Source: a virus (taxonomy: Duplodnaviria > Caudoviricetes). From it: a DNA stretch of 64,000 nucleotides. The position numbers and the translations under genes are program-made. The stretch spans positions 1 to 64,000 of the IMG/VR virus record IMGVR_UViG_3300031867_000038; one strand, given 5' to 3'. Positions 1 to 64,000 of the stretch are shown here, piece by piece. Positions within the stretch are counted from its first letter, which is position 1. Each line of letters starts with the position of its first letter. The notes beneath the pieces are model-generated. The model was not told where the DNA came from, ran no database searches, and saw nothing but the letters and a program-made list of their open reading frames with translations.

Positions 1-1017
1 GATAATGGTGGTTATTTAGGTGGTTGGAGATTAGAGCCTTTAGCCATTTATACTACATCTACATCTACAAGTGAAAAAATTACCTTACCTACTGGAGCGC
101 AGAATAGTAATTTAATTCTTTCAAAAGAAGGAGCTATTTTAGGTCCAAAAGAAACTAATAGTAAATTCACCAATTTTAGTCCTAATAGTCGTATTTGGGA
201 AATTAGTAATAATGGTGTAGCTTATTTTTCAGATGTGCATATTAGTAATAGAAATAAAGTTGGTAATAAATTTACTTGGACAGGCTATTTACCATCAGAT
301 ACTCAACAGACAAATCCAATTAAAATTTTTGAGTTAACAGATACAGGTAGTAATATTGGTGGTTGGAATATTACTGATACAACTTTAAGTTCAGGAATTG
401 TTAATATTGATAGTAGTGCTGCAGGTAGTAATACTAATTCAGTCATTTCTATTGGAGAAGCTTTAAGAATTTATGGAAATGGTGATATCAATGTTAGTAA
501 TATTACTTCTGGTGGTTCTGGTAGTTTTAATGGTAGTTTATCTGGTACTAATTGTTCATTTGGATCTGGAACTATTGGCCCAGCTAACTTTGGCGATGTA
601 TTTAATATTCCTTCTGGTAAAATGCAATTTGGTGGAGAAGTAGTCACTTTAAATGACTTGACTGCGGTGACTGGATTAACTTTAAAAATTTCTACAGTAA
701 GTATTGGAGCTAATGATAGAAATATTGACGGTACTATATCTGGAGATATTACGGGTTTATCTTTTACGAATGGAACTATTGTGAATGGTAGCGCCACTAT
801 AGGAGGCAAATCTGGTTCTTGTAGTGGTTCAGTATCAGGATCCATATCAAATGGAAGTATTTCTAATGGGAAGTGCACGATTACACTTCCTAGAAATTTA
901 ACGGTAGGGATTTCTTATTCAGGTACTTTAGCTACTAGAAGTGTTAAAGTAATGTCTACAAGTGATTCTTGGGGCGGCACGTCGGGGACAGCCCCTGTTG
1001 TAACGGAGGATGCATAA
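1..1017 (+). CDS. Tail/virion structural protein, 5'-truncated by window edge
   Basis: Frame is open from base 1 (DNGGYLGGWRLE...), so the 235 start in the track is internal; Gly/Ser/Thr-rich with repeated GGWxI motifs typical of tail proteins. Confidence 0.6.
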   Translation, partial: DNGGYLGGWRLEPLAIYTTSTSTSEKITLPTGAQNSNLILSKEGAILGPKETNSKFTNFSPNSRIWEISNNGVAYFSDVHISNRNKVGNKFTWTGYLPSDTQQTNPIKIFELTDTGSNIGGWNITDTTLSSGIVNIDSSAAGSNTNSVISIGEALRIYGNGDINVSNITSGGSGSFNGSLSGTNCSFGSGTIGPANFGDVFNIPSGKMQFGGEVVTLNDLTAVTGLTLKISTVSIGANDRNIDGTISGDITGLSFTNGTIVNGSATIGGKSGSCSGSVSGSISNGSISNGKCTITLPRNLTVGISYSGTLATRSVKVMSTSDSWGGTSGTAPVVTEDA

Positions 1018-1020
1018 TAA

Positions 1021-1362
1021 ATGCAAGAACAAGATTTTAAAATTTATAGTTTTTATGAGCAATTACGAGCTTTAATTAATAATGCTCAATTAAGTCCTGG
1101 AATTATACAAATGATTTTAACTATGACTCAACAAGAGATTCAACAATTATATATTAAAAATGTAAATGTTTTTATGCATGAACATCAAATTGTAGAAGAA
1201 AGAGAAATCCCATTCGGTGGCACTGTAGGAATAGATCCTATTACTGGAAAATTAGATGAATCTCAACAAGAAATTAAATTACAGACAGATGATCCAGCAT
1301 TACAACAAACAGCTACGAATGTTAATTTTAAAACATTAGATCAATTAGCTGGTCAAGAATAA
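1021..1362 (+). CDS. Hypothetical protein
   Basis: 113-aa ORF tightly packed in the + strand operon. Confidence 0.6.
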   Translation: MQEQDFKIYSFYEQLRALINNAQLSPGIIQMILTMTQQEIQQLYIKNVNVFMHEHQIVEEREIPFGGTVGIDPITGKLDESQQEIKLQTDDPALQQTATNVNFKTLDQLAGQE

Positions 1363-1423
1363 ATCATTTAATCCTTTCCCTTTTTAAACTTATTAGTAAA
1401 GGATTCTGCATGGGAGGGTTAAT

Positions 1424-1930
1424 ATGGTTGAATTACTTACCACTTATGAGTTAAGTGAAATCCTCATATTTATAGTCTTACTTGCAGTAGCTTTTAAGGG
1501 TGTATCTTCTTTTATAGATTGGGCGCGTGATAAACGCAAAAAAATTACTTTAAAAGAGATGCAGCCAGATGAATTAGCAAAACAAATTGCACAAGAGACT
1601 AAAGAAAGAGACAAACAGATCCAAGAATTAAGAATTCAAAGGGAAAAAGAAGGAGCTGAATTGCGGCAGCAGATTGTTGGAATTGCAGCTCAAGTATCTA
1701 ATTTAACAGATAAAATTAATTTATTAGTTGAATCAGATAAGGATGATATAAAAGCTTTTATAACGCGGGAATATCATTATTTTTGTGAACAAAAAGGTTG
1801 GATTGATGATTATAGCATGGATTGTATAGAAAGACGTTATAGTCATTATGTAGAAGAAAAAGGTAATAGTTTTGTTAAACACTTAATGGAACAGTTAAGA
1901 GCATTACCTAGAAAACCACCTAAAAATTAA
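1424..1930 (+). CDS. Membrane protein, holin-like
   Basis: Single N-terminal hydrophobic helix (EILIFIVLLAVAFKGV), coiled coil, C-terminal YxxYxxxxGNS motif seen in Firmicute phage holin-like proteins; GGAGG RBS. Confidence 0.5.
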   Translation: MVELLTTYELSEILIFIVLLAVAFKGVSSFIDWARDKRKKITLKEMQPDELAKQIAQETKERDKQIQELRIQREKEGAELRQQIVGIAAQVSNLTDKINLLVESDKDDIKAFITREYHYFCEQKGWIDDYSMDCIERRYSHYVEEKGNSFVKHLMEQLRALPRKPPKN

Positions 1931-1936
1931 AAATGC

Positions 1937-1974
1937 GCGGCGGTTGCTTTGGCTAGGATCAGAGCAACCGCCGC
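1937..1974. repeat. GC-rich inverted repeat (12-bp perfect stem), no U-tract
   Basis: GCGGCGGTTGCT (1937-1948) pairs with AGCAACCGCCGC (1963-1974), just upstream of RBS AAGGAGG. Confidence 0.8.
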
Positions 1975-1996
1975 AGAGATAAAAGGAGGCAAAAAT

Positions 1997-4825
1997 ATGG
2001 CAGAAAGATTATACCCACCAGTATTGAGTTATTCATTGCCAGCTTTTGCAATTCAAACAAACACGGACACTACAACAGTTAGAATATATTTTGCCTTATC
2101 AGACTATTCTTCTAATAGTAATACGTCTGTACAAATGACAGTTCGTTATCAGGATAATAATGAAAATGCTTTAAATATTGAGACTTATAAAGGAAGAGTT
2201 AAAGCATTTGAAACATATTCTATAGACAACGAAAAAATTACACAAAGAGATAAATATTATGTTGAATTATTAAGCACAGATTTACAAAATGGTTTTACTG
2301 TAGATAGAATTTATAAAATTCAACTTAGATTTTCTTCTATATATACTGATGTGGGGCCAGATACAACCTGGTTAAATAGTAATTTATCTAGCTTTTCTGA
2401 ATGGTCAACAGTGTGTTTAATTAAGCCTATTTCTAAGCCATCTTATTCTATTATGGGATTAGATGCAGGGGGAGGTAGCTCTTCTTTATCGACTTATACG
2501 ACTGTTGATTCTATTTTTACAATTACTTATAATCAAGGTGAAAGCAATGAATTACTAAAATCATGGAGAACTGTTCTTTATAATAGTAATAAAACTACTA
2601 TTTTAGCAGATAGCGGTTGGAAAACTTATACTAATTATGATTATCTTCCAGTAGATAGTAGTAATACTGTTACATTCGATAGCATTTTACCTTATATAAT
2701 GCAAGCTGGAAATGATTATGTATTAAGGTTATCAATAGAAACTCGTAATGGATATACATCTACAACAGATTATGCCTTTACTTGTTATCCTGTTTTAAGT
2801 AATGATTTTGTGGGTAACATCACATTACAAATGAATGAAGAAGAAGGATATGCAACTTTACATGTAACTAGTGAAACTCCTTATTCAACTAATTTGGTTT
2901 TAAGGCGGAGTTCTTCTGAAAGTAATTTTACTATTTGGGAGGATGTAGCTTTAAAAGTTTTAACTAATGAAGCTGTGAATTGGACTTATAAAGATTTTAC
3001 AATTGAATCTGGAATTTGGTACAGATATGGAGTTCAAATACGTGATATAGCAGGCCGCCGCGGATCTTTAACTGTTATATCTTCTATTGAAATGGCAGAA
3101 TTTGAGCATGCTTTTCTTTTAGGTGAGAATAATCAGCAACTAAAATTAAAATATGATTTTAACATTTCTTCAGCTAATGTTACGGTATCAGAGTCTAAAG
3201 TAGATACAATAGGATCTAAATATCCTTTTATTCGTAGGAATGGGCATATGTATTATCGTACTTTTCAATGTACAGGATTAATTACTGGGTATATGGATAC
3301 AGATGAACATTTGTTTACAACAGAAGCAGAATTATATCATAATAATCAAAATCGTTATCGTGCAGTTAGAACAGCTGTTGATGCTATTTCAACATCATAT
3401 GATTATACTTATGAACGTGAATTTCGTGAAAAGGTTCAAGAATTTTTATATGATAATAAAATAAAATTATATAAATCTCTTCAAGAAGGAAATATGCTAG
3501 TAAAAATTATGAATGTTTCCTTGTCTCCTAAAAATGAATTAGGCAGATTATTATATAGTTTTTCTGCATTAGTAGTAGAAATTGATGAACCAACATTAGC
3601 TAACCTTCAAACTTATAATTTACAACCTATTGCTACTTACGAAAGTTCTATTGAATTTTCTGAAGCTTTATTAGGGCAGTTAAGTAATTATGATGGATAT
3701 GATAAAGGCAGTATTGATAATACTGGAGTAGAAGTATCAATTCCTCGATATACCACTTATAAAGCTAATGAAAATATTGTTCAAAGAATTGGTAAAAAAT
3801 ATGGATGGCAATATGGTGAAAAAATTATTAAAAATCCTATTAATAATATTTTAGTTAATGATTTTCGATTAACATATATTAGAATTGAATTAGAAAGTGA
3901 ACCGTATTTAATTTATAAATATGAAAAGAATTTAATGCCATGGAGAAATACCAAATATGCGAAAAACCCTAGTATCAAATACCCAGGTACAATAATTTTA
4001 GGATGGATAATTAATTTTTCTGGATCTAAAATTTTAGTTCAACCACCTAACAATATTTATGAATTAAATGTAGAAAATTTAATTTTACCATCTAATACAA
4101 CTATTTCTTTTCCAGTAGCAACATCTGCAACTATTTATTATACAATTGAATTAAATGAAGAATTTAACTCAGCTTCTATAGTTCCATTAGAATTATCTTA
4201 TAATAATATAATTGGACAATTGAATCGTGTATTTGAGCCTAATCTTTTATCTGAAGATATCATTCAATTATTAGCAACAAAATATCAATTTACGGATTTT
4301 GCTAATAATGTTAAATATAATTTAAATAGAGTGCTTAGACTTGATATTGAAGCAGATCCTGGAACAGTTATTTATGCAAGAAGCTCTGTAATGCCATCTA
4401 CTAATCCTACAAAATTTGTATTGAATGAAACAGGTAGATTATTATTAGAACCTAATATTAGTGAAGTTAATATTGTTACAGCTAGTTTTAGCGGTAAACA
4501 AATTGATTTAAGATATTTATATCCAATTTACTCTTGGAATTCTATTGATGACCATACTTTAAAAGCAATTCAAACTTTTAATAGAAATCATAATAAAGGT
4601 TCAACACGTCCAGCTACGCCTGTCACATACGATTTTTATACAGAAAATGGTTTATATTATATGTATTATAATAGAAGATGGAATCAAGCTCAGAGTATTA
4701 CAAAAGTAGACGCAAATGATATATTAACTACATACGTATGGGAAATTGCTTGTCCTGTGCGGGCATTAGTTAATTATGAGCTACAACAGCAGAGAGGTAA
4801 ATATGAATCGGTGCTAAATGGATGA
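1997..4825 (+). CDS. Large putative tail/baseplate protein
   Basis: ATG 1997 preceded by AAGGAGG (preferred over the 1949 start); beta-rich 942-aa ORF within the structural operon. Confidence 0.55.
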   Translation: MAERLYPPVLSYSLPAFAIQTNTDTTTVRIYFALSDYSSNSNTSVQMTVRYQDNNENALNIETYKGRVKAFETYSIDNEKITQRDKYYVELLSTDLQNGFTVDRIYKIQLRFSSIYTDVGPDTTWLNSNLSSFSEWSTVCLIKPISKPSYSIMGLDAGGGSSSLSTYTTVDSIFTITYNQGESNELLKSWRTVLYNSNKTTILADSGWKTYTNYDYLPVDSSNTVTFDSILPYIMQAGNDYVLRLSIETRNGYTSTTDYAFTCYPVLSNDFVGNITLQMNEEEGYATLHVTSETPYSTNLVLRRSSSESNFTIWEDVALKVLTNEAVNWTYKDFTIESGIWYRYGVQIRDIAGRRGSLTVISSIEMAEFEHAFLLGENNQQLKLKYDFNISSANVTVSESKVDTIGSKYPFIRRNGHMYYRTFQCTGLITGYMDTDEHLFTTEAELYHNNQNRYRAVRTAVDAISTSYDYTYEREFREKVQEFLYDNKIKLYKSLQEGNMLVKIMNVSLSPKNELGRLLYSFSALVVEIDEPTLANLQTYNLQPIATYESSIEFSEALLGQLSNYDGYDKGSIDNTGVEVSIPRYTTYKANENIVQRIGKKYGWQYGEKIIKNPINNILVNDFRLTYIRIELESEPYLIYKYEKNLMPWRNTKYAKNPSIKYPGTIILGWIINFSGSKILVQPPNNIYELNVENLILPSNTTISFPVATSATIYYTIELNEEFNSASIVPLELSYNNIIGQLNRVFEPNLLSEDIIQLLATKYQFTDFANNVKYNLNRVLRLDIEADPGTVIYARSSVMPSTNPTKFVLNETGRLLLEPNISEVNIVTASFSGKQIDLRYLYPIYSWNSIDDHTLKAIQTFNRNHNKGSTRPATPVTYDFYTENGLYYMYYNRRWNQAQSITKVDANDILTTYVWEIACPVRALVNYELQQQRGKYESVLNG

Positions 4826-6791
4826 TTTTTTACAAGATCAAGTATTTTTAGATCAATTAGATAGTCTAAAATTAAAAGAACAATTTGTTCGTTTTACTAT
4901 TTTAGACTACCATGAAAATCCTATTAAAGAAATTCAAGGAAGAGTAACTAATGGTAGTCTTAATTTAAGTGGTACGTCTTCTCTGCGTAGGACTGCAAAT
5001 TTATCGTTGTTTGCAGAAGAAAAAGAAAATGATTTAAGTCAAATCGACAATGATTTATCTATTAATCGAAAGATTAAATTAGAAATTGGCTTTACGAATA
5101 GCGTGCCTGATTATATTTATCAAACATATGATCAAACTACAAATATTACTAGTTTACAAACTATTAATTATCGTGAAAAATATGGAGATATTATTTGGTT
5201 TAAATTAGGAATTTTTGTTATTTTTGATCCTAATATTTCTCATAATATAAATGGAGTTAGTATTTCAGTTTCTTTAAAAGATAAAATGTGCTTATTAAAT
5301 GGAGATGCGGGAGGGGTGCTTCCCGCAAGCACAGAATTTCATACACGTGAGCAAGAAGATGAAAATGGATTAGTTACTGTTGATAATCCTACCATTAGAC
5401 AGATTATACAAGAAGTAGTCCAGCATTGGGGCGGTGAAGACCCCGCTCGTATTATTATAGAAGATGTGGATGAACGTATTAAGCAAGTAATGAGATGGAT
5501 GGGCGAAGATCCATTATATTATTATGTGGTTATCAATGAAAAAGGTAAATCTCAATCTTATTATAGTTTGACTAAACCTACGTCATATAGTCAATTAGTT
5601 ACAATTAATTATGGAGATGAAGCTGGATTTATTTTAACTGATTTTATTTATCCTGGAGAATTAATTGGAGATGCAGGTAGTACAGTTACTAATATTTTAG
5701 ATAAAATTATTAGTATATTAGGTAATTTTGAATATTTTTATGATGTTAATGGAAATTTTCATTTTCAAGAAATTAAAAATTATTTAAATATTACTTATAC
5801 TACTCAAGCTTTTAAAGAAAATTCTGTAGATAAGATTGATTATGACGCAGATTTTGTTGGCGGCAAAGCTGCTTATACTTTTGCTGGATCTAAATTAATT
5901 TCATCTTTTGCTAATACTCCTAAATATAGTAATGTTAAAAATGATTTTATAATATGGGGTGTTAGAAAGTCTATAGATGGTTCTGAAGTTCCAATTAGGT
6001 ATCATTTAGCTATTGATAAAATTCCAGAAGTTGGTCAAACTCACTCAGTTACATGGTATGAGGATGAATTTGGAGTTAAACGTGCTAAAGTATGGTTAAC
6101 TAATCCTCCTAGTACTGGTAGCACAACATTTACATCTCAAGATTATCGTGAAGAATTATATATGCAAGGTGTAGCAGCATCTTCAACAGGGTCTGATTAT
6201 CCATATTATTTTACTGAATTAGTTTGGGAATTACCTAAATATTGGGATTTTGGTAAACATGCTTATAAAAAAGAATATTGTGATAATCCTAGTAAAATTG
6301 ATTTTTTCTTAGATATTATTGATATAGGCTCAGAAGTTGGAAAGTATGGCGTTCCTAATATTGGCCGCAGAGGAAAAGTTGTATCTGATGACAAAATTAA
6401 TTGTGTATTTGAACAAACAGTCCCTGATGTTGTTATAATAAATATAAATGGTACTAGTGATGAAATGAATGCTTTAAGAACTGAATGTAGTTCTCTTGGC
6501 CAAGATTATGCACAGGTATCAGACGCTATTTATTCTATGCTTAGTATTGGTGGAATTCAAAATTCTTGTTATCAAAGAATGTGTGAGCTATTATATGAAT
6601 TTACAAATATGAATAATAGCATTACAATTCAAGCATTACCTATTTATTATTTAGAACCTAATATTAGAATTAATGTACAAGACCCAGCTTCTGGAATTTA
6701 TGGAGATTATATGATTCAAACTATTTCTTTACCATTAGGTATTGATGGGATGATGAGTATAACTGCAAATAAAGCTTTGCAAAAGATTTAA
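4818..6791 (+). CDS. Putative tail/baseplate hub-like protein
   Basis: 657 aa, overlaps previous stop; motifs RRTANLSL, DKMCLLNG, YFYDVNGNF, LEPNIRINV resemble Firmicute phage tail proteins. Confidence 0.55.
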   Translation: MDDFLQDQVFLDQLDSLKLKEQFVRFTILDYHENPIKEIQGRVTNGSLNLSGTSSLRRTANLSLFAEEKENDLSQIDNDLSINRKIKLEIGFTNSVPDYIYQTYDQTTNITSLQTINYREKYGDIIWFKLGIFVIFDPNISHNINGVSISVSLKDKMCLLNGDAGGVLPASTEFHTREQEDENGLVTVDNPTIRQIIQEVVQHWGGEDPARIIIEDVDERIKQVMRWMGEDPLYYYVVINEKGKSQSYYSLTKPTSYSQLVTINYGDEAGFILTDFIYPGELIGDAGSTVTNILDKIISILGNFEYFYDVNGNFHFQEIKNYLNITYTTQAFKENSVDKIDYDADFVGGKAAYTFAGSKLISSFANTPKYSNVKNDFIIWGVRKSIDGSEVPIRYHLAIDKIPEVGQTHSVTWYEDEFGVKRAKVWLTNPPSTGSTTFTSQDYREELYMQGVAASSTGSDYPYYFTELVWELPKYWDFGKHAYKKEYCDNPSKIDFFLDIIDIGSEVGKYGVPNIGRRGKVVSDDKINCVFEQTVPDVVIININGTSDEMNALRTECSSLGQDYAQVSDAIYSMLSIGGIQNSCYQRMCELLYEFTNMNNSITIQALPIYYLEPNIRINVQDPASGIYGDYMIQTISLPLGIDGMMSITANKALQKI

Positions 6792-6805
6792 GGAGATAAA
6801 AGGAT

Positions 6806-7663
6806 ATGGCTAAAAAAATAGGTCAAATATTATATAATGGAAAAACTACATATTTAGACAAAAGGGACTTGAAGTTTGGCACGACTCAAACAACAGTAGG
6901 TAATACTAATTTTGATGATTTAGTTATTAACTTAATTAACGGAAAATTTGTTCAAGGGACTACTTATTATTTAAGATTAAACATAAAACGTATTAATATT
7001 AATGATAATTATGGAGTTGTTAAGACAGGATCTGATAATGATCCCCATTATCAAAATATTGAATGTAAATTATACAGTGATGATAATTTATCTTATCAAA
7101 CTTTAGGAGAGTTATTAGTTATTGAACCATATCAAAGCATTGACGCCTCTTCAGTTGATAATGAAGGTGAATTTTTAGACTGGTGCGAGGAACGTGATCC
7201 AGAAACTTCTATGTCTACCGGAGCTAAAGCTTATTATGATGCTTTAGTTACTCGACACAATCAAGACAGAACAACACAGTCAAGTGCAATTCGTACAAAT
7301 AAACAAGTTGTAGAATTAATTTTTACTCCATATCTTACTTCTTCACAAATCGTATTTGAGTTAAGACGTGTTGCATATGATTATAGTAATTCTACATCAA
7401 AGCGAATTGTTGCGGTAGATACCGGTAACGATGGCTATGATTATGATGCAGCTATTATTAAGAATATTTTACCTCATACATGTGATAAAATTGGTATTCA
7501 AACTACTCCAGGATCTTTAGTTATTATTAATGGAGAAGGTATGCGAGTAGGTAAAAGTGGTATTATGGAAATTAATAGCGGTATTGCAATTAATTCTGTT
7601 GGGTTTGCAGCGCCCAATAGAGAGATCAATAATTTTATTTTAGATTATATTTATACAGAATAA
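6806..7663 (+). CDS. Putative virion structural protein
   Basis: 285 aa, RBS AAGGA, structural operon context. Confidence 0.5.
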   Translation: MAKKIGQILYNGKTTYLDKRDLKFGTTQTTVGNTNFDDLVINLINGKFVQGTTYYLRLNIKRININDNYGVVKTGSDNDPHYQNIECKLYSDDNLSYQTLGELLVIEPYQSIDASSVDNEGEFLDWCEERDPETSMSTGAKAYYDALVTRHNQDRTTQSSAIRTNKQVVELIFTPYLTSSQIVFELRRVAYDYSNSTSKRIVAVDTGNDGYDYDAAIIKNILPHTCDKIGIQTTPGSLVIINGEGMRVGKSGIMEINSGIAINSVGFAAPNREINNFILDYIYTE

Positions 7664-7679
7664 GGGAGGTCTTTAAGTT

Positions 7680-10181
7680 ATGTATGAATCATTTTATGGT
7701 GGCAAACAAGGCCGCTCTTATGCAATAGTTGCTAGATATAATAGTATCTATGATATGTTCCTAGCTTTTTCAGGCGGAGATAATTATACCGATGTTAGTT
7801 ATGATGAATATGTCATTATTGATACTATTTTACAAAATAACCAAAAAAATAATCCAGAAAATGGTATTATTTATCGCAGAGGTTATAATTATAATGATGC
7901 TTTTTACTTTAGCGATGAAAATAAAGAAGTTTCTTATACTACTTTAGAAAAAAATAGATTAATTAATGTTACATTACGCGGGGCAGAACTAGGTGTTTCG
8001 TATGATTGGATCTGGGATAATGATAGAAACAGTCTAGACAATGGATCTACATATGCAACTACTAACACAATTGCTGTCCCTAAATTTTATGATTTTAAAT
8101 ATACTCTTAGTGATGATGGTGAAGGAAATATTGTTGCTACAATCATTAAAGGGAATTTAAATGAAAAGTGGAGCGCAGCCTGGGAAGAGTATGTTACTAA
8201 TCCTGGTGGTGGAGCTATTTATATAGGCCAGATTGTGGGACCTGAAGGGGGCGTCCCTGAGATCCACATGATATCCTGGGATGAATATCAACAAGCAGCT
8301 GCCGCCGCAGAAACAGAAGAAGTAAAAAATACGTTTGCAATTCAACCAGTACCAGGATATGATTCTACTCATACTGGGACTATTGATCCTAATACAGGAT
8401 TAGATGAAGATGGATATGATGTTAATCATTTTCATGATAAAATTCAATATGCATATTGTGTAATTCGTGATAGTCGTGGAAATATCACAGGCACATATCT
8501 TTCTTTTGATTTTCCTTATACAGTTTTTGCTTTTGATGCTAGCTCTATTTCTCCATATGATTCACGAGGAAGCTTAGATCCAGAGACTCATCAATGGAGT
8601 TATATAAATTTAATTGAAGAAAATGATGGTCCTGATGGTTCTAAAGATCATCCATTTTATAAATCTTATCATATTGATGTTCCTTCTGGTATTCATGGAG
8701 CAGATGTTAATGATTTTATTATTCAATCTTATGATCAAGATGTTTATGATGAAAATGGTAATTATCTTGATGCAGCTATTTCTGATAAAACAGATGATCG
8801 TGAGAATCCTTTTTTAAATGATAATTATTCTAACCAATATTTAACATATACTATTAGAGATTATAATGCAACTGAAAAAGGAGAGCCTCAAGAGCGGCAA
8901 GTAATTGCTCCTTATAAAGTAATTGCTAATTTAGATACTAGTAAAAAAATAGATCCAGAAGTTAATAATCCTAATTATCAGCATAATTTTCCAAAAGAAA
9001 TTACTTTGAATTTTACTCATGGAAAACCAATCACTGTAAAATATCCAGTTATTGAGCGGATATGGCAACAAACTGAAAATGCAGATGATACAGATATAGC
9101 TTATGGTGGCGGTAAATTACAAAAACATCATTTATATGTATTGTTTTCTACTGAGTCACGGCCTCGTGATTTAGGATTAGTTAAGTATGTACAGAGGCTT
9201 TGGGTACAAGAAAATAATGATTCTACTCAAAAAGATTCTGATGGGAACGATTTAACTGAAAATTGTGTTTATATTCAATTAACTGGCGAAGATCATCCTA
9301 TATGTTTAGGCTTAATTAAAAAGGTAGAGAATATTTGGACTCAGTTAGCAGATGATAATACTCAGACTGATGCTAATGAGAATCCCTTATTAGCAGATTA
9401 TACATATGTACAGTTGACTAATGAGGAACGTCCAAGGAATCTTGGTTATATTACTAAGATTACTGAAGTTAGTAGAAATAGTGAAGACAAACAATTCTAT
9501 ACTCATTTTAATTATCTTGAGCAAAATGGCGAGATTATTCGTGGGGCTGCAACAGTTTTACCCGTCGCAGAAATTGCTGATATAAAATTAAATGGGGACC
9601 TTGTTCTGGTTGGTTATCGGAATTTAAGCCCGGAAGATTTAACTGATTTTCCTGAGCAATTAATTACTCAAGAAAATGGATTAACTTATATAAATCTTGG
9701 TGCGGTTGTTAAAGGTAATCATATTTTAACCAATTTTACTACATATGCTGAACTATATGAACAATATCCTCGTGGGTTAGAAAGAGATACAGATGGCAAT
9801 CCAGTAGGAGGGCGTGAAAATCGTGCAGGATGGTTAGTAACAGTTGGTCATGATGTTGATATTGTTATTGATACCACTACTAATAAAAAAGTAGCGGCAG
9901 AAGATGCAATTATTCAGAATGGTGAGATTATTTTACCTGTGGGATCACAATATGCAGATACTTCTAATTTAGCTATTGAAACTGCTACTGGTTATAAAAT
10001 ATATGGATTTGACTATGTAGCAAATACTTGGTATGCAGTACAAGATTTGGCGGCGACTGCAGTAAAACCTGAATATAGTGTTTTATTAGCACGTCCTTTA
10101 GCAAATAATATTAATAAACCTGATTCATTAGATGTAGATCAGTTAAATGAAAAAGGACTTTGGTTTGTAATTACGGCATGA
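7680..10181 (+). CDS. Putative virion structural protein with three internal ~45-aa repeats
   Basis: 833 aa acidic; N-terminal MYESFYGG..GRS; repeats at about 9048-9455. Confidence 0.55.
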   Translation: MYESFYGGKQGRSYAIVARYNSIYDMFLAFSGGDNYTDVSYDEYVIIDTILQNNQKNNPENGIIYRRGYNYNDAFYFSDENKEVSYTTLEKNRLINVTLRGAELGVSYDWIWDNDRNSLDNGSTYATTNTIAVPKFYDFKYTLSDDGEGNIVATIIKGNLNEKWSAAWEEYVTNPGGGAIYIGQIVGPEGGVPEIHMISWDEYQQAAAAAETEEVKNTFAIQPVPGYDSTHTGTIDPNTGLDEDGYDVNHFHDKIQYAYCVIRDSRGNITGTYLSFDFPYTVFAFDASSISPYDSRGSLDPETHQWSYINLIEENDGPDGSKDHPFYKSYHIDVPSGIHGADVNDFIIQSYDQDVYDENGNYLDAAISDKTDDRENPFLNDNYSNQYLTYTIRDYNATEKGEPQERQVIAPYKVIANLDTSKKIDPEVNNPNYQHNFPKEITLNFTHGKPITVKYPVIERIWQQTENADDTDIAYGGGKLQKHHLYVLFSTESRPRDLGLVKYVQRLWVQENNDSTQKDSDGNDLTENCVYIQLTGEDHPICLGLIKKVENIWTQLADDNTQTDANENPLLADYTYVQLTNEERPRNLGYITKITEVSRNSEDKQFYTHFNYLEQNGEIIRGAATVLPVAEIADIKLNGDLVLVGYRNLSPEDLTDFPEQLITQENGLTYINLGAVVKGNHILTNFTTYAELYEQYPRGLERDTDGNPVGGRENRAGWLVTVGHDVDIVIDTTTNKKVAAEDAIIQNGEIILPVGSQYADTSNLAIETATGYKIYGFDYVANTWYAVQDLAATAVKPEYSVLLARPLANNINKPDSLDVDQLNEKGLWFVITA

Positions 10182-10192
10182 TAATGAAGGAC

Positions 10193-10228
10193 AAAACGCT
10201 ATAATTATTTATAGCGTTTTTTCTTTCT
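10193..10228 (+). terminator. Intrinsic terminator
   Basis: 12-bp stem AAAACGCTATAA/TTATAGCGTTTT, 4-nt loop, followed by TTCTTTCT. Confidence 0.6.
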
Positions 10229-10250
10229 ATTGTAGAAAGGGTGCTATTAT

Positions 10251-10571
10251 ATGATTATTAGTAATTTAGTACAAGGAGCTATAGGTCAAATTAAAGGGCC
10301 TTTAACAAATAAAGAGTCAATTACTTTTAGCACTGGCAATGAAGCAGGGGCAGGGCGGCCGCCTGATTTAAAACTAGGTATTTCTATTGATGAAAAAGAT
10401 CTTATGACTTATGGATGGAGATTTGAAGTTACAATTAATAAAAATATTAGAATTTTAATAGGATCAACTGGTCGATATGAATTTGATGAAAAGATTGCAG
10501 TTGATACAATCTCTTTTCCAGAAGGGGCGCCTGCCAGTGTTATCATTGATTATGTTGTATTGGATATATAA
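10251..10571 (+). CDS. Hypothetical structural-module protein
   Basis: 106 aa; C-terminal half resembles the C-terminus of the 6806-7663 protein (I.I...G..E...I....I.F......I.DY.Y/V). Confidence 0.55.
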   Translation: MIISNLVQGAIGQIKGPLTNKESITFSTGNEAGAGRPPDLKLGISIDEKDLMTYGWRFEVTINKNIRILIGSTGRYEFDEKIAVDTISFPEGAPASVIIDYVVLDI

Positions 10572-10586
10572 GGAGTGTAAAATGCT

Positions 10587-10964
10587 ATGGCGGATCGGAT
10601 AAAAGGATTACGACAAAAAAATAACCAAGGTGTTTTTGATGCTTTGGTTCCTTTTGGCACTGATGGCATTTTCGTAGATATGGTAAGTGGGCTAGACAAT
10701 GAAGAAGAGTTAAAAATTGGTGGGAATCATACTTCTACTATTGTAGAAAATTTAGATGGTTCTACAACTATTACAGAATTATTTAAAAATTTAAATAATG
10801 TAGTAACTTATACTATTGTTACAAATATTATTACTGCTCAAAATGGTTCGACAACAATTACAAGTGTTTTAAAAGAACGAGATACTGAAACTGTTCTACG
10901 AAGTAAGACTATTACTATCCCTGCTGATGCAAGCAGTATAACAATTGGGGAGGTATTAGATTAA
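10587..10964 (+). CDS. Hypothetical structural-module protein
   Basis: 125 aa, RBS AAGGAG. Confidence 0.6.
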   Translation: MADRIKGLRQKNNQGVFDALVPFGTDGIFVDMVSGLDNEEELKIGGNHTSTIVENLDGSTTITELFKNLNNVVTYTIVTNIITAQNGSTTITSVLKERDTETVLRSKTITIPADASSITIGEVLD

Positions 10965-11413
10965 TGAGTGCATGGCCAGAAGCTATATATATAATTCAAA
11001 AATTAAATAATTCTATTGAGAATATTTATAATATAGATGAAGATATTCAAGTTATTGATGATACTAATACTAGAATTGATGATTTAAATATCAAGGTTTT
11101 AACTGGTGGAGAAACTAGTGATGGCACTATTGTTGATATGAGTGTAAATTCTAAATATACTCAATTAATGAATACTTTAAATGTTATTGAAAGTGAAGAT
11201 AGTACCACACCAGGAAGCTTAGCAAATTTGCAAGAACAATTAGACGAATTAAATACATCTGCTGTAGAAGAAGCAAATAATAAGATTAATGAGTTTAATA
11301 AAAATTTAGCAAGCGCAAAAAAAGAAATAATTATTGTTTCAGCGACAGAGCCTCCAACAGATACAGATCAAAAATTTAATAAATATTCAGTGTGGATGAA
11401 GACAGAGGGGTAA
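10964..11413 (+). CDS. Hypothetical coiled-coil protein
   Basis: 149 aa, TAATG-coupled to the previous gene. Confidence 0.6.
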   Translation: MSAWPEAIYIIQKLNNSIENIYNIDEDIQVIDDTNTRIDDLNIKVLTGGETSDGTIVDMSVNSKYTQLMNTLNVIESEDSTTPGSLANLQEQLDELNTSAVEEANNKINEFNKNLASAKKEIIIVSATEPPTDTDQKFNKYSVWMKTEG

Positions 11414-11417
11414 TATT

Positions 11418-11807
11418 ATGAGTAGAATCAATGAATATACTCCTTTAAAATTAGAATTATTAGATAATTTAGAATCAGAATCACAACTTTTCGATTCTTC
11501 AATTGAAGACATTGACCAACGATTAGATAATGCTAATGATGCAATTGATCAATTAGATGAAGATATTCATGAATTAAAAGTTAAATTAGATAATATTTCA
11601 CAAACAGTAAATGATGTTGATTATCAATCTCAAGTGGCGGCAGATACTTTACAAGTAAAACTAAGAAAAAGTATAGTTGCAGCTACGGATGCTACTGATA
11701 ACACCCAGCCAGATTTAAATACAGATGATTATCAAGATTTATTAAATCCAGAATATGAATATTATGGATTTTCTGAAGGATCAGCATGGTTTATTTTAGA
11801 GAGTTAA
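11418..11807 (+). CDS. Hypothetical coiled-coil protein
   Basis: 129 aa acidic with heptad pattern. Confidence 0.6.
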   Translation: MSRINEYTPLKLELLDNLESESQLFDSSIEDIDQRLDNANDAIDQLDEDIHELKVKLDNISQTVNDVDYQSQVAADTLQVKLRKSIVAATDATDNTQPDLNTDDYQDLLNPEYEYYGFSEGSAWFILES

Positions 11808-11820
11808 AAGGAGATATAAT

Positions 11821-13134
11821 ATGTCAAAAATAAAAAGTGTTTCTACTTATGACGGTTCTAGTTGGGGAACGGCAGTTCCTTTAGGAGCTGATGATGTTAA
11901 TGTAGATATAACAAGTGCAACTACTAGTCCTACAGTTTCTTCAAGTACCGCGGCAGAGTTAACAACCGCAACAGATGTTATTGTTGCTTCAGGAGATACT
12001 AATGCTACTGCTTGGACAAAATTTAATAGATTTAGAAACAGAGTTACAAAAACTTTTGGAAATTATATTGGAGGGTCTGTTCAACCCAGTTATAATGCAA
12101 CAGGGAGTAATAGTACATTTTATCCCACTTCTGTTATTAATAATTACATGAAAAATGTAATTGGTCTAACTGGCACTAGTACGCCTACAATTAATGGTAG
12201 CGCACAAACCGTGGCGTCAGCTCTTAGTTCATTAAATGATAATATTATTCGACCAAATCTGCTGGATAACTGGTATTTTGTTGGCGGTGGCTCACAGAGC
12301 GGAAATGGCGTATTCCCAATTAACCAGAGAGGACAGACAAGTTATAGCACGAAGGGGTACGGAATTGACAGGTGGTACAGGAGTACAGTAGCGGCAGGAA
12401 ATATTTTGGTTAATGCCAATGGATTAACTGCAAGCACAAATCTGTTCATCCGTCAGGCAAACGACATACAGCCACAGTTGATCGGTAAAACGCTTACCTT
12501 CTCAGTTTTGTGGAAAAATGCTGGCTTGAGCTCTATTACACATGTTTTTGAAGATGGTTATCGTTTTACAGCAAGTAGCGTAGATTACACAAAGCTTGTA
12601 TATTCTTACGGGTTGACAGTGCTACCGCATGAACTTGTTGGATTGTTTGTAACACCAAGTGATTATATCATAGCAATCAAATTGGAAGTTGGAGATACAT
12701 CGACCCTCGCACATAAGGAAGGTGACATATGGGTGCTGAATGAGCTTCCGGACTATCAGACCGAATTGCAAAAATGCCTCGGCTATTATTACAAAACGAG
12801 TAACACTACCGCCATATTTGGCTCAGGGATTATCACAGGCTCTGCAAAGCGCGTGATCATGAATTTTACTGTACCTGTCCCGTTTGTGAGATCCATTTCA
12901 AGCGTGAGTATGCAGGATTACACTTTGAGATTAGGCACTTCAGGCTACAGCGCTTTAACTCCCAACGAAACATATATACAACCGGAGAGCTTGTCGGTGC
13001 TGTTACCCTCAAAATACAGTACATCAGTCAGAGTAACGGATTTGCATAAAGACGCAACAGGCGATCCGAACAATAGCGCAATTATCGTTGCCGCCAGAGG
13101 CCTAGAAATATCCTGTGAACCAGTTGAGACTTAA
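11821..13134 (+). CDS. Tail fibre / receptor-binding protein (mosaic)
   Basis: 437 aa; NLLDNWYF..INQRGQTSY..YGIDRW and KLEVG..ELQKC..YY motifs of Firmicute phage tail fibres; GC rises from about 12240. Confidence 0.7.
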   Translation: MSKIKSVSTYDGSSWGTAVPLGADDVNVDITSATTSPTVSSSTAAELTTATDVIVASGDTNATAWTKFNRFRNRVTKTFGNYIGGSVQPSYNATGSNSTFYPTSVINNYMKNVIGLTGTSTPTINGSAQTVASALSSLNDNIIRPNLLDNWYFVGGGSQSGNGVFPINQRGQTSYSTKGYGIDRWYRSTVAAGNILVNANGLTASTNLFIRQANDIQPQLIGKTLTFSVLWKNAGLSSITHVFEDGYRFTASSVDYTKLVYSYGLTVLPHELVGLFVTPSDYIIAIKLEVGDTSTLAHKEGDIWVLNELPDYQTELQKCLGYYYKTSNTTAIFGSGIITGSAKRVIMNFTVPVPFVRSISSVSMQDYTLRLGTSGYSALTPNETYIQPESLSVLLPSKYSTSVRVTDLHKDATGDPNNSAIIVAARGLEISCEPVET

Positions 13135-13170
13135 TTAATTAATGATAATAAATTAGGTTAATAAATTTAA

Positions 13171-13199
13171 TTGCTTTTTTATAAAAAATATGATATGAT
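13171..13199 (+). promoter_or_regulatory. sigmaA-type promoter-like element upstream of recombinase remnant
   Basis: TTGCTT-N17-TATGAT; 28 of 29 nt identical to the - strand promoter at 55994-56022. Confidence 0.5.
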
Positions 13200-13320
13200 T
13201 TTATTTGTATTTTTTATAAAGGTGATATTTGCGTGAGTGGTAAAAAAGATTAGTATATCCAAGTGCTAAATACAGCCTTACACTTGAAAAACTAAAAAAA
13301 AAATAATGCTCTAGTTTAAG

Positions 13321-13425
13321 CAAATACAAGATTATCTTGGTCATGAAAATATAAATATAACTAAAATTTATGCAAAATCTGATCGAGACACTATAATAAA
13401 TTCATTTAAAAAATGTATGATTTAA
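13321..13425 (+). pseudogene. Tyrosine recombinase C-terminal remnant
   Basis: Translates QIQDYLGHENINITKIYAKSDRDTIINSFKKCMI* (box II LGH...Y motif); in-frame stops upstream, no HxxR box found. Confidence 0.7.
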
Positions 13426-13437
13426 AAGGAGATTAAT

Positions 13438-13890
13438 ATGAATATTCGTTTTGGATCTAATGAATATGCATTAGTGCCAGGTTCTGGAATTAATACTCTT
13501 GGGAATGGTATTGATATTCAGTTATTAGCGCAAGATGTAAATTTAAATAGTCTTACTGACGTATTAAAAAATTCTGCTAATACTGAAACTATTAAAGTTG
13601 TGGATGGAGATACCACCACTCAAGTTATTGAAGGTTATTCTAAATTAGATCATATGGAAATTAGATATGATCAAATATATTTTACAGAATATGAAGAAGT
13701 AATTATTGTTCCAGCTCATCATGATTCAGAGACTGGCGAAGAAGTTCCAGCTCAGACCGAAATGGTTCCTCAGGATTTAACTGCTGATATTGTTTATATT
13801 CATATGGTTAAGCCTGGTCTTGAAGGTCAAGTAAAAGAAAATACTGCTAATATTGAGTTCCTCGCTATTATGAGCGATATTGAACTTTAA
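13438..13890 (+). CDS. Tail-fibre accessory protein (XkdW-like position)
   Basis: 150 aa, AAGGAG RBS, ends ANIEFLAIMSDIEL, directly precedes the XkdX-like gene. Confidence 0.5.
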   Translation: MNIRFGSNEYALVPGSGINTLGNGIDIQLLAQDVNLNSLTDVLKNSANTETIKVVDGDTTTQVIEGYSKLDHMEIRYDQIYFTEYEEVIIVPAHHDSETGEEVPAQTEMVPQDLTADIVYIHMVKPGLEGQVKENTANIEFLAIMSDIEL

Positions 13891-13907
13891 TTAGGAGGTA
13901 AATATAA

Positions 13908-14048
13908 ATGCATAGTCAAAATTTTATGAAGATTAAAGGCTATTATGACGCAGGTCTTTGGTCTATTGAAAAAGTGCGTGCGGTTGTTGGCAAGCGCCTT
14001 GGAATCACAGCGGAAGAATTTTTTGAGATCACTGGGCAGAGATATTAA
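13908..14048 (+). CDS. xkdX: XkdX-like small protein (not in ORF track)
   Basis: 46 aa MHSQNFMKIKGYYDAGLWSIEKVRAVVGKRLGITAEEFFEITGQRY; AGGAGG RBS; YY..GLW...V...V....IT.EEF.EITG pattern. Confidence 0.75.
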   Translation: MHSQNFMKIKGYYDAGLWSIEKVRAVVGKRLGITAEEFFEITGQRY

Positions 14049-14135
14049 ATTAATTGCAAGTGATTTTTACAATCTTATGGAGAGAAGAATAAAAGACAAT
14101 TTTTAATTGAATAATAGCTAGTAATAGCTTAGTAT

Positions 14136-14172
14136 ATAACCCCTTCTTTCCATAAGGAGGGGTTATTTTTTT
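14136..14172 (+). terminator. Intrinsic terminator
   Basis: 13-bp stem ATAACCCCTTCTT/AAGGAGGGGTTAT plus T-tract. Confidence 0.75.
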
Positions 14173-14208
14173 ATGCCTTCTCTCATTTGAGAGAAGGCAT
14201 TTTTTTTT
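14173..14208 (+). terminator. Second tandem intrinsic terminator
   Basis: 12-bp perfect stem ATGCCTTCTCTC/GAGAGAAGGCAT plus T8. Confidence 0.8.
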
Positions 14209-14233
14209 GTTATGTTTAAAGGAGAAGATAAAA

Positions 14234-14540
14234 ATGTATAATCCTAATCCATATATAAGGTAGTATTAAATCTAGTTTAGAACGATGGGTTGATTGGGAA
14301 ACTGAAACTAAAACACTCTATGAAAAAATGTATAAAGAATTAATTAATCTTGGAGAAATTGCAGCAGCTAGTAAAATTCAAGAACTTGTTGAAGATGTTT
14401 CTGATGAATTAAAAACTGCACAGCAATATTATCTTAATAAAAAAGCTTCTGATTATGATATGTCTGTTATTGTAGAAGAACAATCAAAACATAAAGAAAT
14501 GTTTGAAGTAAAAACTAGAAGTTCTTTTATGTACAGATAA
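14234..14540 (+). pseudogene. Probable deletion remnant: short start fragment out of frame with a helical C-terminal fragment
   Basis: RBS+ATG 14234 (MYNPNPYIR*) is out of frame with an open frame 14259-14540 (..SSLERWVDWETETKTLYEKMYKEL..) that lacks its own RBS. Confidence 0.5.
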
Positions 14541-14581
14541 AAAAATAAGGTACTCTAATATGTTTAGAGTACCTTATTTTT
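14541..14581. terminator. Bidirectional terminator between convergent blocks
   Basis: 18-bp perfect inverted repeat AAAAATAAGGTACTCTAA/TTAGAGTACCTTATTTTT. Confidence 0.8.
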
Positions 14582-15085
14582 TTATTCCCAATTAAATTCA
14601 TCTTTATCAAATTCATTAATATAAGCCTGGCCTATTAAAACGGCATCAGCTAAATCATCATTTTTAGTATTTAGATTAAATAATTCATTAGCTTTAGCTA
14701 TATCGAGCGGTTTTAGCTGCGCCCGCGCAACTCCACGTCCTGTTTTAATTCCCACTTGTTTGCGCCAATGACTAGAACTGCATAACTTCATTTCTTTTGA
14801 ATAATGATTTAATACAATAGCTATAGCTCCGTGAGCAAAAGTTAACTTACGGTAAACATCAATGTTATTTTTAACAAAAGCAGGTTCTGGCTCTTCTGCA
14901 TAAATTATATCTGGTTGATATTCTAACATAAGTAAATTAACTTCATCTGCAATTTTTTCAATCCGAGTAATTACATTTTTACTTGTTGGAGCAATTACTC
15001 CATATGCTATTAATTTTTTATTTTGGAAAATTGCATAACCTGTTGAAGTAGTTGAAATATCTAATGCGAGAATTGTTTGACTCAT
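14582..15085 (-). CDS. ruvC: RuvC-like Holliday junction resolvase
   Basis: ILALDISTTSTG, YAEE and DDLADA RNase H-fold acidic motifs. Confidence 0.8.
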   Translation of the reverse strand: MSQTILALDISTTSTGYAIFQNKKLIAYGVIAPTSKNVITRIEKIADEVNLLMLEYQPDIIYAEEPEPAFVKNNIDVYRKLTFAHGAIAIVLNHYSKEMKLCSSSHWRKQVGIKTGRGVARAQLKPLDIAKANELFNLNTKNDDLADAVLIGQAYINEFDKDEFNWE

Positions 15086-15134
15086 ATAAATCCTTCTTTT
15101 TTAAATATAATTAGTTATTCTCTATTCTAATTAT

Positions 15135-15163
15135 AAGTTATCATATTTTTTTATTATTGTCAA
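15135..15163 (-). promoter_or_regulatory. sigmaA-type promoter (weak -10)
   Basis: TTGACA-N17-TAACTT with TG extension. Confidence 0.45.
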
Positions 15164-15171
15164 GTTTATAT

Positions 15172-15215
15172 AAAAAAAATGACTGCATATTAAGTGCAGT
15201 CATTTGTTAAAGTTA
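15172..15215 (-). terminator. Intrinsic terminator
   Basis: AAATGACTGCA/TGCAGTCATTT stem followed by a U-tract on the - strand. Confidence 0.65.
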
Positions 15216-15411
15216 TATTAGAAATTGTTCCACCACAATAAACAGCTTTATCAAAAGAATATTGTGTTGTTGGTTTTAAGCAAGTGCTACGAGTTATTGA
15301 ACACATTCCACAAGGAAGTCTATGACAACAATAGTTTGAATAAATATTCGCAGTAGTTGTATTAGAAGGGTATGTATTCGTGGTAGTATTAGTTTGTTCC
15401 ACTTGAACCAA
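15190..15411 (-). CDS. Small Cys-containing hypothetical protein
   Basis: 73 aa (CCHRLPCGMC); overlaps dut 3' end, true start uncertain. Confidence 0.4.
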   Translation of the reverse strand: MVQVEQTNTTTNTYPSNTTTANIYSNYCCHRLPCGMCSITRSTCLKPTTQYSFDKAVYCGGTISNITLTNDCT

Positions 15412-15823
15412 ACCCCCCTTCGCCCCTTTCAGTGTCAGAAAGGTTATCTACTTCAAGCCATTCTACTTCAGGAACAGGGGCAAAAATCATTTGTGCAATT
15501 CTATCTCCAGCATTAATATAATGGGGTTCTGTTCCATGATTATGAAGAGCTACAATGATTTCTCCACGATAATCAGCATCAATAACACCGACTTTATTTG
15601 CGGGAGCCAGCCCTTTCTTAATACCAAGGCCAGATCTTGCATAAATCATGCCACACCAGCCATGTGGGATTGCCATTTCTAGGCCTGTATGGAAAGGCAC
15701 TGTTTCACCAGGTTCAATAATTCCGCCATGGGTTGTATAAAGATCCCAGCCGGCCGCGTCAACACTACCTCTAGTTGGAATTTTCACACCGGCTGCCGCA
15801 CATTTAACTTCAATATTAAGCAT
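15389..15823 (-). CDS. dut: Trimeric dUTPase
   Basis: AAGWDL, ARSGLG, GVIDADYRGEI, RIAQMI, RGEGGFGSSG motifs. Confidence 0.95.
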   Translation of the reverse strand: MLNIEVKCAAAGVKIPTRGSVDAAGWDLYTTHGGIIEPGETVPFHTGLEMAIPHGWCGMIYARSGLGIKKGLAPANKVGVIDADYRGEIIVALHNHGTEPHYINAGDRIAQMIFAPVPEVEWLEVDNLSDTERGEGGFGSSGTN

Positions 15824-16052
15824 AAGTAACCTCGATTTCTTCTACAGGTTCTTTTGGATCATTAAAAGATTTAACAAGAACTACTTGATACCAAGAATCA
15901 ACAATTTCGCCCTTAGCTTTTCTTTCTTTAAGTTCACTAGAGTATTTCTTTAAAGCATATCTATTTTCTTTCTTTTGTTCTTCAATAAATGCTTTAGCTT
16001 CATTTTCACTATCAATTCTATATTTTTCAGTTACTTCGCAAAGATATTTCAT
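15816..16052 (-). CDS. Hypothetical protein
   Basis: 78 aa, coupled overlaps with neighbours. Confidence 0.6.
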   Translation of the reverse strand: MKYLCEVTEKYRIDSENEAKAFIEEQKKENRYALKKYSSELKERKAKGEIVDSWYQVVLVKSFNDPKEPVEEIEVTYA

Positions 16053-16333
16053 TTAATAACTCCTTTTAACTCAACTTCTATTGGGGACACTACACTATAA
16101 TTATTAAATTGAATTTTTAATTCTTGTTCTAAACGCTCTTTAGTCTTTTGAGTATATTTTTGATTACCATAAATAACTACATGATCAATATTTTGTTCTA
16201 AAATAAAGTTAGCAATTTTACTGCTATCAGTAGAAAGAGGACCTGTATATTCAGTGCACCCTGTTGTAGAATTATAAACTAAAGCAGGATAATTAAAGCT
16301 TAATGGTCTAACATCTAAAACTAATTCTTTCAT
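16049..16333 (-). CDS. Hypothetical protein
   Basis: 94 aa, GAGG RBS. Confidence 0.6.
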   Translation of the reverse strand: MKELVLDVRPLSFNYPALVYNSTTGCTEYTGPLSTDSSKIANFILEQNIDHVVIYGNQKYTQKTKERLEQELKIQFNNYSVVSPIEVELKGVIK

Positions 16334-16336
16334 TTT

Positions 16337-16714
16337 TTAAACCTCAATAACCGCAGCATCATAACAAAATAAATAGTAACAATAATCTTCTTGACTTTCA
16401 CTGGTAGGATCTCCGCAACGGAGCCAAATTTCCCACGCAGTATTTGCTTTATCTTTGTCAATTGAAACCACCTGACCTCTATTTTCTAAACACTCTAGCA
16501 GTATATTAGCAGCTTCCGCAGGAGATTCAATTACACGAAAAATAGTATAATCTCTTCGTTCATGGCAAAGTAGCATGGCATATGTATCAATACTATCTCT
16601 AAACCATAGACGAATTTCATCAATTCTTTTTTTAATTTGATTTTGACTTAATATTTTCTCTTGACTGCTAAGCTGTTTATTTACTTCATATAAACTATTA
16701 CCTTGAATTTCCAT
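16337..16714 (-). CDS. Hypothetical protein
   Basis: 125 aa, coupled to nrdG stop. Confidence 0.6.
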   Translation of the reverse strand: MEIQGNSLYEVNKQLSSQEKILSQNQIKKRIDEIRLWFRDSIDTYAMLLCHERRDYTIFRVIESPAEAANILLECLENRGQVVSIDKDKANTAWEIWLRCGDPTSESQEDYCYYLFCYDAAVIEV

Positions 16715-17226
16715 TAGCTAATCCTTTCAGCATATTGATTAGGAGAAGCTAAATTTACTCCTAATACTTTATCATAATGTGATTCACAATCAGGAATAAA
16801 TCTCCCATATTTTATAATTATATTATCATAATTTTTAAGTTTTGTCAAGATATCCATTTTAATAAAGACACCCATTGCAGGAGCTTTACTTAATTCTTCT
16901 TTTGTATATCCAGTATAAATTACAATATCATCATGGCAATCATACAAATGACGTAACATATAAATAAAATTTACTACAGTGAGCATACTATCAAATGGTT
17001 CTAATCCTTGCATAACAATAGCTTCAGTAATAGGATTAGCAAGATATCTTTCAATTAATGTTACATCATTTATATCTATATTGGGGGCGGAGGCTAGGTC
17101 TGAATTTTGACAAACCTGGCGCCCGCACTCTTTATCACATTTAAAAGTACAATATGGAAATTCTAGAACCATTGAAGGTTTTTTATAATTTACAAAATCT
17201 TCATCAATTAGTCCTTTGAGTATCAT
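16714..17226 (-). CDS. nrdG: Anaerobic ribonucleotide reductase activase (radical SAM)
   Basis: Cys cluster CTFKCDKECGRQVC, GLEPF, IVIYTGY, KYGRF, LASPNQ; directly follows nrdD. Confidence 0.85.
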   Translation of the reverse strand: MILKGLIDEDFVNYKKPSMVLEFPYCTFKCDKECGRQVCQNSDLASAPNIDINDVTLIERYLANPITEAIVMQGLEPFDSMLTVVNFIYMLRHLYDCHDDIVIYTGYTKEELSKAPAMGVFIKMDILTKLKNYDNIIIKYGRFIPDCESHYDKVLGVNLASPNQYAERIS

Positions 17227-19175
17227 AATGCCTCACTTGTTTGATTGATAGCTTCCCATCTTCTAAGTTTATATTCGCTCTTTCTATTTTTAGACCAGGT
17301 CTGAATTGGAGTATAAAATCCAACTATTCTTGTATATTCAGTTTCAACTGGTTTTCCACATACAGGGCAAGTTCTTCCATAAAATGCATGATTATCTTCA
17401 CAAGCTTGAATCTTGGTATTAAAAGCAAAGTAGGTTACACCTTGATCAGCAATATATTCAACCATTTTTCTAGCTTTTTCATAACTATCAAAAGGAGAAT
17501 CAATGTTAGCGTGAAGAATTGAGCCACCATTGCAATAGCCATCAAATAATGCTTGAACTCTTACTCTTTCTTGCAGAGTTGTTTTAATTCCAAGTGGCAT
17601 AAACTGATTACCATATAGCGGCAGGTCATAAATATCAGCATCAGGATAAAAGAATTTATCTTTACGCATTAGTTTGTCTGCAGCACTTTCACCTGGAATT
17701 TGTTCTGTATTAATTTTATAATCTGCGCCCATATCAATAATGAATTGATCTGCAACTTCCCGCATAGTTTTAAAAATCTTTTCTCCTAGTGCGGCTGCAC
17801 GATCATCATAAAAAGTATTACCAAATTGATCTTGATTAATATAGCCAAAACGTTTCATAGTTTCATATACGCCAATAAAACCAATCGTATTATATAAATG
17901 TTCAAAATCAACTAATCCATATGAGAAATTAGGAAGTAATCCTTTTTCAACATTCCGTTGAATGATATGTCTAACGCAATCTAGAGCTCTGAGTGCGACA
18001 AGGGTGCGCCCGCGCAGATTCTCGATAAACTCTTCTTCATCTTTTGAATCAAGTGCGCAACGAGCTAGATTAATAGTATTAACTTTAACAGAACCAACTT
18101 TAAGAGCTGTTCCACCTATTGAATTGAAATAACCTAAATCTCTAATGTCACTCTTTAATCTACAACAATTTGATAGACTATTGACTGAGTCATCAATAAA
18201 AAGGTTACTATCGCTCCATTGTATATTATGTTCTATAGCCCAATGAGCAAATCCTTCATCTTCAAATTTGCCATTTTTTCTAAGTAATGAAATTGTAGAA
18301 ACTGGGAATGTGAACATATTATCATTACGAGTTGCAGCCATCTCTTCTAAGTACCACTTTTGAAATTCAATGACTTCATCTTCTGCATCAATCATAAAAC
18401 TACCATCAGGAAATTCGCTGCCGCCAAATAATGCTTCATAATAAGGATGGTCAAATACAGAAGTATTAGTAAATGCTGATTGTTGCCCATCACGTACATA
18501 GGGCTGGTTTACTGCGTATATAAATCTCTGGAAATTCTGTCGAGCATATTTTTCTTCACTATGACTCATTCTAATTCCGAGATAATCTGATTCAACATCT
18601 TTGTGCCAGAAATAATACATATATGGAATTAGATTTGGCAGACCAACTGCGCCAGAAGATCTATTACTAGCAAAGCCAATGAACTCTTTAACAAAATCTA
18701 CAAAAGTAGTAAGATGCTGTGCGGGCTGTGGGTTAAAAGTACCGCCAATGAAATACAACCCTTTTTCTGCTAAATCTTTAAGATCATATGCAAAGCAATA
18801 ATGTTTAAAAGTAGAAGTATCTGAGTCATGCATATAAAGCTGCCCAATCCATTCCATTCTCAGCCATTCATTCGCAGCTTTAAATCCAAACCTCTTTTGC
18901 ATCTCATAATAAATTTTATTAAATGCAAGCACTTTTCTATGGGGTTTTGGCATTTCAGATAAAAGTGTTACTATATCTTTTCTGCCTACATTACTATTTC
19001 CATCAATAGAAGAATCTGCTACTGTAGATTCATCAATAAAATTTGAAATAAAATCTGTATAAGAGAGTTGTTCATCTGCAAAACCATTAATTTGCGCGAG
19101 TTCAGTTCCAAACTCTCCTTGTAATTTATTATATTGAGTAGTAAAATTTTTACCTAATCGAACATTTATTTCCAA
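17223..19175 (-). CDS. nrdD: Class III anaerobic ribonucleotide reductase
   Basis: YCFAYD, SGAVG, NCCRL, GSVKVNTINL, C-terminal Zn CEDNH..CPVC and glycyl-radical loop RIVGFY. Confidence 0.92.
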   Translation of the reverse strand: MEINVRLGKNFTTQYNKLQGEFGTELAQINGFADEQLSYTDFISNFIDESTVADSSIDGNSNVGRKDIVTLLSEMPKPHRKVLAFNKIYYEMQKRFGFKAANEWLRMEWIGQLYMHDSDTSTFKHYCFAYDLKDLAEKGLYFIGGTFNPQPAQHLTTFVDFVKEFIGFASNRSSGAVGLPNLIPYMYYFWHKDVESDYLGIRMSHSEEKYARQNFQRFIYAVNQPYVRDGQQSAFTNTSVFDHPYYEALFGGSEFPDGSFMIDAEDEVIEFQKWYLEEMAATRNDNMFTFPVSTISLLRKNGKFEDEGFAHWAIEHNIQWSDSNLFIDDSVNSLSNCCRLKSDIRDLGYFNSIGGTALKVGSVKVNTINLARCALDSKDEEEFIENLRGRTLVALRALDCVRHIIQRNVEKGLLPNFSYGLVDFEHLYNTIGFIGVYETMKRFGYINQDQFGNTFYDDRAAALGEKIFKTMREVADQFIIDMGADYKINTEQIPGESAADKLMRKDKFFYPDADIYDLPLYGNQFMPLGIKTTLQERVRVQALFDGYCNGGSILHANIDSPFDSYEKARKMVEYIADQGVTYFAFNTKIQACEDNHAFYGRTCPVCGKPVETEYTRIVGFYTPIQTWSKNRKSEYKLRRWEAINQTSEAL

Positions 19176-19191
19176 ATTGAATACCTCTCAA

Positions 19192-19389
19192 TTATAAAGA
19201 TCTGAGCCAAGCAATTGCTTTAGAGAAGTCAAGGAGTTCTCCATCTTTTTCAATAGTAGGAGCTGATTTAATTCCTTTAGATTTCATTAAATCAAGATCA
19301 TCATTAACAGTAAAAGCAATATTTGCTTGTTCTAATTTTTTTTCTAGTACTGCACATTTAGGACAATGCGTTGAATATAAAGTTATCAT
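19192..19389 (-). CDS. nrdH: NrdH/glutaredoxin-like protein
   Basis: MITLYSTHCPKC, SAPTIE. Confidence 0.75.
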   Translation of the reverse strand: MITLYSTHCPKCAVLEKKLEQANIAFTVNDDLDLMKSKGIKSAPTIEKDGELLDFSKAIAWLRSL

Positions 19390-19465
19390 ATTCTTTCCTC
19401 CCTATTTACTATATATTAAAATCATTTTAACAAGATTATATCATTCTGCCCGAATGATGACATTT

Positions 19466-20104
19466 TTAATAGTGTAAAGAAATAGTAACATTATCAGTAG
19501 AATGAATAGATTTATGTTGAATGATTTCTATAAGAATAGTTTCATATAACAAAGGAAGAATATCATTTTGTACAATTGCAGAGATTTCATTATGTTCATT
19601 TTCAATTATAAAATGATGAAAATTAATATTCTTACGTGTAAAATCTTCTTTATCAGTTTTAAATCTGCGACAAATTTCTTCGCAGTCAGGTTCTACTTCA
19701 CGGTTAAGCTGTCTCAATAATCTTGTTTTATCTGAGCATGTTATATAAATAGGAATAATTGTGTATTCATCCCAAGGTAAATTTAAAAGTTGTTTTACGC
19801 CTGCAATATTAAATACTCCTATATTAATTTTATCAGATCGAATTGAATTTTTTAGAGTACCATAGCGCCAGCCTCTAAATTCTGCATACTCCAGATAATC
19901 TCCATTATCTAGATATTTTTGAGATTCTTCATCTGAAATAAAATGATAATCAACCCAGTTTTGTTCATACTCACGCGGCGGCCGCGTAGTTGAAGAAATA
20001 ATTTCATGGCAAAGATAAGGAGATTGTTTTACAATCTCCTTTTGAATTGTATCTTTACCAGCTCCCGCCGCCCCAAATAATGCTACAATATATTTTTTAT
20101 TCAT
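19466..20104 (-). CDS. gmk: Guanylate kinase-like
   Basis: GAAGAGKDT P-loop, SSTTRPPRE, DYHFIS, YGT motifs; ATG 20104 overlaps dnaE stop. Confidence 0.85.
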   Translation of the reverse strand: MNKKYIVALFGAAGAGKDTIQKEIVKQSPYLCHEIISSTTRPPREYEQNWVDYHFISDEESQKYLDNGDYLEYAEFRGWRYGTLKNSIRSDKINIGVFNIAGVKQLLNLPWDEYTIIPIYITCSDKTRLLRQLNREVEPDCEEICRRFKTDKEDFTRKNINFHHFIIENEHNEISAIVQNDILPLLYETILIEIIQHKSIHSTDNVTISLHY

Positions 20105-23100
20105 CAGTTTGTCCATACCTTTTTGATGTAATCTCAATATTTTGCCCATGAACATCTGTTATTTTATATAATGTATGTCCAGGTGTATTATTATAACGTT
20201 TTGCTACGAACATATCATCTCTTCTAAACCCTGTTACCATAAGTTTTGTGCCTCGTACAAACCAGCCTTTTTCTTTAACCTTTTTAGTTCCATCAGGCTG
20301 TGGTTCACTAATCTGTCTACCATACAATGCATAGAACTCTTTTGTAAATTTGACATTAACAACTCCTGTTTGAGTTAATAATGAAATACTATGACGACTA
20401 TCATTTTTACTAATTACAGTGCCTGCAATTCTAAACAGATTAAAGATTGGAATTTGTTTATTATTTCGTTTAAAGAAATAATTAACACTTGGTTCAGAAG
20501 ATAATGTATTAAAATCAATAATACCATATTTTTGTTCATTTACATGCGTAAGCTCATGTTCATGATAATAAAAACATAATGCTTCCATTTCCCATGCAGA
20601 GATTGTACCTTGCGCATATTTATTCCAACATTCCATAAACAATTGCTGGTTATATGCATCTAACATTTCTTGCTGATGCTTTTGAAGATAAGTTCGTACT
20701 TTATCAATCTTTTGTTTATAAACTTTATCCCAAACAGTTTGCTTAATAAAATACTGACCATGACTAATTTGTACGATATCTAAAAGATCAGGCACTTCAC
20801 GTTCTAGAAATTCATACATAATTTCATCAATTCTATAATACTCTTCAACCTTATCTTTTTTACAGAATTTATTAAATTTAAAAATTTTCTTTTCAAAATC
20901 TAATTCTGCTGGGAAAAGATTACGTTCAATTAATCCATTAACATTTTGAAGGTTAAGTTTTGATTTTGGTTCACTTGCAATCAAAAGATATTGAATCATT
21001 GTAAAATATCTTGGTTCACATTTAAGTTCTGCGGCAGCCGCCTTATTCAGCGTGTCAAACGCCCCCGCTTTAATCAAACTAATCATCGCTGTTTTTGTTA
21101 ATGGACATTTACGCATAAAATCTTTAAATGAATAATATGGTCTATTTGCAATAATTTTTTCTATAATTGGCGCTCCAACTCCTGTTAAAGCTTTCATACC
21201 AAAAAGAATTTGATTATTTTCTTCATCAGGTTCAAAACCATATGAAGATTTATTTATATCAACGAGTGAAACTTTAATACCTGATGCAATAATTTCACCC
21301 AATGCTTTTGCTAATTTACTATAATCTGTACTAGCTTCTTTCTTTTGAACTCCAATGATATCTCCATCATCATCTTCAAGATATTCATTATCATCATTCT
21401 CCAGACTTCCGCTATTTACAATCAGACATGCTGTATTCCAATAAATTGGATTCCAATTTGTTGCTATATATGCAGTTTGATATCCAATAAATGAATATGC
21501 TAGAGCGTGGATGACTGAAAAACTATAACCCATTTGTGGACCAATTCCAGACTTCCATACATATTGACCTAACGCTGGAGATTTTGCTTGAGTTAAAACT
21601 TTTTCTCTTAAAGCTGGAATTTTATCCATTTGTTTCTTACCAACTACTTTTCGCGCGGCATTTGCTTCGGCCAGCGTAAACCCACAAATATTTTCATCCA
21701 TTAACATTTGCATCAATTGTTCCTGGCTTGGCGGCACTCCATATGATGATTTAAAGTACGGCTCAAGAACCTGGACTTCCCGATCGGTTAAACCTGCGCC
21801 CGCCATTTCATTATACCAAAGTTTAATATTATTCTTAAACCTGATATACTTTTCCATTGGAGTTTCTTCGCCTTGTTCACTTGTCATCAAACGCATTAGT
21901 CCATTTGCGTCCGTAAGCTCTAGAATATTCTGCGGCTTAATCTTCTTTGCGGCTTGCGCCCCCACATCTGAATCAAACTGAAATACATTAAGAATTTTAC
22001 CAGTTTGAATATTTTTCCATACATCATCTCGATCAAGAGGAATAACATTAGGATGAAGGTATTTATTATAAACTTCTCTTAAACTTAAATCAGATTCAAT
22101 CTTATTATTCTCTTGAAGGAATTTAATTGCTTGTGCTAATTTATCTTGAACTTCTGTTACTAGAAAGTCATATTTTACATAACCTAAATATTCTGCATCA
22201 TGCAGATCATATGCTGTGATAATTTCACCTTTCGGCGTTCTCATATAAGATCCAAATTCATACGGATCTTGATCATTCATAATAATTCCAGAAGCATGAG
22301 AGCTACGTTTATTAATAAGATTTTCGATACCCTGCATAATTTCCAAAAGACCTGGATAATTTGAAATCTCATTAATAAATAAATCAACCTTGCGGCGGCC
22401 CTTTTCAGAATTACCCTGGACTACATCTTTTAATGGCCATAGAAATCCTCTTTCTTGTGGAACTAGAGATGATAAATACTGTGCTGTATCACTATCAATT
22501 CCATCTGGGTACTCTTCAGATCTATAACCACGGCAAGCTGTAAGAATTGTTGATTTAGTTGTTTCTGTTCCGAATGTTGCTACCAAAACACAACCAAGAT
22601 TATTACGACTTAATTCATCAATTTCTGGATTAAAATCTTTGCCACGCTCTTCTTTAATTTTACGGATAATTGTAGATTTCTTTGATGGACAAAGATCTAT
22701 ATCAATATCGCCAAGCTCTACCCTATCGCGATTTAAATATCTCCAGAATGGAAGACTCCATTGAATTGGATCAAGTTGTGTAATCCCAAGTAGATAATGA
22801 TTGAGTCCACTACAACTAGACCCACGGCCGGCACCGACCAAACTCCCGCAATCCCACATCATATCAATATAATGTTGAAGAGTTATAGGATATTTAAACA
22901 TATTAGTTTCAAGTTTTTCACTAATTGTTTTCTTAATATCTGCTTCTTCTTCAAGACGGGAAAGATATGTGTTGTTATCTTTATTTAAATTTTTTAATTT
23001 AATTAAACATTCATTAACCCAATATCTTTCATATTTATCATCAGAAATTTTCATACTAGATAAAATAGGATATTGAGTTAATGATTGGTCTTCCCACTTG

Positions 23101-24038
23101 AGATAATCTTTAACTTCAACAGATGGAATTACTTGATGATGTGCTAAATCATATACTTCAATTTTATCAAAAATCTCCATACTGTTTTTACACATCTGTT
23201 CATATTCAGATGCAATAGATGGACGAAGATTATTTAAAATATCTTCTTCAGATTGAAGATATGCATATTCATAGAATGAATCAACTTCACGATCGCCGCC
23301 TTTAGAATTCAAATATGCTTTATGAACATATCTATCTTCTCTTTTGAGATAGTGAGCATCTGTACCTATTATCATTTTAATTCCATATGCGGCGGCTATA
23401 TCTTTAAGTTTTAAATTAACTCTAATCTGTTCAGCACTAGCACCTGGCGCACACTCAATATAAAAATCATCACCAAATAATGGTTTAACAAAATTGATAA
23501 AATTTTCAATTTGAAGATATGCAGTCATTGCGCCATTTTCATCACCTGTTTGCCTGGCTAACACCATGTTATTCACAGCAGATGATAGCTCCCCGCCAAG
23601 ACAAGCCGATGTTGCAATTAAATGTCCTGGCTGCGCCCGCACAACTTTTTCTAATTCACTTTTAAGAGTTGGGACTCTTTCCATACCACGATCATGATAA
23701 CTTTGCATCCATGCTATTGAACTTAATTCAGAAAGTTGCCTATGACCTATTTTATCTTTTGCAATAAGAATAAAATGATAATAAGGCTGACTTGGTTTAC
23801 GTTCATCTACTAAATAAATTTCATTTCCTAATCCAATTTTAAAATCAGGATGCTCTTTCTGAAGTTTATTAAAAATAACATGACTTGACAAACATTCGTG
23901 ATCAGTTATAGTTAATCCTTTTAATCCAAGCTCTAGTGCTCTTTCAATTAAATCTTTGGGTTTATTAATACAATCGAGTAATCTAATATTACTGAAATGA
24001 CTATGACTATGTACCTCAAAACGGTCTGACACTTTCAT
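20097..24038 (-). CDS. dnaE: DNA polymerase III alpha subunit (family C)
   Basis: PHP domain (HSHSHFS, TDH, TDAHY), GRGS, DIDID, SSHASG, KYDFL, GYSFSVIHALAY, C-terminal OB fold. Confidence 0.92.
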   Translation of the reverse strand: MKVSDRFEVHSHSHFSNIRLLDCINKPKDLIERALELGLKGLTITDHECLSSHVIFNKLQKEHPDFKIGLGNEIYLVDERKPSQPYYHFILIAKDKIGHRQLSELSSIAWMQSYHDRGMERVPTLKSELEKVVRAQPGHLIATSACLGGELSSAVNNMVLARQTGDENGAMTAYLQIENFINFVKPLFGDDFYIECAPGASAEQIRVNLKLKDIAAAYGIKMIIGTDAHYLKREDRYVHKAYLNSKGGDREVDSFYEYAYLQSEEDILNNLRPSIASEYEQMCKNSMEIFDKIEVYDLAHHQVIPSVEVKDYLKWEDQSLTQYPILSSMKISDDKYERYWVNECLIKLKNLNKDNNTYLSRLEEEADIKKTISEKLETNMFKYPITLQHYIDMMWDCGSLVGAGRGSSCSGLNHYLLGITQLDPIQWSLPFWRYLNRDRVELGDIDIDLCPSKKSTIIRKIKEERGKDFNPEIDELSRNNLGCVLVATFGTETTKSTILTACRGYRSEEYPDGIDSDTAQYLSSLVPQERGFLWPLKDVVQGNSEKGRRKVDLFINEISNYPGLLEIMQGIENLINKRSSHASGIIMNDQDPYEFGSYMRTPKGEIITAYDLHDAEYLGYVKYDFLVTEVQDKLAQAIKFLQENNKIESDLSLREVYNKYLHPNVIPLDRDDVWKNIQTGKILNVFQFDSDVGAQAAKKIKPQNILELTDANGLMRLMTSEQGEETPMEKYIRFKNNIKLWYNEMAGAGLTDREVQVLEPYFKSSYGVPPSQEQLMQMLMDENICGFTLAEANAARKVVGKKQMDKIPALREKVLTQAKSPALGQYVWKSGIGPQMGYSFSVIHALAYSFIGYQTAYIATNWNPIYWNTACLIVNSGSLENDDNEYLEDDDGDIIGVQKKEASTDYSKLAKALGEIIASGIKVSLVDINKSSYGFEPDEENNQILFGMKALTGVGAPIIEKIIANRPYYSFKDFMRKCPLTKTAMISLIKAGAFDTLNKAAAAELKCEPRYFTMIQYLLIASEPKSKLNLQNVNGLIERNLFPAELDFEKKIFKFNKFCKKDKVEEYYRIDEIMYEFLEREVPDLLDIVQISHGQYFIKQTVWDKVYKQKIDKVRTYLQKHQQEMLDAYNQQLFMECWNKYAQGTISAWEMEALCFYYHEHELTHVNEQKYGIIDFNTLSSEPSVNYFFKRNNKQIPIFNLFRIAGTVISKNDSRHSISLLTQTGVVNVKFTKEFYALYGRQISEPQPDGTKKVKEKGWFVRGTKLMVTGFRRDDMFVAKRYNNTPGHTLYKITDVHGQNIEITSKRYGQTDE

Positions 24039-24066
24039 ACCTCACTTCGATATTTTTTCTATATAT

Positions 24067-24095
24067 ATTATATCATAAAAAAAGAAGTTTGTCAA
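24067..24095 (-). promoter_or_regulatory. sigmaA-type promoter for dnaE operon, -35 inside a 15-bp inverted repeat
   Basis: TTGACA-N17-TATAAT with TG extension; repeat 24081-24116. Confidence 0.8.
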
Positions 24096-24098
24096 GTT

Positions 24099-24578
24099 TT
24101 ATTGACAAACTTCTTTATAAATTAATTCTATATAATCTGCTAAATTATATGAAAGAGTTGCTGGCATAATTATAGGTAAATTACTAGTTAAGATTTTTTT
24201 AATATCATTTTCAAAATAATTACGAATTCTTTCTAGAGCTGCAGAATTCTTTTTAGTTTGATTTTGGTTAAATCTTAATTGAGCTCTACCCTTCCAAAGA
24301 TCCCACCATTTTAATTGAGGTATAAAAATACAAACATAGACATCTTCTAATGTATTTTGTTCAAAATAATTTATAACATCACTATGAGTTGAAACAAAAA
24401 CGATTCTTCTCTGTCTTGCTAAAGAAATTGCAGTATCACAATAATCCATAAACCAGCAGGGATTATTTTTAGTAAAACAAGAACTGTCTAAGTCTATACA
24501 AAGCTGAGATTTTTCAGCTACAGAACTTTTTCCAATACACGGATAACCGCAAACTATAATTCCTGTTCTTTTAGACAT
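24099..24578 (-). CDS. Small P-loop NTPase/kinase-like protein
   Basis: IIVCGYPCIGKS N-terminal Walker A-like motif. Confidence 0.55.
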   Translation of the reverse strand: MSKRTGIIVCGYPCIGKSSVAEKSQLCIDLDSSCFTKNNPCWFMDYCDTAISLARQRRIVFVSTHSDVINYFEQNTLEDVYVCIFIPQLKWWDLWKGRAQLRFNQNQTKKNSAALERIRNYFENDIKKILTSNLPIIMPATLSYNLADYIELIYKEVCQ

Positions 24579-24580
24579 TT

Positions 24581-24862
24581 TTATACCTTAAGGATAAATT
24601 CCTTATCGCTAATTGATACTTTAAAATCTTCTTCTATTATATCATTACGAAAATAATAAATGCGTCCATAATATTTTTCAATATTATTACGAAATTCCCA
24701 ATAAGCATCTTCACCAATAAAAAATTCAGCATCAATCAAATCATAAGGACGTTTTTCCATATAAGTACGATTAGAACAAATAATCATACATTCTTTTTCA
24801 TATGCTAATTTAGTATGTAAATATTCTTCTTCTGAAATCTGCTGTTTAAAAATCATCTTCAT
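24581..24862 (-). CDS. Hypothetical protein
   Basis: 93 aa. Confidence 0.55.
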   Translation of the reverse strand: MKMIFKQQISEEEYLHTKLAYEKECMIICSNRTYMEKRPYDLIDAEFFIGEDAYWEFRNNIEKYYGRIYYFRNDIIEEDFKVSISDKEFILKV

Positions 24863-24883
24863 TATAATTTTACCTTTTATTAT

Positions 24884-25516
24884 TTAAATAGTTGGACTCT
24901 CTGGATCTAAGTCATTTGCTTCATAATAAGCAGCTTCACATTCGCAATGAGAATGATATGGTGGATCTTCAAAGCCTTCTGCTAAGTGTACTTCTCCATC
25001 GGCATAATCATAACATATTCCTGTATCACATCTAGCACCCGATGATTTAAAAATTTCAACGTATTCAACATTTGTTTTTTTCTTGATAGTCGCAGGGATC
25101 ATATTATATTTTTCTGTATCTAATATGACTAACAATCTATTAAATAAACTTTGTATTTGTTTTGGATCATCATAGATAATAAACCAATTTTTTATACGAT
25201 CTTCAAATGTTGTGCCATCTTTTTGAAATAAAATATCTTGTAATTCAATAGGCTCTGTATTAGAATAAGAAGAAAAAATTTCTTTTATTTTTGTTAAAAT
25301 TATAGATAAATTTTGTTCAAAAATTGTATAAAATAATTCTATAGTTTTTTCTGGATCATAAAATAACTTTAATTGATTATAAATCCATTCTCCTTCTTGA
25401 TCTGTAGTTTTTGAAAGCTCTGCATAAATTTCATCAATTTCTTGTCTACGTTTAATTTTTACTTTTTCATTTATATTAATAATAGGTTGCGATTGTTTAT
25501 AATGAATTTTTTTCAC
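24884..25516 (-). CDS. Hypothetical protein with gpF/gp7-like Cys-His motif
   Basis: C-terminal CDTGIC...PPYHSHCEC. Confidence 0.5.
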   Translation of the reverse strand: MKKIHYKQSQPIININEKVKIKRRQEIDEIYAELSKTTDQEGEWIYNQLKLFYDPEKTIELFYTIFEQNLSIILTKIKEIFSSYSNTEPIELQDILFQKDGTTFEDRIKNWFIIYDDPKQIQSLFNRLLVILDTEKYNMIPATIKKKTNVEYVEIFKSSGARCDTGICYDYADGEVHLAEGFEDPPYHSHCECEAAYYEANDLDPESPTI

Positions 25517-26694
25517 TGTTGTATAATCACCAACTTTTCACTAGCTCTTGTTGCTGCAGTATATAACCAACGTGCATGCTCTTCTTTGTTCCAAGGGAAA
25601 TTTTCTTCAATAACTAGAATCTTATCCCATTCACTACCTTGAGCCTTATGACAAGTAATAGCATAGCCATATTCAAATTCACGAGGTATAATATCTCCAA
25701 TACGGTGTCTAGCTTTACCAATTTTATATGAGTCGCGCCAGTCACAACATGGTTTACCTTCAGTTAAATATTGATAATCTATTTCAACAGCAGGATACTC
25801 ACTATCCTCCGTTACTACTTCAGCTTGCAGAATATCAAAACGTTTAACCGTAGTATAAAGCCAATATGGAATATTTCTAAAAGTTTTAAATGAATTTTTT
25901 AAATATCCAATAGAACCGTTAATAAGAGGATCACCGTTCATATTTAGATCTTCCCAATAATTTCTTACTGCGATTACTTTATCTCCATCTTGCGGCGGCC
26001 CCTCATGGCCAGCGAGAGCGCGCATCCGCGTATTTAAAGTATTTCTAGTTACGTTTTTAGCACATAAGACTTGATCTGCCCAAGTAAGAACGCTATCCTC
26101 GCTAAGATAAATATTAGGTAATACTTTGATCTCTTTTCCATCTTGAACTTGGATAGGCTTCATAGCACGGATATCCATAGTTAATCTAATAATTTCTGAC
26201 TCTTGCGCTTGCCGCATAATTTCATCAAGAAAGATATGTGGATTGTCAAGAAGATGATTGTCTTGATCTTTATCTATTGGTGGAAGCTGAAATGGATCGC
26301 CTAAACAAATTATATATACTTGATGTTTAAAAAGTAAGTCCATTAATTTTTTAGGTGCCATACTAACTTCATCAACAATAACTATATCATATGGAATACT
26401 AGGTTTAGGTCTATTTATAAATCCCCCACCTGGTTTTGGGAAACTTTCATAAAGTAATCTATGTAATGTACTTACATTATCATTACCTTTTTTACGTAAT
26501 ACTTCTGCGGCTTTACCTGTAAATGTAGCAAAACAAACTCGATCTGGTGCTACATCTAGAGCTTCAATAATGAATCGTACTAAAGTAGATTTACCGCTGC
26601 CTGCATAACCACTAATAGTAGTATGCTTTTCACCCGCTCTATATCTAGCAACTGCAATTTTTAATCCTTGCTCCTGTTTAGGAGTTAGAACCAT
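25513..26694 (-). CDS. RecD/Dda-like SF1B helicase
   Basis: GYAGSGKS, ATFTGKAA, TLHRLL, VDEVSM, GDPFQLPP, RQA, YAITCHKAQGSEW, YTAATRA. Confidence 0.9.
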   Translation of the reverse strand: MVLTPKQEQGLKIAVARYRAGEKHTTISGYAGSGKSTLVRFIIEALDVAPDRVCFATFTGKAAEVLRKKGNDNVSTLHRLLYESFPKPGGGFINRPKPSIPYDIVIVDEVSMAPKKLMDLLFKHQVYIICLGDPFQLPPIDKDQDNHLLDNPHIFLDEIMRQAQESEIIRLTMDIRAMKPIQVQDGKEIKVLPNIYLSEDSVLTWADQVLCAKNVTRNTLNTRMRALAGHEGPPQDGDKVIAVRNYWEDLNMNGDPLINGSIGYLKNSFKTFRNIPYWLYTTVKRFDILQAEVVTEDSEYPAVEIDYQYLTEGKPCCDWRDSYKIGKARHRIGDIIPREFEYGYAITCHKAQGSEWDKILVIEENFPWNKEEHARWLYTAATRASEKLVIIQQ

Positions 26695-26728
26695 ATATAC
26701 ACATCCTTTTATTATTTCTTATGTGTAT

Positions 26729-26757
26729 ATAATACCATATTTTTCTTATTTTGTCAA
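26729..26757 (-). promoter_or_regulatory. sigmaA-type promoter
   Basis: TTGACA-N17-TATTAT with TG extension. Confidence 0.7.
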
Positions 26758-26842
26758 TTTCGGTTTAAAAAAATCCTAGACCACTTTTTGCTTCAAAGTT
26801 TCGGTCGTGTGCGCGGCGCTCAGCTTTTTCATTGCACATCTT

Positions 26843-29687
26843 TCAAAAAAAGTATTTCTTACTATCTACGACTTCATAATCTTCAATGAATAATTGTGGC
26901 GTAATATTTCCCATCCATTCATTTTGATTACATTTAGCAACAATATTTAATTCAATGTAACCTGTATTATTATATTGTAATTTAGCACAATCTAATTCAG
27001 TGGCCCTAAATAACATCAATGCAATTCCATCAGGCAAAGTAATTTTAATAGTATAACCTTTTTTATCATAAATAGTCACCATTTCAGGAGTGACTTTAAG
27101 ATTTTGAATTGCAATTAAAGCTTCAGGCAAATCTTTTCCCCATAAAGAGTCTAGGTTTGCGATGTCCAAAATAGCCTGCGGCCGCACATCTTTTTCTTCC
27201 CAAATATAATCAACATGATAAATAGCTTCATTAGGCATATCTTTTAAAAGTTCATCTGTCTTTTGAATAAACTCTGGGATTTTATCTTCATCAATACCTA
27301 AACCAAATGCTCCCTGGTGCGAGAGCCCCTATCCTTTTCAGGTAGGCCTGACTATTTCTTACTCTAGATTAATTATTAAATTAACCTAGAGAACCCCATT
27401 TCCAACTATGTATCAATAATAGCTGTACTTCCAATCTCACTTGGAATAGTCGATACAGGTTATTTAACGTTTTCTCAATGGATAATCTAAATTTTTTCGT
27501 TTATTATTTTGACCAAGATTAATAGCAGTTACTGTACTTCTAGCACATTCATATTTTTTAGCAATAGCATATTGAGATAAATTTGAATTAAGTAAATCAT
27601 CAATAATCATATCAGCTCTATCTCTTTGAAAAGCTCTGCTTGTTTCTTTTCTTAATGGATAAGTATATTTATCTCTGTGCCAAAGTTTACCACTTTGAAT
27701 ACGTTTTATACTCGAATAATCATATCCAGTTCTTTCTGCTATTTCTTTCAAAGGCATATCTGTATTTAAAATTAAATCAAATACTTCATTTATTACATCT
27801 TGAGAATGAGTTACAAATGGACTATTTTCTCCAATATGTAAAGGAGGATTTTCTCCTCCAGGAGTCATATTATATCCATTTTCAAAACTATCATAATAAC
27901 GAATCCAGTATTTTTCTCTTTCATTATAATTTTCTATATCAGATTCAATTACTTCAAAAGTAAAGTTTTCAATTCCATATTTATCAAAAGCATAATACAG
28001 TATTTTATTCTCATCTGTACCATATCCTTTAGCTTTATGTTCTTGAAAACGCCTTTTTGGATCAATCGTTTGTCCTATATAACATTTACCATTAATAGTA
28101 TTAGTAATTTTATAAATACTTTTTTTCATATTTGTTCTCCTTATTAAAAAATAGGAGAAAACGTTAAATCTTCCCACGAGATTTCCATATACATTTTCTC
28201 TCAAATATACTTAGGATTCCTCGTTAGCAAATTATTTATTCATGTCCAAAAATGGCCATGAAATTTTTAATTTACCCCGCTGATAAACGGAAAAAGGTTT
28301 ACTGGCCACCAATTCGACCAGTTGCATACCGAATACATTGGGTAGCTTCACAGATATCTTTAAATTCTGTAATGCCAACCGTATCACAGCCCCGCGCACT
28401 TCCTTGATATGAAATAAATTTAACCGAATAAGGTGGATCAAAAGGTGGATCTAATTTAATACAATCTCCATAAGTAGTAGGGTCAGATTCATAAACTTCT
28501 TCTACTTTTGTTAAAATACAACATGGACGTTGATATTTAGCCATAATTTTATTTGCACAAAGGCCAGCAATATTTTTATCAATTTGGCCTGGTTCCAAAA
28601 GAAAAAGAATCACTTTATGATCTAAAAGATTCTCATTTTCAATCTTTCGCTCTAATAAATCCATGCTATTATCTTGAGCTTTTGTTTGACGAGCTTTAAC
28701 ATTAGTTGCAACTCTAATAGCTTGTTCTACTATTGATTCCATTGCGCCGGCCGCATGTCCACGCTTAGTTGAAGGCACTTTTTCAAAAGCAAACTGTAAC
28801 AGCATAGATTTAAAAATTAATTCTTTTTCATCATTAGTACCACTACGTACAATAGCATTTACAAAAGGAGCTACATAAAAAGCTACACCAATTGGAGTCA
28901 CTTTATCTCCTATTGAGTATCTATTTTTTTCAATCATATATGTAATAAATGGATTACGTAAATTATCTTCTTTTAAGCCAATTTGAATAAGATGCTTTGT
29001 TTCAAAAGATAGCATACTCATCATATCCGCGCAATTCCCAAGTGCTACAAGATCTAAATATTTATTTGCAGTAGTTGTTCCCAATAAGTCATCTAAGTAT
29101 CTACAAAATTGCCAAGTTACTCCAACTCCAGATAATTCTTTATTTGGATAATCAGAAATTTGATTATTAATAACAAAAGCATAGGGGTTATTAATATCGC
29201 AAATATGATGATCTAAGATAATAACTAAACACTCTTCATTCCATAAAGCTTGACATTCTTGAATATCATTAGAACCTGCATCAGGAATAATAATTAATTT
29301 ATGCTCTCCATTTAATGAGCGTAAAATACTTTGAATATGATCGTTTAAACCATGCTGTTTTCCATCATGAATACGATATGATAGATGTGCGGCGGTCCAG
29401 TCTGGGAACATCTCATAGAGATAGTTATATATTAATGCGGCAGACGTAAAGCCATCACAATCTGAATCTACAATTAAGATTGCATCAATACCTAGATTGA
29501 TTGTAGTGATAAGGGTGGCCGCCGCATCATGTAATACTTTTTTACCAAAACCTTCATAAGAATTAATATCTGCGTTAGTTGTATTTAAATAATGTTCAAT
29601 ATCTTCTTGTTTAATTCCACGATTCGTTAAGATTTGTTCTATTGCATTATAATTTGGATTAATAGGTTTAATTAAACTATACTTCAT
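26843..29687 (-). CDS. recJ: RecJ ssDNA exonuclease, split by a group I intron (exons 29687-28317 and 27319-26843; about 615 aa spliced)
   Basis: DSDCDG, DAG, LDHH, GVGV, CADMM, GSARG motifs; splicing restores YATG|HQGAFG in frame. Confidence 0.88.
27320..28316 (-). mobile_element. Group I intron in recJ (997 nt)
   Basis: 5' exon ends ACUGGU pairing with GCCAGU (U.G splice pair); P7 GACUA/UAGUC; terminal G; frame restored. Confidence 0.88.
27464..28129 (-). CDS. Intron-encoded GIY-YIG homing endonuclease
   Basis: SIYKITN..CYIGQT..RFQEH..NFTFEV..EREKYWI..NGYN; RBS AAGGAG before ATG 28129. Confidence 0.88.
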   Translation of the reverse strand: MKKSIYKITNTINGKCYIGQTIDPKRRFQEHKAKGYGTDENKILYYAFDKYGIENFTFEVIESDIENYNEREKYWIRYYDSFENGYNMTPGGENPPLHIGENSPFVTHSQDVINEVFDLILNTDMPLKEIAERTGYDYSSIKRIQSGKLWHRDKYTYPLRKETSRAFQRDRADMIIDDLLNSNLSQYAIAKKYECARSTVTAINLGQNNKRKNLDYPLRKR

Positions 29688-29720
29688 TGTATCATTCTTT
29701 CTAATATTATTTCTAATAAT

Positions 29721-29749
29721 AGTATAACATAAAAAAAATGACTTGTCAA
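29721..29749 (-). promoter_or_regulatory. sigmaA-type promoter for recJ, -35 inside an 11-bp hairpin
   Basis: TTGACA-N17-TATACT; repeat 29738-29762. Confidence 0.75.
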
Positions 29750-29763
29750 GATGACAAGTCATA

Positions 29764-30849
29764 TTAAATAAATATCCTTTTATTAAACAATTCTAAAAAA
29801 GTATCTTTTCCTTGGTCTATGGGAGAATTTTTATATTTTAAAGTATACCCTTTATCAAAAATATATGAAAGCTGAATATATTTACCATATTTATTATATA
29901 GATTATACATTTTAGCCGCCCAATCTTTATGCTCTTGATCAGTTAATATTTGATATTGTCGATCTAAAGCAATAATTAATTCTTGAATACCAAGAGAAAG
30001 GAGTAAATTAACTTGATAAGAACTAATATTACTACCACAACATGCTACACTAATATCATTCTCAGATCCAAAATATGTTGCAAATTTAAGACAGCTTTTT
30101 TCTGATTCAAATACTATAGCTTTTTTAATAGCCTTTATAGGCCCAGCTGCATTATTTATATTATATAGATTTAAACTTAATGGGTGATTATACATACGTT
30201 TATTTATAACAGCTGGTCTATATTTACCTGTCGCTTCATATTCTTTAATTAATGTACGTTCTCTTATTCCGACCAAATGTCCCATAATATCAAAGTGAGG
30301 AATAATAATTCCATCACAAATGGGATCATAGCAGATGCCTCGTTCATCGCAAACACTTTTTGATATACCCTCTTTCTCCCAAGGAATGATGCGCGGGCGC
30401 GGGAAATGTAGTAAAATCTTATCATCAAAAATGGGGAGTCCGTCTGAGTTTTCATATCCGTATGATAACTTCTCTTTTGATTTTTTATTAAAATATTCCC
30501 AATCTTGAAGAGATGTTTGCCCTTCTAAAAAATCGTTTTCAAAATTTAATGAGAAGAAATCCGTGACAAAGGTCATTGCATTATATAGTGACCATTCTTC
30601 ATTTTGTAATGCTTTGATTTTAATAATTAATTCAAAAATATCAAAAGCATCATCCCCACAGTTAGTATAACATTTAAATAATCCTGTGTTAAAATAGTAA
30701 TATAATTTATGACTATCTCCGCCATGACAAATAGTTTTACAAATTAAAGTATCTTTATAACGACGAGGTTCCCCACCTAACTCAGTAAGAAGGTCTTCCA
30801 TTTGTGTAATAGTTAAACTATTTTTTATTTCATCTTTATCAAATTTCAT
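29764..30849 (-). CDS. dnaG: DNA primase (Zn finger + Toprim)
   Basis: ICHGGD..KCYTNC Zn-binding region, VFESEKS and ALDR Toprim acidic motifs, next to the helicase. Confidence 0.75.
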   Translation of the reverse strand: MKFDKDEIKNSLTITQMEDLLTELGGEPRRYKDTLICKTICHGGDSHKLYYYFNTGLFKCYTNCGDDAFDIFELIIKIKALQNEEWSLYNAMTFVTDFFSLNFENDFLEGQTSLQDWEYFNKKSKEKLSYGYENSDGLPIFDDKILLHFPRPRIIPWEKEGISKSVCDERGICYDPICDGIIIPHFDIMGHLVGIRERTLIKEYEATGKYRPAVINKRMYNHPLSLNLYNINNAAGPIKAIKKAIVFESEKSCLKFATYFGSENDISVACCGSNISSYQVNLLLSLGIQELIIALDRQYQILTDQEHKDWAAKMYNLYNKYGKYIQLSYIFDKGYTLKYKNSPIDQGKDTFLELFNKRIFI

Positions 30850-31187
30850 TGAACTTCATCGCTATGTAAATATTCTTCATAAGCTTCAGGATCTGGCATC
30901 ATGGCTATATGTTCATAATCATTTAAATTAAAATCACACTTCCCTTGGACACAATCATTGATATAATCATAAATATATTCTGCATCAGTTAAAATATCTA
31001 TAGGCCCATGATTTATAATAAACTCTTCAATATAATCTAAATTATCTTGAGTTTTTCCTACTCCCTCAGACCAACTATATAATGCTTTTTCTAAATCTAC
31101 ATAAGTTTTTTGTAATTCAATATATGCCTTCATTACACAATAAAAATAACTTTTTTCTTTTTCAATCATTGTTTCTTTTTCAATCAT
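30846..31187 (-). CDS. Hypothetical acidic protein
   Basis: 113 aa, AGGAG RBS. Confidence 0.55.
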   Translation of the reverse strand: MIEKETMIEKEKSYFYCVMKAYIELQKTYVDLEKALYSWSEGVGKTQDNLDYIEEFIINHGPIDILTDAEYIYDYINDCVQGKCDFNLNDYEHIAMMPDPEAYEEYLHSDEVQ

Positions 31188-31215
31188 TTTGAGTAATCTC
31201 CTTTATAATAATTAA

Positions 31216-32745
31216 TTAAAAAGCATTTTCTTCTCTTGGTATTACTTGAATATTAAGAGCTGGAACATCAATTAATTCATATTGATAATCTGTTACAAAT
31301 TTTGGTTCAATTTTACAAGTGGCTTTATTAGAAACACACCAAAGTAATACATCTTTATAACGACCACGTCTATTTTTATATACAGAAATTTTAGTGTCAG
31401 GAGGCGGGAATCCTTGCTGATCAACAAGCGGCTGTAGAGCTTCTCTATCTTCTTGGCTAGCATCAAGCATAATCATACCTAAATCAATTTTATCTGCAAT
31501 AGATTTAGCTCCACGTAAAAGGTTCTGATCATATACTTGAGCAGTTCTATATTCTGCATTAAGCTGGGTTGCAGTTTCAATAAATACTCCATATTCAACT
31601 GCGAGGTCTTTTAATCTAACGGCAATCATAAAGAGAATATTATACTCTTTTAATCCTTCTACTCTAGATTTGCCACTTACTTCAGAGAGAATTTTCATAC
31701 TAGTATGGACATAATCATGACAAATATATCTAGCATTAAATTCACGAACACCAAATTTAATTGTGTTTTCAATATCTTGAAGACTAAAATCTGGTAGCCG
31801 TTTAACCTGGAGTGGTGAGTTAGAAAGGACCGCCGCCGCATGTCTTACTCTTTCTAATTCATTTCCCATATAATTATTATATAAGATATGATCCTCTGGA
31901 ACGTCTGCAATAAAAGCCAGCATCATGGTTTGAATTTCATCTAGCTGTTGCTCTGTTGAAATATAGATTGTAGGTTCAGCACTTTTATTTTCTACCCATT
32001 CGCCACGCTTATATAATTCTATACAAGCAAAAGTACATGCGTCTGCAATCATAGCTCTAGTTTTACCGACGCCTGTTGCTGCAGATCTAAGATACAATTT
32101 ACCAAGACGCGCGCCACGAGTAATTGTATTAGTAATATCTCCGAACATAGGAATTCCTAATTCAGGAACTGTCATTAACCTATCAATTAATTCATCAACT
32201 CCTTCTCCTGCCTGAGCAAAAGAAGTATCAGCATTATCAATATATTTAGCTTTAATTTGTTCAATCTTAGCATCAATTTGATCTGCAATCTTTTCAATAG
32301 GAGTATTATCTAACCAATCTTCTTGAGCTTGTTTTTTCTTTTGGTCAAATAAATTATCTATATCATATAACCATGAAAGATCTAATCCAACTTGCTCTTT
32401 ATACATTCTAAACAAAGTCATTTTTTTCATGCGTTTATAATAATAATCAAAAGCAGCAAGTTGAGTTGATGCTTTAAGTTTTTCTAAATATTCTGCTCCA
32501 TTATTTGCTTTGTAAGTTGCTAATTTAGTTGGGCGTTGTTCAAGATAATCTTCAATAGTAGAAGTATCAATTGCGGCGGCCCCTAAAGCATGCAAATTAT
32601 ATATAGAACCAAAAATAATTTTATGAAATGGTTCCGTAAAATCATCTTCGGTAAAATGATAGTTTTCATTATCGAGTAGGTTCGGATTTAAATAGACTCC
32701 TCCAATAACTTGGACTATACTTCCAATATCAACATATCGACCCAT
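31216..32745 (-). CDS. dnaB: DnaB-like replicative helicase
   Basis: SAATGVGKT, ISTEQ, HDYVH, TATQLN, LRGAKSIADKID, YKNRRG. Confidence 0.85.
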   Translation of the reverse strand: MGRYVDIGSIVQVIGGVYLNPNLLDNENYHFTEDDFTEPFHKIIFGSIYNLHALGAAAIDTSTIEDYLEQRPTKLATYKANNGAEYLEKLKASTQLAAFDYYYKRMKKMTLFRMYKEQVGLDLSWLYDIDNLFDQKKKQAQEDWLDNTPIEKIADQIDAKIEQIKAKYIDNADTSFAQAGEGVDELIDRLMTVPELGIPMFGDITNTITRGARLGKLYLRSAATGVGKTRAMIADACTFACIELYKRGEWVENKSAEPTIYISTEQQLDEIQTMMLAFIADVPEDHILYNNYMGNELERVRHAAAVLSNSPLQVKRLPDFSLQDIENTIKFGVREFNARYICHDYVHTSMKILSEVSGKSRVEGLKEYNILFMIAVRLKDLAVEYGVFIETATQLNAEYRTAQVYDQNLLRGAKSIADKIDLGMIMLDASQEDREALQPLVDQQGFPPPDTKISVYKNRRGRYKDVLLWCVSNKATCKIEPKFVTDYQYELIDVPALNIQVIPREENAF

Positions 32746-32746
32746 T

Positions 32747-33262
32747 TTAATCCTCCTCTAAATTAAAGAGATGTGGCGGAGCTACATAAACCCTAGGTGA
32801 TGGGATCGAAACGGTCTGGACTGTGATTTGATAAGGGGCGGCCGCCGCATTTTTTTGTTGTTTTTGATATATTTCAAAATAATATTTATAAGCATCTTCA
32901 TAAATATAAGGTAATATACCAACTGCTCCATGTGCATTTTCTTTTGAACCATGTTTAATTTCATAAAACCATTTTAAAGCTTTGAGCATACCACTATAAG
33001 AAAATTTATATTCTGTTTTATACTTTTCTAATAGTTTTTGGGTTTTTACAAAATTAAAATCTTCCCCTAATAATGCACTAACATATTCAATTAAATTGTT
33101 CCAGTCTTCTTGCTCTTGAAGATCTGCCGCATCTTGTGCTTCATAACATTTCTTATGAGCATATCTATTTTTAATTTTTACGAACTCAATTTTAGGATCA
33201 TTTCTATCAAATGATTCACCACAAAATTTACATTTTACAATTGCTTTTGGCATTATTATCAC
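32747..33262 (-). CDS. Zn-finger protein upstream of helicase (possible loader)
   Basis: CKFC...HKKC; coupled to dnaB. Confidence 0.45.
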   Translation of the reverse strand: MIIMPKAIVKCKFCGESFDRNDPKIEFVKIKNRYAHKKCYEAQDAADLQEQEDWNNLIEYVSALLGEDFNFVKTQKLLEKYKTEYKFSYSGMLKALKWFYEIKHGSKENAHGAVGILPYIYEDAYKYYFEIYQKQQKNAAAAPYQITVQTVSIPSPRVYVAPPHLFNLEED

Positions 33263-33276
33263 CTACTATATATAAT

Positions 33277-33305
33277 ATTATACCAAAATAAAAGAAAATT
33301 GTCAA
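33277..33305 (-). promoter_or_regulatory. sigmaA-type promoter, -35 inside a 14-bp inverted repeat
   Basis: TTGACA-N17-TATAAT; repeat 33296-33332. Confidence 0.8.
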
Positions 33306-33351
33306 GAGTTTTTTTATCACTCTTGACAATTTAGTAATTATATATTTTATA

Positions 33352-35407
33352 TTAAGTTGGATTAGGAATATCTTTAAGATCGTCAATAATCAGAGACAAA
33401 GCTTCAGTCTGTTCACGACTCATATTACCGACTTTATTTCCTTTTCCAAGATATCTATCTGTTACCTGCTGGATTCGTGGACTCCAATATGATGCCATTT
33501 CTTCATCTGAAGCAGACTTAACAATATTTTCAATAATATTATTAAATTCTGCCATAAGAGTATCAAAATCTTTTGTAGGAGCTACTTCATGAGTATTTTC
33601 TCTCTTGTCAGTAAATAACTCCTGACCTTCTTCTGCCATTTGCTTGTCAATAGCATCAGCAATAGCATTAACAAGATTCTGATAAGTAAAATCAATTACG
33701 TCTGGGGTGTATTTAAAGCGGGACCCTGCTTCGTAACGAGGAGTTCCTCGCATAAACAACTTGGTGACGAGTGCTCCAGATTCATCTTCCACTGACCTTG
33801 AGTATCCGATAATGTCGCATAGACGAGCGCAGATATTGTTAGCTCTTTTATCAAGGGTTGGGACGATTTTATTATATTGCTGTTTTGATTCATCTGTAAA
33901 TACCTTATCTGTATCGTGAGAGATAATTACAAGACCAAAATTAAGCTGAACAATAGCACGAAGAGCTTCATCAAACTCTTTTTCAATCATGCCATACCCC
34001 TTGCCATAAGGAATATCGCTAACTGAATCAGCATTATTATTCGCACAAATATACTTAGTACATAGGTCATAAGCAATATCAGCAGTATCAATAATAATTG
34101 TTTCATACATTTCCTGAGCCTGTGGCTCTTTCAGCTGACGAAGAACACGCTTAAAATCAGACCATGAGTTAATGGGCAACGCCATAACGCCAGGAATTGC
34201 AGCATAACCTTTTTCAAACGCAAGGAGTAGAGCTTTAGGGAATTTTGCGGCAATTGTTGTTTTTCCTGTTTTCCCAATTTGTTATCCTATTAGTTTTTTA
34301 TCTAATAGTTCTTATAGTTTCCTATAAGTTCAGCATATTTTTTAATCCTAGTGAAAGGATTTCATACTCTCGTGGATTTATTATATTCTAAAAATTTATT
34401 GCGTTTACGTTGTAATGAAAAGCAATCTAATGAATAAAGTTTATTAAAAAGTGGAATGGCATTTTTAGTAGAAATAGCCAACTCATATAATCCTCTATTA
34501 TCTTTAGAAATATTTCCTACTTTAAGAAATTTTTTAATATCTTCAAGTAATTCAGAACGATGAGCGACTAATCTAAATCTGATATATTCATTTGCACTAA
34601 TTGAGACAGAACCATCTCCATCAAAAAATCCTAAAATAAAAGCATAAGTTAAATCAGGATCATTAAATTTAGGAAGATGCATTTCTTCATAAGTTTTGCG
34701 ATGAACAATACCAAATTTAACAAGCTGTTTTTTTTGCTGTTGGCTGGTCCATGAAAGTCTACATATTGTAAATCCATTTCCAGTTTCACGAACCATAATT
34801 TCACTTTCAATATCTAATTCATTTTTAATTTTTTCAAGAATTTCTTTATCTACAATAGATAACTCAATATTAATTCTATTTCGTTCCTTTTCTATCCAAC
34901 CGTCTGAAGCAAGAAAACCAAGTAACCAAGCTTTTTGACAAGAATCAATATTATCAAAATATTCATGATTTACGTGTTTTGTACGAGCTTTATTAGTTAA
35001 AGCATTTTGCCCTTTTCTAGAACGAATAGGGATACTATTATCAGTTAATATTTTTTTTACTTTATAAGTAGATAAATTACTAATTCTAGAAATTTCAGCA
35101 ATAGATTTTAATTCTATTACATACGCATAAATAATATCTTGGGTGTTCATGTCTGCAAACACACTCCTTTTAAATTTTTAGTTTCAAAATCTATGCGTTG
35201 CACGTGTTATAGTTTTTAAACTATAACTTCCGTTCAGATTAGCATATCAAATGACTTAGCTTTTCTGTTTTTTAGTATGATGTTCGACTATAATTACTTA
35301 TAGAAGGGGCAGATTATAGTTTACCCTCCGTACAGGAACACGGAATAACCACGTAAATCTCTGCTCACCTGGTGCGGTTGAACAGCAAAAATGTCAATAT
35401 TAGCCAT
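33352..35407 (-). CDS. AAA_24/Sak4-like ATPase split by a group I intron (exons 35407-35323 and 34274-33352; 335 aa spliced)
   Basis: Exon 1 MANIDIF...FLYGG+T joins GG AAA ACA GGA AAA to give YGGWKTGKTT (Walker A); IIIDT Walker B; AGGAG RBS. Confidence 0.85.
34275..35322 (-). mobile_element. Group I intron in ATPase gene (1048 nt)
   Basis: Exon end GGGU pairs with GCCC; P3 UCAUACU/AGUAUGA, P7 GCAUA/UAUGC; terminal G; frame restored. Confidence 0.85.
34362..35162 (-). CDS. Intron-encoded double-motif LAGLIDADG endonuclease
   Basis: WLLGFLASDG and FILGFFDGDG motifs, N-terminal HTH-like region. Confidence 0.88.
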   Translation of the reverse strand: MFADMNTQDIIYAYVIELKSIAEISRISNLSTYKVKKILTDNSIPIRSRKGQNALTNKARTKHVNHEYFDNIDSCQKAWLLGFLASDGWIEKERNRINIELSIVDKEILEKIKNELDIESEIMVRETGNGFTICRLSWTSQQQKKQLVKFGIVHRKTYEEMHLPKFNDPDLTYAFILGFFDGDGSVSISANEYIRFRLVAHRSELLEDIKKFLKVGNISKDNRGLYELAISTKNAIPLFNKLYSLDCFSLQRKRNKFLEYNKSTRV

Positions 35408-35453
35408 ATTTTACTCTCCTTTAGGTAGAACTAAGTTAGGTATTTAACCTAAC

Positions 35454-36422
35454 TTAGAACTTAAACCCGCCAGCGGGAATTCCTGGAACTGCGGTGGGAC
35501 CAGGAGCTGGAGCAGCTGCCGCATTGCCCTGATGTTGATAATATTCAACACTACGCTGCTTAACTTCGGCCAGCATAACATTACGATTCTCCATAGCTTT
35601 TGCAATATCAGCAGGAGTCAGAATATCTTCTGCACCAAAATCATAAGGAATCTTATTTGCGTGATTTACAACCCAATTACGCACTCTGCGCTCTACTACA
35701 TCAACAGCAGCCTCACCAAACGCAGATTCCACTTCCTTTTCAACCTTAACAACTCTGTTTTCGATATAGCCACGAATCCCAGTGTACATAGGATTACTAG
35801 GATCAATCCCTGCACTTTCAAAGTAGTTCATTGCGCCAGGATGACGAACAACAAAAGTCATAGGAAGAATATCATTGCGGAAATTGAATACACAACCTTT
35901 AAGCTTTACATAATCTTCTTCAATTCCACGCTCTTCATTCTTTTCAACATGTTCCACGTTAGTAATAAGAACATCACATTCAAACTTATTTCTTTCCTGT
36001 CCTTCAGCAGGAAGCTCTGCGGGGCTTCTAAGAATTGTTACAAATCCACCTTCATGACGAGGAGTAGATACGAGTTCATCTCCACCCTGGGGGTAGAAAT
36101 CATTTAGAGCAATACTTGGGGTCAGACGCACACAAGTGGCCTGATCAAGACCATCATTCATAATAGTCTTACCATTTTCAATAATCTGTTTCAGAGCATT
36201 ATAAGAAGGATTGCCTTTACCAGCCTTTGTAGTCGGAGTTACATAAGTATAATGAACCTGAATTACATTCATTCCAGCATCATCAGTAGCAACATCAAGT
36301 GTACCATTAATGAACTCTTTACCATAATTTTCGCTATCTTTTCTTTCTACCTTACGAATAGAAAGATCATGAGTATAAATACGACCTGCAATCTGTTCAG
36401 TATTCTTATTAGTTCTTGCCAT
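35454..36422 (-). CDS. Putative ssDNA-binding protein
   Basis: 322 aa beta-rich with low-complexity tail ending GGFKF; next to the ATPase; C-ending codon bias suggests high expression. Confidence 0.45.
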   Translation of the reverse strand: MARTNKNTEQIAGRIYTHDLSIRKVERKDSENYGKEFINGTLDVATDDAGMNVIQVHYTYVTPTTKAGKGNPSYNALKQIIENGKTIMNDGLDQATCVRLTPSIALNDFYPQGGDELVSTPRHEGGFVTILRSPAELPAEGQERNKFECDVLITNVEHVEKNEERGIEEDYVKLKGCVFNFRNDILPMTFVVRHPGAMNYFESAGIDPSNPMYTGIRGYIENRVVKVEKEVESAFGEAAVDVVERRVRNWVVNHANKIPYDFGAEDILTPADIAKAMENRNVMLAEVKQRSVEYYQHQGNAAAAPAPGPTAVPGIPAGGFKF

Positions 36423-36465
36423 ATTAGTTCTCCTTAGTAATTCATTAGTTTATATAAATATTATA

Positions 36466-36825
36466 TCATTTATTTTTATATTCGTCAAGTTTAAATGCTT
36501 TTCCCAATTCAGTTATCTGATAAGTAATGGGGGAAAGCGTTGACATCTTTTCTACATAACCATCAGTAGCAAGCTTACGCATTGTACCTGAAATAGAACG
36601 AGTATTCATATCCAGGGCTTCAGCCAACATTTTAGCTGAGAAAATATATCCATCTTCCTGGCCCTGGAGATACTCAAGGACGGCCGCGCCTTTTTCTGTA
36701 ATGACACTTGAATTTTTCACAGTTCCATTTTTAAATTCAGTAAAATAATTCATAGCATCTTCATTAATAGTATTTGTTTCTAGCAGTTTTTCGATTTCAG
36801 CAATAAAATTTTCTTTAGTAGTCAT
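36466..36825 (-). CDS. Winged-helix DNA-binding protein
   Basis: VLEYL..FSAKMLAEALDMNTRSISGTMRKLATDGYVEK..YQITELG. Confidence 0.75.
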   Translation of the reverse strand: MTTKENFIAEIEKLLETNTINEDAMNYFTEFKNGTVKNSSVITEKGAAVLEYLQGQEDGYIFSAKMLAEALDMNTRSISGTMRKLATDGYVEKMSTLSPITYQITELGKAFKLDEYKNK

Positions 36826-36858
36826 TACTTTTAAGCCTTTCTTTTATTTTATATATAA

Positions 36859-36887
36859 ATTATATCATAAAATAAAAGAATTGTCAA
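36859..36887 (-). promoter_or_regulatory. sigmaA-type promoter
   Basis: TTGACA-N17-TATAAT with TG extension. Confidence 0.8.
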
Positions 36888-36890
36888 TAA

Positions 36891-37604
36891 TTACCCTTTA
36901 AATAATTGCGCTACGTATGTCACATTATCATCTGCTACATAAACTCCAATAGCTGTTTCAGTAAAGTGCTGAAGAAGAATATTATCTCTATGGCTCTTGG
37001 AGTTCATCCAAGTATCAACCATCATCGCGGCGGTTGATAGCTCAGGATCAGCTTTTAATAAGTTTTCGCCAACAACAAAATAATCATCTGTAATTACGCT
37101 GTGACAAGAGGAACCATCTGGTCGAGTATGAGAAAATTGAATTGAACTTTCTTTTGCTCGAAGATCTGCGGCCGCTTGTAAATTTTTATTATAAGTTAAA
37201 ACAGGAAGATTATTTTTCTGACGCACTTGATTAATTAATGCGAAAATTTCTTCATTAATATTGTCATAAGTAGTTTGATATTCTATTGACTGTTCTTTTT
37301 CTGTTGGTAATGTAACAACATCATCATCATTACTATCATTTGTTTCTTCTGTTGTAACCACATTATCGGTAACAGGATTATATCGTTGATAATCAATATG
37401 TTCTTTACCATTTAGAATAACATATGTATTTGGGCCTGCATCATATTTTGGTAAGGTTCCAATAATTGGAACATCATGATCTGTTACACCAATAATATAT
37501 ACATTTCCGCTTGGTTGAATCGCATCTACATTTGTTGCTTCTGCAATTGTCAGCGGACTAATTAATATCATTAAAAGAAGTATTAATCCGATAATTCTTT
37601 TCAT
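36891..37604 (-). CDS. Secreted CAP (SCP/YkwD-like) domain protein
   Basis: Signal peptide; LINQVRQ, AADLRAKE, FSHTRPDG, GENL, WMNSKSHRDNIL. Confidence 0.85.
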   Translation of the reverse strand: MKRIIGLILLLMILISPLTIAEATNVDAIQPSGNVYIIGVTDHDVPIIGTLPKYDAGPNTYVILNGKEHIDYQRYNPVTDNVVTTEETNDSNDDDVVTLPTEKEQSIEYQTTYDNINEEIFALINQVRQKNNLPVLTYNKNLQAAADLRAKESSIQFSHTRPDGSSCHSVITDDYFVVGENLLKADPELSTAAMMVDTWMNSKSHRDNILLQHFTETAIGVYVADDNVTYVAQLFKG

Positions 37605-38824
37605 TCTGCTTTCTCCTGTAATACTAAATTTAATATGATACCAATAATAAGAGCTAAAGCAGTACCAGAAAGACTAAAAACATCGTTTCCAATTACTATA
37701 CCGCTAATTCCAACAGCAAGAATAACAGATACCAAGATTAAATTCTTAGAGTTATTTAAATCAACATCTTTAAGCAATTTGATACCACTTGAACTAATAA
37801 AACCATATAAAACACAAGCAGTACCGCCGCCAATTACACAGCTAGGAATTGATGCAATAAATGCTTGAACAGGTTCTAAGAAACCAAGACTAATCATCAT
37901 TAATGCAGCTACAACTGTAGTTTTTACAGATGCACATTTACTAAATCCTACTGCGGCAACTCCTTCGCCATATGAACAAGCTCCTAAGCCACCTAAACAA
38001 GAGGTAGCCAGATTTGCCATGCCTTCACCAATGAAGATTCGGCTTAAACCAGGAGTTTTATAAAGGTCTGTTCCAATAATGCCTCCAAGGGCGGCGTGAT
38101 CACTTAAACATTCACAAATAGCGCTAATTGTAAAAGCTATATATACAACAATAATAGGGATAATCGAATTGTCGATAGGAGCCCAAGAAGTAAAAGCTAG
38201 TTTTGGAAGAGCAACTAAATGAATATTATTAAATTTAGTGAAATCAACTAGCCCGAATGGAATAGCGACTAAGTATCCTACTAATGTACCAATCAAGAAA
38301 GGAAACATGGATAAGGCGCCTTTGAGATAATGACTTGATAATGCAATTGCTAATACTGTAATTAAAGCAATCATAATACCAAGATTTCCTGTGTCACCAA
38401 TATATCCAGGAATGAACCCCATAAGATTAATACCAATAACAATTGTGATAGAACCTATTAGAACTTTTGGCATTACTTTATACAAATTATCAATAGAGAT
38501 GTAATGAAAAATAATACCAAAAATAATGTATGTTAAACAAGCAACCGCTCCACCAATTGCTACTGCTGTATATCCTCCTGCGGCGAGTGCGGCCAGAACA
38601 GGAGCAACAAAAGCCCCGCTGTTAGAAATAAACATAGGAGATTTGAATCTTGTGAAGAGGCTATAAATGATTGTAGCCATACCGGCGCCTACAAAAGCAC
38701 CAGATAATTCGACTCCACAAATCTGTGCAATTAATGCAGTTGCTGTAAAAACACTTAATAGAATCTGTAGACTAAAAAGAAGTAACTTCCCGATAGGAGG
38801 AGTATCATTTGTTTTATAAATCAT
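37601..38824 (-). CDS. NCS2-family uracil/xanthine permease
   Basis: Many TM helices; LQILLSVF, SNSGAF, GEGMAN, SYGEGV signature, LYGFISSSG; ATG 38824. Confidence 0.88.
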   Translation of the reverse strand: MIYKTNDTPPIGKLLLFSLQILLSVFTATALIAQICGVELSGAFVGAGMATIIYSLFTRFKSPMFISNSGAFVAPVLAALAAGGYTAVAIGGAVACLTYIIFGIIFHYISIDNLYKVMPKVLIGSITIVIGINLMGFIPGYIGDTGNLGIMIALITVLAIALSSHYLKGALSMFPFLIGTLVGYLVAIPFGLVDFTKFNNIHLVALPKLAFTSWAPIDNSIIPIIVVYIAFTISAICECLSDHAALGGIIGTDLYKTPGLSRIFIGEGMANLATSCLGGLGACSYGEGVAAVGFSKCASVKTTVVAALMMISLGFLEPVQAFIASIPSCVIGGGTACVLYGFISSSGIKLLKDVDLNNSKNLILVSVILAVGISGIVIGNDVFSLSGTALALIIGIILNLVLQEKAE

Positions 38825-39332
38825 TGCGTTTCCTCCACATATAAATTTCATGAATAACAGCGTCAATATTATCAACCAGAATTCCAGCTTGCTTAATCAA
38901 ACCAGTAACATAAAGGTTTTGATATGAATATTGCTGCTCACCAAGGGAAGCAGCCCCGCCCCAATCTTTAGCTTCACTATGAGTATTAAAGCATTGACGA
39001 GTATCAGTGCAAATACCTATAATTAATTTATTGTCGCCACGCATAATCTTTTCATGAAACTTACCTATTTCTGCGCATGTCCCAGAAGGAAGAACGTCTC
39101 CATCAATACATGCTACAAGAATATCAGTATTATCTAAGCGGACATTATCTCCATTAGCGATTTCTTGTGAACCCGCAAATTTCTTTTTTCCTTCTACACC
39201 ATTTATTTCAGTGTTTTCTACTGGGCTATAAAGATTTACATCTGGAAAAGCTTTACGAATTTTTGTAGCCCATTCAATATTTCTTAGATAATCTCCATAG
39301 AAGAAAATTGGTCCTGCAAGGTATATATTCAT
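38814..39332 (-). CDS. Nucleoside 2-deoxyribosyltransferase-like protein
   Basis: IYLAGP, YSP, DILVA, SGTCAEIG with catalytic Glu. Confidence 0.8.
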   Translation of the reverse strand: MNIYLAGPIFFYGDYLRNIEWATKIRKAFPDVNLYSPVENTEINGVEGKKKFAGSQEIANGDNVRLDNTDILVACIDGDVLPSGTCAEIGKFHEKIMRGDNKLIIGICTDTRQCFNTHSEAKDWGGAASLGEQQYSYQNLYVTGLIKQAGILVDNIDAVIHEIYMWRKRNDL

Positions 39333-39712
39333 ACTTTAAACTCCTTAAAATCTTCTAAATAAAGAATTTTTTTATTTAATGATTCTGCATAAGTAATTTC
39401 TGATTGAGTAGATTGTCCAATATAATTATTCTTATTAATAATAAAAACCATATCTGCCATTTTAATTTTTGCTTTATGCAAGTTATCTAATTCTTGTTTT
39501 TGTATATCAGTAATTTGATCACCTGCATGACCAAAAATCATAGGCATAACAACAATACAACCTTCAAGAGTAAACCATTTACTCCAATATACAAAGTCAT
39601 CTTTAAATTTAGTGCTGCCGCACAAACATACAACAGGATATTTATGAGGAATATGTTTAATTATTGCCTGCGGTTCCATTATATCCATACTCCTTTGCTT
39701 GGTATAATTCAA
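39329..39712 (-). CDS. NDT-fold-like small protein
   Basis: VCLCGST..F, HKAKIKMAD..FIIN..YIGQST..EI.YA. Confidence 0.55.
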   Translation of the reverse strand: MNYTKQRSMDIMEPQAIIKHIPHKYPVVCLCGSTKFKDDFVYWSKWFTLEGCIVVMPMIFGHAGDQITDIQKQELDNLHKAKIKMADMVFIINKNNYIGQSTQSEITYAESLNKKILYLEDFKEFKV

Positions 39713-40649
39713 TAAAATATTTTTCTTTACTATTTAGTTCTTCTTTTGAGCAAGCAATAAGAAGTTCAAAAGTAAAGTTCTCTAGGCCCCATTCTTGCAT
39801 AGCTAAATAAAGTTTGTTTCCTGGGGGCGTATCTATTCCTAATCCACATTTACAATGTTCATTCCAACGCTTATAAATATCAACGCTTTGACCTATATAA
39901 CATTCAGTTGTTTGTAGATTAGTAATCTTATAAATTCCACATTGAGTTTTATTTTGTAAAATAATGGGGAATTTAGTCTTTGCTAAAGGCTGCCAATAGG
40001 TTTGCCAAATTAACATTGATAAAATTCTAGGCTTATGAAGAGTAAGTTTGACTCTTTCAAGAGCTTTGACATCTTCAAGATCTTGTCTTGAAGGAAGTAA
40101 TCTATAATTATCTTTATTATCTCGAACTTCTTGTTCTTTTAATAAAGCTTGATGCGCGGCCGCCCTTGTTGCTGCAATTTCATCTAGCTGTTTTTGTTTC
40201 CATTCTAACTCATGGTTAATAGTAGCTAGTTTTTTAGAATATTGTTCATCAATTTTATTATATTCTTTATCTAATTGATCACAATACGTTTCAAAAGCAC
40301 GCTTTGTTATTTCTTGTTGTGTTGCAGCTTCCACAGAAGCTGTAGTTTTAGTAATTTGAATATCTTGATTTAATTGACTTAATTGTTTATTTCCATCAGA
40401 AATATCTTGATCTAGTTGTTGTTTACATGTTTTTAAAGCCTGGATGCTATCATGTAAATCTTCTTTCTCTTGATATAATCCAGTATTGGTTACGTATAAA
40501 CCTGAATTAATAGTTTTTAATTTTTCATTTTCTACTGTTAATTGGGTGTTTTGCTGTTGTATTTCTAAATTAATTTTCTTGCGGGTTGCAAATGCATATA
40601 TGGTTAATCCCGCAAAAACTACAACTAGTATAAGTAAAATTATATCCAT
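39657..40649 (-). CDS. TM + coiled-coil + C-terminal GIY-YIG nuclease
   Basis: N-terminal ILLILVVVFAGLTIYAF; about 170-aa heptad region; GIYKITN..YIGQS..KRWNEH..EKYFI..YGYN. Confidence 0.8.
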   Translation of the reverse strand: MDIILLILVVVFAGLTIYAFATRKKINLEIQQQNTQLTVENEKLKTINSGLYVTNTGLYQEKEDLHDSIQALKTCKQQLDQDISDGNKQLSQLNQDIQITKTTASVEAATQQEITKRAFETYCDQLDKEYNKIDEQYSKKLATINHELEWKQKQLDEIAATRAAAHQALLKEQEVRDNKDNYRLLPSRQDLEDVKALERVKLTLHKPRILSMLIWQTYWQPLAKTKFPIILQNKTQCGIYKITNLQTTECYIGQSVDIYKRWNEHCKCGLGIDTPPGNKLYLAMQEWGLENFTFELLIACSKEELNSKEKYFIELYQAKEYGYNGTAGNN

Positions 40650-40702
40650 ATATACAAAAAATGGGCTGGGTTATACACCCAACCCTATTTAAAAACTATA
40701 TA

Positions 40703-40969
40703 TTATTCCTCAACTTCTGCATCTGGATCGAAAGCACGTCCATCAGCAGTCAGCTTAATAAGCTTAACCTTTTCATGAGTACCATCAGCGAGTTCCATCT
40801 CAGCCTCAACACGTTCGGTATAACCCTTGCGCTGGAAAGAGGTGACAGAACCATTGACTGATTTAACATTCATATCAAGTGCTTCTGCGATATCCTTTGC
40901 AGTGAAATCCTCGCCGTCATGAGCCTTAATGTAATTGAAAATATCCTTTGTAGCCTGCTTCATAGCCAT
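40703..40969 (-). CDS. Small winged-helix DNA-binding protein
   Basis: IFNYIK..FTAKDIAEALDMNVKSVNGSVTSFQRKGY..LIKLTADG; similar to 36466-36825. Confidence 0.75.
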   Translation of the reverse strand: MAMKQATKDIFNYIKAHDGEDFTAKDIAEALDMNVKSVNGSVTSFQRKGYTERVEAEMELADGTHEKVKLIKLTADGRAFDPDAEVEE

Positions 40970-41052
40970 AATAATTTGTTCTCCTTAAAATAAATATTTA
41001 ATAATTAGTTTTAATATTGGGCGAGAAATCAATCACCCTTTATTATGTTATT

Positions 41053-41081
41053 ATTATATCAAAAATTTTTCTTATTGTCAA
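41053..41081 (-). promoter_or_regulatory. sigmaA-type promoter
   Basis: TTGACA-N17-TATAAT with TG extension. Confidence 0.8.
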
Positions 41082-41256
41082 TGCTTCCTAAAAAATTTTC
41101 TACATACAATGTTACCATAACTAAATCCCTGGGTGATAGACATTCCATATATGATTGAATTTTCTCTTCATTAGATTGAACACTTTTGCCCAAGGCGATT
41201 TCCCGCTCTGCATTAATAATTTTTTGTCCGATGATTTGTATATCTCTTTTTTTCAT
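41059..41256 (-). CDS. Hypothetical protein
   Basis: 65 aa behind its own promoter. Confidence 0.5.
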   Translation of the reverse strand: MKKRDIQIIGQKIINAEREIALGKSVQSNEEKIQSYMECLSPRDLVMVTLYVENFLGSIDNKKNF

Positions 41257-41267
41257 CTTACAAATAT

Positions 41268-41296
41268 ATTATATCACAATATTTTTTAAAGTGCAA
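41268..41296 (-). promoter_or_regulatory. sigmaA-type promoter
   Basis: TTGCAC-N17-TATAAT with TG extension. Confidence 0.7.
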
Positions 41297-43244
41297 GTAG
41301 GTCGTCGACCAAAGCAAGAAAATCTGTTTCTGAAAGAATTGGAATATTCAATTTTTTAGCAGTTAGATTTTTTGCAGTAGTAGATTCAGTGTCATTATTA
41401 ATAAGATAGTCAGTTTTGCTTGTAACTGAACCAGTTACTTTTCCGCCATGATTCTCAATCCATTGTTTAAGACTATCCCTATTATTCCACTTATATATTT
41501 TACCAGTAATACAAAATTGCTTACCTGTAAAAATCTGTGTTTTATTTTCATTAGGGTCTTCTTGAAAAACCATTCTTGCAGCTACATCATCCATAACCTC
41601 AAAATCATAATTATGGATATTATTATTCATAATATAACCAAAATCAGGAAGATGACTAAAATCTTTACCTTCAAGAACAGCTGATTTAAATGCCTGCCAT
41701 GTTTTATAATGATTAGCAATAGTCTTAGATGCTGTTACACCAATCTCTGGAATACCTGCCGCCGCAATCACTCGCCATAGTTCTGTATATCTACTTTTCT
41801 CTATTGCCGCTAAAATTTTATCTACTGAAGCCGCGCCAAATCCAGGCTTCTTAATCCATTCATCACGATGAAGATACAGATCATAAATACTATTAAAGTT
41901 TTGTACCCAATTCCAATCAACTAATTTTTCTAAAGTGGCTTTAGAGAGACCTTTTATATCCATTCCTTTTTTACCACAAAAATGGTCGAATTTATTAATT
42001 AATTTACCATCACAATCAGGATTAGAACAATAAAGAAAATCATCTTTTACTACTGTTGGCTCTCCACAAATAGGACAAACTGTTGGCAATTCAAAATGAA
42101 TATCTTCAGAAGAATTTCTTTGTTCCGCCTGCATAATTTGTGGAATAATCATATTCATTTTTGCAACCCAAATTTTTTCTCCTTTATATGGGAAAGAACC
42201 AAGCACTTGTTTCATAATATTTAAATTATGGAGTGACGCCCTATTAACTATTGAATCACCAAAATCAATATCATCAAATTTTGCTACTGGTGTTAACTGA
42301 CCAGTACGCCCCATAGACCATTCAATTTCTTTAAGTGTAGATTCATATGTTTCATCATAAAACTTAAATGCTATACCACCACGGAAATGATGATCTGTTC
42401 TACCAAGAGATTGATAGTATTCACAATTATCATACTTAAAAACTAATCCATCAATTGGATATTTAAGCTCTTTAGCCATGTCTTTTATAAGATAAATAAC
42501 ATGCTGGATATGCTTTATATCTATTATATCTTCTATTAATGAGACATTAGGGACAGAAATAAATCCTAATTCATTAAGACTAATTAATTTACTACTTAAT
42601 TTATTATATGAACTTCCTTTGATAATATCCCAAGCAACAAAAGTTAAATGTCTATTGGCACTTTCTTTTGCATCGAGTAGGCGAATAGACCCTGAAGCAA
42701 AATTTCTTGGATTTGCATATTCAGTTGAGAAAGGTTCAAAATCATCGTAAGTACAAATGACTTCCCCATCTACTATAAATTCTTCTGCTAAACAAGGAAT
42801 AATAAGGGGGACTCCTTGCACAAAATTAATATTATGAGTAATATCTTCTCCAATAATACCATTCCCACGAGTCTCTGCGCTAACTAATTTACCATCTTTA
42901 TATAAAAGAGAACATGTTAAACCATCCATTTTAGCCATAGCGATAGCGTCATGTCCCTGAAGAAAATTTACTATTTCTTCTTCATTTTTGGTTTTTTGAA
43001 GTGAAAGCATTGGATGATTATGCTCTACTTTTTCAAGAGAATTTTTTACAGCATAATTAATTTTAATAGTCGGAGAATTAGATAAAATAACTCCAGATTT
43101 TTTTTCAAGTTCTAGAAGTTGAAAATACATATAATCCCATTCTTTATCTGAAATTGCGGGATTCCCTTCATCATATAATTTTGTATAATAATTAAGTTTT
43201 TCAACTAAATTTCGCATTATATCAATATTAAAGTTATGAAACAT
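41286..43244 (-). CDS. ligA: NAD-dependent DNA ligase
   Basis: YY..GNPAISD.EWD, HPMLSL, KMDG, RGNG..GED, NPRN.ASG, DGLVFK, Zn finger CPIC..C..PDC, HhH, BRCT; AAGGTG RBS before ATG 43244. Confidence 0.95.
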   Translation of the reverse strand: MFHNFNIDIMRNLVEKLNYYTKLYDEGNPAISDKEWDYMYFQLLELEKKSGVILSNSPTIKINYAVKNSLEKVEHNHPMLSLQKTKNEEEIVNFLQGHDAIAMAKMDGLTCSLLYKDGKLVSAETRGNGIIGEDITHNINFVQGVPLIIPCLAEEFIVDGEVICTYDDFEPFSTEYANPRNFASGSIRLLDAKESANRHLTFVAWDIIKGSSYNKLSSKLISLNELGFISVPNVSLIEDIIDIKHIQHVIYLIKDMAKELKYPIDGLVFKYDNCEYYQSLGRTDHHFRGGIAFKFYDETYESTLKEIEWSMGRTGQLTPVAKFDDIDFGDSIVNRASLHNLNIMKQVLGSFPYKGEKIWVAKMNMIIPQIMQAEQRNSSEDIHFELPTVCPICGEPTVVKDDFLYCSNPDCDGKLINKFDHFCGKKGMDIKGLSKATLEKLVDWNWVQNFNSIYDLYLHRDEWIKKPGFGAASVDKILAAIEKSRYTELWRVIAAAGIPEIGVTASKTIANHYKTWQAFKSAVLEGKDFSHLPDFGYIMNNNIHNYDFEVMDDVAARMVFQEDPNENKTQIFTGKQFCITGKIYKWNNRDSLKQWIENHGGKVTGSVTSKTDYLINNDTESTTAKNLTAKKLNIPILSETDFLALVDDLLAL

Positions 43245-43291
43245 ATTTATCACCTTTTTAGTAAAGTAAGAGAATAAAATATTCTCTTACT

Positions 43292-45634
43292 TTAAAGTTT
43301 AGTAGCTTCAGTAATTTTACTATTTTTAATCATAATATTGCCTAAAGTGATACGTCCACCAATAGGAATATCAGACGCTGAAATACAAATTGAACTAGGA
43401 ATTCCTGTTAACAAAATAGTATCTGTGGGATTTACTAGGATAGCTGATGCTAATTCTCCAGTTGCAGCGCATGGTTTATATGTATAGATGCCGTGGCCGC
43501 CCCTTGCTTGGACGGGGAACTCCTTGATATCAGTCATTTTACCTAGACCCTTTTCTGAAAAAACTGCTAGATATTGTTTCTTGCCTATAGGAAGCCCCGC
43601 AATTACATAGTCATTATCTACTAGTTTAATAGCTCTAACTCCTGAAGCAACTCTTCCTACAGGAGTAATTTCTGTAGACATAAAATGAATTGCTAAACCT
43701 TGTTTAGTAACTACAACTAAATCTTCATCTTTTACAAAAGTAACACTAACAATTTCATCATTAGCATCTTTGAATTTAATTGCTTGAATACCAGTGGTTT
43801 TCTTAGTATCCATATATTCTTTAATTTTAGTCTTTTTAACTAAGCCATTCTTCGTAAAGAAAATAACATATTCTGCATTAGTATCTCTATATAATGAAGA
43901 TACAGCACAAACTTTTTCATCAGGCTCAAACTTACAAAGAGAAGAAATAGGAACTCCGCCAGAAGTATTATTACCTTCAGGAATTTTTTCTACTAACATT
44001 CTATATAATTTACCTTTATTAGTAAATATCATAAGAGTATCAATAGTATTTGTACTAATTAAAGAAAGAATAGCATTATCCGTAGTTTTTACACCTTTCC
44101 CAGCTCTATTTTGTGACTTAAAGCTGGCCCGCGCTATTCTCTTAACATTCCCTGCTTTTGTCATAACCACCACAACATCTTCAGGAACTACTTCAGCAAT
44201 TTCTTTTTCTTTTGTTGAAATATTAATTTGAGCTAATTCTGTTCTTCTATTGTCTCCATACTTTTTAACAATAGAACTAAGACGGTCTTTAAGAATTTCT
44301 TCTTGCTTTTCACGAGAAGCCAAAATCCATTGAAGATTTTTAATGGTATTTAAAAGATCAGTAGCCTCTTTTTCAAGTTCAACTTTTTCTAACTTGGCAA
44401 GAGAAGAAAGTCGCATAGCTAGAATAGCTTTTGCTTGATTATCTGTAAATTGATATTTTTCAATCAATTTAATCTTTGCGGCCGCCGCACTTTCAGATCC
44501 TTTAATTAGAGCGATGATATTATCAATATCTTCTAATGCTCTAAGTAAACCATTTACAATCTCTAATCTATCTACAGCTTTATCTAAATCAAATTGAGTT
44601 TCTTTTAAAATACATTCAATATTATGAGCTACATAAATTTGAATACATTGTTTTAGATTAAGTTCAGTTGGAACCTTATCTACAAGAGCTACTTGATTAT
44701 AACTAAAAGAGGTCTGAAGATCAGTCTTTGCAAAGAGTTGATTTACTATTACTTCAGGATTAATTCCTGAATCACATCTAATAACAATATTCAGCTTACC
44801 TTTGCTGCTACTATTGATGACTTCATCAATGCCTTCTATTTCTTTTGCATCACAAGCATCGCCAATTTGTTTAATCAATACTTCTGTAGAAGTCCCATAG
44901 GGAATTTCATAAAAGATAATATCTTGCTTTTTAATTTCATATTTACCACGAATTTTAACAGACCCGTGCCCGCTCTTCATAATAATAGGAATATCATCTT
45001 TATTAATAACAATTCCACCTGTGGGGAAATCTGGACCAGGAAGAGTTGGTTCTTTCCCATCAAGGTAATCAAAAATAGCTTGAGCAACTTCTTTAAGGTT
45101 ATGCGGCGCCCAGTTACATGACATTGCTACTCCAATGCCGCTATTAGGGTTACATAAAAGATTGGGGAAAGCCGCAGGAAGAGTTGTAGGTTCTTCTAGA
45201 GTTTCATCATAGTTTGGGATAAATGGTACATTATTTTTCTTTAGTCCAATTAACATACCATCTTCAGCTAACTTTGACAGGCGGGCTTCAGTGTAACGAT
45301 ATGCGGCAGGTCCATCTCCGCCAATATTACCTAGATTACCATGAAAATCCATCAATGGATATCGCATAACCCAAGGCTGAGCTAATCTTACAAGAGCTCC
45401 ATAGATACTGGAATCTCCATGAGGATGGAATTGACCCATTACATCACCAACAATCTTTGCGCATTTGACATGAGCTTTATTGTTAGTATATCCGCTATGA
45501 AGTGCGCCATATAAGATTCTTCGTGCAACAGGCTTAAGACCACTCTTTGCATCAGGGATAGATCTATCTGTATTAACGGCTACTGCATATTCAATAAAGT
45601 TCTGAGATAATTCATTTATCAGATCATTAGTCAT
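43292..45634 (-). CDS. gyrA: DNA gyrase subunit A
   Basis: GLKPVARR, HPHGDSSIY, AYRYTEARL catalytic Tyr, GyrA-box-like QNRAGKG, beta-pinwheel repeats. Confidence 0.93.
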   Translation of the reverse strand: MTNDLINELSQNFIEYAVAVNTDRSIPDAKSGLKPVARRILYGALHSGYTNNKAHVKCAKIVGDVMGQFHPHGDSSIYGALVRLAQPWVMRYPLMDFHGNLGNIGGDGPAAYRYTEARLSKLAEDGMLIGLKKNNVPFIPNYDETLEEPTTLPAAFPNLLCNPNSGIGVAMSCNWAPHNLKEVAQAIFDYLDGKEPTLPGPDFPTGGIVINKDDIPIIMKSGHGSVKIRGKYEIKKQDIIFYEIPYGTSTEVLIKQIGDACDAKEIEGIDEVINSSSKGKLNIVIRCDSGINPEVIVNQLFAKTDLQTSFSYNQVALVDKVPTELNLKQCIQIYVAHNIECILKETQFDLDKAVDRLEIVNGLLRALEDIDNIIALIKGSESAAAAKIKLIEKYQFTDNQAKAILAMRLSSLAKLEKVELEKEATDLLNTIKNLQWILASREKQEEILKDRLSSIVKKYGDNRRTELAQINISTKEKEIAEVVPEDVVVVMTKAGNVKRIARASFKSQNRAGKGVKTTDNAILSLISTNTIDTLMIFTNKGKLYRMLVEKIPEGNNTSGGVPISSLCKFEPDEKVCAVSSLYRDTNAEYVIFFTKNGLVKKTKIKEYMDTKKTTGIQAIKFKDANDEIVSVTFVKDEDLVVVTKQGLAIHFMSTEITPVGRVASGVRAIKLVDNDYVIAGLPIGKKQYLAVFSEKGLGKMTDIKEFPVQARGGHGIYTYKPCAATGELASAILVNPTDTILLTGIPSSICISASDIPIGGRITLGNIMIKNSKITEATKL

Positions 45635-46196
45635 TATAAGTAGCCTCCTCGTCTACAAATTCCCATTTTAAAGGCTCTCCAGTAATAGGATGCCTACCAT
45701 TAGTTTTTAATCGGGTTGAATGATTTGCAACTTGTCTAATATGATTTCTGTCTCCTCCTACACACCATTCAACAGCTCTATTTGCATTAGCAAAGATTTC
45801 TCCTGTATTAACACATCTAATTCTTTTACCTTTATTATAATTATGATGTTTTTCACCAGATTGAGCTTCTGATAATTTTTTTCGAGTTTCTAAACTTAAA
45901 GCTCCTTTAGAGCCAGCATCTCGTATATTATAACCATAATTTTCATCTTTGGTTTTATATAAATTAATATAATATTGTTCTCTAATTACAGCTTGTTCTT
46001 CAGTTAATTTATCTTCTAAAATTGAAGCAGTAAAATTTTCCCACCCATATTTTTCAATAGCATTATAAAAATGTCTAGAATTTTTATATCTTTTTCCATT
46101 AATACCAGCTCTACAACTTAAAGATACACAAGTTTGTCCTATATATTTTTTATGATTAATATTATTTTCATACATATAAACTTTATATTCTTTCAT
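45627..46196 (-). CDS. Free-standing GIY-YIG endonuclease between gyrB and gyrA
   Basis: VYMYEN..KYIGQT..EQYYI..YGYN plus NUMOD3-like ETRKKLSEAQ and NUMOD1-like IRCVNTGEIF; RBS overlaps gyrB stop; 3' end overlaps gyrA start. Confidence 0.85.
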   Translation of the reverse strand: MKEYKVYMYENNINHKKYIGQTCVSLSCRAGINGKRYKNSRHFYNAIEKYGWENFTASILEDKLTEEQAVIREQYYINLYKTKDENYGYNIRDAGSKGALSLETRKKLSEAQSGEKHHNYNKGKRIRCVNTGEIFANANRAVEWCVGGDRNHIRQVANHSTRLKTNGRHPITGEPLKWEFVDEEATYND

Positions 46197-46205
46197 AATA
46201 TTACC

Positions 46206-49200
46206 TCATATTGTATATACTGCATCTTTTGCGTGTGTTTTAATAAAATTCTTACGAGGGATTACTGCTTCTCCCATAAGATCATCAAAAAGTCTATTTG
46301 CTTTTTCAACATCTTCAACTGTGATTTGTTGAATGATTCTTTGTTCTGGATCAACAAGAATCTCAGTTTCTTCTGCTGACAATTCACCAAGACCTTTGAG
46401 TCGATTTACTGTATATTTTTTATTACGATTTTTAGCCCTATATGCTTCAAGAGCTTCATCATTTTTAAGATAAAGATAATTGTCTTTACCTTCAGTAATT
46501 TTATAAAGTGGGGGGATGCCGCCATATACATAGCCATCAAGAATTAATTCAGGACAGAATGTCCATATAAAAGTATAGAATAGATTCTTAATATGACTAC
46601 CATCTACATCCAGTTATTCGTAGCTTTCACTACGCCCTGACTATATCTTACCTGCAAATAGCAGGGACACCATTTCGAGTTGCGTATCAATAGCAACCCT
46701 ACTCCCACGATTCTGGGATAGTCGATACAGGTTCAAACATTAATCCATTTCTTTTCTTTTTTCTTATAAATAGGTAAATCAGAATAATTGCGACCCCAAA
46801 GAATTTGTTGGAATGAAGTAAAATTTACTCTATCTTTATAGTCTTCATATATTTCTTTAGCTGTTTTATTAACATACTCAGTTCTAATTTTAATAATTTC
46901 TTCATTTGTGAACTGAGCAAATTTACCATTTTCGCCTTTACTATTTTGTTTTATATAGTATTCTTTATTTTCTTTAGTAAAGACTTCAGGCATCACATGA
47001 CCCCATGCTCTACCTTGCCAAAGATTTTGGAAATATTGAAAACTTATTTTATCAGCAAATTCTTGGTAAACATCTTTTTGCTTTAAATGATTATTATATG
47101 CAATTCGGATCTTTTTTACATCATCTTCAGTTAATTTTGCATTTGGATTATTATTGCCAACGACATTACGTAATCCACCATCAAATTTATTACCTGAAGC
47201 TTTTGCATTTAATTTTGTAATCCAGTAAGCTTCTCGTTCATCCAATTGATCTAATGAACACTCTTCCAATACTTCATAATTAAAAGCATTTTTACCTTTT
47301 TCTTTAATATATCCATCAAAAGGAATACGAGTTTGTTCATATGTTTTTATTTTATGTTCATTGAAGCGTCTTTCAATATCATTACTTTTACCAATATAAA
47401 ACATTGCTGGATTATTTTTTTCTGTTATTTTATAAATACCTATCATAATGATTTCTCCTTTAATATTTAATTAAAAGAGAAATGGATAATGTTTGTTTCC
47501 CACGGGATTACCATGCTTATTTATTAAGTTTAGGTTTCCCCGTTAGCACTTATCATTTCTCTTTATTGGATATGAGATTGATGTGTGACACATGAATCTC
47601 TTTTGCCCAATAAATTAAAATTTTAAGTACCCCGCGGATCAGCGGAAAAGTGTTACACAGCCAATGTTACTTAGCATCACTCTCGATTATAATCTTTCCA
47701 TATCTTAGATCTTTTGGATCATAGGTCAGCCGCATAGTTTTCATATCAACTTTAAGACCAAAAGCTTCAATCATAGTCATAATTTCAGCGTTCTTTTGAA
47801 TCTTATCTAGACTTGCTTTACGAACGTTTAAAATTTTACCACGCACAGGAAGTACCGCCTGAGTTTCTGCATTTCTAGCCTCTTTAAGATTACCCGAGGC
47901 GCTATCCGTATTATCCTATATTTCTATAGGTACTGACTAACTCTTCGCTCCGACTTGTCAAGTCATCAACGCGTCCTCTATTTCCAACTATGTATCAATA
48001 ATAGTTGTACTTCCGATCTCACTCGGAATAGTCGATACAGCTTATTGTATATCTTTATAAGTTTGGCGAGTAATTATATTATATACTGTAGTCCATGCTT
48101 TATTAGGAGCATATTTTAACCAAACTTGTTTAGGACTTAAGCCTTCATCATAATCTTTTCTCATTTGACGAACTTCATCGTCTGTAAAACTTCTTTTATT
48201 ATTTGCAGCTATTTCAGATGGATTAGCTTTAGCTTGATGAGAGTGCCAATATTTATTTTCTTCATTATGATATTCTGGATAAATATCTTTCCAAGTTTCA
48301 AACCACCAGACTTTTTGAAGTCCTCTTTTAGAAATTTTATCCTTATATTCTTCATATACCTGTTTAAAAGGAATATGAGCATTATAGCACTCTCTAATAT
48401 ATTTTACATCTTCTTCATTCAGTAAAGCTCTACCATTTTTTGATCCCTTTTGAGATCTATTTGGATTACTGTCTCCACCTTCAGTAGCATTGTAACCATT
48501 ATGAAATGAATCATAATATTTAATAAAAAATTTTTCTAATTGGTCTAAAGCTTCTTTTGAGTATTCTTCTGGTGTTAATGTTGCAATAATTTCAAAATCA
48601 AAATTTTCCCATCCATATTTTCTAACAGCTTGATGAAATTGATGGTTATAATCATTGGCTTTTTCATTATAAGCAGAAGATTTATGTCCATATTGTCTAC
48701 GTTCTATATCAATACTTTGACCAATATAGCATTTATTATTAATTTTATTTTGATATTTATAAATTCCGATCATATCGGTCACTCCTTTCATTGGAATATG
48801 AAGGAGCATGAGAAAAGATTATTAAATTTTGTCCAATTATACAATCTTGCCACGGGATTGCCTTCGCCTAACTAAGTTTTGACATACTTAGATAACGGTC
48901 AGGTTTCCCCGTTAGCCACTTTATAAGTGACCCCAGTGATGAACTGGAAAAAAGGATTAGGGCAATAGTTATTTACCCTCAGTGACATAGATCTCACATT
49001 TCTTACGATCTCGTCCCCAACAATCAGCGAGTTTGCTGTCAAATTTAACTGCTTTTTCTTTTTTCTTCTTTTGCTCACGAGCAGCATCTCTAGCCTTTTT
49101 TGCAGCTTCTCTTGCTTTACGTGCGGCCGCCGCCTTATCAAAAATAGTTTTAATTTCTTTTTCATTACTAGCAAGCCAATACTGAAGATTATCAGCAATA

Positions 49201-50252
49201 GCTCCAGTAAAAGGAGTCATATCTAATTTAACAACAGTAGTTTTTACTTGAGCATTATAAGCAACATTAGGAGCTGTTAAATTAAAAATAACATAAATAC
49301 CCTCTTGTATATCTTCTCCAGTAAGATTTTCATCTTTTTCTTTTAACCATTTTTTTTCTCTGAAAAATTTATTAAATTCTTTAGTTAATAGACTTTTAAC
49401 TTGAGTAATATGAGGACCTGATTCTGTTAATCCAGTATTAACATAAGGGATAAAAGTAGATGAATACATAGAAGTATATGTAAGTACCATATCCATCTTA
49501 TTTTTACCTTGCGCGAATTGCATATTAAATCTATTTTTAATAAGTTCTTTATCTTTTACAGCTTTATCAACAAGATCATTTATTCCTTTTGAAGAAACAT
49601 ATACAGTTTTTTCATCGAGATAGGTAAGATTAATCGTAAGTCCAGGACAAAGAGCTGTAATAGTTTCACAAAGATTTTTAATCTTATTGATTTCTACTTC
49701 TGGATGTGTAAAAAATTCTTCACTAGGTAGCCATTCTACTAAAGTACCAGAAGGAATTTTTTTATCTACTTTTGCACTAGTTCGTTTTTCAAAAATTCCT
49801 TCTTTAAAGAAAATATGTTCTTGTTCTCCATCTCGACAAGTACACACTTGAAGCCAATGGCTTAGAAATGTAGTAATTTTAGAACCAATACCAAAAGAAC
49901 CTAATGAAGTGCCTTCATAAGTACCATCTTCACGATATTTACCAGAAGTATTTAATACACTAAAAGCTGCTTCAAGAATAGTTTTCCCGTCATCTCTATA
50001 GCTATTAGGAATAAATCCTTGGCCATAATCTCGGACTCTTATGACATTATTTTTATCAATACTTATATCAATTTGATTTCCATGTCCTAATCTAAATTCA
50101 TCAATAGCATTAGATAGAATCTCAATCAAAAGTTGAGTAGAATAGGTGGTGTCACCCGCGTATACACCTGGTTTTAGACGAGTGAAAGTTAATGGGTCTA
50201 GACTTTCAATACTATTTTTAGTATATAAATTTTTTTTCTTTCTTTCTGCCAT
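46206..50252 (-). CDS. gyrB: DNA gyrase subunit B split by two group I introns (exons 50252-48975, 47906-47673, 46610-46206; 638 aa spliced)
   Basis: ATPase N-terminus (EILSNAIDE, DYGQG, GSFGIG); splicing restores TEG|DSA, PVRGKILN, SDA|DVDGSHI and RLKGLGE in frame. Confidence 0.92.
46611..47672 (-). mobile_element. Group I intron 2 of gyrB (1062 nt)
   Basis: Exon end GCU pairs with GGC; GCUAACGGGGAAACC and AAUCCCGUG core elements; P7 GACUA / AAGAUAUAGUC; terminal G. Confidence 0.9.
46733..47446 (-). CDS. Intron-encoded GIY-YIG homing endonuclease
   Basis: GIYKIT..YIGKS..RRFNEH..EREAYWI; repeated C-terminal modules NAKLTEDDVKKIR / AQFTNEEIIKIR. Confidence 0.88.
   Translation of the reverse strand: MIGIYKITEKNNPAMFYIGKSNDIERRFNEHKIKTYEQTRIPFDGYIKEKGKNAFNYEVLEECSLDQLDEREAYWITKLNAKASGNKFDGGLRNVVGNNNPNAKLTEDDVKKIRIAYNNHLKQKDVYQEFADKISFQYFQNLWQGRAWGHVMPEVFTKENKEYYIKQNSKGENGKFAQFTNEEIIKIRTEYVNKTAKEIYEDYKDRVNFTSFQQILWGRNYSDLPIYKKKEKKWINV
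47907..48974 (-). mobile_element. Group I intron 1 of gyrB (1068 nt)
   Basis: Exon end GGGU pairs with GCCC; GCUAACGGGGAAACC, AAUCCCGUG, P7 GACUA/UAGUC; terminal G. Confidence 0.9.
48042..48773 (-). CDS. Intron-encoded GIY-YIG homing endonuclease
   Basis: GIYKYQN..YIGQS..RRQYGH..LEKFFI..NGYN; modules ALLNEEDVKYIR / SFTDDEVRQMR; RBS AAGGAG before ATG 48773. Confidence 0.88.
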   Translation of the reverse strand: MIGIYKYQNKINNKCYIGQSIDIERRQYGHKSSAYNEKANDYNHQFHQAVRKYGWENFDFEIIATLTPEEYSKEALDQLEKFFIKYYDSFHNGYNATEGGDSNPNRSQKGSKNGRALLNEEDVKYIRECYNAHIPFKQVYEEYKDKISKRGLQKVWWFETWKDIYPEYHNEENKYWHSHQAKANPSEIAANNKRSFTDDEVRQMRKDYDEGLSPKQVWLKYAPNKAWTTVYNIITRQTYKDIQ

Positions 50253-50424
50253 AAATTACCTCATCCACATTTTTCCAATAAATTTCCATTTGTTCTTTTG
50301 TAGGGTAAATCCATCCATCATGAATACCTATAGTAATATATCTTTCATCATTAAGATACTCTTGAGGAATAGGATAAAACCCCCCAAATTCTATTTTCAA
50401 TTTTTCCCTTCCTTTTTCATTCAT
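50218..50424 (-). CDS. Hypothetical protein coupled to gyrB
   Basis: Short ORF overlapping gyrB start; start at ATG 50424 or TTG 50400. Confidence 0.45.
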   Translation of the reverse strand: MNEKGREKLKIEFGGFYPIPQEYLNDERYITIGIHDGWIYPTKEQMEIYWKNVDEVIYGRKKEKKFIY

Positions 50425-50431
50425 TTTATAT

Positions 50432-50460
50432 ATTATAACATAGAATTTTTTGTTTGTCAA
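50432..50460 (-). promoter_or_regulatory. sigmaA-type promoter for gyrase operon
   Basis: TTGACA-N17-TATAAT with TG extension. Confidence 0.8.
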
Positions 50461-50499
50461 GTTTTTGCTTAAAAATTTTAGGAGATTTTTAAGCAAAAA

Positions 50500-50534
50500 A
50501 AATAAAAGTGGGTTATCTATTAAGATAACCCACT
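50500..50534 (-). terminator. Terminator after endolysin
   Basis: AGTGGGTTATCT/AGATAACCCACT stem followed by a U-tract on the - strand. Confidence 0.75.
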
Positions 50535-50539
50535 ATTTG

Positions 50540-51727
50540 TTAACGAATATATTGAGAAGCCGCGTATCCAGTTAGTCCATTTCCAGTAATTGCATACCAA
50601 GTTGAACCATCGGCAGCTTCAACTACTCTATTTAAAGTAACTGATGTGCCATATCGTAATTGACCAATCACATCATAATTCATACCTGGGCCTGATCTTA
50701 CATTTAAAACACTTGCGGCAACCTTATGTGTATCAGTTGTCGGTGCGGCAGGTGCTGGATTAAGATCCGCATTAGTATTTTCAGCATATTTACCGTAACC
50801 TAAATTAGTTGCAGTATGTTGTGCATCATTAAGAATAATATCTCCAGGAAGTAAATAACTTGGACCTGTTAGATATTTAGATGCAGTTAATACTTCAAAG
50901 CCTGCTGCGCGAAAGCCAGCTCTCATATTGCCAGTATATGTAGCATTAATGTTTTGTAAAACTGGGATTCCTAATAAATAACCCACAGCTTTGACATTCG
51001 CAATGACGCCTGCGGAGCAATCTGCTTCACAAGGGACTGTGATATTTTTAGGCCAATATCCAACTGAACGGAGTTGATTCCAATAGGTTTGATTCTCTGA
51101 TTGGTCATAACCAACATTATCATTTTTTGCAGCTTGAATACCTAATTCAGCTATATACTCACGAACTTGTCTATTAGGATGACGTAAAATGCATTGCCAT
51201 CCTTGATTATACCAATTGATAATCCACCATTCTTTTCCAGATTGATCTCCTGCGCGGCCGCCCCTGATGCCGCCATGTTCATCCTTACCACAGTTAGAAA
51301 TTTTACCATTATAGTTATTAAAATCTGTGGTGATCTTTGCGGCAGTAATTGGTGTGGCCGCAGACGAGGCAGGCGCCGCCGCATCGTTATAAGTAGTTGA
51401 TCCATTCGTTGATGGAGTAATTATTGTTTGATTCTGTTTCTTTTGAGATCCTAAACGATTTACAAGGCTTTGAATAGCATTATAATCGAAACCAGCATTA
51501 GTAATTCTATTTCGACGGTCTACACCTGTTCCCCACTTATTATCTAGAACCTCTTGTGCTATTTCTTCATTGGTTGCTTGAGCTGGACCGACTCCAAATT
51601 CTTTATTAATTAAACTTTGAATTTCAATCCAACTATATCCAGCAGCTTGTAATTTTTCTTTGCGTGCGTCACCGTTACCCCATCTGCCTTGTAAAACTTC
51701 TTGTACAATTTGATTGGGATTTGCCAT
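50540..51727 (-). CDS. Endolysin: two Cpl-7 (CW_7)-like repeats + Cys/His peptidase-like domain + SH3b
   Basis: IVQEVLQGRWGNGDARKEKL and IAQEVLDNKWGTGVDRRNRI; ADCSA..PGDIILN..HTA; LNVRSGPG..Y..IGQL..GYAAS. Confidence 0.85.
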   Translation of the reverse strand: MANPNQIVQEVLQGRWGNGDARKEKLQAAGYSWIEIQSLINKEFGVGPAQATNEEIAQEVLDNKWGTGVDRRNRITNAGFDYNAIQSLVNRLGSQKKQNQTIITPSTNGSTTYNDAAAPASSAATPITAAKITTDFNNYNGKISNCGKDEHGGIRGGRAGDQSGKEWWIINWYNQGWQCILRHPNRQVREYIAELGIQAAKNDNVGYDQSENQTYWNQLRSVGYWPKNITVPCEADCSAGVIANVKAVGYLLGIPVLQNINATYTGNMRAGFRAAGFEVLTASKYLTGPSYLLPGDIILNDAQHTATNLGYGKYAENTNADLNPAPAAPTTDTHKVAASVLNVRSGPGMNYDVIGQLRYGTSVTLNRVVEAADGSTWYAITGNGLTGYAASQYIR

Positions 51728-51729
51728 GA

Positions 51730-52080
51730 TTACACTACCTTATCTCCAAAATTAATAAATTCTTGAATATTAGTATTGCTTTCCATTAAATGTCTTAAAG
51801 TTACAAGAGCTTCATCTACTAATTCGCAGAATTTTTCAAATTTTAATACAGCTGCAACTTGAGGGAATTTAGCTACAAACATATCATAAACTTTAGCGAG
51901 TTTAAGTTTGCCAGTGCCTGCTCCCATTTCTTGTTCTGCTTCAGCAGTAGCATATAAAAGCCAATTTTTAACAATGGCTAATTTGGCATCGGTAGGAGCT
52001 TTAATAAACTTATTAATAAAATATCCTATAACAATACCAATAGCTAAAATGCAAATTCCATAAAAAATGTAATCGTTCAT
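51730..52080 (-). CDS. Holin (LL-H-like)
   Basis: N-terminal TM helix then AEAEQEMGAGTGKLKL..VY; adjacent to endolysin. Confidence 0.7.
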   Translation of the reverse strand: MNDYIFYGICILAIGIVIGYFINKFIKAPTDAKLAIVKNWLLYATAEAEQEMGAGTGKLKLAKVYDMFVAKFPQVAAVLKFEKFCELVDEALVTLRHLMESNTNIQEFINFGDKVV

Positions 52081-52094
52081 AGTGTTTCTCCTTT

Positions 52095-52538
52095 TTATCC
52101 TACGGCATTTTCGTCATAGTAACAATTAAAATTATTTGCGGCGGCCGCCTCATATGTAATACCGCCTGATGTGTTTTCTTTTGTAGATTTAGCGTAATAA
52201 GCTGCAAGAGCAATTACTTCTCCTACAACAGTTCCAATTAGGGTAACAAGTGGTGTAAAGTCTGGCATAATTCCCATTACAAGAGCTAGATGTAAACTTT
52301 GTACTGTAACCCAAGCTGTAAAAATCTCAATAAAAGTACAAGAAATAAAAAGAAAGATAAGAGCTTTTTTACTCATCGTAAGTGAGTTAGCTGTTGATTT
52401 TGTTAGCTCATTATATTCTTCACGTATCTTTCTTTGCCTTTTGAGATTTTCTTTTTCAATTTCCCATTTTTCTTCATCCTTGGCAACCTGTTTAGCTTTG
52501 TCAAGGTATTCATATTTCTCTTTTCTAAGGAATAGCAT
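52095..52538 (-). CDS. Two-TM membrane protein in lysis cassette
   Basis: Hydrophobic ALIFLFISCTFIEIF and LVTLIGTVVGEVIALAAYY segments. Confidence 0.55.
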   Translation of the reverse strand: MLFLRKEKYEYLDKAKQVAKDEEKWEIEKENLKRQRKIREEYNELTKSTANSLTMSKKALIFLFISCTFIEIFTAWVTVQSLHLALVMGIMPDFTPLVTLIGTVVGEVIALAAYYAKSTKENTSGGITYEAAAANNFNCYYDENAVG

Positions 52539-52551
52539 TAATTATCCCTCT

Positions 52552-53805
52552 TTATAATTTTTGTGCGATAGTTGCGATTTTACTCCTATATATATTTGGG
52601 AGAGTAATTTCTCCATAAATATCTTCTCCACGAAATACTTGAGATACTCTTCGTAGACCATTATTATTCCCTGCATATAAGCTTGCATCAACTTGAGCTT
52701 CGCTATCACCATCTAGCACACATACGCAATCTTCACCAATTCTTTGTAATGCTAAACGCATTAATTCTACATCCATATTTTGTGCTTCTGTAATATAAAC
52801 TCCAGCTCTCATACCAGTAGTATCAAATCCTCTAAGATCTGCTAATGGCAATAATAATAAAGAACCATCTTCTATTAAACGTTCTACTTCTAATTTATCT
52901 CCAAGTTTACTGGCTAAAAAATTACCAATTTGAGAATCTAATAATTTATCATCTTTAGATCCAGGATAAAATCCTAATTTAGCAGCTCCGTTGGCAGCAA
53001 CTGTATTACAAAAAATAACTATTTTATCTATATTATTGTATTCTAATTGATGAAATAAATAAGCCATAGATAAATATGACTTACCACTACCAGCTGGCCC
53101 GCGCAGTAATGTAATTTTATTTTTTAAAAGAGAATCCATAGCAATTAATTGATAACTATCTTTTGGTTTAATTTTACCAAACTGTTTGCTATCTAATGTA
53201 TAAAAAGTTGGTATTCTTGTATAAATTACTCCATCATATTTATAATAATCAATAACTTCGCCTTGAGAATCTTTTAATAATAAATATTGGTTAGGAAGTA
53301 AATCAAATATATTTTCTTCAGTCGGAGTGTAAATTTGATTATAAATTTTTTCTAACTCAATATTAGAATTAGCTTGAATTTCTACCCAACCTTTATATGG
53401 GATTGTGTCTTCAGGAGAGTATCCAACATTTAAACCCATAGCTGCTGCAATTCTGTTACAACAATAATCTTTGGTAATAAAAAGAATTGGAATATTTTTT
53501 TGTTGTAATTTAAAAGCAGATAAAATAATACGACTATCATTATTATCTGATAATACACTATGTAATTTTAAATCTAAATCCCAAGCATTATCATAAATTA
53601 TTAGTTCATACTTATCTTCATATTTTGATAATAATTCAATTAACTTTCTAGCTTTATATTGTACTAAAGGATCTTTAGAATTAGATGTTTTTATATGTTC
53701 TAATTCTTTTAATGTAATAGCACTAATATAAAATTTTTCAGTTTTATTAAAAATTGCCTGACCTTGATCTAAAAGAGCGCAAGTATCATAAAAAAGATAT
53801 TGCAT
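52552..53805 (-). CDS. phoH: PIN-PhoH family protein
   Basis: N-terminal PIN (FYDTCALL, ELEHIK, DSRII, TKD) + GPAGSGKS, RGFD, ITEAQN, RIGE, DGD..Q.D. Confidence 0.88.
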   Translation of the reverse strand: MQYLFYDTCALLDQGQAIFNKTEKFYISAITLKELEHIKTSNSKDPLVQYKARKLIELLSKYEDKYELIIYDNAWDLDLKLHSVLSDNNDSRIILSAFKLQQKNIPILFITKDYCCNRIAAAMGLNVGYSPEDTIPYKGWVEIQANSNIELEKIYNQIYTPTEENIFDLLPNQYLLLKDSQGEVIDYYKYDGVIYTRIPTFYTLDSKQFGKIKPKDSYQLIAMDSLLKNKITLLRGPAGSGKSYLSMAYLFHQLEYNNIDKIVIFCNTVAANGAAKLGFYPGSKDDKLLDSQIGNFLASKLGDKLEVERLIEDGSLLLLPLADLRGFDTTGMRAGVYITEAQNMDVELMRLALQRIGEDCVCVLDGDSEAQVDASLYAGNNNGLRRVSQVFRGEDIYGEITLPNIYRSKIATIAQKL

Positions 53806-53833
53806 ATAGTTTGTCTCCTTTAACTAAATAAAA

Positions 53834-53855
53834 ATGCGGCTATTAAAAGCCGCAT
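53834..53855. terminator. Hairpin, possible terminator or attenuator
   Basis: ATGCGGCT/AGCCGCAT stem upstream of phoH, U-rich downstream on the - strand. Confidence 0.45.
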
Positions 53856-53901
53856 ATCTATACAGTTTCTTCAAATAAAGATGAAAAATAGTTAATATAT
53901 T

Positions 53902-54408
53902 TTATTTGTTTTTGGCCTTAAAATAATTATCTGTGTTTTCTATCTTTGTTTTAATATTTTCATTAAATTTATTAATAGCTCTATTTAGTGATTCAATATT
54001 AAAAGCTAATTCACAAATCTTATCATAAATTTCATTAGATGTACGAGTATTTTTTGGAGAGGTATAATAAATATGTTCTAATGTTTTTTTCGCATATTGA
54101 TCAAGTCTTTTGCGATATTTAAAATATTCAATAAAGGCTCGCATATGGGCAAGAGTCTGTCCTGTAAGAGGAGTATATGCTTTCTTTTCCATATCATCTG
54201 GATGAACCCGTGCAGTTCCTGTAAAAATACCTTCGGGAGTTTGAATACTTACAATACTTAAACCAGTATTTTTAGAAAAATCGCTATAAACAATAGGAAA
54301 TCTACGTTTAGTTTCATCTTCAATTTTAAAATGCATAACATCAATCCTTACTTGTTTTAATATCATTAATAATTTGTTCCAAAGAAACAGGATAATTATT
54401 ATGCGCAT
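53902..54408 (-). CDS. Hypothetical protein
   Basis: GTARVHPDD..G..LA..RA motif common in Firmicute phage proteins; true start probably near 54336. Confidence 0.5.
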   Translation of the reverse strand: MRIIIILFLWNKLLMILKQVRIDVMHFKIEDETKRRFPIVYSDFSKNTGLSIVSIQTPEGIFTGTARVHPDDMEKKAYTPLTGQTLAHMRAFIEYFKYRKRLDQYAKKTLEHIYYTSPKNTRTSNEIYDKICELAFNIESLNRAINKFNENIKTKIENTDNYFKAKNK

Positions 54409-54865
54409 CTAATGCAACATTATAAATACAATCTTCCTTATTAATAATATCGGGCTTATGAGTATGTCCTGATAGATTCCAAACAGGATGCCGTTCATGA
54501 TAATTACCCATTTTCATAGGATAATGAGTAGCCCAAAAACTAATTCCTTGTTCTTTAAAACGATATCCCATTTGAATATCTTTAAAAATTTTTGCGTCTT
54601 TATATAGTTCAATGCGGGCGTCAGTGTCATGATTACCATAGGCTAGATACTTATTGCCTTTAAGCTGCCGCAAACATGTAAGACCAAATTTATCATTTCG
54701 AAGCATACAATCACCAAGAATATAAACAGTGTCATCATAATCAATCATAGAATTATAATTTTGAATAGTTTTATGAGCAGCTTCTATCCAACTACCAAAG
54801 CCACGAGGAGCCCATATAAATTCTTTTTCGTGGCCAAAATGAAAATCTGAGGTAAACCAAATCAT
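54341..54865 (-). CDS. Calcineurin-like metallophosphoesterase
   Basis: SDFHFGH, LGD, GNHD, HYP, GHTH. Confidence 0.9.
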   Translation of the reverse strand: MIWFTSDFHFGHEKEFIWAPRGFGSWIEAAHKTIQNYNSMIDYDDTVYILGDCMLRNDKFGLTCLRQLKGNKYLAYGNHDTDARIELYKDAKIFKDIQMGYRFKEQGISFWATHYPMKMGNYHERHPVWNLSGHTHKPDIINKEDCIYNVALDAHNNYPVSLEQIINDIKTSKD

Positions 54866-54868
54866 TTT

Positions 54869-55360
54869 TTACACCTCTACATTCTTATCATTAGATACGT
54901 GTAATATTCCAATATACTTATACGTATCAAGATCAGGGTCTTGAAATTGATGATACATACGACGCATAACAGTGACGGGAACTCGCGCGCGGCCTTCTCT
55001 ATTATTATTTCTTTCAATTGCAGTAGCTAAATCGCAGGTAACTACAACAGGAATAATATTGTAATTATTTGAAAAAATCCGCCGTATTTTATTTCGGCTA
55101 GCTTCATTAAGATGAGTAGCATCTGCGATCACATTAATTACTTCATCCTCTTCAAAAGCAGCTTTAATAGTATTTACGAACTGATTAAACACTTCTTTTT
55201 CTTTTGAAAAATACTCTTCATTTGCGGGGACCAGACTAAATCGCACTTCATCTCTAGATACATACCGCCATTCAGGCCCCCGCATTAATTTGTTTTTAGC
55301 GTACCAAGTTTTCCCGCTACCAGGAATACCAACCATTATCCAGAGAGTTTTATCATGCAT
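54869..55360 (-). CDS. Polynucleotide kinase-like (AAA_33) protein
   Basis: MVGIPGSGKT, SRDEVR, ADATHL...R, RNNNR..R.VP. Confidence 0.85.
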   Translation of the reverse strand: MHDKTLWIMVGIPGSGKTWYAKNKLMRGPEWRYVSRDEVRFSLVPANEEYFSKEKEVFNQFVNTIKAAFEEDEVINVIADATHLNEASRNKIRRIFSNNYNIIPVVVTCDLATAIERNNNREGRARVPVTVMRRMYHQFQDPDLDTYKYIGILHVSNDKNVEV

Positions 55361-55655
55361 CTTTTATCAGCCCCTTTTGTTTTACAGTAGCAATAAAATG
55401 TTTCCATGAAGGATCTATTCTCTGACCTTCTTCGTCAAAATTTCCATATTTAAATTCAATTTGAAAATCTTCATAGGTGTATCGACCAAATGGTCTGACT
55501 TCTACCATATTTCGTTGAATCCTGCATCTAGGGCAGTATAGTTTTTTTAAATGACCAGGCTCTCTTGTATGTTTAGCTGAACGTACAACAGGGAGTCCAA
55601 GAGCACCACAATGGGTACAATAAAAATCACTAATATATTGCAAACTGTTAGCCAT
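55353..55655 (-). CDS. Zn-ribbon protein resembling ribosomal protein bL33
   Basis: YCTHC..N18..HLKKLYCPRC...MVEVR. Confidence 0.45.
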   Translation of the reverse strand: MANSLQYISDFYCTHCGALGLPVVRSAKHTREPGHLKKLYCPRCRIQRNMVEVRPFGRYTYEDFQIEFKYGNFDEEGQRIDPSWKHFIATVKQKGLIKDA

Positions 55656-55965
55656 TAATTTCCCTCCATCCATTATGTTGAATAATAGCTCTCATATTCT
55701 GAATACCAACAGGGTTCATAGAATGAATATGAAAGAAATAACCTGTATCAACAATACCCTGACGCTCAAGCCACTTTAAAATTTCAATATAATCGCCGCC
55801 ATCTTTAGTATAATTACCAGCATCATGATCGAGATCAATCATAATCGTATCATCATGCATATTACTTTCATAAGTACGAATTGCTGATTTAGCTCCATTA
55901 ACAGTCCGACACCAAAGCCAACTCGTATCGGGCGGCCGCCGCATATCATCAATCCACAGTTTCAT
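55648..55965 (-). CDS. Cyclic-phosphate-processing receiver domain protein
   Basis: KLWIDDMRRPP, IDLDHDAG, HIHSMNPVG pattern. Confidence 0.75.
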   Translation of the reverse strand: MKLWIDDMRRPPDTSWLWCRTVNGAKSAIRTYESNMHDDTIMIDLDHDAGNYTKDGGDYIEILKWLERQGIVDTGYFFHIHSMNPVGIQNMRAIIQHNGWREING

Positions 55966-55993
55966 AATAATTCCCCCTTTATTTTATATATAT

Positions 55994-56022
55994 ATTATAT
56001 CATATTTTTTATAAAAAAGCAA
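55994..56022 (-). promoter_or_regulatory. sigmaA-type promoter, -35 inside a 15-bp inverted repeat
   Basis: TTGCTT-N17-TATAAT; repeat 56014-56047. Confidence 0.75.
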
Positions 56023-56055
56023 GAGTATCAATATACTCTTGCTTTTTATTATTAA

Positions 56056-57309
56056 TTACTTATCTAATAGAGTAATTCCATCAATATCTAGATCAAAGTA
56101 TGGTGCTGATCTAAATTCAGATTCATGAAAATATCCATCAAAAATTACATTAGTATCAGGGGTGAAATTAGGATCAGAATCTACATCTGCCATATATTCA
56201 GTTAGATGCTCTCCATTGACTGTAAAATTATTAACATCAAAAACATGGATAGTATTTGATTCAAGATATTTTCTTGCTTCAATAAGAGCTTCCGCAGTCC
56301 CTTCCGCAGCAACCTTATCATTAATCTCTGTCATTGTAACAGATCCAAGAGTCATATTACCTGTCCAGTCTACATCAATAGGAGTTCCTGTCTGAACAGA
56401 GCTAATAATATATTTGAAATAAGGCGCCCAATCAATGCGAGTAGACACTATAAAAGTATTAGGTGCGGCTGAAATTGTACTACCGTTATAAGATACATTA
56501 GGGATACCTGCGGCTTCACATGCGGATGGCGCCCCCATAGAGTCTGCGTGCTGGCTAATAAGTTTACAGCCATTTTCAATTAGACGATTCGCGCCTTCTT
56601 TTTCCAGAGCTTCATCATACCAAGAATTAGTAAATACAACATCCATAGTTACGTCAGGACAAATATATCTAGCACCAAGGAAGAAGGCAGTATAACCAGA
56701 TTTCACTTCAGCATAAGGATAAGCTCCAATATAACCTATCTTAGCTTCTTCTGGAGTAAACTCTCCATTAGCCATCATTTCATTTAACTTCATACCAGCG
56801 GCGACTCCCGCCATAAACCTACCTTCATAGATAGAAGCAAAAGCATTATGGAAATTTGGAAGTCCGAGAGTATGAGCCTGTGTGCCAGTAGCATGACAGA
56901 ACTGTACATCTGGGGCGGCCTGCGCAGCCTGGATAAGATAATCTTCATGTCCAAAGGAATCAGCAAAGACAATATTGCATCCTTCATCTACAAGATCCAT
57001 AGCTGCTTCATAGCACTCGCCGCCTTCAGGAATACCAACTTTATTAAGATAAGGGACTCCCATTTCTTCGCAAGCTTCTTTTGCAGCCTTCATAAAGTTA
57101 AGATCATATGTAGACTGTTCATCATGGAGATAAATAAAACCTACTTTAACAGGAACAAGGCCATCTGGAATAATCTCTGCTTCTGCGGGCGCAGGTTCAT
57201 TTGATACTTCGGGGCTAGGCTCTGCAGGTACCGCAGGTGTCTGAGTGCAAGCGCAAAGAGTAAACATCATCATACAAATAAGAATAACTGAAAGAATACG
57301 CTTTTTCAT
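56056..57309 (-). CDS. BMP/PnrA-family substrate-binding lipoprotein
   Basis: Lipobox LCAC; KVGFIY, DSFG, HATG, YEGRFMAGVAAG, KIGYIG, SWYD..E, QHAD; AAGGAG RBS before ATG 57309. Confidence 0.9.
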   Translation of the reverse strand: MKKRILSVILICMMMFTLCACTQTPAVPAEPSPEVSNEPAPAEAEIIPDGLVPVKVGFIYLHDEQSTYDLNFMKAAKEACEEMGVPYLNKVGIPEGGECYEAAMDLVDEGCNIVFADSFGHEDYLIQAAQAAPDVQFCHATGTQAHTLGLPNFHNAFASIYEGRFMAGVAAGMKLNEMMANGEFTPEEAKIGYIGAYPYAEVKSGYTAFFLGARYICPDVTMDVVFTNSWYDEALEKEGANRLIENGCKLISQHADSMGAPSACEAAGIPNVSYNGSTISAAPNTFIVSTRIDWAPYFKYIISSVQTGTPIDVDWTGNMTLGSVTMTEINDKVAAEGTAEALIEARKYLESNTIHVFDVNNFTVNGEHLTEYMADVDSDPNFTPDTNVIFDGYFHESEFRSAPYFDLDIDGITLLDK

Positions 57310-57372
57310 AAAAACTCCTTTGATTTTCAAAGTATTATACTATTTATATATGAGAAATACCCATATATAAAT

Positions 57373-57401
57373 AGTATATCAAAAAATTTTTAAAAGTGCA
57401 A
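57373..57401 (-). promoter_or_regulatory. sigmaA-type promoter
   Basis: TTGCAC-N17-TATACT with TG extension. Confidence 0.7.
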
Positions 57402-57407
57402 ATTTAA

Positions 57408-57608
57408 TTAAATTTCTTGGATAGAAAATTTAGTAGTATAATGAGTGTCACAATATGGACAATGGCCTTGGCCATAGTATAATTCAATAGGCGCCCCACA
57501 TTTAGGGCAAGTCATAGGGTGGATTTCAACTACTCCACATTGAAGTTTATAAATCTTATCACCCAATTGGATAGAATCAATATATCCTGCGAAATCTGTT
57601 TCTTTCAT
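57408..57608 (-). CDS. Small Zn-ribbon protein
   Basis: CPKC...CPYC. Confidence 0.5.
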   Translation of the reverse strand: MKETDFAGYIDSIQLGDKIYKLQCGVVEIHPMTCPKCGAPIELYYGQGHCPYCDTHYTTKFSIQEI

Positions 57609-57643
57609 ATAATAAATTTAAGTTTTGTCCAACTCTTTTCTTG

Positions 57644-58900
57644 TTATGAATGGAAACGTAAAAGGAAACTATTACTTACTGCCTTAAAAGATTTAGTTCC
57701 GTCAATGCTTCTCAGTACAAACCCCTCCCGCGGCAGCCCATCAATTTTAGATTCACCTTCGGCAAGGAAGAGAAGCTTATCCAGTCGAGATTCTCCCTTC
57801 ATGATATCAAGCATATTAAAAGTGAAGTTCGGCTCAAGGATTGGAACACAAGGAACGTTAAATCCATTCTCTAGCAGATTCTTCATTGCATGGCTATTCC
57901 ATCTACCCTTATCAGAAGTAATAAGATTAAATGCAGCAAAGTCATGTCCAGCAAGTCCATAGTCTCTTTTCTGGACGCCCGCACCATAAGTTTCTCCCTG
58001 GATAGTGACCCAATTAGCATTAGGCATCCGTTCAAGAAGTTCATTCAACACCTTGTACATATCATACTTCTGCGCCATTTCCCAATAAATATTAGTATCA
58101 TAGTAACAAGGCTTATCTACACTATCAAAGCACACGTTACGAGAACAAACATAAAATTCATTCTTGCGGCGGCCACGCTTCATGGTGAAAGTAGTAGAAC
58201 TACCATCAATTTTTTCAGTGATAATCCATTCCCCTTCATCTTCCAGAATCCAAGGCATGTTCTGAACTCTTTCTTCATCGGTCTTTACAACCCACTCTGG
58301 CCAGCTATTCTTTTTGTCTTTCTTCTTACCAAAGAATACAAACATCAACTTTCGGCCCCATGCGCGCTTCATCAGCCAACGCACCCAAGACTTCTTAAAG
58401 ATGTTAGGATGACGCTGTGCCATTTTCTTATACTTATCTACAGAAGGAGCCTTGCGCTGGTTATCTTCCACGTCCGCATAAGTTACACCAAGTTCTTTAG
58501 TAAGGAAACGAGATTCTCTATCTGCCCAGTGAATTACACCTTTATCATCAGCGATACCAACTTCATGTTCATTGGTGTTATGATTATTATTTTCCCAAAT
58601 TTCCCAACCAAAATCTTCTGCGTGCATAAGAAGACCTTGACTTATAACCTTGCACATACGAAGTGTTTTTACCTTATAGTTCCGCTTCTCAAGAAATGCA
58701 AAACATTCTTTATCAGACGGAACTTTGGAGTCAATCTCAAAATAGATCGCGGGATCACCAACGTTAAACTGGCCTTTTTGAACAATTACCCACCAACCAC
58801 CGACACGGGCATGCTCAACACGATCATAATTAGGAATAGGACGAATTTCATCAATCGTTACAACATAAGCAAGCTCCCGAGACCCCTCTTTATTCAACAT
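57644..58900 (-). CDS. ATP-dependent RNA ligase (Rnl2/DRB0094-like)
   Basis: N-terminal OB-like region; KTDEER, TEKIDGSS (motif I), IQGE, FAAF, REGFV, FKAVS. Confidence 0.85.
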   Translation of the reverse strand: MLNKEGSRELAYVVTIDEIRPIPNYDRVEHARVGGWWVIVQKGQFNVGDPAIYFEIDSKVPSDKECFAFLEKRNYKVKTLRMCKVISQGLLMHAEDFGWEIWENNNHNTNEHEVGIADDKGVIHWADRESRFLTKELGVTYADVEDNQRKAPSVDKYKKMAQRHPNIFKKSWVRWLMKRAWGRKLMFVFFGKKKDKKNSWPEWVVKTDEERVQNMPWILEDEGEWIITEKIDGSSTTFTMKRGRRKNEFYVCSRNVCFDSVDKPCYYDTNIYWEMAQKYDMYKVLNELLERMPNANWVTIQGETYGAGVQKRDYGLAGHDFAAFNLITSDKGRWNSHAMKNLLENGFNVPCVPILEPNFTFNMLDIMKGESRLDKLLFLAEGESKIDGLPREGFVLRSIDGTKSFKAVSNSFLLRFHS

Positions 58901-58961
58901 ATCTTATTCCTTCTTTATTATATAATTACTATTATTTAATAAATCTTTTAAACATAAATCA

Positions 58962-59126
58962 TTATAATATGTCTTTATCTATATAACGCTCAAAAAGTAT
59001 CCATAGACTGTTATATTTTCCTGAACCACCAGTCATACAAATAATTTCCCAATCAGGGTGTTCCGCTAGAAATGAATTTACATCACTTTCATAATAAAAC
59101 TGTTTACAGAGACGTTCTTTTTCCAT
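58962..59126 (-). CDS. Small hypothetical protein (54 aa, not in ORF track)
   Basis: AAGGAG RBS + ATG GAA AAA, open to TAA at 58962. Confidence 0.45.
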   Translation of the reverse strand: MEKERLCKQFYYESDVNSFLAEHPDWEIICMTGGSGKYNSLWILFERYIDKDIL

Positions 59127-59141
59127 TTTTATTCTCCTTTT

Positions 59142-59417
59142 TTATAATTTGTTCGTTACATCAAACAATACACAAATACGATCACAGACTTCATCTTTTT
59201 CTTTTTCTGTAATCTTACGCCATTTCCATGCCCAATCAATATAATCAGCAATAGAAGAAAGAGAGCGTTCACAATATTTATAATTCTCATGCTGCTTCAG
59301 TGCTTTATCAATTTTTTGATAAACAGTCATACAAGCTCCTTTAATCAATGCATGAAAGTACATAATTATGAGGCATATAAGATTCTTTATCAGGGAAGAG
59401 AGATTTATATTCATCAA
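59142..59417 (-). CDS. Hypothetical protein
   Basis: True start probably MTVYQK near 59330. Confidence 0.45.
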   Translation of the reverse strand: MMNINLSSLIKNLICLIIMYFHALIKGACMTVYQKIDKALKQHENYKYCERSLSSIADYIDWAWKWRKITEKEKDEVCDRICVLFDVTNKL

Positions 59418-59661
59418 TCATCTTCATCAACTCTTCATGAGGATAAGGAGTCACAGGTGGCACCATGAAATATTTACTAGGATCTGCGTGCCAAATCATA
59501 AGACCAAAGAAATAAGTAGAGTTATCAGGGTCCCATCCATCAATCGCAAAAGCATAATCAGATTCCTGAAACTGATTGAATTTTTCTTCTGAAAGTTCAC
59601 GATATTCTTTGCGCTGAACAATGAAACCATAACCCAATCTGGAACTATAATGAACAGACAT
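59341..59661 (-). CDS. Hypothetical protein
   Basis: 106 aa, GGAG RBS. Confidence 0.55.
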   Translation of the reverse strand: MSVHYSSRLGYGFIVQRKEYRELSEEKFNQFQESDYAFAIDGWDPDNSTYFFGLMIWHADPSKYFMVPPVTPYPHEELMKMIDEYKSLFPDKESYMPHNYVLSCID

Positions 59662-59694
59662 TAATCAATCTCCCCTCCCTTATTTTCTATATAT

Positions 59695-59723
59695 ATTATA
59701 ACAAAAAATTTCTTATTTTTCAA
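59695..59723 (-). promoter_or_regulatory. sigmaA-type promoter
   Basis: TTGAAA-N17-TATAAT with TG extension. Confidence 0.7.
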
Positions 59724-59732
59724 TAAGAGATA

Positions 59733-59990
59733 TTACATCCAAACTTTCTGAATATTATACATTTCTTTATTCCATCTTAATACTCTATCCCAAGTTTGCT
59801 GTGCATAAATATGACAATCTAAAGTAGGATTTATAACATCAATCCAATGCGCGTCAGCTGCTTCCTGCATTTCAGATCTAAAATCTTCCATAAAAATATC
59901 TAGGAGTTGTTCTTCGAGCGGCCGCCGCGTTTTTGCGACAGCTACTACTTCACCATTTTCAACATCGACAAGGCAATAAATTTTTTTCAT
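59733..59990 (-). CDS. Hypothetical protein
   Basis: 85 aa, ATGA-coupled. Confidence 0.55.
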   Translation of the reverse strand: MKKIYCLVDVENGEVVAVAKTRRPLEEQLLDIFMEDFRSEMQEAADAHWIDVINPTLDCHIYAQQTWDRVLRWNKEMYNIQKVWM

Positions 59991-60550
59991 AGTTTATATC
60001 CTCTCTTTCTTGCTCTTTTAGTAGCATCATCAATCGTCGTTCTATGAATACTTTCACATTCTTTTAATCTACCAGATTTTACAAATTGGTTAAAGTTAAT
60101 AGGAGTATATCCCATTACATCTGCGCATACGCATAAATGCCCTTTACGATCTACGGTAATGTTATGAGTATGTCCATGAATGTTAAACATCCAGTCTATA
60201 TCCAGAGGCTCATGCGAAAGAATAATGCGAGGGGAAATAATTAAAGGCCCCGTATATACTTCATCAAAAATTTCTTCATATGCAGATGCGCCTACATCAT
60301 GGTTGCCGCATATAAGAATTTTATAACCTTTTAATTTTCTGGCCCACTCGCAGTCTCCTACATCACCAAGATGAATTAGCGTTCCAGTTTTACCAACCTT
60401 TTGGTTAATTTGTTTTACTAGTTCATCGGGATCAGGGCGTTTGGGAAAAGCTTTGCGTAAACCATCTTCATTGAAATGTGTGTCAGATATGAGCCACACA
60501 CCATTTTTCTCAGTCCAATGCTGAAAAGGTTTATATAATCCTTCAATCAT
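59987..60550 (-). CDS. Calcineurin-like metallophosphoesterase
   Basis: SDTHF, LGDVG, GNHD, SHEP, HGHTH. Confidence 0.88.
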   Translation of the reverse strand: MIEGLYKPFQHWTEKNGVWLISDTHFNEDGLRKAFPKRPDPDELVKQINQKVGKTGTLIHLGDVGDCEWARKLKGYKILICGNHDVGASAYEEIFDEVYTGPLIISPRIILSHEPLDIDWMFNIHGHTHNITVDRKGHLCVCADVMGYTPINFNQFVKSGRLKECESIHRTTIDDATKRARKRGYKL

Positions 60551-60551
60551 A

Positions 60552-60779
60552 TCAAAACATCTCCGTTAAGTTACTTTTAATTAATTCAATATCTTGTATA
60601 GGTACTATAATTTTATTACCATTTAAGAGAGTTAGATTTATTCGATTAGGATAAATAAAGCTATCAATTATTCCATGTTTATTAATAGCTTCTGCGGCAA
60701 CTGGATCATTATGTTCAATATCACCTTTAATTAAAACCAAGTCTCCAATTTTAAAATCATTCAACATATGTAACCTCAA
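60552..60779 (-). CDS. Small beta-barrel (KOW/SH3-like) protein
   Basis: FKIGDLVLIK...GII....I.L...I..I pattern. Confidence 0.4.
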   Translation of the reverse strand: MRLHMLNDFKIGDLVLIKGDIEHNDPVAAEAINKHGIIDSFIYPNRINLTLLNGNKIIVPIQDIELIKSNLTEMF

Positions 60780-61449
60780 ATGTATTTAAATTTAAAAGAG
60801 CTGCACGATGACTAACCACACTACAAAGATCAATATCTATTTTATGTCCATTACAATATGTAATAATTTCAGGTGGATTTTTTCTACGGATGCCGAGATA
60901 CTCTGCCAAATATTGTACAGGAGTATGTCCATGAATAATAATTTGAGATGATGCGTTAGGAAGACATTCAGGCCAACTATCATAAAAATGGTATCTATCC
61001 CATAAAAGATCAGAAAGTTCTTCACATCCAAAAGTAAATCCAGCGTGGGTTAAATGGATAATTTGTCCTTTATTATTTGTAACAATTTGTTTGATTGGCA
61101 AATGATCACACCAAGTTTTAAAACTATAAATTTCACTATCAGACTTAGTTTCATCCATTAATGTAAACCAAGTTTCATTGCCGCCATTAATGCACCAATT
61201 AAATACATCAGAGCTATCATGGCCTAGAAGCATGTCAGGAATCGCGGCAGCCGCCATGGCTTCATGATTACCTTTTAAAACTATTAAATTAGATATTTCC
61301 TGTTGTTCTTTACAGATTTTATAACTGCCAGGCCCACGATCAATGTTATCTCCAAGACAATAAAAAGTGTCTTGAGGGGTGATTTTATTTTTGATTTTTT
61401 CCCATAGATCATATTGTCCATGGAGATCAGAAAACACATAAAGCCCCAT
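60757..61449 (-). CDS. PPP-family Ser/Thr protein phosphatase-like
   Basis: SDLHG, GDNIDRG, GNHE, HAG, WDR, HGHTP, IDL. Confidence 0.9.
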   Translation of the reverse strand: MGLYVFSDLHGQYDLWEKIKNKITPQDTFYCLGDNIDRGPGSYKICKEQQEISNLIVLKGNHEAMAAAAIPDMLLGHDSSDVFNWCINGGNETWFTLMDETKSDSEIYSFKTWCDHLPIKQIVTNNKGQIIHLTHAGFTFGCEELSDLLWDRYHFYDSWPECLPNASSQIIIHGHTPVQYLAEYLGIRRKNPPEIITYCNGHKIDIDLCSVVSHRAALLNLNTFEVTYVE

Positions 61450-61479
61450 AAGATTCCTTCTTTCTCATTTTCTTTATAT

Positions 61480-61508
61480 ATTATAATATATTTTTTATAA
61501 TTTGACAA
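61480..61508 (-). promoter_or_regulatory. sigmaA-type promoter
   Basis: TTGTCA-N17-TATAAT. Confidence 0.65.
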
Positions 61509-61592
61509 GTATCGAAATATTGGTCAGATATTAATAAGAGAGAATTAAATTTTTTTATATTTATTATAAAAATAAATACAAGGAGTGATTAG

Positions 61593-61787
61593 ATGTTATC
61601 TTTAAGAGGCGATTACAATAATAGATACTGGATTGGTTTATCTACTGATGAACCAAAGCCTTCTCTTACATCAGAAGATCCTTATTTACGTGCTGTTATT
61701 AATGGGATGCCATTATATGAAATGGATTCTGAAAAAATATATTTATTTGATGAAGCCAATAACCAATGGCGATTACAGTCAGAGTGA
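61593..61787 (+). CDS. Small tail-module protein
   Basis: 64 aa, AAGGAG RBS; GLSTD.KP..NG..LYEMD..K.Y.FD. Confidence 0.6.
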   Translation: MLSLRGDYNNRYWIGLSTDEPKPSLTSEDPYLRAVINGMPLYEMDSEKIYLFDEANNQWRLQSE

Positions 61788-61798
61788 GGTAGCTTTTT

Positions 61799-63724
61799 AT
61801 GGATTTAATAGATATATTATTAAGTAGAAAGCTTAATAAAGGTTCTGGATCTGGTGGAACAACTAATTATTTACAGTTAACTAATAAACCTAAAATTAAT
61901 AATGTTGAACTTAGCGGAAACAAAACCGCTCAGGATCTTGGCTTGGCGGCTCAATCAGATATTCCAACTGTTCCTGTCCAATCTGTCAATGGTAAAACTG
62001 GCGCGGTTAATCTGGATTCCGGTGACATTGAATTTGACTCTACACAGACATATCAGAGCGGTACTGTCGGTGCAGAGCTGACTGACTTAACTCGCCAAAT
62101 AAGCGACAAAGACGTTTCCAACTGCGCCCCTATCATCATCAACACGGCAAGCGGTGCAATCGCATCCTTTGACGATGGTGCGGACAACCGGCCCATTCGC
62201 AAGCTGGTAGCTCAGATCGAGCCGGTGCAGGATTTGCATGGGCAGGATAGCCCTTATCCGGCTGGTTGTGGGAAGAATAAACTGAAAACGGGTGGATTGA
62301 TTCAAGGCGCACCAAGTGATACAACGTTTGGTAATGCTACCAAGCGCACGTTTACACTAGGGACGTTTGTGACCGATCTTACACCAAACAATTACTATCA
62401 GCCTAACCGTGTAACACAAGTTTCGGTTGCTGAGAATGCCATATCCGTTACGACAGATGCGGCGGCCTATGCGCTTGCGTTACCGATGACCGGGTTAACT
62501 GTGGGTGCTGTGTATGTTGTTTCTGCGGTAAAAACAAACGGTGTTATTACAGTTTCGTTTTACAAAGAGGATGGCACATTTATATCTAATACAGTGGAAA
62601 ATCCGGCCAACTTTACTGTCCCGGCAGAAACCTATTATACCTTAATCCACTTTAACCCGACAGGTGGTGGTACGCAAGCAACATACACCGATATCCAGCT
62701 TGAACTTGGCTCGTCAGCCACGTCCTTCGCTCCGTATGAGAACCTCTGCCCGATCAGCGGTCACACGGGGGCGGAGATTACGCAGAGAGGTAAGAATTTG
62801 CTACCAGACGACTATTCTGTCTACGATAGCATCAGCAGTGGCAACTATCTTGTATTAAACGATGTTGTACCTCCTGGCGAATTAGCAAGATTTACATTTA
62901 TTGATAAAGATACGAGTGTTGTCATACCTTCGGATGTGAATTTCGGCTTTGTAGCTGAAGATCTAGTACAAGGCTCATCGCCAATTAATTTTAACTGGGC
63001 CATATATAGAGGACAACCCAATAATGAAAGCAGAATGCTAAACAATGGTGCAGGTATTTCGTCAGGTATATATGCACGCAATGTTTTCATGTATCCAAAA
63101 ACAAAGGAAACATTTGACACAATCTTCTCACGTTATTATGTGATGGTAGAACTTGGCGATATAAAAACGGACTTTGAACCTTACACCGGCAACCAAATCT
63201 CCGTCACGTTCCCTGAGACGATCTATGGCGGCGAGGATGAGGTAATCAGCGGGAAGCTGAAAGTTGATATTTTTAACGGTGTAATTGACAATTTTATTGG
63301 TGATGGGTATGCATACAATCAAACTGATGATTTTTACTATGGATATTTGCCCGATGCGTTCCCAACCCCAGCTAAGAGCGGTGGCATTTTTGACTTTTTA
63401 AGGTCATCCAATCCACGCATTAATAATCACGACTGCGCATATATATTCCCATCCAGAATTATCCGCATAAATATCTCACAGCTTGAAAGAACAGCAGAAG
63501 CATATAGAGCTTATTTAGCGCAACATCCGCTTCAGGTTGTATATAGCATAGCGCCTATTGAGTATCAGCTTACGCCTCAAGAAATCGACACGCTGCTCGG
63601 CACAAACAACATCTGGTCATCTACCGGCGACACCACGGTTGAATATTCAGCTGATACCAAGCTCTATATCGATGGCAAACTTGCAGAGCTTCAGGCAACC
63701 ATTCTTGAAAACATAGGAGGATAA
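61799..63724 (+). CDS. Second tail fibre / receptor-binding-like protein (mosaic)
   Basis: 641 aa; SVNGKTGAV tail-fibre motif; repeated GKN(K/L)L...ELG....F(A/E)PY modules; GC about 45-50% after about 61950. Confidence 0.65.
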   Translation: MDLIDILLSRKLNKGSGSGGTTNYLQLTNKPKINNVELSGNKTAQDLGLAAQSDIPTVPVQSVNGKTGAVNLDSGDIEFDSTQTYQSGTVGAELTDLTRQISDKDVSNCAPIIINTASGAIASFDDGADNRPIRKLVAQIEPVQDLHGQDSPYPAGCGKNKLKTGGLIQGAPSDTTFGNATKRTFTLGTFVTDLTPNNYYQPNRVTQVSVAENAISVTTDAAAYALALPMTGLTVGAVYVVSAVKTNGVITVSFYKEDGTFISNTVENPANFTVPAETYYTLIHFNPTGGGTQATYTDIQLELGSSATSFAPYENLCPISGHTGAEITQRGKNLLPDDYSVYDSISSGNYLVLNDVVPPGELARFTFIDKDTSVVIPSDVNFGFVAEDLVQGSSPINFNWAIYRGQPNNESRMLNNGAGISSGIYARNVFMYPKTKETFDTIFSRYYVMVELGDIKTDFEPYTGNQISVTFPETIYGGEDEVISGKLKVDIFNGVIDNFIGDGYAYNQTDDFYYGYLPDAFPTPAKSGGIFDFLRSSNPRINNHDCAYIFPSRIIRINISQLERTAEAYRAYLAQHPLQVVYSIAPIEYQLTPQEIDTLLGTNNIWSSTGDTTVEYSADTKLYIDGKLAELQATILENIGG

Positions 63725-63728
63725 AACC

Positions 63729-63935
63729 ATGACCAAACGCGAAATCAGAGTAATCAATGCATTTCTCAACTGCATCCGTCACGGTGAGTACACCGAAGAC
63801 TACGCAATCACGCTTATTGAGGATAACCAGCGCTACGGCTGGCTGTCGGAAGCGGCAAAGGACTATTTCTACGAAGAGCTGGACAAGCTCCATCCAGAAC
63901 CCGAACCGGAGCCTGAATCCGATGAATCTGTCTGA
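63729..63935 (+). CDS. Small acidic tail accessory protein (XkdX-like position)
   Basis: 68 aa, AGGAGG RBS, ends HPEPEPEPESDESV. Confidence 0.55.
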   Translation: MTKREIRVINAFLNCIRHGEYTEDYAITLIEDNQRYGWLSEAAKDYFYEELDKLHPEPEPEPESDESV

Positions 63936-64000
63936 GTTTGTGATTCCGCGCAAGTGCGAGATACCAGACGGCGAGTGCGTGGCGACAGATAATTAGAAAT

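Follow-up and report, generated by a model that had tools for sequence, protein, structure and literature searches.

AGCGG is the Chi word of B. subtilis, and the known Chi words are asymmetric, polar and over-represented in the host's own chromosome. In E. coli, Dcm/Vsr very-short-patch (VSP) repair leaves a footprint in which CCWGG is raised and CTWGG is lowered, as was reportedly described by Bhagwat and McClelland and by Merkl et al., both in 1992. The GC clusters of yeast mitochondria are mobile insertions of 20-50 nt which lie mostly outside genes. In Cyanothece PCC 7822, GCsGC is the alternative HIP word and it is accompanied by GCsGC methylases (Elhai 2015, PMC4390886).

The word iterated in the phage record described here (73,953 bases, 74 kb; G000, compared with its complete relatives G001, G002 and G003) is the same as that of Cyanothece PCC 7822 (PMC4390886), i.e. 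all-G/C, two-fold symmetric and the top 5-mer. Like the HIP words, it is a short, GC-rich, palindromic outlier among words of its length and lies inside genes in every frame. At about 2 per kb it is as dense as HIP words, which range over 1-2 per kb (about 2080 per Mb, from 154 copies in 73,953 bases, against roughly 1000-2000 copies per Mb; the NotI site alone reaches about 176 per Mb). However, HIP words belong to bacterial chromosomes and would have a methyltransferase for the word in the same genome, whereas here the word is in a phage genome, the co-binned bacterial DNA shows no excess, and no such enzyme was detected in the four genomes. The phage word also differs in forming arrays in a 3-nt register and in missing one of the two double-word palindromes. 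We found no published description of this iterated phage word in the literature.

The window, i.e. the whole stretch of 64,000 nt from whose first letter coordinates are counted, has a GC content of 32.7%. It comes from an AT-rich gut/rumen phage. An earlier note on this DNA had claimed 12 NotI sites GCGGCCGC, seven GCGSSCGC variants GCGCCCGC or GCGGGCGC and more than 100 GCSGC pentamers. All 19 octamers were found exactly where it had placed them, the NotI sites against 0.032 expected from the mononucleotide composition, and the pentamers number 135, against about 15 calculated from the base counts. The coding location was confirmed for 18 of the 19 matches with an independent gene set; the remaining one, at 19978, lies inside a 229-aa ORF (19466-20155). 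The spread over all frames (phases 8/3/7) and the peptides AAA, GRPP, RRPP, VRPQ, CGRQ, RGRT, GGRA, ARAQ, AGAG, PRPR and APAE were recovered as well. The codons CGG, CGC, CCG and GCG, which had been called rare, each make up 7-11% of their codon family, and the ORFs of the GC-richer cassettes indeed contain neither a NotI site nor a word excess. The features are as follows:

1..64000, whole window, 135 GCSGC and about 65 G/C-only runs of at least 8 nt, in both gene arms, 1.3-3.2 words per kb
10353..10363, GGGCGGCCGCC array, NotI at 10355, GRPP in ORF 10251-10571 (plus strand)
14719..14728, GCGCCCGCGC run, GCGSSCGC variant, peptide ARAQ
17118..17126, GGCGCCCGC run, variant at 17119, CGRQ in NrdG-like ORF
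18006..18015, GCGCCCGCGC run, GCGSSCGC variant, RGRT in nrdD
19974..19986, CGCGGCGGCCGCG array of 13 nt, NotI at 19978, ORF 19466-20155 (minus strand)
21796..21804, GCGCCCGCC run in the polymerase gene, MAGAG, with MDDFG in distant relatives
23633..23640, GCGCCCGC in the polymerase gene, VRAQ, retained in L001 and L002, with IVNKY or similar in distant relatives
27178..27185, NotI site, peptide VRPQ
30391..30403, GCGCGGGCGCGGG run of 13 nt, variant at 30393, PRPR
32835..32848, GGGGCGGCCGCCGC array of 14 nt, NotI at 32838, AAAP
37168..37175, NotI site, peptide AAAD
40154..40165, GCGCGGCCGCCC array, NotI at 40156, AAAH, the only such run within a homing-endonuclease ORF
44478..44488, GCGGCCGCCGC array, AAAK in the topoisomerase A-subunit gene
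49123..49134, GCGGCCGCCGCC array, AAAR in a GyrB-like gene
51252..51264, GCGCGGCCGCCCC array, GGRA in the lysin gene
52138..52149, GCGGCGGCCGCC array, peptide AAAA
55929..55942, CGGGCGGCCGCCGC array of 14 nt, peptide RRPP
57185..57192, GCGGGCGC variant, APAE in a PnrA-like gene
59918..59929, GCGGCCGCCGCG array, peptide RRPL

The main null was a synonymous-codon shuffle of the 74-kb record which preserves every protein and the codon counts of each gene. Against it, the record contains 13 vs 1.8 NotI sites (z 12), 20 vs 2.1 GCGSSCGC (z 18), 154 vs 64.6 GCSGC (z 15-16) and 74 vs 24.6 G/C-only runs of at least 8 nt (z 14), whereas GCWGC is below expectation (89 vs 139). The null was calibrated on two AT-rich phages of equal size that are not related to this one, in which z for the runs was near 0 (SPbeta 14 vs 14.7; VRE9_3 10 vs 9.1). 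The earlier note had named disappearance under a codon-pair-preserving null as the refuting result, and for the 8-mer this is literally what occurred (NotI 13 vs 10.3 and 19 vs 11.2). All that this null does is restate an abnormal dicodon table, one which the control phages do not have.

The proposed unit, an 8-mer NotI-type palindrome, had to be abandoned. GCSGC is the most enriched 5-mer under the codon shuffle, words containing it head the lists of enriched 6-, 7- and 8-mers, and GCGG is the top 4-mer (322 vs 196). The favoured flanks are G/T/C before and C/A/G after the word, and A-GCSGC and GCSGC-T are disfavoured (observed/expected 0.73x for AGCGGC, 2.7x for TGCGGC and 4.4x for GGCGGC). 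The unit is B-GCSGC-V, a word of 5-7 nt with strand symmetry. Its copies overlap one another in a 3-nt register to give (GCG)n(GCC)mGC arrays, which extend from existing words, and NotI sites are numerous because of this overlap. They are best explained as the most conspicuous part of an excess, found genome-wide, of a short all-G/C word with two-fold symmetry. The other double-word palindrome, GCCGCGGC, does not occur in the data (0 vs 1.8 expected), and CCGCGG, GCCGGC and GGGCCC are not enriched. The contrasts between flanks and between palindromes argue for sequence-specific reading rather than mere clustering of G/C.

The claim that the element acts at the DNA level was borne out; it is not an effect of codon usage or protein. 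GCSGC exceeds expectation in every frame (86 vs 36, 29 vs 10 and 26 vs 5 in frames 0, 1 and 2), the enriched 6-mers on the coding strand are reverse-complement symmetric, and in spacers S is carried at 65% and 63% of GC_GC contexts, against 31% from base composition. For GCWGC, depletion is confined to frame 0 (67 vs 117), in which as many copies are lost as GCSGC gains; frames 1 and 2 and the spacers showed none. The pressure for the word is strong enough to alter protein sequence. Ala-Ala-Ala tripeptides number 96 in G000 and G001 together, against 16 in G003 and 15 in SPbeta and VRE9_3 together (about 6-fold), and several runs encode residues that differ from those of relatives. When the polymerase gene was aligned by codon, all ten runs (10/10) were in-register substitutions compared with relatives, with no indel. 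Short G/C islands scattered in a very AT-rich genome resemble the yeast mitochondrial GC clusters, but those are insertions, whereas the phage runs are in-frame substitutions of 5-14 nt.

The excess is clade-specific: SPbeta-like phages of about 130 kb have it, in graded strength, but SPbeta itself and an Enterococcus phage do not. Phage contigs inside two MAGs are GCSGC-enriched, whereas the co-binned bacterial DNA, 160 kb for each of the two, shows no excess (14 vs 15.8 and 175 vs 154), host assignment of these contigs resting on binning and similar GATC/GTAC/TCGA avoidance. In one MAG, the bacterial DNA contains 0.09 words per kb and the phage contig 1.7, and all seven NotI sites of the 1.4-Mb MAG G010 are on the phage contig. 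Something phage-specific thus apparently reads or preserves the word. Within the genome, the replication core genes are rich in it (40 vs 9.9) and the homing-endonuclease ORFs as a class show no excess; the word belongs to DNA that has long been resident in the phage itself. The strength of the trait changes fast between close relatives and is labile across the clade, as would be the case if it were switched by an accessory or host factor, and no phage gene convincingly tracks strong vs weak trait.

Conservation of the synonymous positions of the motif had been named as a check, and in a related phage they are conserved far above background. Of the third-position G/C in runs of at least 8 nt, 57% are matched by an identical base in the relative with 83% identity; outside runs the figure is 14-16%. 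Where a GC_GC context is conserved, the probabilities are P(S|S) 0.70 and P(S|W) 0.25 (odds ratio 7). Between genomes that are 92-95% identical, 35% of run positions differ, compared with 64-70% of the remaining G/C third positions. As judged from these alignments, with a two-state model and small counts, G/C letters inside the word appear to be lost much more slowly than other G/C in an AT-driven genome. At deeper divergence, word positions are not retained.

We tentatively prefer the explanation that GCSGC is under selection as a distributed recognition word, read symmetrically by a phage-specific factor. This putative reader would be a dimeric DNA-reading factor, and weak selection would favour a high word density ('the more the better') instead of particular positions, as has been proposed for Chi or HIP-type words. 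Two-fold symmetric flanks and the lack of polarity (in G000 and complete G001, each 10-kb bin has GCGGC and GCCGC in balance) point to a dimeric rather than a directional reader. Candidates are the phage type IIA topoisomerase and small winged-helix proteins, which belong to the clade core and are missing from SPbeta and VRE9_3. Counting against this explanation are the loss of word positions at deeper divergence, the rapid shifts in trait strength and the failure of any phage gene to track the trait convincingly. A more far-reaching and doubtful version is that the arrays, dense on phage DNA and almost missing from the AT-rich bacterial DNA binned with one clade relative, are a 'self' code of the phage, read by a phage-specific symmetric factor or attenuating a helicase-nuclease. 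Host DNA would then be consumed for nucleotides and phage DNA spared or organised, with sequence instead of base modification telling self from host.

The main rival to a recognition word, possible though less probable, is non-adaptive. A phage-specific enzyme would fix T:G or A:C mismatches toward G/C in GC_GC-type contexts, during replication or in heteroduplexes of very frequent phage-phage recombination, and the word would build up without having a function; parallels are the VSP footprint of E. coli and, for HIP words, Elhai's ratchet, a published model of the same kind (PMC4390886). The word is shaped like a restriction-modification or Vsr target with the central W swapped for S, and, as in the VSP footprint, the A/T one-off (GCWGC) is lowered and the G/C version raised. 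The growth of arrays from existing words and the graded, labile trait also fit. Word spacing is Poisson (CV about 1), density is even and gene ends show no association, so that, with polarity lacking, a diffuse drive fits as well as a density signal. The homing-endonuclease ORFs and the GC-richer cassettes, both without homologous heteroduplex partners, have no excess, unlike the replication core; the window contains six homing-endonuclease ORFs and a recombination set (RecD-like, RecJ-like, AAA_24). On the other hand, Vsr (PF03852), C5, N4/N6 and Dam-type methylases (PF00145, PF01555, PF02086), T:G glycosylase, HhH-GPD and UDG-family enzymes gave no match in G000 and its three complete relatives, which also leaves the methylation-linked palindrome suggested in the earlier note unsupported. 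SPbeta methylates GCNGC-type sites with its own C5 methylase and yet has no excess. Unlike in a VSP footprint, GCWGC is depleted only in the frame where it is the synonymous alternative, and not in the two frames with a non-synonymous centre or in spacers. Persistence exceeds that of a uniform symmetric bias, by estimates from a simple two-state model with small counts (n=57, n=231): r 0.45 +/- 0.12 observed vs 0.18 expected at GC_GC contexts, and 0.35 +/- 0.07 vs 0.15 at other all-S contexts.

A Chi-like self mark, one form of the Chi-like signals also suggested before, is unlikely. The word would attenuate a host AddAB/RecBCD-type or phage helicase-nuclease, so that word-poor DNA is degraded and phage DNA with about 2 words per kb in both orientations survives. 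The word is short, G-rich (with GCGG), evenly spread genome-wide and denser in the core than in newly acquired DNA, the difference between co-binned bacterial and phage DNA fits, and the phage invests in nucleotide salvage besides its RecD-like and RecJ-like genes. Chi, however, is polar and enriched in the host chromosome, whereas the phage word is symmetric and without strand polarity, and no excess is seen in the bacterial DNA that shares a bin with two relatives from the clade; AGCGG is not enriched (57 vs 54), and no AddB- or RecC-like protein is among the window's annotated ORFs. Still less probable is a HIP-type word linked to a host which methylates GCSGC and applies methyl-directed or very-short-patch repair to all cell DNA. 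The precedent of Cyanothece PCC 7822, for which this is proposed, with its GCsGC methylases (PMC4390886) speaks for it, as does GCSGC being a known target of restriction-modification, but both the co-binned contigs and the NotI sites of G010 speak against it. Quite improbable is a by-product of translation (codon-pair bias) or of avoiding GCWGC restriction, despite the absorption of the 8-mer excess by the codon-pair null, the matching frame-0 gain and loss and the clear avoidance of other palindromes (AGTACT 3 vs 21, ATCGAT 1 vs 15). GAATGC, TCGA, GTAC and CCGG are truly avoided as well, whereas GCSGC is enriched and not under-represented. The evidence from frames, spacers, reverse complements, Ala-Ala-Ala and dicodons (the pattern is missing in the control phages), together with undepleted GCWGC outside frame 0, largely refutes such a by-product. 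Phage K, which truly avoids GCNGC (0 in 50 kb, any frame), has a terminase without Ala-Ala, whereas Ala-Ala and Ala-Ala-Ala are over-used here.

All 12 copies of the NotI palindrome GCGGCCGC and all seven of the variants GCGCCCGC/GCGGGCGC reported in the earlier note were recovered at their positions in the window, where base composition predicts 0.03 NotI sites, and its estimate of more than 100 GCSGC pentamers became a count of 135. The matches fall in ORFs in all three phases, encode the peptides that had been described and use codons that are indeed rare in the genome on codon counts. G/C-only runs of at least 7 nt number 107 against about 21 under a geometric expectation, lengths of 7-14 nt being in large excess. 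Our main null, which shuffles synonymous codons gene by gene and preserves proteins and codon counts, was applied to the whole source record G000 (73,953 bases, 33% GC, completeness about 49% by CheckV; the window is its first 64 kb).

Observed and expected counts in G000 under the synonymous-codon shuffle
NotI: observed 13, expected 1.8
GCGSSCGC: observed 20, expected 2.1
G/C runs of at least 8 nt: observed 74, expected 24.6
GCSGC, the most enriched 5-mer: observed 154, expected 64 (z +16)
GCWGC, the most depleted 5-mer: observed 89, expected 139 (z -9)

This null is calibrated on two control phages, SPbeta (134 kb, 34.6% GC; runs 14 vs 14.7, GCSGC 37 vs 47) and the Enterococcus phage VRE9_3 (138 kb, 31.8% GC; runs 10 vs 9.1, GCSGC 40 vs 30). 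A general preference for GC-ending Gly, Ala, Arg and Pro codons was rejected, GC3 being only 0.15-0.27.

The 8-mer palindrome had been proposed as the unit, and this part of the claim did not hold. With respect to the 5' flank, GGCGGC stands at 4.4x, TGCGGC at 2.7x, CGCGGC at 2.3x and AGCGGC at 0.73x; the 3' flank of GCGGC mirrors this, and the preference is therefore two-fold symmetric (B-GCSGC-V). Another GC follows after one base in 55% of the copies, which produces arrays in a 3-nt register. The hairpin or spaced inverted repeat GCGG-N(k)-CCGC was discarded, as it is enriched at k=0 and k=3 only, i.e. as these arrays themselves. In G000 and its complete relative G001 together, GCGGCCGC occurs 32 times (3.0 expected) and GCGGCGGC/GCCGCCGC 55 times (6.6 expected); the other double-word palindrome, GCCGCGGC, is absent (1.8 expected), and CCGCGG, GCCGGC, GGGCCC and CCGG show either no enrichment or a depletion. 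The third-base pairs (G,C), (G,G) and (C,C) were found 19, 18 and 15 times, respectively, among 96 Ala-Ala-Ala tripeptides, and (C,G) never. A second null, which preserves the genome's own dicodon preferences and reproduces the GCSGC count by construction, yields most 8-mers (NotI 13 vs 10.3 in G000 and 19 vs 11.2 in G001); only GGCCGCCGC remains high (16 vs 5.5) and GCCGCGGC remains low. Since most NotI copies are accounted for in this way, the palindrome is a by-product of a 5-7-nt word and no unit by itself.

The claim that the element acts at the DNA level was borne out. GCSGC is enriched in every frame, whereas the depletion of GCWGC is confined to the one frame, GCW-GCN, that offers it as a synonymous alternative. 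S occupies 65% (G000) and 63% (G001) of the GC_GC contexts in spacers against 31% expected, and no tRNA genes inflate these figures. The reverse complements of the enriched 6-mers are likewise enriched on the coding strand, a pattern which a translational codon-pair effect would not give. The word is written at the DNA level, and protein sequences are bent to it. Ala-Ala-Ala tripeptides are about 6-fold commoner than in the relative G003 or in the controls, and several runs in the polymerase gene lie at residues that differ in relatives (VRAQ vs VNKY, MAGAG vs MDDFG, KGRRK vs KDRKP). Insertion-type GC clusters were rejected, as none of the ten polymerase runs is an insertion in the alignment with relatives.

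Word density is even (1.3-3.5 per kb) on both gene arms of G000 and along the whole of G001. Regular spacing was rejected: the CV is about 1, the spacing is Poisson and in-gene positions are uniform. The counts in replication core genes, homing-endonuclease ORFs and the GC-richer ORFs were as follows.

GCSGC in gene groups of G000 (observed vs expected)
Eight replication core genes: 40 vs 9.9
27464-28204, 34362-35162, 39657-40649, 45627-46196, 46733-47446 and 48042-48809, all minus strand, six homing-endonuclease ORFs (five GIY-YIG, one LAGLIDADG) within the replication module: 2 vs 1.1
61799-63724, plus strand, GC-richer ORF: 4 vs 3.6
11821-13134, GC-richer ORF: 3 vs 1.7

The ORF at 61799-63724 (641 aa, 44% GC) has no Pfam match and 581 homologues, some with collagen or CBM_5_12 domains, and is probably an exchangeable tail-fibre cassette. 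A protein in the collection that is identical to its product comes from a 103.7-kb contig, and a longer copy of the source genome may thus exist.

Persistence of the word was followed at fourfold sites whose residues are aligned and identical in G000 and G001, two genomes between which synonymous divergence is nearly saturated. The better conservation of synonymous motif positions, which the earlier note had named as a check, was found: the same G/C third base is shared by 14-16% of sites outside runs, and inside runs of at least 8 nt 57% share the same base and 69% keep G/C. In conserved GC_GC contexts, the probability of S in G001 is 0.70 given S in G000 and 0.25 given W, and the base is the same in 22 of 26. 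We compared this with a two-state model, a rough calculation of our own, for which the residual correlation of 0.09 at ordinary sites served as calibration. For GC_GC contexts it predicts a correlation of about 0.45 if S loss alone is slowed 6-fold, about 0.18 under symmetric bias or uniform weak selection and about 0.01 if gain alone is speeded, and the observed value, also a rough estimate, is 0.45 +/- 0.12. Other all-S contexts gave 0.35 +/- 0.07 against 0.27 (slow loss), 0.15 (symmetric) and 0.05 (fast gain). The polarised substitution spectrum of G000 against the contigs L001/L006 comprised only 16 GC_GC sites, with an outgroup (G001) saturated at synonymous sites. Among genomes 92-95% identical, 35% of the run positions differ, versus 64-70% of other G/C third positions; at deeper divergence positional retention is not significant, so that it is the density which is maintained and not the individual sites.

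The PolIII-alpha-type polymerase (1313 aa) matched 26 viral contigs; its nearest cultured relatives, at about 39% identity, are SPbeta-group Bacillus phages and Enterococcus phages, and megablast against cultured phages gave no match.

Complete relatives of G000 (observed vs expected; runs of at least 8 nt)
G001 (133.7 kb, terminal repeats, 83% polymerase identity): NotI 19 vs 1.4; GCSGC 288 vs 132; runs 165 vs 62
G002 (64% to G000): NotI 1 vs 0.5; GCSGC 136 vs 82; runs 58 vs 49
G003 (58% to G000): NotI 1 vs 0.1; GCSGC 101 vs 54; runs 46 vs 23

On a quick polymerase tree, all clade members carry 0.5-2.3 words per kb versus 0.28 in the outgroup. The strength of the trait is labile across this tree, one tight group ranging from 0.55 to 1.88 and the deep branch L080 reaching 2.3. 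Lineage-specific genes of G001 still show a 2-fold excess.

Some contigs binned into MAGs, most of which are labelled 'Bacilli', also encode clade polymerases. The 139.6-kb phage contig of G010 (a 1.4-Mb MAG) carries all seven NotI sites of that MAG (GCSGC 238 vs 153, runs 123 vs 65), and a 160-kb sample of the other contigs shows no excess (14 vs 15.8 and 5 vs 8.3). The corresponding figures for G012, a MAG labelled Faecalibacillus, are 227 vs 130 and 103 vs 48 on the phage contig and 175 vs 154 and 53 vs 63 elsewhere. GATC is avoided by phage and bacterial contigs alike in both MAGs, as are GTAC in G012 and TCGA in G010, which lends some support to co-binning as host pairing, although binning is no proof. 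Two kinds of wall-binding module in the lysin, CW_7 and SH3_3, fit a Gram-positive host. Given the co-binned bacterial DNA, a host-wide mutational or repair regime is an unlikely cause.

Profile searches of G000 and the complete G001-G003 found no match to C5 (PF00145), N4/N6 (PF01555) or Dam-type (PF02086) methylases, Vsr (PF03852), HhH-GPD (PF00730) or UDG-family (PF03167) glycosylases, and a phage-encoded methylase, Vsr or glycosylase was dropped as the driver. The same search detected the C5 methylase that SPbeta itself encodes, a phage in which the word is not in excess. Among the clade-core genes that SPbeta and VRE9_3 lack are the type IIA topoisomerase pair and genes for an RNA ligase, a kinase, a phosphoesterase and an 88-aa winged-helix protein. 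No gene was found that convincingly separates strong- from weak-trait genomes, a search for such a link yielding only the NrdG-like activase, tail proteins and tiny ORFs. Other genes of the window are listed below; those for the activase, the reductase, the permease, the deoxyribosyltransferase-like protein and the PnrA-like lipoprotein form a nucleotide-supply group.

16714-17226, minus strand: NrdG-like activase
17223-19175, minus strand: NrdD, anaerobic ribonucleotide reductase
36466-36825 and 40703-40969: small winged-helix proteins of the clade core, which like the type IIA topoisomerase are candidate readers of the word
36891-37604, minus strand: CAP (cysteine-rich secretory protein) domain ORF, replication module
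37601-38875, minus strand: xanthine/uracil permease
38814-39332, minus strand: nucleoside 2-deoxyribosyltransferase-like protein
56056-57330, minus strand: PnrA-like nucleoside-binding lipoprotein
57644-58900, 54869-55360, 59987-60550 and 60757-61449, all minus strand: RNA ligase, AAA_33 kinase and two metallophosphoesterases, a probable RNA-repair set

The GyrB-like ORF has 427 aa in the window versus 639 aa, contiguous, in G001; an Rfam scan of the window gave no group I intron at gathering score and no other match.

We tentatively favour a selected word that is recognized through its density, because of its sequence-specific grammar, the slow G/C loss within it, its cost in protein sequence and the lack of a repair or methylation gene. 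A somewhat doubtful but nearly as good alternative is that a non-adaptive, biased correction is coupled to the intense recombination which these phages undergo; it would most simply account for mobile or unique DNA without the word. Both would require a phage-specific factor recognising the symmetric GCSGC word.

Other explanations are weaker or refuted. A polar Chi-like signal is at odds with the absence of strand polarity on either gene arm of G000 and in the whole of G001, and codon-pair bias in translation with the reverse-complement enrichment. Avoidance of GCWGC, e.g. under restriction, was rejected by the frame, spacer and Ala-Ala-Ala data. A palindrome of the HIP type linked to host methylation is likewise less probable, given that the co-binned bacterial contigs show no excess. 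In cyanobacteria, highly iterated palindromes have posed an unsolved problem for about 30 years and are inseparable from the cell's own methylases and repair. The closest described system is Elhai's HIP class, in which Cyanothece PCC 7822 uses the alternative word GCsGC, the same as that of G000, together with GCsGC methylases (PMC4390886), whereas the clade phages have no detectable methylase or Vsr. We found no description of such a word in phages.

The word sits on 130-kb phage genomes, and the bacterial DNA co-binned with two relatives of the source phage has no excess. As trait strength varies between close relatives, the system is small, comparative and experimentally tractable, and it could help to ask whether iterated words are signals under selection or traces left by biased repair. 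The roughly 6-fold Ala-Ala-Ala excess also shows that phage proteins can be rewritten by a force working on the DNA. The word gives the clade a compositional signature, by which its contigs could be flagged where they are mis-binned into bacterial and archaeal MAGs that represent species. The species-representative MAGs that contain whole or partial clade genomes (L072-L086) bear the labels Bacilli, Endomicrobiaceae, Methanobrevibacter, Gastranaerophilales, Prevotella, Lachnospiraceae and Clostridia, and most of these cannot be the host.

Restriction-site avoidance was also observed. G000 avoids AGTACT (3 vs 21), ATCGAT (1 vs 15), GAATGC (4 vs 23), TCGA (76 vs 121), GTAC (131 vs 174) and CCGG (22 vs 44). 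GATC is strongly avoided in G002 (49 vs 253) and G003 (77 vs 256) but barely in G000 and G001, which suggests different hosts or defences. Staphylococcus phage K was unsuitable as a neutral control, since it has no GCNGC, GATC or GGCC in 50 kb (L041, 1-50000). Its terminase contains 22 alanines and no Ala-Ala pair; restriction avoidance in this phage is strong enough to forbid a dipeptide.

Follow-up and report, generated by a model that had tools for sequence, protein, structure and literature searches.

A gyrB/parE-type phage gene interrupted by two putative mobile group I introns, each with a GIY-YIG endonuclease gene

In Bastillevirinae, Twort-like and Jug phages, multiple introns of type IA interrupt essential genes of replication and packaging, sometimes several in the same gene; some of them encode homing endonucleases and some do not, and gene callers often overlook them (PMC11878797, PMC12880540). 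The hosts named in surveys of phage introns are the genes of DNA polymerase, terminase, td, RNR and nrdD, with no type IIA topoisomerase subunits among them (PMC11878797, PMC12880540). GyrB and GyrA are known as hosts of inteins, which are likewise selfish, carry homing nucleases and occupy the most conserved gyrase motifs (PMC4760082). Inteins are excised from the protein, whereas the elements described here would be excised from the RNA, as their stop codons and ribozyme core indicate.

The described intron most similar to these elements is that of T4 td (NC_000866, our locus L060). In both, a GIY-YIG ORF is looped out of P6a, a stop codon lies just inside the intron, and the insertion interrupts a conserved enzyme motif. 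The host gene is different: thymidylate synthase in T4, gyrB here. A second system, the DNA polymerase gene of the cultured Enterococcus phage EF1 (MF001358), appeared to contain an intron of the same ribozyme family, which is unannotated in the record.

The interrupted gyrB gene

We analyzed a stretch of 64,000 nucleotides (the window) of an IMG/VR contig. The contig has 74 kb, is about half complete and comes from an uncultured phage. An earlier note on this DNA had claimed that the removal of two introns joins three exons into a 638-aa GyrB and restores its EG|DSA and DA|DVDG motifs. The proposed coordinates proved exact, and the gene is laid out as follows:

48975-50252, minus strand: gyrB exon 1, 426 codons, GHKL ATPase and transducer, with the terminal Toprim residues ...TEG
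47907-48974, minus strand: intron 1, 1068 nt, group IA2-like ribozyme, last letter G
47673-47906, minus strand: gyrB exon 2, 78 codons, Toprim domain (Pfam Toprim) from DSASG to ...ESDA
46611-47672, minus strand: intron 2, 1062 nt, same ribozyme family as intron 1, last letter G
46206-46610, minus strand: gyrB exon 3, 134 codons and a stop codon, from DVDGSHI... through the GyrB C-terminal domain

Exon 1 ends in GAG GGT at 48975, exon 2 runs from GAT AGC to GAT GCT (47906-47673), and exon 3 opens with GAT GTA GAT GGT at 46610 and closes with a stop codon that ends at 46206. Joined in the order 50252-48975, 47906-47673 and 46610-46206, they encode a GyrB/ParE protein of 426 + 78 + 134 = 638 aa; splicing would join ...ACTGAGGGT to GATAGCGCC... 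at the first junction and ...AGTGATGCT to GATGTAGAT... at the second. Exon 1 matched Pfam DNA_gyraseB (2.7e-28) and HATPase_c, and exon 3 matched DNA_gyraseB_C (2.7e-15). The best PDB match was ParE. On Streptococcus pneumoniae ParE (4juo_C) the three exons mapped back-to-back to residues 32-457, 458-530 and 531-661, the segment aligned to exon 1 ending in LVEG, and on E. coli GyrB (6rks_B) they mapped to residues 3-425, 426-499 and from 500 onwards. The alignment to GyrB, which the earlier note had named as a check, was thus colinear: on both solved chains the exons abutted residue for residue at EG|DSA and DA|DVDG, and the GHKL ATPase, the transducer, the Toprim domain with EGDSA and DxDxD, and the C-terminal domain all followed the order of the solved structures. 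Judged by its sequence, the predicted 638-aa protein is the B subunit (GyrB/ParE) of a type IIA topoisomerase.

Little of this was visible in the list of open reading frames. Translation continuing from the exon would meet an in-frame stop codon two codons into either intron (GGT AAA TAA and GCT AAG TAA), and the list contained only a 427-aa piece, which is exon 1 with one additional codon, and fragments of 59 and 58 aa from exons 2 and 3. The earlier note had stated that these two exons are missing from the ORF track, and apart from the fragments they were.

The ribozyme core and its guide sequences

The 5' part of intron 1 (48974 to about 48774) contains P1 with the internal guide sequence, the 5' strand of P3, two hairpins, P4-P5 and P6. 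The 3' part (48041-47907) contains P6a', P7, P7.1, P7.2, P3', P8, P7', P9 and the terminal G. Three features that had been claimed for both introns were present, namely the U·G pair of P1, a G as the last letter and the P7 strands GACUA/UAGUC. In intron 1, P1 is AGGGU|AA / UUGCCCU with the U·G pair at the splice site, P3 is UCCUUU/AGAGGA and a plausible P10 is CUAUU/GAUAG. In intron 2, P1 is GCU|AA / UUGGC, again with the U·G pair and with only three exon base pairs, P3 is ACACU/GGUGU and a plausible P10 is ACAUU/GAUGU; the second hairpin upstream of P4 has a long extension. The best-scoring splice points were the only ones to obey the U...G rule.

P7.1 and P7.2, the signature of IA introns, lie between P7 and P3' and align to those of td. 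The blocks of the P4 core (AACGGGGAA...AAUCCCGUG) matched the T4 td intron, as did those of P7, P7.1, P7.2 and P7' (CGACUAUCCC..GGGAGUAGGGU..CUCGAAA..AGAUAUAGUC). In contrast to the td and nrdB introns, which have the canonical P1-P2-P3 order, the gyrB introns lack a canonical P2 between P1 and P3. The 5' strand of P3 directly follows the guide sequence, and two covarying hairpins stand in place of P2, between P3 and the UAA of J3/4. P2 is optional in group I introns generally, and is present in those of td, nrdB and Twort. The EF1 intron has the same unusual layout, in which the guide sequence is followed by the 5' strand of P3, a hairpin, a long stem and then GCUAACGGGGAA, and its P7.2 loop (CUAUUGAUACG) and 3' end (...AUAGUCAGUGCCUAUAGUAAUAUAGGAUAUACACG) matched the gyrB introns. 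When an ORF-less intron of a relative was compared with phages by blastn, only 45 nt could be aligned, in Enterococcus phages EF1 and EF5.

Compensatory changes across relatives were observed in P3, P4, P7.1, P7.2 and P9. As MAFFT misaligned the 5' halves when whole ORF-less introns were used, contiguous half-intron alignments were analyzed instead. Compensatory changes occurred in 15/23 pairs of the 3' halves, where P7.1, P7.2 and P9 covaried, and in 11/20 pairs of the 5' halves, where P1, hairpins A and B, P4 and P5 were obtained from single-sequence folds and RNAalifold. P5 covaried, and in P4 a G-C pair was replaced by A-U in 5 of 17 sequences. At least 10 different sequence pairs kept the complementarity of P3. 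P7 was invariant in all 15 sequences and hence uninformative for covariation, P8 appeared in every single-sequence fold but was too variable for alignment, and the P6/P6a pairing was read by eye only. Another P3, suggested by the Rfam alignment (GUGCU/AGUAC, in the P7.1-P7.2 joiner), was rejected; it showed no covariation, and the same joiner is unpaired in td.

The guide sequences tracked the exons. The mean duplex energy of P1 was -5.25 kcal/mol with its own partner versus -2.70 kcal/mol with partners from other sites, and that of P3 was -4.24 versus -1.64 kcal/mol; for P10 the family-wide signal was weak (-2.43 versus -1.60). In a relative with an ORF-less intron at the intron 1 site (L038), the exon carries a synonymous GGG-to-GGA change, and the guide sequence has the corresponding change from C to U. 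The two halves of intron 1 were 82% and 86.5% identical to this ORF-less intron.

The scan with group I models that the earlier note had proposed gave a divided answer. At the gathering score, Rfam had no group I match in the whole window and none in 12 related loci, and RF00028 had no match at E<=10 on 45400-50500. When the intron halves were isolated and searched as separate loci, Rfam reached only E=0.46-0.84, with a weak partial-model match of RF00028 to the 3' half of intron 2 (E=0.84) and none to the halves of intron 1. The ORF-less L038 homologue scored 37.8 bits (E=1.3e-7) with RF00028, below the gathering score of 50 bits, which is an operational and not a biological criterion. The RF00028 model cannot span a 730-nt ORF and is devoid of P7.1 and P7.2. 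On the other hand, a covariance model built only from the 3' halves of the relatives (R1) matched the 3' half of intron 1 with 126.8 bits (E=4.6e-24) and that of intron 2 with 113.5 bits (E=2.5e-21), far beyond chance. In the window it matched one further site besides the two gyrB introns, and no others. By the pairings that they can form, both insertions are group I introns with an IA2 core like that of T4 td, and both are predicted to splice.

Endonuclease genes, neighbors and related alleles

The earlier note had also assigned a GIY-YIG ORF to each intron, and Pfam agreed: GIY-YIG (PF01541) scored 28.3 bits for intron 1 and 41.1 bits for intron 2, at a cut-off of 22.6. These ORFs and the genes downstream of gyrB are:

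48042-48773, minus strand: intron 1 GIY-YIG homing-endonuclease ORF, 243 aa, from MIGIYKY
46733-47446, minus strand: intron 2 GIY-YIG homing-endonuclease ORF, 237 aa, in the P6a loop
45627-46196, minus strand: free-standing GIY-YIG/NUMOD3 homing-endonuclease gene (Pfam NUMOD3 and GIY-YIG; PHROG 314)
43292-45634, minus strand: gyrA, 780 aa, the uninterrupted partner subunit

The ORF of intron 1, which is preceded by the ribosome-binding site AAAGGAG, lies inside the P6a loop as well, and its final codons form the 3' strand of P6a; in intron 2 this strand is formed by the stop codon and the final codons. Both ORFs are intact. PHROG homing-endonuclease families matched the intron ORFs, that of intron 1 through PHROG 7168 ('homing endonuclease', 3.9e-32). 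The intron 1 ORF was 73% identical to the ORF of a same-site intron (L015), and the intron 2 ORF was 68% identical to the ORF of the intron in another relative (L004). The two were 32% identical to each other over their full length, and have in common a C-terminal half with two similar segments. The ORF of intron 2 was 32% identical to the catalytic domain of I-TevI, and the GIY...YIG...R...E...N pattern was visible in the I-TevI alignment. The C-terminal part, in contrast, did not match the I-TevI DNA-binding domain: Pfam found no match past residue ~107 (intron 1) or ~81 (intron 2), and neither Pfam nor the I-TevI alignment revealed an I-TevI-type linker or DNA-binding domain (zinc finger, NUMOD3, HTH) in either ORF. 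In Pfam, NUMOD3 occurred only in the free-standing gene, which begins 10 nt past the gyrB stop codon and overlaps the start of gyrA. The gap between gyrB and gyrA is 575 nt here versus 2-75 nt in most relatives. The product of gyrA matched Pfam DNA_topoisoIV (3.4e-131) and has five DNA_gyraseA_C repeats (C-terminal blades).

Intronless alleles, which the earlier note had named as a further check, were found directly: in about 30 related metagenomic phage contigs the same gene is uninterrupted, each of the two motifs is contiguous, and the EGDSA codons are separated from the DADVDG codons by exactly 234 nt. Two of these alleles (L023 and L032) have GAGGGTGA at site B. Across the clade, introns occupy at least six positions in gyrB, spread over four conserved motifs: GIG|S, EG|DSA, KG|LGE and DADVDG, the last with three positions no more than 12 nt away. 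Introns also seem to interrupt gyrA at two positions. At the same sites, introns of relatives carried an intact nuclease ORF, a decayed one or none, and the introns were polymorphic in presence and absence. Within the endonuclease lineage of 68% identity, the host ribozymes were inserted 5 nt apart and seem to have re-adapted guide sequences.

The region had no megablast match among cultured phages, and tblastn of exon 1 gave only matches of at most 31% identity. Exact 23-26 nt searches for both spliced junctions found nothing in viral and metagenome contig collections; thus, these collections contain neither a spliced transcript nor an intronless allele of nearly identical sequence. In a literature search, no published report described a group I intron in gyrB or any other topoisomerase gene of a phage. 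The claim that gyrB is an uncommon intron host thus holds for the searchable literature, but not within this uncultured clade, where gyrB introns are common.

It is possible, although we hold this view tentatively, that, in this clade of ~140-kb phages, the type IIA topoisomerase genes form a hitherto undescribed hotspot of a single group I intron family. If so, the presence of one nuclease lineage in ribozymes 5 nt apart would record either intron transposition or the reassortment of endonucleases and ribozymes, a suggestion as tentative as the hotspot itself, and the layout with two hairpins and no P2 may lie outside the current definition of IA2.

Expression of the gene and its significance

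We regard it as very probable that this gyrB/parE-type gene is interrupted by two mobile phage group I introns of the IA2 type, resembling that of T4 td and predicted to splice, to produce active nucleases and to home. The whole 4-kb stretch would be transcribed into one pre-mRNA, in which each intron would fold as a ribozyme and excise itself through two guanosine-initiated transesterifications. In P1, where the U·G pair marks the cleavage site, the internal guide sequence would bind the end of the upstream exon; in P10 it would subsequently bind the beginning of the downstream exon. The 638-aa subunit, in which the metal-binding motifs EGDSA and DxDxD are whole, would require both splicing events, as translation of unspliced RNA would stop two codons into either intron. 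The GIY-YIG gene in each P6a loop would be translated from its own ribosome-binding site, and in mixed infections its product would cut the intronless gyrB of related phages, so that repair would copy the intron in.

It is very unlikely that endonuclease cassettes have instead killed gyrB, leaving a pseudogene in a phage that uses host gyrase or nothing. Decayed nuclease ORFs in some relatives, the silence of Rfam and the predicted status of splicing would fit such a loss. However, all three exons have kept open frames and every catalytic motif, gyrA is intact, and the RNA core is conserved in many relatives with compensatory changes and with guide sequences that track the exons. Slightly less probable still is a genuinely split gene, in which polypeptides of 426, 78 and 134 aa would be translated separately and then assembled as in T4 gp39/gp60 or Aeh1 NrdA. 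Phage topoisomerase and RNR genes split by endonucleases are known (PMC2988022, PMC3045599), but here exons 2 and 3 have neither a start codon nor a ribosome-binding site at their 5' ends, their sole ORFs begin 19 and 76 codons in, the breaks interrupt the EGDSA and DxDxD loops of a single fold, and both insertions contain a full ribozyme core. Inteins or translational bypassing, without any removal of RNA, can practically be dismissed: even though GyrB and GyrA are intein hosts (PMC4760082) and T4 gene 60 skips 50 nt (bioRxiv 10.1101/2022.08.31.505936), an in-frame stop codon closes each insertion after two codons, the nuclease ORFs are not in-frame fusions to the exons, Pfam found no intein domains, and insertions of about 1.06 kb are far above any known bypass.

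The two group I introns are thus selfish elements of an ordinary kind, without a new mechanism, in a host gene for which we found no published report. Their presence adds type IIA topoisomerase subunits to the essential phage genes colonized by pairs of introns and homing endonucleases, and once more the most invariant catalytic codons are the target of such elements. Gene callers return a shortened GyrB of 427 aa, in which 212 codons are missed, and default Rfam searches are silent; as both overlook the introns, gyrase genes of metagenomic phages would be systematically mis-annotated as fragments or pseudogenes. At several neighboring sites the clade itself provides a natural series of alleles, from intronless and ORF-less ones to those with a decayed or an intact nuclease, which could be used to follow the homing cycle, the re-adaptation of guide sequences and the competition between co-infecting phages.

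The gyrB exons and their uninterrupted counterparts

Elements of the interrupted gyrB gene
50252–48969, minus strand: ORF of 427 codons, with its stop one codon past the Toprim residues ...VTEG
48975, minus strand: end of gyrB exon 1, last codons GAG GGT
48974–47907, minus strand: insertion 1, about 1.06 kb, with a GIY-YIG ORF inside and G as its last base
47906–47673, minus strand: gyrB exon 2, GAT AGC ... GAT GCT, a 234-nt open stretch
47672–46611, minus strand: insertion 2, 1.06 kb, with another GIY-YIG ORF and G as its last base
46610, minus strand: start of gyrB exon 3, GAT GTA GAT GGT, a 405-nt open stretch

The joining of the three exons gave 638 residues (426 + 78 + 134) and regenerated the acidic Toprim motifs EG|DSA and DA|DVDG. 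When each exon was searched separately against PDB sequences, the three covered residues 32–457, 458–530 and 531–661 of S. pneumoniae ParE (4juo_C), and residues 3–425, 426–499 and 500 onward of E. coli GyrB (6rks_B), with no residue gained or lost at the joins. The 638-residue GyrB with exactly restored motifs, as the earlier note had described it, was thus found to be colinear with both proteins. Pfam assigned DNA_gyraseB and HATPase_c to exon 1, Toprim to exon 2, and DNA_gyraseB_C to exon 3.

The source IMG/VR record is 73,953 bp long (estimated completeness of about 49%), and no close cultured relative of the phage was found. With exon 1 as query, IMG/VR yielded 50 related loci (54–77% identity), and the intronless alleles sought among them were detected by tblastn with the joined protein in about 30. 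In one of these (L003), the uninterrupted gyrB is 84% identical over residues 1–636. In the uninterrupted alleles, the codons of EGDSA are contiguous, as are those of DADVDG, and the spacing between the two motifs is exactly 234 nt, which is the length of the middle exon in the window. That the insertions are discrete and optional elements with precise boundaries is best supported by these alleles. The sequence contradicts each of the alternative readings of gyrB, namely a pseudogene, split subunits, inteins and translational bypass.

Ribozyme cores and endonuclease ORFs of the insertions

Insertions in gyrB were present in 16 relatives, and their boundaries were placed where the protein of the joined exons aligned with the highest score. 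Except for the divergent L040, every insertion had exactly one top-scoring solution in which U precedes the 5' junction and G the 3' junction. Every insertion contains the same four core blocks, UAACG(G/A)GGAA, AAUC(C/U)CGUGG, GUAUCGACUAU and AGAUAGUCAG, and the terminal G lies 36–37 nt past the start of the last of them. In single-sequence folds, the 5' parts had a near-constant layout: P1, in which exon and guide sequence pair and the splice-site U pairs with G, is followed by an unpaired segment, a short hairpin, a long stem and UAA-P4. The 3' parts folded into P7.1, P7.2 (loop UAUUGAUAC), an unpaired segment of GAAAU plus P3', P8, and P9, a hairpin capped by a tetraloop that was mostly GAAA or of a similar GNRA type.

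Covariation supported these folds. According to RNAalifold, 15 of the 23 pairs predicted in the contiguous 3' halves had compensatory changes, with P7 GACUA/UAGUC invariant, as did 11 of the 20 pairs in the 5' halves, including a G-C to A-U change in P4. The long-range P3, in which the segment just past the guide sequence pairs with that past GAAAU, was kept in at least 10 different sequence pairs (e.g., UCCUUU/AGAGGA, ACACU/GGUGU, ACCACU/GGUGGU and CUCACU/GGUGAG), and its duplex energy was −4.24 kcal/mol with own partners versus −1.64 kcal/mol with foreign ones. Similarly, guide sequences paired better with their own exons (−5.25) than with exons of other sites (−2.70), and in L038 a synonymous exon change of GGG to GGA was mirrored by C to U in the guide. 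Intron 1 forms P1 AGGGU|AA/UUGCCCU and P10 CUAUU/GAUAG, and intron 2 forms P1 GCU|AA/UUGGC and P10 ACAUU/GAUGU. The P1 U-G pair, terminal G and P7 strands that had been noticed earlier are all present in both. The insertions in gyrB are T4-td-type group I introns.

The covariance-model scan that had been proposed was run with two models. The Rfam group I intron model RF00028 did not match the window, as expected, since a 730-nt ORF splits each ribozyme; on isolated halves it gave nothing for intron 1 and only E = 0.84 for intron 2. An ORF-less 301-nt intron of L038 at EG|DS, the site of intron 1, shares 82% and 86.5% identity with the intron 1 halves, and RF00028 matched it end to end (37.8 bits, E = 1.3e-7) without reaching the gathering score of 50. 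Model R1, built from the 3' halves of 13 relatives with no window sequence included, gave strong matches at exactly three places in the window:

R1 matches
47904–48038: intron 1, E = 4.6e-24
46608–46728: intron 2, E = 2.5e-21
27317–27456: third site, E = 8.9e-17

Endonuclease ORFs
48773–48042, minus strand: GIY-YIG ORF of intron 1, 243 aa, start MIGIYK, AAAGGAG upstream
47446–46733, minus strand: GIY-YIG ORF of intron 2, 237 aa, start MIGIYK, AAAGGAG upstream

Both introns indeed carry a GIY-YIG ORF, as claimed before: each passed the Pfam cut-off and matched PHROG homing-endonuclease families. The two are 32% identical over their full length, and the I-TevI catalytic domain is 32% identical to the intron 2 ORF; their C-terminal halves had no match to known DNA-binding domains. 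As read from the sequence by comparison with the ORF-less L038 intron, the loop of P6a holds the ORF in both introns, and the last codons and stop of the ORF supply the 3' strand of this helix. At the same sites in relatives, the ORF is full-length, truncated (53–78 aa) or absent, the pattern expected for a homing cycle.

The T4 td intron (L060) has the same core blocks and the same order of P7.1, P7.2, GAAA and P3'. However, while td and nrdB introns have P1-P2-P3, in the gyrB family the 5' strand of P3 directly follows the guide sequence, and two covarying hairpins separate it from J3/4. This layout is not restricted to the clade, because it also occurs in an intron of the DNA polymerase gene of Enterococcus phage EF1 (MF001358; L061:1569–2545). 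In this cultured phage the intron, a member of the gyrB-intron family, is unannotated, and its host gene appears as a 'DNA polymerase III alpha subunit' fragment and hypothetical proteins.

Insertion sites across the clade and other invasions

Sites of the gyrB intron family
GIG|S, residue 123
EG|DS, residue 426
DA|DV, residue 504
Inside the Val codon, 5 nt beyond DA|DV
After DVDG
Inside KG|LGE, residue 577

In L038, three ORF-less introns share one gene. The endonuclease of intron 2 shares 68% identity with its counterpart in L004, in an intron that lies 5 nt further downstream and uses another guide sequence, and only 46% with the one that L046 carries at the site of intron 2. The ribozymes of L004:3218–4307 (inside the Val codon) and window 46611–47672 (DA|DV) are 83–84% identical. 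Insertions 5 nt apart with one endonuclease lineage suggest that an intron was re-targeted or that neighbouring introns exchanged an endonuclease. The divergent insertion of L040 (7266–8345), near EG|DS, had no U...G boundary solution, and the part of gyrB downstream of it shares only 34% identity with that of the window; this 3' part may be recombinant or replaced.

Between gyrB and gyrA, 10 nt past the end of exon 3, lies a free-standing GIY-YIG/NUMOD3 endonuclease gene (45627–46196, minus strand). In most relatives gyrB and gyrA are 2–75 nt apart, which makes this gene a third invasion of the locus, and a polymorphic one. In relatives, gyrA is itself interrupted, at residue 169 in L011 (6337–7574) and L038 (3709–4783), where a core-motif scan found intron-family members in the gaps, and at about residues 102–115, adjoining the AAYRYTE catalytic tyrosine, in L044 (8453–9705).

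A third intron of the family lies in the window at 27329–28316, minus strand (988 nt, GIY-YIG ORF at about 27464–28129; R1 score 91.2 bits). It splits a DHH/RecJ-like gene after ...YATG, where exon 1 ends at 28317; the gene resumes at GLSHQGAFG in exon 2, which joins the ORF ending at 26843. Its helices are P1 CUGGU/GCCAG, P3 AACCUU/GGGGUU and the compensated P4 variant CGAGG/CUCGUG.

Proposed splicing and homing, and annotation of phage gyrB

The locus is best explained in a conventional way, by three steps. One transcript would undergo two self-splicing events to yield one 638-aa subunit; translation of unspliced RNA would end two codons into either intron; and the endonucleases would carry the introns into intronless alleles during co-infection. 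A search of IMG/VR and JGI contigs for the exact ligated junctions found nothing.

Recent surveys of phage introns list DNA polymerase, terminase, td, RNR and nrdD as hosts (PMC11878797, PMC12880540), and we found no report in PMC and bioRxiv that places a group I intron in gyrB or a topoisomerase gene of a phage. The gyrB introns are real and cleanly supported; their mechanism is not new, and the finding is useful for annotation.
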